Origin: Candidatus Thorarchaeota archaeon
Lineage (GTDB): Archaea; Asgardarchaeota; Thorarchaeia; Thorarchaeales; Thorarchaeaceae
Length of the DNA: 18,856 nt
Assembly (NCBI GenBank): GCA_048882485.1
Contig: JBHLRP010000058.1
Span: 1 to 18,856, forward strand
Direction: 5' to 3'
The notes beneath the pieces are model-generated. The model made no database searches, had not been told where the DNA came from, and saw nothing but the letters and a program-made list of their open reading frames with translations. Position numbers and translations under genes: made by a program. Shown in pieces: positions 1 to 18,856 of this stretch (position 1 is its first letter; the number at the start of each line of letters is the position of its first letter).

Positions 1-585
1 CTCAATGCATTGATGATGCCGCACCTAGAGGGCTACATTGGCATTACAGAGGTGCAGTTCGGTATAATCTTGAGTGCTGGGGCCGCGGTAGGCACGCTAA
101 CAGCATACATCCTTGGTACCAAGAAGAAGATACCTTACCCACTCTACCTAGTTTCAATCGCAGGTCTAGTAGCGGGAATCTCAGTCATCGGTCTTGCTTT
201 CTCGACGGAATTCTGGAGTGTACTTCTATCATGGGCACTCATCGGATCTGTTGACGTCATGCTCAACATTCCCCTTACCACTCTCATGCAGGACTTGGTT
301 GTGGACAACTACCGAGGAAGAGTGTTTGCACTCCTCAATGTAGTCTTCACAGCAGTACAAGTAATTGGTATGGCTATAGGTGGAGTCTGGGCCGAGGCAG
401 TAGTTTCAACCATCGCCCCGCTGATTGGCGCAGCCATCGGACTTGTGGTAGTATCAGTTCTGGGTGTGCTGGTAGTATCCAAATGGGACCTACACGGTAA
501 ACTAGACATTATGCTGAATGACTCGGAAATACACGTTGCTAGAGACACCGAGTCCTCAGAGGTCGCGCTTGAGGCAGCCACCTGA
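1..585 (+). CDS. MFS transporter, C-terminal part (runs off the window start)
   Basis: Frame 1 is open from base 1. Several hydrophobic helices, and the MFS loop motif 'LMQDLVVDNYRGRVFAL' (cf. Q..VP...RGRV of DHA3/MefA-like exporters). Confidence 0.85.
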   Translation, partial: LNALMMPHLEGYIGITEVQFGIILSAGAAVGTLTAYILGTKKKIPYPLYLVSIAGLVAGISVIGLAFSTEFWSVLLSWALIGSVDVMLNIPLTTLMQDLVVDNYRGRVFALLNVVFTAVQVIGMAIGGVWAEAVVSTIAPLIGAAIGLVVVSVLGVLVVSKWDLHGKLDIMLNDSEIHVARDTESSEVALEAAT

Positions 586-594
586 AACGTGACA

Positions 595-640
595 GGGCGG
601 GAGAACTCAAAATAGTGCTCTCGCCCACCTATCTCTTTCT
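595..640 (+). terminator. GC-rich hairpin plus pyrimidine tract after the MFS gene
   Basis: GGGCGGGAG (595-603) pairs with CTCTCGCCC (618-626), followed by TCTCTTTCT. Confidence 0.45.
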
Positions 641-716
641 AATCTTGTAGCCCTATGCTGTATGATTCATGAGGATGATTCGTTCAAAAGATAGAACTTT
701 CTAATACTCTAGATAC

Positions 717-1532
717 TTGCACACAGGTTACTGGATTCGCGGTGGGATTTCATTGAGGTTTCAATCACGAATAGACTGGAACTCTAGGAGAGTAAGGGGT
801 GGGATAGCGGCAACCACAGTGATTCTTCTTCTACTGCCAGCAATATGGTGCAGCTTCTTTTACAGGCTTTATCCTCAGGCACCTGCAATGGGACGTGCTA
901 ACGTCGAAATACTAGCAGACACCTTTGTCAGCACTGAAGATGATACTGATCACTCAAGCGAGGCAATAATCAGGATTAGCAATGCATCTGATGGAGAGAA
1001 TGAAACACTGGAAATAGCCTTCTTCGAATTCGAGTTGTATCCTCCGCCAGCGACGTCTTACCTTGCCGATTTGGTGTTTGAATTTGACTGCTCAGAGGTC
1101 CCAATGGGCGGAATCTTGAGATTTCACAAATGTGAATCAGTCACACTTGAGTCTAATGTGACATTTCACAGCAGGCCTGAGTATAATCCTGTGCCATTCA
1201 CCAACGTCACAATCACACAGAATGGCACCTACACGGTTTCACTACATGAAGAGGGTGGCTATACTGATTGGTCTGTCCAATTTGGATTGTTTGCCATAGT
1301 TGCAGATGGTGATGCCCAAATCATCATTCATTCATCGGATGCCGAGCCCAGATTTCAACCTCAGATGGAACTCTTTTCTCCACTCGGCCTCTGGATTAAC
1401 CCTGCAGAAAATCCACAACTATGTTATGTACATCCTCTTGCATGGGTTTCAGTTAGCGCCGCAATCGTACTGCTGTCCATTGGGTGCGTAAAATCATCAA
1501 AATTAGGAAGTGGCGCTGAGGGAGAGATTTGA
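717..1532 (+). CDS. Membrane-anchored extracellular protein, possibly DNRLRE/CBM96-like beta domain (true start may be TTG ~753)
   Basis: N- and C-terminal hydrophobic helices. The 'ADTFVS...IAFFEFEL...SSDAEPRFQPQMEL' pattern resembles DNRLRE domains. Five N-glycosylation sequons (NAS, NET, NVT x2, NGT). The stop codon lies inside the antisense tRNA fragment. Confidence 0.6.
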   Translation: MHTGYWIRGGISLRFQSRIDWNSRRVRGGIAATTVILLLLPAIWCSFFYRLYPQAPAMGRANVEILADTFVSTEDDTDHSSEAIIRISNASDGENETLEIAFFEFELYPPPATSYLADLVFEFDCSEVPMGGILRFHKCESVTLESNVTFHSRPEYNPVPFTNVTITQNGTYTVSLHEEGGYTDWSVQFGLFAIVADGDAQIIIHSSDAEPRFQPQMELFSPLGLWINPAENPQLCYVHPLAWVSVSAAIVLLSIGCVKSSKLGSGAEGEI

Positions 1533-1535
1533 ACT
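1505..1535 (-). repeat. att-like displaced 3' fragment of tRNA-Ser (T-loop to CCA plus 6-nt trailer), lacking the intron
   Basis: 1505-1529 is identical to 4328-4352, and 1530-1535 matches 4383-4388. Minus strand reads AGTTCAAATCTCTCCCTCAGCGCCACTTCCT. Confidence 0.9.
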
Positions 1536-1659
1536 GATTAGATATCACATCAATCTCTAAGAAGCACAGAGATTCTGATTCAAGTTGAAACGTTAATCGG
1601 ATAAGAAAAGATATACCGCCGCCAAGCTTCTATCTCCAAACAACCTGGAGGGCGGCTTT

Positions 1660-3867
1660 TTGTCAAATCTCCGATACACGACACGGGATGGCTCAACAAT
1701 AGAGGTAGCCCTAGAATCTGAAGAGATAATTTTGAAATCTAAAGATATAGTTAGTATTGACTTCTCTCAGATTAGTGAACTAGAGAATCCGATACTTGTG
1801 CATTTAGACCTATCACACAATAAAATGGAACATGTCGACTTTTCACCATTGGCTCATTGCAGGAAGTTAAGGTCCATTACAATCTCCCATAACGAACTGA
1901 CTGAAGTTAACTTAGTTCCAATTTCAGGCCTCGACATCCATAATCTGGATTTCAATCACAATCACATTGAGAAATTAGAACTATGCAATTTGCCTAGTCT
2001 TTTACAATTGAGCTTAGCCAGAAACTGGCTAGAAACAGTAGACCTTACGCCGCTCTCACATAGTCATGAATTGGAAACGCTGGATCTCTCACATAATAAC
2101 CTTGAAAGCATCAATCTCTCTCCACTTGCGAAATGCAAGAAGCTTAGAGAACTTGACCTCAGAGAAAATCAACTTCGTCTATTTGATTTTACCCCCATCA
2201 AGGCTCTATACTCTTCAAAACAGCTCAATCTCCGATTTGACTACGAAGATATGTACAAGGATGAGCACAACTTGAGCATTGAGTACAGAACTCATGCAGG
2301 TACGGAAACCATTGAGTTTCCATTCATTTGCACATCACTATGGTTAGAAGGCAAAGGGATCACCGAAATTGATCTGGATCAAATTCGAGAATTCAAGAAC
2401 ATAACTCGCATCAATTTGGAAGCAAACCATCTCGAAGAACTTGATCTGTCGATACTTGAGGAGTATCCAAATATAGAATGCCTACGGTTGGGAGAAAGCA
2501 AACTAAGCAAATTGGACTTGACTCCCCTTTCACATTGCAAATCAATAGCAATCTTAGATTTAGCGAATAATGGAATTCAAGACTTAGATTTGTCACCTCT
2601 TGCCATGTGCTCATCTCTTGAGATTCTCATTATTTCTGGAAATACTTTGCAGAGAAATATTGGACTAACACCGCTAGTCAAGTGCCAGAATCTAACTCAA
2701 TTATTTGCATCAAACTGTGGAGGGTTAGGGGAATCGTTTACGCCTTCGCTCTTCAAGGATCATGAATATCTAACCCAGTTGAACTTAAGCGGTAACGAAC
2801 TATCAGGATTTGATGCGCGTGCTCTTGGACCCAAACCCAACCTCGAAGCTCTTAGATTGGCATCTAATGCGTTTACTTCATTTGACTTCATACCACTGAG
2901 AAGTTTTGAAAGGCTCAAAGTCATTGACTTAGCCAACAATCCATTATCCAAAGTTGATTTGAGTCCTCTTTCTTCAAATACACCACTCTGTGTATTGTCG
3001 CTGCTGGATACTTGCTTGAAAAGCATTGACATTACATCACTGTATTATGTAATTGCAGGCCATTCAGCTTATTCGGATATTCGACTTCAGATAAGCAGCA
3101 ATGCAGACGAAAATGTAAAGATTGGCACAAAAGGGTTCAGCGACAGAAGGGAGATATGTTTCTTAAACGGAGAAAAGAAGCAAACGATCACCTATCCAAC
3201 AGTGTATGAAACTGAATTCGCTATCGTGATTGATGATTCAGTAAGGGTAACAATGGACAAGGCATTCAAACCGACATCTCAAACAGAAGGACGTCGTATG
3301 TCGGAATCCCTCTACGACCGTATCGATTGGATTCCAAGTAAATCGATAAATTCGATTACTGAAGATGAAGGGCTTCAGAATTTCGGAGAACTCATGCACC
3401 GAATTGGATACAACCCAACCATCACTGCATACAGCATTCTTGGGATGTATGAGATTAGTGCAATGAGAGATATTCTGATTGACATAGTCAAAGATGTCAA
3501 TCCAGAAGTAAGTGTAAATGATGGAATCATACAGCTATATGATAGGTGCGTAGATTATCTATCAAAGGAGATTGAGAATGGCAGAAGTACAATTGATTTT
3601 GACATTGAAGAACTGAAACTGACTAGTGCGGCACAGCTCGTTTCAATTATTATAGAAAACAGACGAAAAGAAGTTGAGAGTATTGAGTTTGAAGTCAAGG
3701 ATGGAGAAGTAGTGCTGGAGCCTCTGATTCAGACATTCTATGGTGGGAAGATTTTGAAAGAACTAGACATCCCCCAAAGGACGCGGATAACTAGGGAGAA
3801 TCTATACTTGATACGGGATGAATTCGACAAAGCGGGAATCAGATTGAAAATGCCAAGGGGCTGGTGA
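1660..3867 (+). CDS. Leucine-rich repeat protein (735 aa)
   Basis: Many LxxLxLxxNxLxxxDLxPL repeats of ~23-24 aa in two blocks. TTG start with GGAGG upstream (~1647). Confidence 0.92.
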   Translation: MSNLRYTTRDGSTIEVALESEEIILKSKDIVSIDFSQISELENPILVHLDLSHNKMEHVDFSPLAHCRKLRSITISHNELTEVNLVPISGLDIHNLDFNHNHIEKLELCNLPSLLQLSLARNWLETVDLTPLSHSHELETLDLSHNNLESINLSPLAKCKKLRELDLRENQLRLFDFTPIKALYSSKQLNLRFDYEDMYKDEHNLSIEYRTHAGTETIEFPFICTSLWLEGKGITEIDLDQIREFKNITRINLEANHLEELDLSILEEYPNIECLRLGESKLSKLDLTPLSHCKSIAILDLANNGIQDLDLSPLAMCSSLEILIISGNTLQRNIGLTPLVKCQNLTQLFASNCGGLGESFTPSLFKDHEYLTQLNLSGNELSGFDARALGPKPNLEALRLASNAFTSFDFIPLRSFERLKVIDLANNPLSKVDLSPLSSNTPLCVLSLLDTCLKSIDITSLYYVIAGHSAYSDIRLQISSNADENVKIGTKGFSDRREICFLNGEKKQTITYPTVYETEFAIVIDDSVRVTMDKAFKPTSQTEGRRMSESLYDRIDWIPSKSINSITEDEGLQNFGELMHRIGYNPTITAYSILGMYEISAMRDILIDIVKDVNPEVSVNDGIIQLYDRCVDYLSKEIENGRSTIDFDIEELKLTSAAQLVSIIIENRRKEVESIEFEVKDGEVVLEPLIQTFYGGKILKELDIPQRTRITRENLYLIRDEFDKAGIRLKMPRGW

Positions 3868-3873
3868 TGAAGA

Positions 3874-4236
3874 ATGCCACAGAGTATGAAGTACATTGTG
3901 AGAAACGTGACTGATTCAATCAAGACAATGTTAGACTTAGTGAAAGAAGCTGTTGACGGTGTTTGGTTTAATGCATCATGGCCTCATGAGGCCGATGATA
4001 AATGGATAGAGGGAAATGAGTACGACTATGGCCAAACCGCGGAAGGCATCAAAATTCCTCTTAAAGAGCGCCAGCTGTATCTTGAGAGAGTCGAGGAAAT
4101 GATGCTCTTTCCTCCTCATATGGATGTCTACATAGAGATCAGTCCTGTATTGGATTCGTTCTATGGTGAAATATGCATATTCTACGGTGGTCTGAAATCG
4201 AGTAAGAATTTCAAGGTGCGGCGAATCGATATTTGA
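3874..4236 (+). CDS. Hypothetical protein (120 aa)
   Basis: ATG 6 nt after the LRR stop on the same strand, plausible composition, no recognised motif. Confidence 0.55.
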   Translation: MPQSMKYIVRNVTDSIKTMLDLVKEAVDGVWFNASWPHEADDKWIEGNEYDYGQTAEGIKIPLKERQLYLERVEEMMLFPPHMDVYIEISPVLDSFYGEICIFYGGLKSSKNFKVRRIDI

Positions 4237-4333
4237 ACTCCTAAGATTATAACGAATATCCTACATTTCATGGGAGTTCGCCTTGATAATCTACCCATGA
4301 TCTATATCAAGAAAATATGACTAAAGAAGGAAG

Positions 4334-4476
4334 TGGCGCTGAGGGAGAGATTCCCAACTCTCATGGAAATCATGAGAATCTTTGAACTCTCGAGTGCATA
4401 GCACACTGGATGTTTGCAGGACTGCTAATAGCTGCCTATAGCAATCCAGCTCCATACCAGGCTTGGATACCTCAGC
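4334..4476 (-). tRNA. trnS: tRNA-Ser(GCT), encoded CCA, two introns (37/38 at 4412-4438; 59/60 at 4351-4380)
   Basis: Acceptor GCTGAGG/CCTCAGC, discriminator G, CCA. D-stem TCCA/TGGA. Anticodon stem CTGGA/TCCAG with GCT at 4442-4440. Long variable arm GTGC-TAT-GCAC. T-stem GAGAG/CTCTC with spliced loop TTCAAAT. Both introns form bulge-helix-bulge motifs. Confidence 0.95.
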
Positions 4477-4502
4477 TTATTTTCCTGCGAATCTCAGTTT
4501 TC

Positions 4503-4518
4503 TCTTAAACATTGTCGT
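4503..4518 (-). promoter_or_regulatory. BRE-TATA promoter of tRNA-Ser
   Basis: Minus strand CGACAATG-TTTAAG about 30 nt upstream of tRNA position 1. Confidence 0.7.
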
Positions 4519-4593
4519 AGTTCCTAGATTACTCAGATTGAAGGGGGCATCAGGTCTAGGTCATGGAGCATATAGCATTCGAGCATTTCTGCA

Positions 4594-5757
4594 CTAGTCT
4601 TTGCCTTTACTTTGGTTAGCAGCAGTTTGAATGTCCTCTCCAAGATAACAGGCAAGCGTAAATGAAAGAACTAGAGAGATCACTCCCAGGATCGCCAAGC
4701 TGATGGCGAACAGAGGATTAACCAAAGGGCTAGCTGTATAGTGATAAATCTCAGCGTTGAAACTGAGTTCAACATCTGAAACGACTCTCTCGAATCCAAG
4801 GCTCATTGTGGCTCCAGAGGATGTTGAAATCCTAATCCACCAATTCTCCTCCTCACTCTCGTAATGAAGAATGAATTGCTCCCAACTCCGATTAATCAAT
4901 GCGGGTTCCCCGTTCGACGATATATCAAAAAGCCGCAAATAGATGGGTGGGGGCAGAGAGGTCATAGGATCATACGTAGTTGGGCCAGTGTACACATTGG
5001 GGACCGTGATGTTTACCCACATGATCGGGTTTTCCGAGTTAAGAACTATAGAATGGGTTTCTGTCTTCAAAACCTCTTTGCGAAGTACCTCATCAAAATC
5101 TCCAACTACATAACCTGCGATGAGTGGATTGACACTAAGGGCGCCCATGAGAGTTAATGACAGTATGATGAGTGGGATGATTTCGCTTCTGAATTTTCTA
5201 CCTTTCAATTTCCTGATAACATGCACCGAATGAAGTCTAGCAGCCTTCTGAACAAACCAGCTAATACCCATTCCTGTGAAGATTGCAGCAATTACACTGA
5301 CAAGTGTGTTACCCTCGTATGTTGTTTGCTGAGGTTGAAAGGAGCTTAGATACCATAAATACAGGAACAAGCTGAAATTGACAGTATTCTGTGTTTGTCG
5401 AGTAACGGTTACATAATATGTATAGTCAGCAGCTGTTTCGAATTCGAAATCCGTATGAACATACGTGAGGTTCCGCAGTTCGAATATACTACCGGTTGCA
5501 TTATGGACCCTTAAGGAAACTGGCGATCCATTCGTAGAGATAAAACCCACATAACATCGGATTGCTTCGTGAGGCACTGTATACTGAAACTCATTGTTAG
5601 TGTCATTCAGGGTTTCTTGGAATATACGGAGATTGATATTTTCTTCTGGTGGCAAAGATGGTCTTTCTAGATTGAGCGGAACTACTACGCTCAGAGCTGC
5701 TACAAAAAGCAGCAACGTTATAATTAACGGAACAACAGATGCGCGACTCACGCGCAT
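4594..5757 (-). CDS. Multi-pass membrane protein with two extracellular domains (387 aa)
   Basis: Four hydrophobic segments arranged TM-domain-TM-TM-domain-TM, with many NxS/T sequons. No family recognised. Confidence 0.7.
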   Translation of the reverse strand: MRVSRASVVPLIITLLLFVAALSVVVPLNLERPSLPPEENINLRIFQETLNDTNNEFQYTVPHEAIRCYVGFISTNGSPVSLRVHNATGSIFELRNLTYVHTDFEFETAADYTYYVTVTRQTQNTVNFSLFLYLWYLSSFQPQQTTYEGNTLVSVIAAIFTGMGISWFVQKAARLHSVHVIRKLKGRKFRSEIIPLIILSLTLMGALSVNPLIAGYVVGDFDEVLRKEVLKTETHSIVLNSENPIMWVNITVPNVYTGPTTYDPMTSLPPPIYLRLFDISSNGEPALINRSWEQFILHYESEEENWWIRISTSSGATMSLGFERVVSDVELSFNAEIYHYTASPLVNPLFAISLAILGVISLVLSFTLACYLGEDIQTAANQSKGKD

Positions 5758-5882
5758 GTAAGACCTCTCCTAACGCAATTCTCAAACTACAACATCGAGA
5801 ATACCATCTAATTGTCACCACAGTACATATGCTTTGTTAAGAATGGACAAATGCACTAATATGAAGCATAAAATCAGTGAAG

Positions 5883-5943
5883 AGGCTTGGATACCTCAGC
5901 TTATTTTCCTGCGAATCTCAGTTTTCTCTTAAACGTTGTCGTA
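5883..5943 (-). repeat. Direct repeat of the tRNA-Ser promoter plus first 18 nt of the tRNA
   Basis: 60/61 identical to 4459-4519 (single difference, 4511 a vs 5935 g). Confidence 0.95.
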
Positions 5944-5969
5944 TCCATCAAGAAGACAAGATTAGAAGG

Positions 5970-6285
5970 TGCAGCGGCCCCTTGACCTCGAGCGTCCTTC
6001 TCCTCAGTGCTATCAATCACCTTCCTCAGAGCAGCACCCTCTGAGGCTCCACCACTCCACCTTAGAGCTGTTCCCGCCAGGGCCTGACTCGGTTCGGTAG
6101 TTTATGCCAATCACAGCAATCCTACAAATGCTGCTATGGCAGTGACAGACTTCAGAGACCACCCGTCGCCGTCCAGTGAAAGGACACGTGAGTGTCCGGG
6201 TTCGTCCTCCGTTTCGGTTACTGGTTCCAGCTATTGCCATACCGGTTACAGGTCGCGGCAAACGACCCAACCCTACCCGCTGCGG
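5970..6285 (-). ncRNA. ffs: Archaeal SRP (7S) RNA
   Basis: Helix 1 GCAGCGG/CCGCTGC. Alu domain with helix 3 GGTCG/CGACC, a UGUAA motif, helix 4, and complementary loops TTGCCG/TGGCAA. Helix 6 has a GUAG loop. Helix 8 reads GAGT-CAGG-CCC-TGGC-GGG-AACA-GCTC. Length ~315 nt. Confidence 0.9.
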
Positions 6286-6305
6286 ACGGGGCTTTAGCAG
6301 TTTTG

Positions 6306-6320
6306 CCTAAAAACGTTGTC
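6306..6320 (-). promoter_or_regulatory. Likely BRE-TATA promoter of SRP RNA
   Basis: GACAACG-TTTTTAG about 25 nt upstream of helix 1. It shares GACAACGTTT with the tRNA promoter copy at 5931-5940. Confidence 0.6.
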
Positions 6321-6328
6321 AATCGTCA

Positions 6329-8125
6329 CTAGATGAATGCCCCAGCAGCCCGCTTTATCTCAGTGACTTCCTGTAGAACTTCCTTCTCGGAGGGGAGAAG
6401 ATCATCCAAGAACTTCTTCCTCATCGCAAGAATGTGCTTTTCTGGGATGTCTGCGTAAAGAACTTCATCGTTCTTCACTTGGCGACCAATGGTAGGTCCT
6501 CTAATGGATACTGCAACCTCCATCCCGTTTGTGGCTTCATCTACAGGCACGCTGCGGTCCTGAATCTGAAGAATCGTGCCGACACGCCTACCTTCTGAGT
6601 TTATCAGGCCAGTTCTCGGTTTGATACTTCCGTAAACCCTCACACCCACGATTGCAGGGTCTTTCTGCCTAAAGACATATTCAGGAATTAGTTCGAGTTT
6701 TCCAGGTCTAATTAGAGACCCGAGCGATTCTGCTTTAGCCTGTTCTCTCTTGACAATCAACCATGCATTATAATCGTCATACAATCGATAAATGACTTCA
6801 TTCAGAAAGGTTTCAACACCATATTCCGCAGCCAAATCCTCGATATCAGGTGCGAACTTCACATTGAATCCCAATACCACGGCGTTCAGAGGCTCAGTAT
6901 CTCCTGCAGCCTTGGCTTCGACAATGTCACGTTTCACTATGTTCCCCACATCAGCCACTCTGACTGGGACATTCCGGTCCTGCAGAAACTGAGTCACAGC
7001 TTCAAGTGATCCAAGAGTATCAGTCTTGACTACTATTCCGGAGGAGTCTCTTTGAATTCGGATAGAACTGACCTCTTCCTGGACCTTCTGTTTCATGGCT
7101 TCAATGTTTTCTTTCTTGTCAACTGCATACACAGGAGCCCCCGCTACTGCTCCTTCAATGTCAGGAGAAACTATCTTGACACCTGCTGCGGCATGAACTT
7201 CTTCAACAGGCGTGAACTTTTCTTTTGGATCACGAATCTCATCAAGTTCCTTAGGCTGCAATAGTGTCCGAATCTTTGCGACAATGACATTGTCAAGCCC
7301 ACCGATGACCACAGTATCGGTCTTCCTCAGGATTCCTTCGTAAATGATTGTGTCAAGAGTAATCCCAAGACCTGTTTCTTCGCGAACTTCCAGAATAGCT
7401 CCTCGGGCGGGACCTTCAGAAATCCGCAATCGGTCCTTCATGTATTGTTGAGTGAGACCGGATAAGACCATGAGGAGTTCAGGAATTCCTGTACCGGTCT
7501 TTGCACTTGTAGGTACGATAGCTATCGTCTTTGTGAAGTCTTCAACTCTGTCGAACCTTTCCGAGTCATAACCGTTGGCTGAGAGGGCTCCAACAATCTC
7601 ATAGAGACGTCTGTCAACCTCAGATTGAGTAGTAGTACCCTGGGCCTTGATGGCCTGGAAGAGATTCATACCATCTTTTTCACGCCATCCAGGCACCTTG
7701 TCCAACTTGTTTGCTGCAACAAGAAACGGAGTCTTCCCTGATTGTAGAATCTTCAACGATTCGTAGGTCTGAGTTAGAGCCCCCTCGTTGATATCAATAA
7801 CAAGTATAGCGATATCTGCTATCGCTCCACCCCGACGTCTCAAGTTCAGATATGCCTCGTGACCGGGAGTATCAATGAACAAAAGCCCATCAATAGTCAG
7901 TTCTGTCTTTGTGCTCTCAAGAAGATCTCCACATATTGCCTCGATGGTTTCGGTTGGGAAGAACGAAGCGCCAATGTGCTGAGTTATTCCAGCAGCCTCA
8001 CGGTCCTGCACTGCAGTTCCACGCATCTTATCGAGAAGAGAGGTCTTGCCATGGTCTATGTGGCCCAACACAGTGACTATTGGAGAACGTAGTTTGGCTT
8101 CGTTACCTTTCCCGGAATCAGCCAT
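6329..8125 (-). CDS. infB: Translation initiation factor aIF5B (IF2)
   Basis: LRSPIVTVLGHIDHGKT, GITQHIGA, DTPGHE, NKLD, DTLGSLEA. Start placed at ATG 8125 (MADSG) after the SD GAGGTG. Confidence 0.97.
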   Translation of the reverse strand: MADSGKGNEAKLRSPIVTVLGHIDHGKTSLLDKMRGTAVQDREAAGITQHIGASFFPTETIEAICGDLLESTKTELTIDGLLFIDTPGHEAYLNLRRRGGAIADIAILVIDINEGALTQTYESLKILQSGKTPFLVAANKLDKVPGWREKDGMNLFQAIKAQGTTTQSEVDRRLYEIVGALSANGYDSERFDRVEDFTKTIAIVPTSAKTGTGIPELLMVLSGLTQQYMKDRLRISEGPARGAILEVREETGLGITLDTIIYEGILRKTDTVVIGGLDNVIVAKIRTLLQPKELDEIRDPKEKFTPVEEVHAAAGVKIVSPDIEGAVAGAPVYAVDKKENIEAMKQKVQEEVSSIRIQRDSSGIVVKTDTLGSLEAVTQFLQDRNVPVRVADVGNIVKRDIVEAKAAGDTEPLNAVVLGFNVKFAPDIEDLAAEYGVETFLNEVIYRLYDDYNAWLIVKREQAKAESLGSLIRPGKLELIPEYVFRQKDPAIVGVRVYGSIKPRTGLINSEGRRVGTILQIQDRSVPVDEATNGMEVAVSIRGPTIGRQVKNDEVLYADIPEKHILAMRKKFLDDLLPSEKEVLQEVTEIKRAAGAFI

Positions 8126-8169
8126 TGGTGACACCTCACAAGAAGACTTGCAGCGCGGCACGTGTTGAT

Positions 8170-9466
8170 GTTTATATCATTTTGCAAAGGCATTCTTCGA
8201 CGCCTTTCGCGGCATACTTGTTTTCTTACGTTGTGAATATATGCGAAGGTACATACTCACTAACATGTGGAGAACCTACCGCTATCGAATGTATCCCAAC
8301 AAACGACAGTGGGAGTTAATCCGACAGAATATTGATGCTTGTCGATTCGTCTTTAATTGGGCGCTGGAGCACAAGAAAAGAACTTACGAGGGTGAGGGGA
8401 AATCCCTCTCTTGGTTTGATTTGAATAATATGCTTCGTGAATTAAAGACTGAAGAGCCCTGGCTCAAAGATGCATATTCACAATCGCTCCAAATGGCCAT
8501 TAGACGTGTCGATCTTGCATTCAAGCACTTCTATAGAAGAGTAAAGAATGGTGAGAAACCAGGATTTCCGAAATTTAAGTCCAAGAGAAATCTATCGCAA
8601 TCATTTGATATTCCTCAGTTTTTTGTAGTGGAATTCTCCAAAAAACGAGTAAAAGTACCGAAAATTGGCTACATTAAGACTGTATTTCATCGGGAATATA
8701 CGGGAAAGACTAGGCAAGCTGTAATTAAAATCGAAAAGTCTGGAAGAGTCTTCATCAACATCTTTGTCGAACTAAACGTCGAGCTCCCTGGACCATACAA
8801 AGTAAACAGAGAAAATACAGTTGGCTTGGATTTAGGCATAGCCAGTTACGCAATATCATCAAATGGTGAGAAGATAGACAATCCAAAGTATCTCGAAGAT
8901 TCTCTGCAACGGCTGATAGTTCTACAACGAAGGCTTAGCCGTAAGAAGAAAGGGTCCCATAACCATGAAAAGGCAAGGCGGCAAGTTGCCAAGCTCCATA
9001 ATCGAATTAGGAACCAGCGTCGTGATTTCCAACACAAGCTATCTACTAGAATGGTGTGCGAGAACCAAGGCATCGTAGTGGAAAGTTTGAATGTTTCTGG
9101 AATGATAAGAAATCCGAAACTCTCCAAAAGAATAGCTGATGCCGGATGGGCTGCTTTCATTATGATGTTGGAATATAAATGCAGATGCAGTGGTGTAGCG
9201 TTCATAAGAGTCGGACGGTTCGAGCCCACGTCAAAACTATGTAGCAATTGTGGTAATAAGAATGTCAACCTAGCACTTTCAGATCGCACGTGGACATGCC
9301 CTGCGTGTAAAACTGCACATGATAGAGATCACAATGCAGCTCTGAATATCAAACGATTAGGATTAGGAATTGATACACCCCAGGAACTGGGGGAAGAGCC
9401 TGTGGACCTGTCCCTTTGGGAAGGGTTGAAACAGGAAGCAGTTGACCTAGGTTAGCAGCAGTTCAC
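8170..9466 (+). mobile_element. IS200/IS605-family solo-tnpB element (IS1341-like, no tnpA)
   Basis: Candidate TAM TTGAT at 8165-8169, left-end hairpin GCAAAGGC/GCCTTTCGC at 8184-8210, and right end GAAGC-hairpin-GCAGTTCAC ending at 9466. The left boundary is uncertain. Confidence 0.75.
8265..9455 (+). CDS. tnpB: RNA-guided endonuclease TnpB
   Basis: N-terminal 'TYRYRMYP' HTH region, GFPKFK, RuvC-I VGLDLG, RuvC-II VVESL, zinc finger CSNC/CPAC, RuvC-III DRDHNAALNI. The D-E-D triad is intact. Confidence 0.96.
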   Translation: MWRTYRYRMYPNKRQWELIRQNIDACRFVFNWALEHKKRTYEGEGKSLSWFDLNNMLRELKTEEPWLKDAYSQSLQMAIRRVDLAFKHFYRRVKNGEKPGFPKFKSKRNLSQSFDIPQFFVVEFSKKRVKVPKIGYIKTVFHREYTGKTRQAVIKIEKSGRVFINIFVELNVELPGPYKVNRENTVGLDLGIASYAISSNGEKIDNPKYLEDSLQRLIVLQRRLSRKKKGSHNHEKARRQVAKLHNRIRNQRRDFQHKLSTRMVCENQGIVVESLNVSGMIRNPKLSKRIADAGWAAFIMMLEYKCRCSGVAFIRVGRFEPTSKLCSNCGNKNVNLALSDRTWTCPACKTAHDRDHNAALNIKRLGLGIDTPQELGEEPVDLSLWEGLKQEAVDLG

Positions 9467-9486
9467 GAAATTGTCGTTCTGTCCTG
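9340..9486 (+). ncRNA. Predicted TnpB omega/reRNA (scaffold overlapping the tnpB 3' end, guide ~9467-9486)
   Basis: Hairpins CCCCAG/CTGGGG, CCTGT/ACAGG and GTTGAC/GTTAGC precede the TCAC end. The guide position follows from established TnpB biology. The 5' limit is a guess. Confidence 0.6.
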
Positions 9487-9548
9487 TCACAATCCTAAAA
9501 TAGGTCTGTCTTTGTCGCGGCGATAAGATACAGGCAGACGTGATAGTG

Positions 9549-10214
9549 ATGGAGCGTTCACTCGTAGTAATCAAGCCCGATGGCACCATAAGAAGAACTG
9601 TTGGCGCCCTCGTTCTCAAGGACCTCATGGAACGTGGATTCCGCGTGAAAGCCTTCAAGGAGATGAAGGTTTCTGAGTCGTTGGCCAAATTGCATTATGA
9701 TATCCACAAGGAGAAACCCTTCTTCCCTTGGTTGGTTCAGTTCATCTCTTCAGCTCGAGTCTTGGCAATGATTCTGGAGGCTGATAATGTCATACAGGGT
9801 GTCCGTGACGCACTTGGCGCTACATTTGTGCAAAAAGCCGAACCAGACTCTCTTAGAGGAAAGTATGGGATTTGGTCTGGTATCAACATAGCCCATGCCT
9901 CAGACGGACCTGAAACTGCAACCACTGAGACCGCCTTATGGACCAAGGAAGGCGGTCTAGAAGAGTCCGAGGACGCTGAGAAAGCAGCCCAAGCATATAT
10001 CGAGAGGTACGCCCCTGCAAACATAGACTTGACAAAAGAGATTCGTGACTTGGTCGAGTCATCGATTGATGTGAATGATACATCATCTGCAGTTCTAGAA
10101 TCCCTCGAAGACCTATTCGGAAGGGACTCAGAGGGCGTTGATGAGAGTGAAATTAAGGCACTTGCATTAGCGGTCTTTGACTTCATCAAGGAGGAAGTCG
10201 AAAAGAAAGAGTAG
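9549..10214 (+). CDS. ndk: Nucleoside diphosphate kinase with C-terminal extension
   Basis: ERSLVVIKPDG, LHY, KPFF, VRDALGAT, SLRG, NIAHASD (catalytic His). Alternative GTG start at 9540. Confidence 0.92.
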   Translation: MERSLVVIKPDGTIRRTVGALVLKDLMERGFRVKAFKEMKVSESLAKLHYDIHKEKPFFPWLVQFISSARVLAMILEADNVIQGVRDALGATFVQKAEPDSLRGKYGIWSGINIAHASDGPETATTETALWTKEGGLEESEDAEKAAQAYIERYAPANIDLTKEIRDLVESSIDVNDTSSAVLESLEDLFGRDSEGVDESEIKALALAVFDFIKEEVEKKE

Positions 10215-10272
10215 AGACCTTTGGTGGTACTGGTGTTCCACCTAGGTCATCCTGATTGGTTGAAAAGCCCAT

Positions 10273-10470
10273 TTACTTGGCTTTTCCACCTTTTTGGAAG
10301 CCTTTCGCCCACTTTGTAGCTCTAGGCTTCATCCTACGTTTGAGTCTAGCTACTTTGCACTTGTTTGAGCAGAACCACAGTACTGCGCCGTCCTTTGTCT
10401 GTACAAAGGCAGATCCAGTTCCAGGTTCAATGTCCTTTTCGCAGAAACTACAGCGTTGGGTGCCTACCAA
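10273..10470 (-). CDS. rpl24e: 50S ribosomal protein L24e
   Basis: CSFC..IEPGTG...FCSNKC zinc motif, KWAK. Confidence 0.95.
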   Translation of the reverse strand: MVGTQRCSFCEKDIEPGTGSAFVQTKDGAVLWFCSNKCKVARLKRRMKPRATKWAKGFQKGGKAK

Positions 10471-10474
10471 TCCC

Positions 10475-10705
10475 TTAGCGCCTCCTCATCTTGCGCGCTT
10501 CACGTTCAGTTTCACGCAGAATGAGAATGTCACCCATTCTGACCGGCCCCTTCACGTTTCGCGTGAGGACTCGTCCCTTATCCCGGCCTTCCATAATCTT
10601 GACTCGAACCTGAGTGATTTCTCCGGTCACTCCTGTTCGGCCCAGCAATTGAATGACTTCGGCGGGGATTGCTGGAGTCACTTCTTCTTCTTCTTTCTTG
10701 CTCAT
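10475..10705 (-). CDS. rps28e: 30S ribosomal protein S28e
   Basis: [12 protein letters not shown]...[23 protein letters not shown]. Confidence 0.97.
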
Positions 10706-10725
10706 CGAAAGCCATCACCTAAGAC

Positions 10726-11097
10726 TTACTTGCGCAGAGCACCAATCTTCTCGACAACATCGGTCAAGAGATCTTTGGCTTTTCCTTCAACAACAATAGC
10801 AACAGCAGCTGTAGGTCTTTCAATACCGGCAGCATTTCCTAGATCTCTCTTGCTGGGTACAAAGATGTAGGGTGCTTTCCTATCGTCACACAGACCTGGG
10901 ATGTACATAATCACCTCTGCGGGTTCAACATCCTCTGCAACAATCACTAAACGAGCAAGTCCTCGTTCGATGCTCTTTGTTGTTTCGTTAATTCCTTTCT
11001 TGATTCTGCCAGTGTCTTTGGCAACTTCAAGTGCCTCTAGGGCCTTCTTCTGAAGCTCTTCAGTAGCTTCCCATTCAACGAATGACGGCTTTGGCAT
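10726..11097 (-). CDS. rpl7ae: 50S ribosomal protein L7Ae
   Basis: KKGINETTKSIERG, AEDVEP, LGNAAGI. Confidence 0.97.
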   Translation of the reverse strand: MPKPSFVEWEATEELQKKALEALEVAKDTGRIKKGINETTKSIERGLARLVIVAEDVEPAEVIMYIPGLCDDRKAPYIFVPSKRDLGNAAGIERPTAAVAIVVEGKAKDLLTDVVEKIGALRK

Positions 11098-11186
11098 TTT
11101 TCTACCTCTGTTCTCACTTCATTGGTATGAATAAGACTTACACATCCAATCTAGGATGCGTTCTCACCGGCCCAATCTCCAACTTC

Positions 11187-11200
11187 TTTTAAAACTGTCG
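11187..11200 (-). promoter_or_regulatory. BRE-TATA promoter of the rpl7ae operon
   Basis: CGACAG-TTTTAAAA on the minus strand, about 90 nt upstream of the ATG. Confidence 0.6.
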
Positions 11201-11214
11201 AAGTGTCATGCCGC

Positions 11215-12210
11215 TCAATAATAGTTCAAGTCTTTCAAGGCCTGAAGAATCTCCGCATCACTAGGTTCTTGATGTTGAAGGACTGAATAGCGATTTCGTC
11301 GAGTCATTATGTCCAATGCATGATAGACATTGTCAAGAAATTGGTCAGATGATATACCGAAGTCATCTAGCTTGGAGGGCATTGCATGATCAATCAAGAA
11401 CTGATGCATATTCTCTGCTTTGTAGTCGCTATAGCCTGCTTCCTCGAGGTAGCTCACACATAGTGGCATTGTAAAGGCGACCTGGAGACCATGTAAGTCA
11501 GTAGGCTCTCTATCCATTGCATGGGAAATTGCATGTTCTGTGCCGGAGCAAGGTCTTGAACTCCCAAAGATGCTCATTGCTCTGCCTGCGTCAATCTCTG
11601 CTCGGACTAGAGTTTCTAGACTCTCATCCTGTAATATTGATTCAAGTGCCGACTTGACCAGACTATAGACTCTCTTATCGAATGGCTCGTCCCTTTTCTC
11701 GTAGGCAAGGCGCCACTCACCAAGGCTGGAGGCCTTGCAGACGATGTCACCGATTCCAGCTAGCCTGAGCTTGGGAGGCGCCTTTTCAATGATTGAGAGA
11801 TCCGCAATCACGCCTATAGGGCCTTTACATTTCTCTGAGTATCTATATCCATCATGACTCACTGATGCAACATCACTGGCTATTCCATCGTGAGATGCTG
11901 CTGTTGGGACTGCTATCCAATTAAGATTGGTATCCCTCGCTAGAAGCTTAGCGGTATCTATGCTCCGCCCTCCTCCAAATCCCAGAATGACGTCTCTTCC
12001 ACTAGCCTTGGAAGTATTACCTCTCTCATATTCCGATACTAATAACCAGACAACTTCTCCACCCATGAAATCCTCAACAACTTCTCTATACTCAGCATGC
12101 AATAGTTCATCGGTCACAAAGATTGGCCGTCTGTAATCCTCCAAGAAGTCGTCGACCTTACTCAGAGCCCCTTTTCTAATCACTATGAACTGGGGATCCA
12201 CAATGGACAT
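11215..12210 (-). CDS. egsA: sn-glycerol-1-phosphate dehydrogenase
   Basis: GGGRSIDTAK, PTAASHDGIAS, SSRPCSGTEHAISHA, LHGLQVA. Confidence 0.92.
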   Translation of the reverse strand: MSIVDPQFIVIRKGALSKVDDFLEDYRRPIFVTDELLHAEYREVVEDFMGGEVVWLLVSEYERGNTSKASGRDVILGFGGGRSIDTAKLLARDTNLNWIAVPTAASHDGIASDVASVSHDGYRYSEKCKGPIGVIADLSIIEKAPPKLRLAGIGDIVCKASSLGEWRLAYEKRDEPFDKRVYSLVKSALESILQDESLETLVRAEIDAGRAMSIFGSSRPCSGTEHAISHAMDREPTDLHGLQVAFTMPLCVSYLEEAGYSDYKAENMHQFLIDHAMPSKLDDFGISSDQFLDNVYHALDIMTRRNRYSVLQHQEPSDAEILQALKDLNYY

Positions 12211-12420
12211 GTCAACAACTCCAAAGTGGTGGCTGTGCTACCCTAGTTAAGCTCTTCTGTTGGGCGCCCAATTTCAAAAACGTTTGCCCTCTCTCAGTAG
12301 CCTTAAGTATCACATCGACCCGCTCCGAGCAGCAGTCAGTGTTACCTGGGAAATACATCAGCTGATATGTTTGCTATCTAACAGCTGATGTGATGACCAT
12401 TTAATTGGGAGTCTAGAATC

Positions 12421-12918
12421 ATGACCCGATATGTCAAGGTCGCTCTCATGGGCTCTGGTTTCGCAGGCAAGTCCACCCTGATCAAGCTTCTTACTGATGG
12501 CACACAGAAGCTAAAGGTGAACTATCAACCAACAGCAGGGATGGATTGCGGAACAATCACTCTTGACAGTAATACCAAGGTTTCACTAGTCGAGATGGGT
12601 GGCCAGTCTCATTTTGAGTTCATGTGGGCAGATTTGATGAGGGGCAGTACAATGGTGGTATTGGTCACTGAAAGCAATCCTAAGGCTGTACTCAAGACCC
12701 GCCAGCTTCTCCACAAATACAAGGACAAGTTCAATGGAGCTCGCGTGATTGCCATAGCGAATAAGCAGGATGTTCCAGGGTCCATGAGGCCGGAGTCGGT
12801 AGAGGATCTGCTTGGAGTACCAACATACGGAATGGTGGCAATCGACCCCAAACAGCGTATCCATGGATACAAGCTAATTGTCAACGGTCTAAGAGACATG
12901 ATTCGTGTGGCTGCATAA
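12421..12918 (+). CDS. Ras-superfamily (Arf/Rab-like) small GTPase
   Basis: G1 GSGFAGKS, G2 YQPTAG, G3-like EMGGQ, G4 NKQD; 165 aa. Confidence 0.88.
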   Translation: MTRYVKVALMGSGFAGKSTLIKLLTDGTQKLKVNYQPTAGMDCGTITLDSNTKVSLVEMGGQSHFEFMWADLMRGSTMVVLVTESNPKAVLKTRQLLHKYKDKFNGARVIAIANKQDVPGSMRPESVEDLLGVPTYGMVAIDPKQRIHGYKLIVNGLRDMIRVAA

Positions 12919-12970
12919 TCCATTCTTAGCTTTGGGAGTGTTTCAACGCTCCTGAAAGAAAGTCCTAAGG

Positions 12971-13104
12971 TAATGCTTTTATACAGACCACCGTGTGATG
13001 AAATCGCCCAGGGCACGGGCGAGAGAGCTATTGGGCAACGCCTTGTAGCGAGTCCGTCCGGGATAATGTGTTTTGGGTGAACACCTCCACGGTCAGGTGA
13101 GCCA
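12971..13104 (+). promoter_or_regulatory. rpoD operon promoter (TTTTATA 12977-12983) and structured 5' leader
   Basis: TATA box followed by nested helices and a CACCT/AGGTG hairpin over the SD. Confidence 0.55.
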
Positions 13105-13905
13105 ATGGATATAATGATCATACACCGGCAAGATGATGCCCTTCACTTTCTTGTGGAAGGCATTGACGTTGCATTTGCAAATGCACTTCGGAGAACAATG
13201 CTTACCCGCGTGCCTGCAATGGCAATTGATGAGGTGCTTGTGCTTGAGAATACCAGTGTCATGTATGACGAGATTCTCGCTCACAGACTTGGTCTAGTAC
13301 CTCTCATCACTGATCTAGAGAGCTATAATCTCCCTCAGGATTGTGACTGTGAGGGGAAGGGATGCAGTCTATGTCAGTGCACGCTCACTCTTGAGAAGGA
13401 GTCGGGGAGCGAAGAGATAGTCGTTTACTCGGGAGACCTTGTTTCACAAGATCCCAAAGTGTTGCCCTCAAGTGGAGAAATTCCTCTTGTCAAGCTTGCA
13501 CCTAACCAGAGGCTCATTATAGAAGCGTACGCACGTCTGGGCACTGGCCTTGAGAATGCGAAGTTTCAACCAGTATCCACTGTGGCATACAAGTACGTTC
13601 CTATAGTTGAAATTGACAAGGACAAATGCACAAAGTGTGAGGCATGTGTGGAGGTCTGCCCAAAGAAGATTTTCGTAATCGATAAGGACACACTGGCTAC
13701 CCAGAACACCTTGGACTGTACCATGTGTGAGTTATGTGTTCAGGAATGCGAACCAGGGGCAATTACGATAGGGTCTAAGAACGACGCCTTTCTTTTCAAA
13801 GTCGAGTCAACCGGTGCACTTTCTCCTGAGGCAATCGTTGAGAAAGCCGCAGACACGCTGAAAAACAGAATCAGAGTATCTCTCGACTTTGTTGGTAAAT
13901 TATGA
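13105..13905 (+). CDS. rpoD: DNA-directed RNA polymerase subunit D (Rpo3) with ferredoxin-like domain
   Basis: ANALRR, NTSVMYDEILAHRLGLVP, AKFQP, VESTGAL, and two CxxCxxCxxxC motifs. Confidence 0.97.
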   Translation: MDIMIIHRQDDALHFLVEGIDVAFANALRRTMLTRVPAMAIDEVLVLENTSVMYDEILAHRLGLVPLITDLESYNLPQDCDCEGKGCSLCQCTLTLEKESGSEEIVVYSGDLVSQDPKVLPSSGEIPLVKLAPNQRLIIEAYARLGTGLENAKFQPVSTVAYKYVPIVEIDKDKCTKCEACVEVCPKKIFVIDKDTLATQNTLDCTMCELCVQECEPGAITIGSKNDAFLFKVESTGALSPEAIVEKAADTLKNRIRVSLDFVGKL

Positions 13906-13916
13906 GGTGAATACAA

Positions 13917-14279
13917 TTGGTAAAATCAGGACCAACTGACCCCAACACTCGCGCACTCATCAATGCACTGAGAAAGACATCTACCAAGCATGATGCAAAG
14001 ATATGGAAGAGGGTCGCTGAGTTGGTGTCGCGTCCCGCCAGAAAACGAGCTACAGTAAACATTGGAAAAATTGGACGCCATACACAAGCCGGTGATGTGG
14101 TAGTGGTCCCAGGAAAGGTACTGGGCTCTGGAAACCTACCCCATAAGGTGACAGTGGCAGCGTTAAACGCTTCCGCTTCTGCCCGATCAGTGATTGTTGG
14201 AGCAGGAGGATCACTAATCACTATTGACGAGCTCCTGACGAAGGTTCCAAAGGGGAAGGGAGTGACAATTATCGTTTAG
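13917..14279 (+). CDS. rpl18e: 50S ribosomal protein L18e
   Basis: VNIGKI, VVVPGKVLGSG. TTG start after the SD GAGGTGA. Confidence 0.96.
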   Translation: MVKSGPTDPNTRALINALRKTSTKHDAKIWKRVAELVSRPARKRATVNIGKIGRHTQAGDVVVVPGKVLGSGNLPHKVTVAALNASASARSVIVGAGGSLITIDELLTKVPKGKGVTIIV

Positions 14280-14288
14280 GTGGTTTCA

Positions 14289-14741
14289 ATGAGCGAGAAA
14301 GAAGTAAAGGTCTACGATGCCGAGAATATGGTCATTGGGAGATTAGCCTCGAAGGTGGCAAAGGCTGCTCTTCTTGGCAATAAAGTGGCTATAGTGAATG
14401 TTGAGAAGGCTATAATCACTGGTGACAAGTACACGGTCATTGAAGCCTACAAGGAGAAGTTCAATATTCGTACTTCCTATAATCCACGAAAAGGACCCTT
14501 CCATCATCGTCGTCCAGACAAGATGGTCCGGAGGATTATTCGAGGTATGTTACCATGGCCCACTCCTCGTGGGAAAGCGGCCTACAAGAGAATACAATGC
14601 TTCATGGGCATACCAGAGAGGTATGCGGAATCAGAGAAGATTATTCTCGAAGGCTCTAAGTACAAGAGTCTACGGCAGAAGTACATCACGGTCGAAAACC
14701 TGAGCTATGAGCTCGGATGGAGAAACCCGGAGGTCGTCTGA
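14289..14741 (+). CDS. rpl13: 50S ribosomal protein L13
   Basis: DAENMVIGRLASKVAK, RRIIRGMLP. Confidence 0.96.
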   Translation: MSEKEVKVYDAENMVIGRLASKVAKAALLGNKVAIVNVEKAIITGDKYTVIEAYKEKFNIRTSYNPRKGPFHHRRPDKMVRRIIRGMLPWPTPRGKAAYKRIQCFMGIPERYAESEKIILEGSKYKSLRQKYITVENLSYELGWRNPEVV

Positions 14742-14742
14742 A

Positions 14743-15147
14743 ATGGCAATTAGAGTAGTCGTTTCAACTGGAAAGAGGAAGACGTCCCTAGCAAAGGCGA
14801 CCATCAAGAACGGTCGTGGGCGCATCAGAATCAATGGAAGGCCTCTTGAGATACACCAGCCCGAGGTCGCAAAGATGAGAATCATGGAGCCCCTAATTCT
14901 CTTCGGCAAAGGTTGGAAGAAATATGACATAAGAGTGCGTGTTAGTGGCGGAGGTGTCATGAGTCAAGCTGATGCGGTGCGAATGTCAATTGCAACTGGT
15001 CTGTTCCGAATGAGCCAGGACTACGAGGCACGCTCTCGAATGCTGGAGCATGACAGGACCATGTTGGTCGGAGACCCCCGACGAACAGAGCCAAAGAAGT
15101 TTGGAGGGCCCTCAGCACGCTCCCGATATCAGAAGTCTTACAGGTGA
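14743..15147 (+). CDS. rps9: 30S ribosomal protein S9
   Basis: GKRKTS, GGGVMSQADA, EPKKFGGPSARSRYQKSYR. Start placed at ATG 14743. Confidence 0.97.
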   Translation: MAIRVVVSTGKRKTSLAKATIKNGRGRIRINGRPLEIHQPEVAKMRIMEPLILFGKGWKKYDIRVRVSGGGVMSQADAVRMSIATGLFRMSQDYEARSRMLEHDRTMLVGDPRRTEPKKFGGPSARSRYQKSYR

Positions 15148-15156
15148 GGCAAAATT

Positions 15157-15372
15157 ATGATAATTCCAATTCGATGTTTTACGTGTGGAAAACTAGTAGC
15201 TGACAAGTATGAGCAGTTCAAGCGCCAAGTTCGCCAAGGAGAAGACCCAGCGGCGGTCCTAGATAGCCTAGGGCTTCATAGGTATTGCTGCAGAAGAATG
15301 CTGTTGTCTCATATTGATATCATTGATAGCTTCATGGCATTCGCTACAACAGAGGTTGTGGAGGGTAAATAG
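15157..15372 (+). CDS. rpoN: DNA-directed RNA polymerase subunit N (Rpo10)
   Basis: [12 protein letters not shown]...[11 protein letters not shown]. Confidence 0.98.
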
Positions 15373-15373
15373 G

Positions 15374-15427
15374 ATGAGTGAAACAGAGATTCCTGAAGCC
15401 GAGCTCTTGACACCAATGGACAAGTAG
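15374..15427 (+). pseudogene. rps2: Truncated 5' stub of rps2 (17 codons)
   Basis: MSETEIPEAELLTPMDK* vs MSEIETSDVELLTPMDKY at 18060 (12/17 identical). Starts 1 nt after the rpoN stop. Confidence 0.88.
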
Positions 15428-15546
15428 CTCGGCAATTCATACCTGAAGAGTGCCTGTCGCAGTCAATCTGACTTGAACAGATGCGGTTTTTCTTCCTTGT
15501 ATGCACAAGAGGATTGAGAATCTCGATGGTCAATCATGACATTGAA

Positions 15547-16224
15547 TCAGCTCCGCTTATCAATCACACAAAACACGCTTGAGTTGTCAACCTCAATGAC
15601 CCTTGATTCTATGCCCATCTGCATAGTCAGGTCCTCAAACCTGCTTGGATTGAAAGTCGCAGCACGAAAACCATCCTCACAGACAATCACTCCATTACCT
15701 GTGGCTTCCCAATCTATCTTACCTATGAGTCCATAGGAGGACTGAAGTCTAAACCATTCCAGTCTATCCTCCCAGAATTTGTCAGAATAGCTTGAGAACA
15801 GGCACATACCGCCAGGACTGGTCACTCGTAGACTCTCTTTAACAAGAGTATGAGGATCTACCTTGAATGCCGAGATTCCATTTTGTATACAAACAACAAT
15901 GTCGAAGCAATTCCCTCTCAGACCTAGTGTGGCTGCATTCATTTGAAAGAGATCGCAGTTGCGCTCTGATTCCAACAGCAAATTAGCCATCCTCAGGCTC
16001 TCCAAGGATGTATCAATGCCAACAACATGTTTAGAACACGGACTCATCTGACTCAACACCCTTCCATATCCGCAACCTAGTTCCAACACAGAATGGTGTG
16101 GCTCCACATAGCTGAGGACATACTGGATCTCAGCATCTAGATATTGCTTGACTCTGGGCGGTGCAATATCGTAGCATCTCTTCAATCTCTCGGCAGAGAG
16201 TCTGGCGGAATAATACTCTTTCAT
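15547..16224 (-). CDS. Class I SAM-dependent methyltransferase
   Basis: Motif I VLELGCGYGR, VVGIDTS, FDIVVC, RVTSPGG. Confidence 0.9.
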   Translation of the reverse strand: MKEYYSARLSAERLKRCYDIAPPRVKQYLDAEIQYVLSYVEPHHSVLELGCGYGRVLSQMSPCSKHVVGIDTSLESLRMANLLLESERNCDLFQMNAATLGLRGNCFDIVVCIQNGISAFKVDPHTLVKESLRVTSPGGMCLFSSYSDKFWEDRLEWFRLQSSYGLIGKIDWEATGNGVIVCEDGFRAATFNPSRFEDLTMQMGIESRVIEVDNSSVFCVIDKRS

Positions 16225-16324
16225 CAGTGATCTGCACTACATTTCTTCTGTCTAAGTTCTACTCTCTCAATCGTTGCTTATTAGTTCAATCAGAATAACG
16301 AGGACTTTGCTTATAGTTTTGCTA

Positions 16325-16820
16325 AGTGGGCGAGAAGCTGCCCAACAAACTCCAGTGTCTTGAGGCAGTGTGTCTACGAAACACAGAGGTATGTCAGAAA
16401 CACCTACCAGTGCAACTTTCAGGTCGAAACATTGATTATCGAGGTATGTGAACGAATGCAACTAGCCGCGTGGTCGGCTTATTTCGAGAACGCTAAGGAG
16501 GAAGGCACTGCCACATGCAGACGCAATCGATTATCCTTCAGGCTGGTGCAGAGTGGACCTCTTCTGCCCCCTACCCCCACCCACCAGTAGGTGTTTACCA
16601 TACGTCTTTTCCGCGTCTGGAGTTCCCACATGGATTTGAGTATCCCCACACGACAACATCTACATCTGAGGCAAATCTGGGTCTGTCCTTGGCATAAAGA
16701 CAGGTTGAATTAAAGAACGCCACGCGGCGCCTTTCCCGAAGAAGGGTAAGGCATCGACCTGAATGACCACCCTTCCACAATCCTATTGAGAGATATGAAT
16801 GCCACTGCCTAAAACATCAT
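16325..16820 (-). ncRNA. Candidate large structured RNA of unknown class
   Basis: Four long-range helices of 8-15 bp, many local hairpins, G-U pairs favouring the minus strand, upstream TTTAAA at 16842-16847, and no credible ORF. Confidence 0.5.
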
Positions 16821-16907
16821 AATGACTACTATTGTAATCTCTTTAAACGGGCTGCCAGAGTGGTCAGGATAATGACATTCCTCACGGTGCTCTCGGAAGA
16901 ACGCCAT

Positions 16908-17795
16908 TCATACTCCACTTCTTCTTCTGTATTGCACCGCAACAGCTGCGATAACCACTACCCCAGCAAGTCCGACTACCGGTGTCACGACACCCATCAT
17001 TTCTACTTCACCAGAGTGTGAAGTACCCATCCAATTTGGATCTACCGGGACACCTCCGGTCAAATCTACAGCGATGGTCCATGCATCTCGAATAATTCCT
17101 GCACTCTCTGACACATCAAAGATGAGTTGGGCAGACCATTCAGCATCGAAATGTGTGAAGTTGACCCCAATTGTCATGACCGCTGGTCCGAGGACAAGGA
17201 ATTCATCGTTTTCGAAACACAGTGTCATGTCATCATATTGAAGCACATATCCAGCATGGGACAATTGTGACATATTGTCAATCCAAATCGGACCCACATA
17301 TTGACTCTCCTTCGAATGGATGTCCCATGCAATATCTGGATAGTCGGGATTGTTCGTGATACAATCTGGCTCTTCTTCGATTAGGTGGTCGAATAGCTTT
17401 TCCGCTCCCAAGTAAGCAAAGGAGTACTCGCGTCTCTGACCGTAACTGATTCCTCCTACTGGGACTGCATCTCCACCATTTGTCACCTGAATGAATTGCT
17501 GTTCATACCCAATGCCATATGACTCCCCCAAGTCCATGAATTCGAAACTGATCGTTGCATTTACATTGGTACCTGCGATCTCGTCATCGATGATGATGCT
17601 CACACTAGCTGCAGGTAGTAAGCTTTCTGCGCCCCTACTGACACGAAAACTGGCAGACGCCTCACGAGTAGCGTCAGTTGAGTCTGCTGCAACCCCATCT
17701 GGCAAGCAACTCCAGAGAGAACCGAATAATAATAGGGTGAATATTACCACAGCGATTTGACTTATTCTGCACCACATCTTCAAAGGTGCATGCAC
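16908..17795 (-). CDS. Secreted, C-terminally membrane-anchored acidic protein
   Basis: N-terminal signal-like helix ending in VAA-D, an acidic body, and a C-terminal TM followed by YRRRS. Confidence 0.72.
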   Translation of the reverse strand: MHAPLKMWCRISQIAVVIFTLLLFGSLWSCLPDGVAADSTDATREASASFRVSRGAESLLPAASVSIIIDDEIAGTNVNATISFEFMDLGESYGIGYEQQFIQVTNGGDAVPVGGISYGQRREYSFAYLGAEKLFDHLIEEEPDCITNNPDYPDIAWDIHSKESQYVGPIWIDNMSQLSHAGYVLQYDDMTLCFENDEFLVLGPAVMTIGVNFTHFDAEWSAQLIFDVSESAGIIRDAWTIAVDLTGGVPVDPNWMGTSHSGEVEMMGVVTPVVGLAGVVVIAAVAVQYRRRSGV

Positions 17796-17936
17796 CTCAC
17801 ATCATAATGAGCTTCATCCCTAATAGCATATCTGGCCACATCTGGATGATTGATGCAAGACTGCAAGTGCAAGACTAAAAGGTAAAAGGAGTTCTAGGAA
17901 GAAGAAGCATCCTAAGGGAAATTTCTGATGCCTTGT

Positions 17937-17951
17937 CGAAATGGTTTTAAG
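17937..17951 (+). promoter_or_regulatory. Likely BRE-TATA promoter for the intact rps2
   Basis: CGAAATGG-TTTTAAG about 110 nt upstream of the ATG, with SD GGAGG before the start. Confidence 0.5.
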
Positions 17952-18059
17952 CATCACTCAAGGGTTTCGACAAAGCTCAGTTCAATACATAGTATCATGG
18001 AGTCCATTCGATTTGATATCTGGTGACAATTCTGGCAAAAACTGTGGAGGAGCAATCGA

Positions 18060-18695
18060 ATGAGTGAAATTGAGACATCTGACGTAGAGCTGCTCACGCC
18101 TATGGACAAATATTTGGCCGCAGGATGCCATATCGGGACGCAGGTGAAGACGCAAGATATGGATTTCTTCGTGTATCGGCAGCGCCCAATCGGACTCTAC
18201 GTCCTAGATGTGAGAAAGACTGACGAGCGAATCAGAACCGCTGGCAAGTTTATCGCCCGGTTTGATTCCTCCAAGATAGTTGTGGTGTCAGGTCGTGTTT
18301 ACGGAAAGCGTCCTGTAGAAACATTTGCATATTACATTGGGGCGAATGCCTTTACTGAACGATTTGTACCAGGGACACTCACAAATCCTAATATTGCTGG
18401 TCCTAGGGTGTATGTAGAGCCTGAGCTCGTTATTCTCACTGACCCTCGTACAGACCAGCAGGCCCTATCCGAGGCGGCAAGGATTGGCGTACCAGTGATA
18501 GCACTGTGTGATACTGACAATCAGACAACCAATGTGGACCTCGTGATTCCGTCGAACAACAGAGGTCGTAAAGCACTGGCGCTGGTCTATTTCCTGCTCA
18601 CACGTCAGGTGTTGCGAGAACGCGGTGCCCTAACAGAGGAGGAGGAAACCGCATTTACAGCTGAGGACTTCGAGCCTCAGGTCCAACGGTTCTAG
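18060..18695 (+). CDS. rps2: 30S ribosomal protein S2
   Basis: YLAAGCHIGT, RFVPGTLTNP, IALCDTD, IPSNNRGRKALAL. Confidence 0.97.
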   Translation: MSEIETSDVELLTPMDKYLAAGCHIGTQVKTQDMDFFVYRQRPIGLYVLDVRKTDERIRTAGKFIARFDSSKIVVVSGRVYGKRPVETFAYYIGANAFTERFVPGTLTNPNIAGPRVYVEPELVILTDPRTDQQALSEAARIGVPVIALCDTDNQTTNVDLVIPSNNRGRKALALVYFLLTRQVLRERGALTEEEETAFTAEDFEPQVQRF

Positions 18696-18856
18696 GTTTC
18701 ATGAATGGAAACGATGCCTCGATCGGCGTCGACCTCCACTCTTTGTCCTGTTTTTATCTTTTCAATCTCGATACTGTCCACAGTTGGAATCTCAGATATT
18801 ATGCTGCCAACAGCGATGACTGGATCGGTTTCTCTGTTGATTATTGCTGCAGGAGC
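18692..18856 (-). CDS. AcnX swivel-domain (DUF126) protein, likely phosphomevalonate dehydratase small subunit; 3' part only
   Basis: Not in the ORF track. My translation is APAAIINRETDPVIAVGSIISEIPTVDSIEIEKIKTGQRVEVDADRGIVSIHET*. Its stop overlaps the rps2 stop in CTAG. Confidence 0.8.
   Translation of the reverse strand, partial: APAAIINRETDPVIAVGSIISEIPTVDSIEIEKIKTGQRVEVDADRGIVSIHET

Follow-up and report, generated by a model that had tools for sequence, protein, structure and literature searches.

How new genes enter the large, mosaic genomes of Asgard archaea is poorly understood, and the window analyzed here, a stretch of 18,856 nt from a Candidatus Thorarchaeota archaeon, poses the question at three places: what set packets of genes directly against the ends of a serine tRNA gene and a ribosomal protein gene? 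The sequence-only reading had placed three islets between such gene ends, regarded the two copies of each end as alleles of different origin, and proposed entry through a recombinase acting in trans or through short homology. The genome holding the window (G000) is a 157-contig MAG with 90% completeness and 5.8% contamination, which we compared with 85 or 86 family genomes, depending on the search, and with metagenome contigs (L-numbers), four of which (L122, L124, L126, and L050, the last an independent assembly) are of the same genus. The islets, termed A, B, and C, are real insertions into essential genes, and each stands between the functional end of the gene and a displaced copy of the same end. 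At each of them the stub or relic is native-like, the working end arrived with the insert, and the two copies are thus different alleles, as had been claimed; relatives have empty sites at all three, and alternative cargo was found among them as well. The tRNA-Ser locus, with islets A and B, is organized as follows:

717–1532, plus strand: native gene for a membrane-anchored 271-aa protein, its last codons overlapping the displaced tRNA-Ser 3' end
1500–1535, minus strand: displaced native tRNA-Ser 3' end (T-loop to CCA at 1511–1535, plus an 11-nt trailer)
1536–4333: islet A (GC 40.0%)
1660–3867, plus strand: islet A cargo, 735-aa leucine-rich-repeat protein
3874–4236, plus strand: islet A cargo, 120-aa protein, family unassigned
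4334–4476, minus strand: working tRNA-Ser(GCU), from reading, folding (fold z = -5.4), and alignment
4459–4519, minus strand: first 18 nt of the working tRNA-Ser with a 43-nt promoter block
4520–5882: islet B (GC 42.8%)
4594–5757, minus strand: islet B cargo, 387-aa multi-pass membrane protein without a Pfam family
5883–5943, minus strand: displaced native tRNA-Ser promoter and first 18 nt, in the ancestral place, 28 nt from the SRP RNA gene
5972–6282, minus strand: SRP RNA gene, the ancestral neighbor of tRNA-Ser (90.3 bits, E 2e-19)

The working tRNA-Ser(GCU) was read by hand, as both ARAGORN and Rfam (at the gathering threshold) gave no match in the window, having missed it because of its two introns, viz., a 27-nt one in the anticodon loop (4412–4438) and a 30-nt one in the T-loop (4351–4380). 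The alignment indicates that these introns are polymorphic among alleles, and the relic breakpoints are a few bases away from them. Both repeats reported earlier were recovered: a 30-nt one (1500–1529 and 4323–4352) spanning the tRNA 3' end, and a 61-nt one with a single SNP (4459–4519 versus 5883–5943) comprising the first 18 nt of the tRNA and 43 nt of its promoter. The site of islet A is empty in G011, L122, L124, and L126, where homologs of the 271-aa gene directly abut tRNA-Ser, and the displaced 3' copy (1511–1535) lacks the T-loop intron and matches the intron-less allele at these empty sites; the incoming part of the working gene is the T-loop intron together with the 3' end. In L122, L124, and L126 the 271-aa gene, a tRNA-Ser without the T-loop intron, and its promoter run in a row, so that both sites are empty in these three contigs. 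L122 and L126 continue towards the SRP RNA gene, each bearing an insertion of its own at the 3' end of that gene, and L124 stops shortly past the promoter. In other genera, the SRP RNA gene and tRNA-Ser are separated by ~60–80 nt in at least six genomes. Conservation of the promoter block across genera reaches position 4520, and the incoming copy at 4459–4519 matches the G015 relic copy with 100% identity. In G000, G011, and G015, which have three different cargos there, the 5' relic stops at the same position (nt 17–18, ±1 nt). Both islets have a low GC content; islet A has no nucleotide match in the 85 family genomes, and the closest homologs of islet B (71–75% nucleotide identity) are all from other genera. 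A ~600-aa gene lying between tRNA-Ser and the SRP RNA gene in relatives was considered as a mobility gene and proved to code for a CLC chloride channel; a repeat termed D3 (4606 / 9442) and an sR5 snoRNA-like match (E 0.91) appear to be fortuitous.

A layout of this kind invites an explanation in terms of decayed or trans-mobilized integrative elements, in which a tyrosine integrase, lost since or encoded on a different element, recombined a gene-end-mimicking attP with the chromosomal gene. Islet A has the classical form, an identical direct repeat of 25–30 nt that begins in the T-loop and covers the tRNA 3' end, as in the islands catalogued earlier (Williams 2002, PMC100330), and its geometry suits an integrase equally well; the near-identical 61-nt repeat of islet B is likewise compatible with a crossover. 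Because tyrosine integrases (PF00589) occur in 29/85 family genomes, one of them could have acted in trans. However, the integrase inventory suggested by the sequence-only reading detected no tyrosine, SSV-type, or serine recombinase in G000 (PF00589, PF16795, and PF00239 all without a match), a result that in a 90% complete genome falls short of proving absence. The islet ORFs gave no recombinase or nuclease match with Pfam and PHROGs, and no integrase was found on the tRNA-Ser or rps2 contigs of the relatives. An integron is likewise not indicated, given that no tyrosine recombinase was found and that the repeats are gene ends rather than attC-type structured sites. Together with the rps2 locus described below, where the geometry differs and the adjacent mobility gene is HNH-like rather than an integrase, these results make an integrase origin of the islets unlikely.

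The rps2 locus provides the most detailed record of an insertion:

15157–15372, plus strand: rpoN, directly preceding the rps2 stub
15374–15427, plus strand: displaced native rps2 5' end (17 codons and TAG), resembling the alleles of relatives
15428–18041: islet C, with the stub on its left and intact rps2 on its right
15428–17878: cargo region of islet C, its left junction 96.5% identical to the independent metagenome contig L050
15547–16224, minus strand: islet C cargo, SAM-dependent methyltransferase
16908–17795, minus strand: islet C cargo, 295-aa secreted, membrane-anchored protein
17879–17950, plus strand: relic of an HTH-HNH homing-type gene (last 23 codons and stop) at the right end of islet C
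17934–17976, plus strand: promoter-like palindromic block with a TTTTAAGC box, brought by the insert
18042–18174, plus strand: foreign tract (18-nt leader and first ~115 nt of the working rps2)
18060–18695, plus strand: intact working rps2

In all 13 same-genus genomes with an assembled junction, rpoN and rps2 are contiguous (13/13). The foreign tract is closer to another genus (80–83%) than to its own (73–78%), and its 18-nt leader mimics the end of rpoN. The stub stops at +54, but foreign sequence in the working gene extends to ~+115; the two ends do not coincide, a geometry at odds with a single reciprocal crossover, which runs against the recombinase route proposed earlier. The portion of the tract beyond the stub end looks like a co-conversion tract. 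At both loci the insert brings the promoter, for rps2 as for the tRNA, in agreement with the earlier suggestion that incoming DNA supplies the working end. The same palindromic block also precedes rps2 in G060, G084, and L090 and, in G039, an EF-1alpha-like gene.

The right end of islet C shows that the earlier statement that no islet encodes a recombinase needs qualification: no integrase is present in any islet, but islet C retains 23 codons of a nuclease-type gene, identical at 22/23 residues to the C-terminus of the HTH-HNH protein P0011. A decayed integrase had been named as a finding that would count against a novel route, and this relic answers to that description in spirit, though it is of the homing-type HTH-HNH kind and not an integrase. 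At the nucleotide level it aligns with L050 (95%) and also with G060 and G084. L050 carries the stub junction at 96.5% and the right end at 95%, but has a 390-aa copy of the gene; islet C is thus a decayed stage. The same contig disposes of the concern, voiced in the sequence-only reading, that the window is a strain assembly chimera joined at short repeats: G000 is a fragmented MAG with contamination, and repeats of 30–61 nt are near common k-mer sizes, but an independent assembly has both islet C junctions, and the chimera reading is rejected for this reason. Moreover, relic and cargo junctions of a like kind occur in G011, G015, G084, and L090, and a chimera is incapable of creating the islet-to-repeat junction sequences, leaving this explanation scarcely credible.

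The gene represented by the relic belongs to a family of proteins with five or six helix-turn-helix units followed by a C-terminal HNH-like domain that is predicted to be zinc-bound. The domain has the invariant pattern CxxC...H..KDG..H...LC..CH...H, which includes the His and two CxxC pairs, and the residue preceding the invariant His is V/I, not D/H. The Pfam HNH model (PF01844) aligned over its full length, with E-values of 0.0023–0.18 that lie below threshold, and HNH nucleases gave the best fold matches (phage T5 SciA, Z 5.3; GVE2 HNH, Z 4.6), none scoring above 5.3; a PDB sequence search with the domain was uninformative. We accordingly treat these HNH-like proteins as putative nucleases of the HNH type. 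HNH-domain matches are patchy, being present in 30/86 family genomes. An intact or truncated gene of the family lies directly upstream of rps2 in nine contexts besides the window (the rps2-linked gene contexts are G060, G072, G045, G049, G084 [truncated], L050, L051–53, and L090), and 12 of 20 sampled paralogs have a tRNA gene at most 850 nt away, some of the tRNA-adjacent ones facing its 5' end and others its 3' end. In several of its contexts this gene comes at the end of a larger element with a HerA/DUF87-type ATPase, and another protein of this element might be responsible for the insertion.

The rps2 stubs of three lineages (G000/L050, L090, and G084), with unrelated cargo, all end at codon 17/18, with the shared end sequence ATGGA(C/T)AAGT(A/G)G. 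The stubs and nearly all nuclease-free alleles have AAG as codon 17, and 5/5 nuclease-linked copies have AAA or CGN; a single nuclease-free allele, that of G010, is already AAA (n=1). Break-and-repair homing is consistent with the constant breakpoint, the change at the target codon, and the presence of a linked nuclease-type gene. These observations also bear on the proposal that no site-specific enzyme took part, and that foreign Thorarchaeota DNA entered by homologous recombination in the conserved gene with illegitimate or microhomology-based joining elsewhere, followed by selection for a working gene. The rps2 gene is indeed a mosaic, with 18175–18390 being 100% identical to the G002 allele and the left flank closest to G005, its foreign end resembles another genus, and the cargo consists of ordinary membrane and surface genes (the 387-aa and 295-aa products are membrane proteins as judged by sequence). 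However, three lineages whose cargo is unrelated have identical stub breakpoints, the tRNA-Ser 5' relics of three genomes stop no more than 1 nt from nt 17–18, and one patchy gene family is repeatedly and tightly linked to re-coded ends; recombination unaided by a dedicated enzyme is thus quite improbable.

A paralog elsewhere in G000 provides a parallel at a tRNA gene:

Contig C26, 171–1736: HTH-HNH paralog, the sole ORF of a ~1.7-kb insertion upstream of tRNA-Thr(UGU)

The insertion site is empty in G005, G002, G011, and G009. In the nuclease-linked allele the promoter is new and diverged, the 5' half is new as well, and the D-loop contains a 32-nt intron, which is not found in the four nuclease-free relatives. 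A displaced tRNA-Thr relic was looked for beside the C26 paralog, and none was found.

We propose that the islets are probably footprints of homing-type gene-end replacement rather than of integrase-mediated integration. A gene of the HTH-HNH family would adjoin the re-coded end of a conserved gene, either rps2 or one of many tRNAs, and its product would cut the unmodified allele at a fixed point (codon 17/18 in rps2). The break would be repaired from the donor copy of the element by homologous copying, introducing the nuclease gene, any passenger genes, the promoter, and the resistant replacement end, and the native end of the recipient would stay behind as a stub; the nuclease gene might later decay while the passengers persist. 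Islets A (3' end) and B (5' end and promoter) may have entered tRNA-Ser by the same route through a paralog since lost. As neither a nuclease nor an integrase was found at these two islets, the homing mechanism is extended to them by analogy: profile scans and a six-frame survey of the window recovered no HTH-HNH member or relic in either islet, profile scans found no member within 1.5–4 kb of ~45 tRNA-Ser(GCU) loci, and LAGLIDADG_3 matches near tRNA-Ser(GCU) were absent from the 86 family genomes.

The closest precedent is provided by the WHO elements at FBA1 of Torulaspora and Lachancea yeasts, in which an endonuclease gene lies beside an essential gene (Coughlan et al. 2020, PMC7282813). 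Their homing replaces the end of the gene with a resistant copy and leaves the old end as a displaced fragment; nuclease genes from earlier events degenerate, and the host gene ends up chimeric, its parts having discordant ancestry (PMC7282813). The Thorarchaeal layout appears to match this sequence of a presumed cut, repair from a donor, a replacement end that may be resistant, and a displaced old end, and shares the position of a putative nuclease gene at an essential gene, its decay, and the chimeric host gene. Close relatives have empty target sites, and displaced fragments end at a fixed point; a nuclease-type gene is present at the replaced end in rps2 and tRNA-Thr, and not at islets A and B. 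The systems differ in that the host here is archaeal and the protein combines multiple HTH units with an HNH-like domain, whereas WHO proteins are intein/LAGLIDADG-derived; furthermore, 5' ends with a supplied promoter, intron-bearing tRNA targets, and passenger genes are features of the present system, whose nuclease activity is predicted.

Among Asgard archaea, the mobile element HeimM2 of Ca. Heimdallarchaeum also lacks an integrase; it is flanked by a 16S rRNA gene and a tRNA gene and carries a leucine-rich-repeat gene and a homing-endonuclease homolog, the nuclease being proposed to direct site-specific insertion (Wu et al. 2022, PMC8813620). It thus resembles our system in its Asgard host, the absence of an integrase, and the leucine-rich-repeat gene, but its nuclease is of the rRNA-intron type, and replacement gene ends, stubs, and promoter supply are not described for it. 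The free-standing MobE and Seg endonucleases of phage T4 (PMC2790892) are comparable in having an intergenic nuclease gene at the target and co-conversion, with MobE being of the HNH type. Recombination of these phage elements takes place during co-infection, between genomes that are homologous on either side, and the elements are not known to leave a displaced gene end or to carry cargo. With the tRNA 3'-end integrase islands (Williams 2002, PMC100330), islet A shares the restored 3' end and a far partial tRNA copy. The present system differs from those islands in that no integrase was found in an islet or in the genome, a 5' end with its promoter is replaced as well, and the rps2 case is unlike a single crossover. 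In fungal mitochondria, as with atp6 of Allomyces, an endonuclease ORF arrives with the terminal part of a foreign gene and the native end is left downstream; that system is organellar, affects 3' ends only, uses another nuclease family, and has no cargo.

To our knowledge, gene-end-replacing homing has been demonstrated experimentally only in yeasts, and the present loci would add archaea to its hosts, and tRNA genes and 5' ends supplied with a promoter to its targets. A broader and more tentative proposal is that Thorarchaeota possess a general, integrase-independent means of gene acquisition through one expanding HTH-HNH family, for which the 5' and 3' ends of tRNA and ribosomal protein genes might serve as landing pads, with passengers and promoters being brought in, stacks of displaced ends left behind, and D-loop and T-loop tRNA introns seeded as target-site immunity. 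This offers a mechanistic lead on the old question of oddly placed archaeal tRNA introns, and the HTH-HNH proteins could be new long-target DNA-recognition modules. For the entry of genes into Asgard genomes, it provides a testable candidate, viz., a named family whose genes lie physically linked to essential genes with re-coded ends and to small packets of genes for surface and membrane proteins.

The window constitutes the entire 18.9-kb contig C58 of the source MAG G000 (3.96 Mb, 157 contigs, completeness 90.5%, contamination 5.8%). It contains three islets, A (1536-4333), B (4520-5882), and C (15428-18041); the sequence-only reading had described three such islets beside duplicated ends of tRNA-Ser and rps2, and these gene-end copies are where it had put them: repeat finding in the window recovers a 30-nt pair (1500-1529/4323-4352) and a 61-nt pair (4459-4519/5883-5943) with one SNP between its copies, and the rps2 stub spans 17 codons. 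The features concerned are:

1511-1535: tRNA-Ser 3' copy, T-loop to CCA, intron-less, overlapping a native 271-aa gene at its stop
4334-4476, minus strand: tRNA-Ser(GCU), interrupted by introns in the anticodon loop (27 nt) and the T-loop (30 nt)
5883-5943: tRNA-Ser 5' copy, comprising the promoter and tRNA nt 1-18, separated from the SRP RNA by 28 nt
5972-6282, minus strand: archaeal SRP RNA
15374-15427: rps2 stub of 17 codons, following rpoN
from 18060: intact rps2
G000 contig C26 (1-1950, locus L048), 171-1736, minus strand: HTH-HNH paralogue, in which five HTH units are combined with two HNH-like domains

The tRNA-Ser(GCU) gene at 4334-4476 (minus strand) is not reported by automated finders because of its two introns.

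A block upstream of the working rps2 is conserved and is also found upstream of rps2 in G060 and G084 (another genus). In G060 the block and the stop codon of a 423-aa HTH-HNH gene overlap. In the window, positions 17879-17950 specify the final 23 residues of this gene, 22 of which are identical to the protein P0011. P0011 is encoded on L050, a metagenome contig assembled independently from the same genus, which matches the window at the stub junction (96.5%) and at the right end (95%) and carries a 390-aa copy of the gene. Islet C thus contains the relic of a mobility gene; the earlier claim that the islets lack such genes stands for islets A and B, where none was found, and falls for islet C. 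Comparable arrangements are seen in G084 (rpoN, stub, other cargo over 2.9 kb, 116 residues left of the 423-aa-type gene, rps2) and on contig L090 (stub, three small ORFs, an intact HTH-HNH gene, rps2). L050 additionally holds a 1.9-kb packet (5886-7832; 174-aa and 215-aa genes) within the rps2 stub, bordered by an imperfect duplication of about 17 nt of stub sequence, resulting in two consecutive stubs. A promoter-like block at 17934-17976 (TGTCGAAA, a TTTTAAGC box, and TTTCGACA) arrived with the rps2 end; in G039 it also precedes an EF-1alpha-like gene (L042:2744-2774), and it may be a strong promoter common to translation genes.

The HTH-HNH proteins display five or six sigma-70-region-4-like HTH units followed by a C-terminal domain with the invariants CxxC, His, KDG, His, LCxxCH, and His. 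This domain gives a full-length alignment to Pfam HNH, below threshold (E 0.0023-0.18), and the best matches of a predicted model (pLDDT 81) are HNH nucleases (phage T5 SciA, Z 5.3; GVE2 HNH, Z 4.6), followed by Cas5-HNH and Cap5; hence, we term the domain HNH-like and the protein a putative nuclease. Of 86 family genomes, 30 have HNH-domain matches, at most 12 each. The subfamily typical of rps2 lies directly upstream of that gene in G060, G072, G045, and G049, and on L050, L051-53, and L090, with L087 as the sole exception. In several genomes (loci L040, L051, L087-L089), a conserved module ends with the rps2-type gene; the module also codes for ~206-aa and ~275-aa proteins, a ~900-aa HerA/DUF87-type ATPase, and sometimes a 713-aa protein, which suggests that a larger plasmid- or virus-like element uses the rps2-type gene.

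At rps2 this family behaves like a homing element. Stubs from three lineages with unrelated cargo stop at one codon, 17/18; codon 17 is altered (AAA or CGN) in all five rps2 copies adjoining an HTH-HNH gene, and is AAG in the stubs and in nearly all alleles free of a nuclease-type gene. The foreign tract of the window's rps2 extends to about +115, past the stub end at +54; after about +115, the gene matches the G002 allele at 100% identity. The sequence-only reading had envisaged small DNAs recombining in through a trans-acting recombinase or short homology; the tract fits break repair with co-conversion rather than one reciprocal crossover, and the rps2 break would have been repaired with conversion of the flanking sequence to about +115. 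The stretch with complete identity to G002 is the middle of rps2 (window 18175-18390), whereas for the left flank the nearest match is G005 (96-99%); the locus is a recent recombination mosaic.

The family also acts, as a putative nuclease, at tRNA genes of G000. A ~1.7-kb insertion just upstream of tRNA-Thr(UGU) contains the C26 paralogue and no other ORF; the site is empty, with an intron-less tRNA, in G005, G002, G011, and G009. The linked tRNA-Thr matches the relatives exactly in its 3' half; its promoter has diverged, its 5' part carries two substitutions, and its D-loop contains an intron of 32 nt. A tRNA gene lies within 850 nt of 12 of 20 sampled paralogues, against a chance expectation of about 1% (a rough estimate at one tRNA gene per 70-80 kb), with some facing the tRNA 5' end and others the 3' end.

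Which copies are original is indicated by empty sites in relatives. rpoN and rps2 are contiguous in 13 of the 13 same-genus genomes with an assembled junction, and the same-genus metagenome contigs L122, L124, and L126 present the 271-aa gene, a tRNA-Ser without the T-loop intron, and the promoter in a row; L122 and L126 extend towards the SRP RNA, each with a separate insertion at its 3' end, and in other genera only ~60-80 nt separate SRP RNA and tRNA-Ser. Therefore, the displaced relics represent the original ends at their native positions, and the inserts brought the working ones, as had been proposed. The two copies are likewise different alleles: the rps2 stub is native-like and the 1511-1535 copy lacks the T-loop intron, while the first part of the working rps2, with an 18-nt leader mimicking the rpoN end, is foreign. 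The SRP RNA 3' end (window 5944-6051) is a third landing site at the tRNA-Ser locus: its last ~50-85 nt are displaced beside the tRNA promoter in G004, G010, G007, G012, and L126 (loci L012, L013, L016, L017, L126), where a CLC chloride-channel gene or other cargo separates them from the intact SRP gene.

Alternative cargo, anticipated earlier, is found beside both the rps2 stubs and the tRNA-Ser relics. In islet A (GC 40.0%), a 735-aa LRR protein is encoded together with a 120-aa protein without a known family, and the islet has no nucleotide relative among 85 family genomes; islet B (42.8%, against 46.2% for the genome) codes for a 387-aa membrane protein with 71-75% relatives in other genera only; islet C carries genes for a SAM methyltransferase and for a 295-aa secreted protein with an anchor. 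Methyltransferase 3' ends (window 15497-15807) recur at 88-94% identity at contig ends (G000:C34:1-262, G002:C266:3149-3487), and a 92% identical copy of the 295-aa gene lies on a G007 contig (C267:1095-2078).

The origin of islets A and B is less certain than that of islet C. Neither these islets and their surroundings nor the neighborhoods of about 45 other tRNA-Ser(GCU) loci yielded an HTH-HNH member or relic, or any LAGLIDADG gene. A homing-type mechanism is favored by the tRNA-Ser 5' relic ending at or within 1 nt of nt 17-18 in G000, G011, and G015 with three different cargos, by the different promoter of the working tRNA-Ser in G011 and G015, and by the D-loop intron of G011, which lies close (a few bases) to the relic breakpoint. 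A classical integrase would account equally well for the layout of islet A, and tyrosine integrases are present in 29 of 85 family genomes; however, none was detected in G000, in line with the reading of the islets as integrase-free. The tyrosine recombinase family PF00589 went undetected in G000 and in 56 of the 85 genomes (incomplete MAGs), so the core gene set here probably does not include a XerA-type enzyme. In G011, the T-loop-intron allele abuts the 271-aa gene with no islet, which could be the product of deletion between the two 30-nt repeats. Within one genus, the tRNA-Ser(GCU) introns differ (alignment of window 4325-4530 with relatives), with none in G004, anticodon-loop and T-loop introns in G000, G003, G015, and G072, and D-loop and T-loop introns in G011; G078, from another genus, has the anticodon-loop intron only. 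These introns sit a few bases from relic breakpoints.

The scheme proposed for the islets has the logic of the yeast WHO elements at FBA1 (PMC7282813), in which a nuclease gene, a resistant replacement end, and a displaced fragment are combined with decay and stacking. Among published Asgard cases, HeimM2 of Heimdallarchaeum (PMC8813620) comes nearest. A literature search retrieved no account of the HTH-HNH family, of replacement of a 5' end plus promoter, or of the family's tie to tRNA introns. The earlier observation is confirmed and its interpretation partly supported. Homing-type gene-end replacement is the best explanation; it is likely for islet C, a tentative proposition, at slightly under even chances, for islets A and B, and somewhat more likely than not overall. 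What is new here is the relic identified in islet C and the linkage of the HTH-HNH family to its target genes.

Follow-up and report, generated by a model that had tools for sequence, protein, structure and literature searches.

Why does the displaced 3′ end of a tRNA gene lack an intron that the working gene nearby contains? This question is raised by the tRNA-Ser(GCT) locus in a stretch of 18,856 nucleotides from a Candidatus Thorarchaeota archaeon, an Asgard archaeon of sediments (GCA_048882485.1, JBHLRP010000058.1:1-18856), referred to here as the window. The contig belongs to a MAG (G000; 3.96 Mb, 90.5% complete), and homologues of the window's proteins carry the label Candidatus Thorarchaeota. 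The original prediction, made from the sequence alone, was that the fragment records the gain of an intron, either delivered by an integrating element or acquired afterwards as a barrier to further integration. A displaced tRNA fragment without an intron that the reconstituted gene has is known from tRNA-Thr(GGU) of Caldiarchaeum subterraneum, where delivery on an incoming attachment (att) site, and protection, were proposed (Sugahara et al., 2012, PMC3293823). The arrival of an intron with an insert beside an intron-less fragment is a published concept (Sugahara et al., 2012, PMC3293823).

Organization of the locus

In the core order on the tRNA strand, IF2 is followed by the SRP RNA (5972-6282, minus strand), tRNA-Ser(GCT), a 271-aa ORF designated F49 (717-1532, plus strand), MFS, and EF1-alpha; in relatives with an empty site, F49 lies directly after the tRNA 3′ end. 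On either side of the working tRNA gene lies an islet without a recombinase gene. Islet A (1536-4327; GC 0.40 vs. 0.48 in the core) encodes a 735-aa leucine-rich-repeat (LRR) protein (1660-3867, plus strand), which has many LRR paralogues in G000, and contains a 120-aa ORF (3874-4236, plus strand) for which the only match within the searched length range was the ORF itself. Islet B (4520-5882; GC 0.43 vs. 0.48) encodes a 387-aa predicted membrane protein (4594-5757, minus strand) whose closest homologues (63-67%) belong to other genera and other loci; those in G087 and G088 lie near tRNA-Cys, with a diverged 44-nt flank repeat and no tRNA stub.

The arrangement of stub and working gene was seen in unitigs of two studies and in a second MAG (L096), the layout of which is identical to that of the G000 locus (99.97% identity). 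Unitig X6 (record 25, from a separate study) covers 600-4428 in one piece, and X2 and X4 cover 1430-4418 and 1511-4488, respectively. Among contigs, no empty site or excised form of G000's species was seen; a 1527-4381 joint considered as an empty site was rejected, one side being a mere 21 nt long and the flank being that of another species (G020-like).

The working tRNA-Ser(GCT) gene and its displaced ends

The working gene (4334-4476, minus strand) is missed by ARAGORN and contains two introns. The anticodon intron (27 nt at 37/38; 4412-4438, minus strand) is identical to that of G013 and matches the empty-site alleles of L109 and L112 at 25/27 positions. The T-loop intron (30 nt at 59/60; 4351-4380, minus strand) is identical to that of G011 and falls in a family-wide homologous group. 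Its MFE fold is a strict BHB (z = -5.4), and its removal yields a normal tRNA, with the spliced form matching intron-less relatives. The splicing endonuclease EndA is encoded in G000 (PF01974 match, E = 5e-20). By sequence, the T-loop intron is a BHB intron, with splicing at 59/60 predicted. The gene is the sole Ser(GCT) found in G000, the two other "Ser(gct)" calls by ARAGORN being Leu(CAA), and a second Ser(GCT) gene as the source of the fragment was rejected on this ground. A search of the other G000 tRNAs for the 30-mer found none within 7 mismatches, the one match lying outside tRNAs, which argues against intron copying between tRNAs.

The displaced fragment is an intron-less 3′ stub comprising tRNA positions 52-76 and a 6-nt trailer (1505-1535, minus strand). 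Its reverse complement consists of the 8 nt 5′ of the splice junction (52-59), the 17 nt 3′ of it (60-76), and the trailer, so that its description as the exactly spliced 3′ end of a gene that now holds a 30-nt intron at 59/60 is confirmed by the sequence match. Read antisense, the stub forms the last codons and stop of F49. The chance expectation of the 25-nt exact repeat is 7e-9 per genome, and that of the six extra bases fitting the spliced form alone is p = 2.4e-4. At the other end, a displaced promoter with tRNA nt 1-18 (5883-5943, minus strand) is 60/61 identical to 4459-4519. This 61-nt duplicate sits at the native position after the SRP RNA, and the working gene is thus displaced at both ends.

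Distribution of the T-loop intron

Among 63 working Ser(GCT) genes of the family, some of them near-duplicates, the 59/60 intron was found in 21, from seven genera; 20 of these 21 introns have a length of 30 nt, and for most of them the alignment gives a single hairpin type whose stems covary. Homologues of this spread indicate that the intron is old and family-wide, which speaks against the proposed new gain. Nor is the intron tied to the LRR islet. The two were found together in a single intron-bearing gene (1/21, that of G000, with some contigs short), no LRR islet lying within 5 kb of the 20 others; G011 has the intron (30/30 identical) without the islet, and LRR genes are present in G020, where the intron is absent. 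A degenerate intron pattern matched only the G011 contig in GTDB genomes, and a metagenome scan for the tRNA/F49 junction returned five unrelated chance matches only.

An intact site, with a native promoter and the tRNA directly on F49, is found in L097, L098, L108, L109, L112, and L113, which are mostly 88-92% identical in flanking core genes and represent other species, not strains. None of these six has the intron. By contrast, within the same clade, each of the four loci with stubs (G000, G011, G015, and L107) has such an intron (Fisher P = 0.005, for kin that are not phylogenetically independent). With respect to delivery as envisaged by Sugahara et al. (2012), an empty-site allele without the intron is thus found (6 relatives), and co-occurrence with the insert is not (1/21).

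The core genes of G011 are 91% identical to those of G000, and G011 clusters with L097 and L098, neither of which has the intron, rather than with G000 (AU p = 0.017 for MFS and 1e-5 for IF2). As the intron is common to two genomes that are not each other's sister, a single intron gain without loss is rejected; either it arrived laterally on two occasions, or it was gained and losses followed. The promoter of the intron-bearing gene in G011 is foreign and its D-stem allele is different; the gene contains a D-loop intron, lacks the anticodon intron, and sits behind a 17-nt 5′ stub of its own. In G015 and G020, an inverted, complete foreign tRNA lies inside the native gene, which persists as a 5′ and a 3′ stub on either side of it; L107 has an inverted gene and a 3′ stub.

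rps2 as an internal control, and the SRP RNA

In the window, rps2 too is split, by a third islet, and here the polarity of the exchange can be read directly. The 5′ stub (15357-15427, plus strand) is identical to the G011 empty site at 51/53 coding nt, vs. 39/53 for the 5′ part of the working gene (18043-18173, plus strand), making the stub the native copy and the working start the foreign one. The stub ends at nt 54, whereas the foreign tract continues to ~nt 114; foreign-type differences past the stub are found at 8/57 vs. 14/520 sites (P = 6e-4). This pattern indicates that inserts supply a diverged replacement end and that host DNA between the joint and the crossover is lost. By inference, a single crossover accounts less well for the tract than does the combination of a homologous anchor and an illegitimate joint. 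A foreign tract likewise runs beyond the stub end in the tRNAs of G011 and G020; tRNA positions 38-59 are invariant, so the extent of the tract is unreadable at the 1505-1535 stub. The SRP RNA shows either replacement by a diverged allele or duplication of its 3′ end beside a ClC cassette in relatives.

Homology-facilitated illegitimate recombination inserts heterologous DNA and deletes recipient DNA between the joint and the crossover. Such a deletion is as at rps2, where the foreign tract passes the stub end and the host segment is gone. This type of recombination, described for transformable bacteria (summary in PMC6382021), is alike in combining one homologous anchor with one illegitimate joint; it is not known from Asgard archaea. 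Among DNA-uptake genes, one weak partial DprA-like match was obtained.

Origin of the intron-less 3′ end

Given six intact-site relatives without the intron, and a native stub with a foreign working start at rps2, the 1505-1535 stub probably preserves the native intron-less host end, in line with the original view of the displaced end as the host's own. From the observed sequences, the states of the relatives, the rps2 polarity, and the integrase searches that found none, we infer both the polarity at tRNA-Ser(GCT) and the recombination route. Our best explanation, with a probability of roughly 0.6, is that the stub is an earlier intron-less host end and that the working 3′ half, together with an already existing intron, was acquired laterally from another, related lineage of Thorarchaeota. 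Donor DNA would carry cargo genes and part or all of a conserved gene, and would likely enter by homology-anchored capture, that is, homologous recombination on one side and illegitimate joining on the other. The working gene would thereby acquire the donor end and its introns, with the old end remaining as a stub. The intron-bearing 3′ half may have arrived with islet A or by later allele exchange, two routes that are indistinguishable here. Repeated captures would produce stub arrays and intron turnover in both directions, for which the best reading is lateral allele replacement, rather than intron birth or anti-integration defence.

Several observations count against this explanation. The 6-nt trailer matched by the stub occurs in 0/56 other trailers, which would call for a closely related donor or for homogenisation at a later stage. 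The G000-G011 intron identity (30/30) also fits common descent, intron identity being 93-97% in other pairs with an IF2 identity of at least 95%. Finally, the F49 tree is at odds with the flanking core genes, vertical descent being rejected (AU p = 3e-6); F49 shares 75-78% identity with its G011 counterpart, as against 91% for the flanking genes, and groups weakly with L113. With F49 exchanged, it could be the stub together with F49 that was imported, and this discordance keeps the fragment in play as a foreign allele.

These observations are all accommodated if the intron is resident, being present in G011 by descent, and if the trailer, islet A, the intron-less stub, and F49 were imported by a double crossover, with one exchange immediately 3′ of the intron and the other in the vicinity of MFS. 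The stub would then be a donor fossil, with no gain recorded here; the shared trailer would be accounted for, and the intron identity would be in line with divergence. However, this scenario requires intron loss in L097 and L098, which are nearer to G011 than G000 is, as well as a crossover within ~17-25 nt, and the intron-bearing gene of G011 is itself partly foreign. We regard it as unlikely, while giving it real weight.

Stubs at other tRNA genes and the search for integrases

Stubs in G000 were also found at Leu(GAG), Phe, Val(GAC), Lys(CTT), and Gly(GCC), and family-wide, Val(GAC) arrays contain up to five stubs. The 35 Val(GAC) stubs start at positions 31-36 (14 stubs), 37-38 (2), 39-44 (5), and 48-56 (14). 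The 37/38 intron is absent from all 14 anticodon-loop stubs, 10 of which are in genomes whose working gene has the intron, and is present in 44% of working genes (Fisher ~0.05 with two intron-bearing stubs included). Conversely, Val(GAC) stubs in G080, G090, and G101 hold a 30-nt V-region intron that the working genes lack, and one Val(GAC) stub in G011 holds the 37/38 intron. Discordance between stubs and working genes in both directions indicates turnover, not one-way gain. The notion of introns as an anti-integration defence fares poorly on the same evidence, with intron-bearing genes carrying stubs or islets (G091; the Val stub of G011) and some stubs holding introns that working genes lack.

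Within tRNA genes, loop-centred sites are used as att by integrases. The ends of the tRNA stubs cluster at loops (nt 17-18 for 5′ stubs; 31-36 and 48-56 for Val stubs), as site-specific integrases would give, and tyrosine recombinases are encoded in 29/86 family genomes; both points weigh against our best explanation, as do the incomplete genome (90.5%) and the failure to see an empty site or excised form. Accordingly, a tyrosine integrase acting in trans might have placed islets at loop-centred att sites (T, D, and anticodon) of intron-less genes, with the intron arriving on the att arm, as in the Sugahara model, or later, and now blocking reuse of the site. The start of the Ser(GCT) stub at the T stem, likewise seen in G064, G006, and G008, the hard 5′ limit of the Val stubs at positions 31-32, and the lack of the 37/38 intron in the anticodon-loop stubs favour such a mechanism. 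Islet A is flanked by the tRNA and by a direct repeat of its end, in the manner of integrase-mediated tRNA-targeted elements, but the locus falls outside that class for want of an integrase. Nevertheless, no integrase gene was found in the window, and PF00589 and PF00239 (tyrosine/serine recombinases) had no match in G000, a 90.5% complete genome for which action in trans is possible. Nor was an integrase seen beside those Ser(GCT) loci that were read; within ~10 kb of 20 family integrases, tRNA att repeats were not found (a crude screen with many short contigs), and neither the intron nor the att matched viral contigs. Furthermore, duplications range from 7 to 69 nt across events, no shared islet end motif was found, and rps2 and the SRP RNA show the same design. 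With no recombinase found in G000 and variable stub ends, the integrase att mechanism originally assumed is not supported, and integration in trans appears improbable.

A reverse-transcribed copy of the spliced (pre-)tRNA would explain the exactly spliced stub, including the trailer if splicing precedes 3′ trimming, but is highly improbable, as the stub occupies the native 3′-end position of empty-site relatives, no reverse transcriptase (PF00078) was matched in G000, and other stubs hold introns or promoters.

Relation to known systems

In the closest parallel, Caldiarchaeum, the fragment is a 5′ one, the intron sits at 24/25, and a putative recombinase lies beside the tRNA (PMC3293823). The Thorarchaeota locus, by contrast, has both 3′ and 5′ stubs, a 59/60 intron that is old and family-wide, and no recombinase; discordance runs in both directions, and rps2 and the SRP RNA share the design. 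Additive flexible genomic islands of Alteromonas (PMC5217437) and tRNA fragments of integrated elements (10.1101/2022.07.05.498093) are alike in their cassettes, in duplicated 3′ ends marking insertions, and in stub arrays, and have been put down largely to site-directed recombination (PMC5217437; 10.1101/2022.07.05.498093); in the present case, no integrase was found, ends are variable, 5′ ends with promoters are duplicated, and incoming alleles alter introns. In tRNA-dependent lysogeny (PMC10865867), as in G015, L107, and G020, the insert breaks up the tRNA of the host and brings along a complete gene for the same isotype. That system depends on a tyrosine integrase of the phage and on a fixed ~10-bp core (PMC10865867), whereas the islets here are 1-6 kb in length and contain host-like genes.

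Heavily interrupted Asgard tRNA genes (PMC11291895; bioRxiv 10.64898/2026.10.13.758758) show comparable non-canonical BHB introns, repeated gains, and continual turnover. For the arrival of these introns, a 2026 preprint found no general route and left the question open, having tested for copying between tRNAs, mobile-element hallmarks, and reverse transcription (bioRxiv 10.64898/2026.10.13.758758). A word search of the preprint for Thorarchaeota, horizontal transfer, recombination, and gene conversion gave no match (bioRxiv 10.64898/2026.10.13.758758). Integrase-free allele replacement is a process that such tests would miss.

Implications for tRNA intron turnover in Thorarchaeota

An integrase-free, family-wide form of intron swapping bears on how Asgard tRNA introns arrive. 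We tentatively suggest, as a generalization that may well prove too broad, that gene capture in Thorarchaeota is integrase-independent, with the termini of essential conserved genes (tRNAs at either end, the SRP RNA, and rps2) as homologous anchors, that this traffic is a main route of tRNA intron gain and loss between lineages, and that the stubs are a readable record of earlier alleles. Lateral replacement leaves the first formation of the introns unexplained. If it is true, many apparent terminal "gains" would be lateral imports of old introns, countable from stubs, and the idea of the intron as an anti-integration shield would be weakened for this Thorarchaeota family. Overall, the locus would then point to an undescribed route of gene capture in a lineage close to eukaryotes.

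The tRNA-Ser(GCT) Gene and Neighboring Sequences

Two promoter types were found upstream of tRNA-Ser(GCT) across loci L031–L090, the second of which (TTTATG) is dispersed across six genera and is present at all seven inverted tRNA-Ser(GCT) loci outside genus g4. The promoter of the working gene in the genome of the window (4459–4521) is identical to that of the related genome G015 (locus L032) at 63 of 63 positions, while the core genes of the two are only 84–87% identical. In another relative, G030 (locus L042), three copies of the promoter, each with a 5′ stub of 12–18 nt of the tRNA, are stacked upstream of the working gene, together with cargo genes. The 271-aa ORF (717–1532, forward strand) takes its last codons and stop from the antisense tRNA 3′ end (1505–1532); in the related genome G011 (locus L038), its frame is kept across the 30-nt intron, with the addition of 10 residues.

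Recombinase and Transposon Genes

No match to PF00589, including an XerA-type recombinase, was detected in the genome of the window, and the same was true of 57 of the 86 family genomes. An IS605-type TnpB gene (8241–9455), located between IF2 and NDK, is shared with G011 (93%) and absent from G015.

Other RNA Genes

Identity to the SRP RNA gene (5972–6282) is 96% in locus L108 and G015 versus 77% in G011 and L098, where the diverged allele adjoins a ClC cassette; in the related genome G004, a 56-nt duplicate of the 3′ end is present. The region of the two-intron tRNA-Leu(CAA) occurs in two copies (95% identical; C131 and C157) in the genome of the window, possibly reflecting a strain mixture; ARAGORN mislabeled both as Ser(gct). 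The tRNA-Val(GAC) genes of the related genomes G076 (L183) and G087 (L173) carry two D-arm inserts; in G076, the pair resembles a single intron that has been duplicated in tandem or nested form.

The rps2 Islet

In the window, rps2 is interrupted by an islet, with pieces at 15357–15427 and 18043–18173. The stub (15357–15427) represents the native end and the 5′ end of the working gene (18043–18173) a foreign allele, the foreign tract of which reaches beyond the end of the stub.

Follow-up and report, generated by a model that had tools for sequence, protein, structure and literature searches.

Between two genes of a polymorphic islet at rps2 in a Candidatus Thorarchaeota genome lies a stretch of DNA that an initial annotation described as a candidate structured RNA of ~490 nt, folded through four long-range pseudoknots and encoded on the minus strand at 16325-16820. 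Is there such an element, where does it begin and end, which strand would be read, and what might the product do? The window, by which we mean the whole stretch of DNA analysed, is a contig of 18,856 nucleotides (C58 of host genome G000, which is 90% complete), and where relatives of its genes are named, they belong to Candidatus Thorarchaeota. The islet measures 2.7 kb, and another run joins 15424 to 18111 (the empty site, at a depth of 42). Its framework is as follows.

15357-15426, plus strand: rps2 start stub, left boundary of the islet, 73% identical to 18043-18112
15547-16224, minus strand: class I SAM-dependent methyltransferase, neighbouring cassette gene
16908-17795, minus strand: membrane-anchored protein with no Pfam family, a separate cassette
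18043-18112, plus strand: working rps2 start, right boundary of the islet, with the empty site seen

In other strains the rps2 site is filled differently, with, for example, 1003 bases of other sequence between 15691 and 17877, and locus L134 carries five other genes there.

The complementarities reported in the initial annotation are present: the four long-range helices pair at 8 of 8, 8 of 8, 13 of 15 (15 of 15 when G-U pairs on the minus strand are counted) and 10 of 10 positions, and the positions given for the TTTAAA box and the local hairpins are likewise correct. The stretch holds five Watson-Crick helices of at least 8 bp, against 1.3 in dinucleotide shuffles (P = 0.015). Among real 496-nt windows of the host genome, 3.8% reach the same count of five and 0.8% contain two helices of at least 10 bp, and the single sequence folds no better than shuffles on either strand (z = -0.57 and -0.72). 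With 3.8% of genomic windows matching the helix count and no unusual folding energy on either strand, the sequence taken alone makes a weak case, and the count is unremarkable for a stretch picked from 19 kb. It is comparative evidence that, on our reading of the sequences, makes the element real.

Eight full copies, that of the window included, were recovered in four lineages (64-95% identical), besides fragments; identity is 64-86% between and within distant lineages and ~95% within the window's own lineage. Two of the copies are paralogues on contig C34 of G000 (66%), two (L026 and L027) come from a metagenome assembly, and three (L133, L134 and L136) lie on contigs of methyltransferase relatives, while the partial copies comprise a piece at a contig end in G002, a 70-nt piece in G015 and a possible 30-nt remnant in G084. 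Model searches of 87 genomes of the class found the element only in G000, G002 and G015, plus weak matches; those in G019 and G079 were rejected as coding sequence. It was not found by model searches of 151 Asgard genomes sampled across the phylum, nor in the plasmids and phages searched, and pattern scans of viral and genome contigs returned only chance matches, as checked with profiles. Rfam gave no match at E values up to 10, and nothing near a cut-off for the window or for five homologue loci. In the literature searched, coverage of which is incomplete, neither the element nor these Thorarchaeota cassette arrays turned up, and the element appears to be undescribed there. What the annotation had proposed in outline, an unclassified, conserved, non-coding and probably structured element in a polymorphic rps2 islet, is supported: a few members of the Thorarchaeota (Asgard archaea) carry a conserved non-coding element of ~320 bases within small swappable gene cassettes.

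Its extent, and probably its strand, differ from those first proposed. On the right, contigs from three other studies and L134, L136, G002 and L009 track the window only to 16735-16741. On the left, methyltransferase relatives that lack the element diverge at 16314-16323, so that the module starts at 16324 in the window lineage and the original end at 16325 was sensible. In G007 the surface-protein gene matches at 92% identity as far as 16854, with different sequence beyond, and since the other relatives part at 16735-16741, the interval 16742-16853 is a private flank. The conserved unit is 16416-16732, and the enclosing module in the window lineage is 16324-16735.

16324-16415, no strand assigned: remainder of the module in the window lineage, conserved as well as the core and ending at hairpin 16325-16345
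16416-16464, plus strand: upstream block with two short palindromes, conserved in all copies; candidate BRE/TATA promoter and short leader
16465-16732, plus strand: proposed mature RNA, 268 nt here and 249-274 nt in homologues, opening with the closing helix and finishing at the CCA-end position; predicted strand and ends
16742-16853, no strand assigned: flank common to no relative, outside the element

The length of ~490 nt was thus an overestimate. Two of the helix partners (16754-16763 and 16803-16810) fall in the flank that relatives lack, and these helices have no equivalents that we could find in other copies; the hairpin at 16741-16775, the proposed start at 16820 and the TTTAAA box also lie outside the conserved unit, and the box is not significant as a promoter (p = 0.08). 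The flank contains the region's best promoter-like sites, directed toward the plus strand (16774, 16807 and 16831), and is possibly the remnant of a lost cassette.

Within the window's lineage the core diverges from L134 and L136 by 3.5-4.4%, compared with 7% for the methyltransferase next door and 12% for its third codon positions, a comparison that recombination could blur. Judged by these values, which put the element at about one third of the rate at neighbouring third codon positions, purifying selection on it is shown. This selection does not look like that on a protein: the variable columns have no codon periodicity, indels among the copies are mostly not multiples of three, no shared reading frame was found, and a short minus-strand peptide frame that looked synonymous was rejected when it failed the periodicity test. 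We therefore regard it as very improbable that the element is a relic, whether of a protein gene that has decayed or of a tRNA-Phe attachment repeat that has eroded and pairs by chance. Such a relic would fit the near-zero single-sequence z, the 95-codon open frame in one copy, the fragments in G015 and possibly G084, and the duplicated tRNA-Phe 3' ends in the host genome; it fits poorly with divergence below that of third codon positions, and no copy adjoins tRNA-Phe, while in every copy the tRNA-like 3' arm described below is matched by a 5' arm at a distance of 250 nt.

We found a marked strand asymmetry in the consensus fold. Against column shuffles the alignment reaches z = -4.41 on the plus strand (0 of 150 shuffles) but only -1.6 on the minus strand, and minus, the strand first proposed, is now the less likely one. 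In the plus-strand fold, which is nested, 94.7% of cells are paired and the variation is mostly compatible with G-U pairing. Its helices, together with one arm of the long helix from the initial annotation, are these.

16465-16474, plus strand: 5' arm of the closing helix, acceptor-like, 10 bp; 49 of 50 cells paired in 5 copies
16719-16732, plus strand: 3' arm of the closing helix (16719-16728) and 4-nt tail, where conservation stops
16492-16499, plus strand: 5' arm of helix H2, 8 bp, pairing with 16686-16693; 40 of 40 cells paired in 5 copies on this strand
16686-16693, plus strand: 3' arm of H2, overlapping hairpin 16681-16703, which pairs well only on the minus strand
16542-16588, plus strand: internal stem-loop (16542-16548 with 16582-16588, and 16552-16556 with 16577-16581), two pairs changed on both sides
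16610-16637, plus strand: small hairpin module (16621-16625 with 16632-16636), with a 26-nt block deletion in L027
16398-16412, no strand assigned: arm of the 15-bp helix with 16582-16596, lineage-specific, with one compensatory pair in L136

The best conserved helix of all is the closing one (16465-16474 with 16719-16728), which had been missed in the initial annotation. H2 lies where the anticodon stem would sit in a tRNA, and one of its pairs is broken in L133. The loop of the internal stem-loop holds an invariant TCTGC and a variable 10-mer. The four-pseudoknot fold, by contrast, is unsupported, although its complementarities exist: besides the two helices lost with the flank, 16348-16355 with 16617-16624 has a mismatch in both close relatives, and 16398-16412 with 16582-16596, though very stable in the window lineage and backed by the change in L136, does not exceed shuffles in any of the three remaining lineages.

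Several features argue for a structured RNA on the plus strand: the sharp conserved ends, the nested fold whose 10-bp closing helix is followed by ACCA, the compensatory pairs in the 16542-16588 stem, the clean deletion of the hairpin module in L027 and, in the 5S arrays, a plus-sense 3' end that faces the repeat at 20-60 nt, like most protein cargo genes. These results need to be read cautiously, however, as with 5 copies 33 of 500 shuffles attain the plus-strand covariation score, a thin formal signal, and covariation tests on these related copies draw on four independent lineages only. Pairing is better on the minus strand for hairpin 16681-16703 and for the 15-bp helix, and this helix extends upstream of the promoter proposed for the plus strand.

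These last observations belong to a second reading, which we consider possible but on balance unlikely: a minus-strand RNA that starts near 16733, runs to ~16325 in the window lineage by read-through from upstream genes, and has its effect in cis, as a pseudoknotted element for processing, stabilisation or switching. An anti-tRNA-Phe site would then make up the first 10 bases of this RNA, as in a T-box-like sensor or a primer-binding site. On this strand the 15-bp helix is fully paired, and hairpin 16681-16703, which G-U pairs and two double changes maintain, replaces and excludes H2, as in a switch, with 90.8% of cells paired; the scores are reached by 3-6 of 500 shuffles with eight related copies, whose relatedness alone can produce such values. 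The upstream genes are co-directional in most copies, but in L134 the upstream gene is divergent, a pyrimidine-rich tract stands just before the element in the 5S arrays, and there is no promoter at a shared upstream position. Alignment folding is weak on this strand, the 15-bp helix is confined to one lineage, the genes that follow vary from copy to copy, and the search of the 90% complete genome turned up no reverse transcriptase.

Own-promoter tests were significant on neither strand. Returning to the plus-strand reading, the block at 16416-16443 holds the best promoter-like site at -38 to -42, offset as in tRNA promoters; this site ranks in the top 0.8% of sites, yet its score is weak in comparison with tRNA promoters (p = 0.27-0.44). 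We infer that transcription would start from this block and run on the plus strand, divergent from the methyltransferase gene.

The plus-strand 3' end resembles that of a tRNA. After the closing helix the tail reads ACCA in six of the eight copies, ACCT in L134 and GCCT in the window, and the last 10 bases equal those of the host tRNA-Phe in 6 of 8 copies (a ten-base match to any tRNA end has a chance of 1.6e-5 per genomic position). The first 6 bases of the proposed RNA are also those of the host tRNA-Phe, a match that follows from the pairing and is not independent of that in the 3' arm. Host tRNA genes encode CCA, as does the tRNA-Sec gene at 8546-8636 of contig C88 in G000, and A73 is present in all copies but one (7 of 8). 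The resemblance does not extend inward: no T-arm, D-loop GG or anticodon arm was found in the copies, the 25-26 nt linker before the acceptor 3' strand has no conserved stem-loop, and over positions 8-30 shuffles come as close to tRNAs as the element does. Unlike host tRNAs, the element has no U-rich terminator after its CCA. ARAGORN, run with introns allowed and a lowered threshold, returned spurious folds only and neither a tRNA nor a tmRNA in the element; several host tRNAs have one or two introns and are misassigned by this program. Charging with phenylalanine requires the GAA anticodon, G20 and A73 (PMC9976931), and charging of the predicted RNA is unlikely because it has no anticodon arm. 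The CCA-adding enzyme, mainly the human one, accepts an acceptor-like stem with a purine discriminator (PMC4477674).

The combination of features calls for comparison with tRNA-Phe, with intron-containing archaeal tRNAs and with tmRNA. With the first two the element shares the end sequences and encoded CCA already described, and a similar spacing from acceptor to next helix; it differs from them by the missing T-loop, D-loop GG and anticodon loop and by having no bulge-helix-bulge at H2, and an intact tRNA-Phe exists elsewhere in the host. The tmRNA (RF00023) has an acceptor stem ending in ACCA, no D-stem and a large domain inserted at the position of the anticodon stem. It is likened to the element by its size class, its ACCA-ended acceptor-like stem, the missing D-stem and the large insert in a helix, the NCCA-ended stem being present on the plus strand of 6 of 8 copies though not in the window copy. 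It differs in that the element lacks the G3-U70 alanine identity (the third pair is C-G in all copies), a T-arm, a conserved tag frame and any ARAGORN or Rfam match, and in that the element's distribution is patchy rather than universal. By these sequence features the element is neither a tRNA nor a tmRNA.

Bacterial YrlA Y RNA and viral tRNA-like structures are similar in being non-coding RNAs that may borrow tRNA features, but they keep T/D-loop or anticodon mimicry where the element shows an acceptor end only, and they have no sequence match to it. Large orphan structured RNAs of the GOLLD, ROOL, OLE, HEARO and raiA types are, like it, hundreds of bases long, accessory in distribution and of unknown function; the element differs from them in being found only in Thorarchaeota-type sequences and in showing, so far, much weaker covariation. 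Archaeal RNase P and SRP RNAs have a terminal closing helix, and a short minus-strand motif resembles the GAGGAA box of RNase P RNA, but the host's own copies lie elsewhere and the element matches neither model: RF00373 (archaeal RNase P RNA) has a single match, at C110, and none at the element. An archaeal SRP RNA stands in the window itself at 5972-6282 on the minus strand (90.3 bits, just below the Rfam cut-off).

Other candidates were rejected. For a group I intron the P, Q, R and S look-alikes are out of order and not conserved, with no Rfam match; a group II intron likewise has no Rfam match, and PF00078 has none in the 90% complete genome. No copy has a tnpB, iscB or tnpA neighbour, as an OMEGA RNA or IS200/IS605 end would, and the element does not match the host tnpB at 8241-9455 (plus strand), a solo IS605-type gene in a genome where no tnpA was found. 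An IS110 bridge RNA was rejected because PF02371 has no match, the same sequence occurs at rps2 and 5S, and there is no target match; a retron msr-msd has no neighbouring reverse transcriptase. A methyltransferase riboswitch was rejected as the element is beside that gene in one of four lineages and the family is mostly without it. Likenesses to the HDV ribozyme, SECIS, box C/D and cobalamin motifs were unconvincing by eye.

All copies lie in Thorarchaeota-type cassette arrays, with unrelated flanks across the four lineages; the arrays are bounded by duplicated ends of rps2, 5S rRNA, uS19 or a RadA-like gene. In G002, L027 and G015 the element follows a duplicated 3' half of 5S rRNA by 20-60 nt (L136 shares the flank of G002), in C34 (twice) and L133 it precedes a duplicated RadA-like gene start by 50-65 nt, in L026 it is ~245 nt from a duplicated uS19 end, and in the window and L134 it occupies the rps2 islet. 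Tandem cassettes of one to three genes were seen in G000 (C14, C34, C63, C85 and C96), L027 and L133, bounded by diverged 35-90 nt copies of 5S rRNA, uS19, tRNA-Phe, rps2 or RadA-like ends; RadA-like gene starts are repeated in L133 and at 2591, 12159 and 13429 of C34, where the long copy is stop-broken.

The initial annotation had the element travelling with the methyltransferase and the surface protein. G007 has the latter at 92% identity without the element; association with the former holds in one lineage (L134 and L136) but not for the family, and six fetched loci of close relatives have the methyltransferase gene with no element beside it. A suggested tie to the mobility of the islet fared no better, as most cassettes lack the element and it does not match target sites. 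One lineage occurs at both rps2 and 5S and no copy matches its own target, and a guide RNA for cassette target sites is rejected on these grounds. Because the methyltransferase family is present in 54 of 87 genomes and the element in three, and because the mobility enzymes sought in the host genome were not found, the element is cargo, and not evidently the engine, of the arrays.

It is rather improbable that the inverted repeats and palindromes function as DNA, whether as a replication, transfer or protein-binding site or as the shell of a mobile but non-autonomous element that promotes cassette circulation. In favour, G-U-friendly changes occur on both strands, genomes hold several copies, flanks switch right at one end, and most copies are at most 250 nt from a duplicated host-gene end. 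Yet most cassettes do without the element, the consensus folding is strongly strand-asymmetric, and no target duplication, matching terminal repeats or clean empty site was seen for the element alone. No copy adjoins a transposase, integrase or reverse transcriptase, and four such families (reverse transcriptase, tyrosine integrase, IS110 and Y1 transposase) were not found in the 90% complete host genome.

The best explanation is that a few Thorarchaeota carry the element as an accessory passenger of their repeat-bounded arrays, where it forms a small RNA gene in its own right. For the fuller proposal, a plus-strand RNA of ~270 nt with a tRNA-like acceptor end that acts in trans, we put the chance at about even. 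The tRNA-Phe-like acceptor end would let host tRNA-processing enzymes define and stabilise the RNA through 5' and 3' trimming and CCA upkeep; it is probably not charged with phenylalanine. The window copy, having lost its encoded CCA, may depend on CCA addition or may be decaying. Least certain is what the RNA would do in trans, where it might mimic an acceptor end, serving tRNA-binding proteins as a decoy or docking scaffold; the putative working part is the 190-nt domain enclosed by H2. It is distinctly improbable that an Asgard RNA of tmRNA-like architecture engages the translation or tRNA-processing machinery in trans and spreads by cassettes, which would be a role so far unknown in archaea.

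Asgard archaea are the closest prokaryotic relatives of eukaryotes, and to our knowledge very few of their non-coding RNAs are known beyond the housekeeping set; nor do we know of any tmRNA-like tRNA mimic in archaea. The element is a candidate RNA family in this group, a 270-nt candidate with predicted ends, strand and helices, a claim bounded by a small homologue set, four lineages, an uncertain strand and prediction of the RNA from DNA. If the proposal is true, RNA genes join protein genes as cargo of the integrase-free cassette arrays in Thorarchaeota.

Other parts of the window show similar arrangements. A 61-nt direct repeat (4459-4519 and 5883-5943, 98%) surrounds a 387-aa gene directly after the SRP RNA and marks another cassette, and a 30-nt direct repeat (1500-1529 and 4323-4352) surrounds a leucine-rich-repeat-like gene of 735 aa and a small gene. 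A small Arf/Roc-like GTPase gene (12421-12918, minus strand) lies beside the RNA polymerase and ribosomal cluster.
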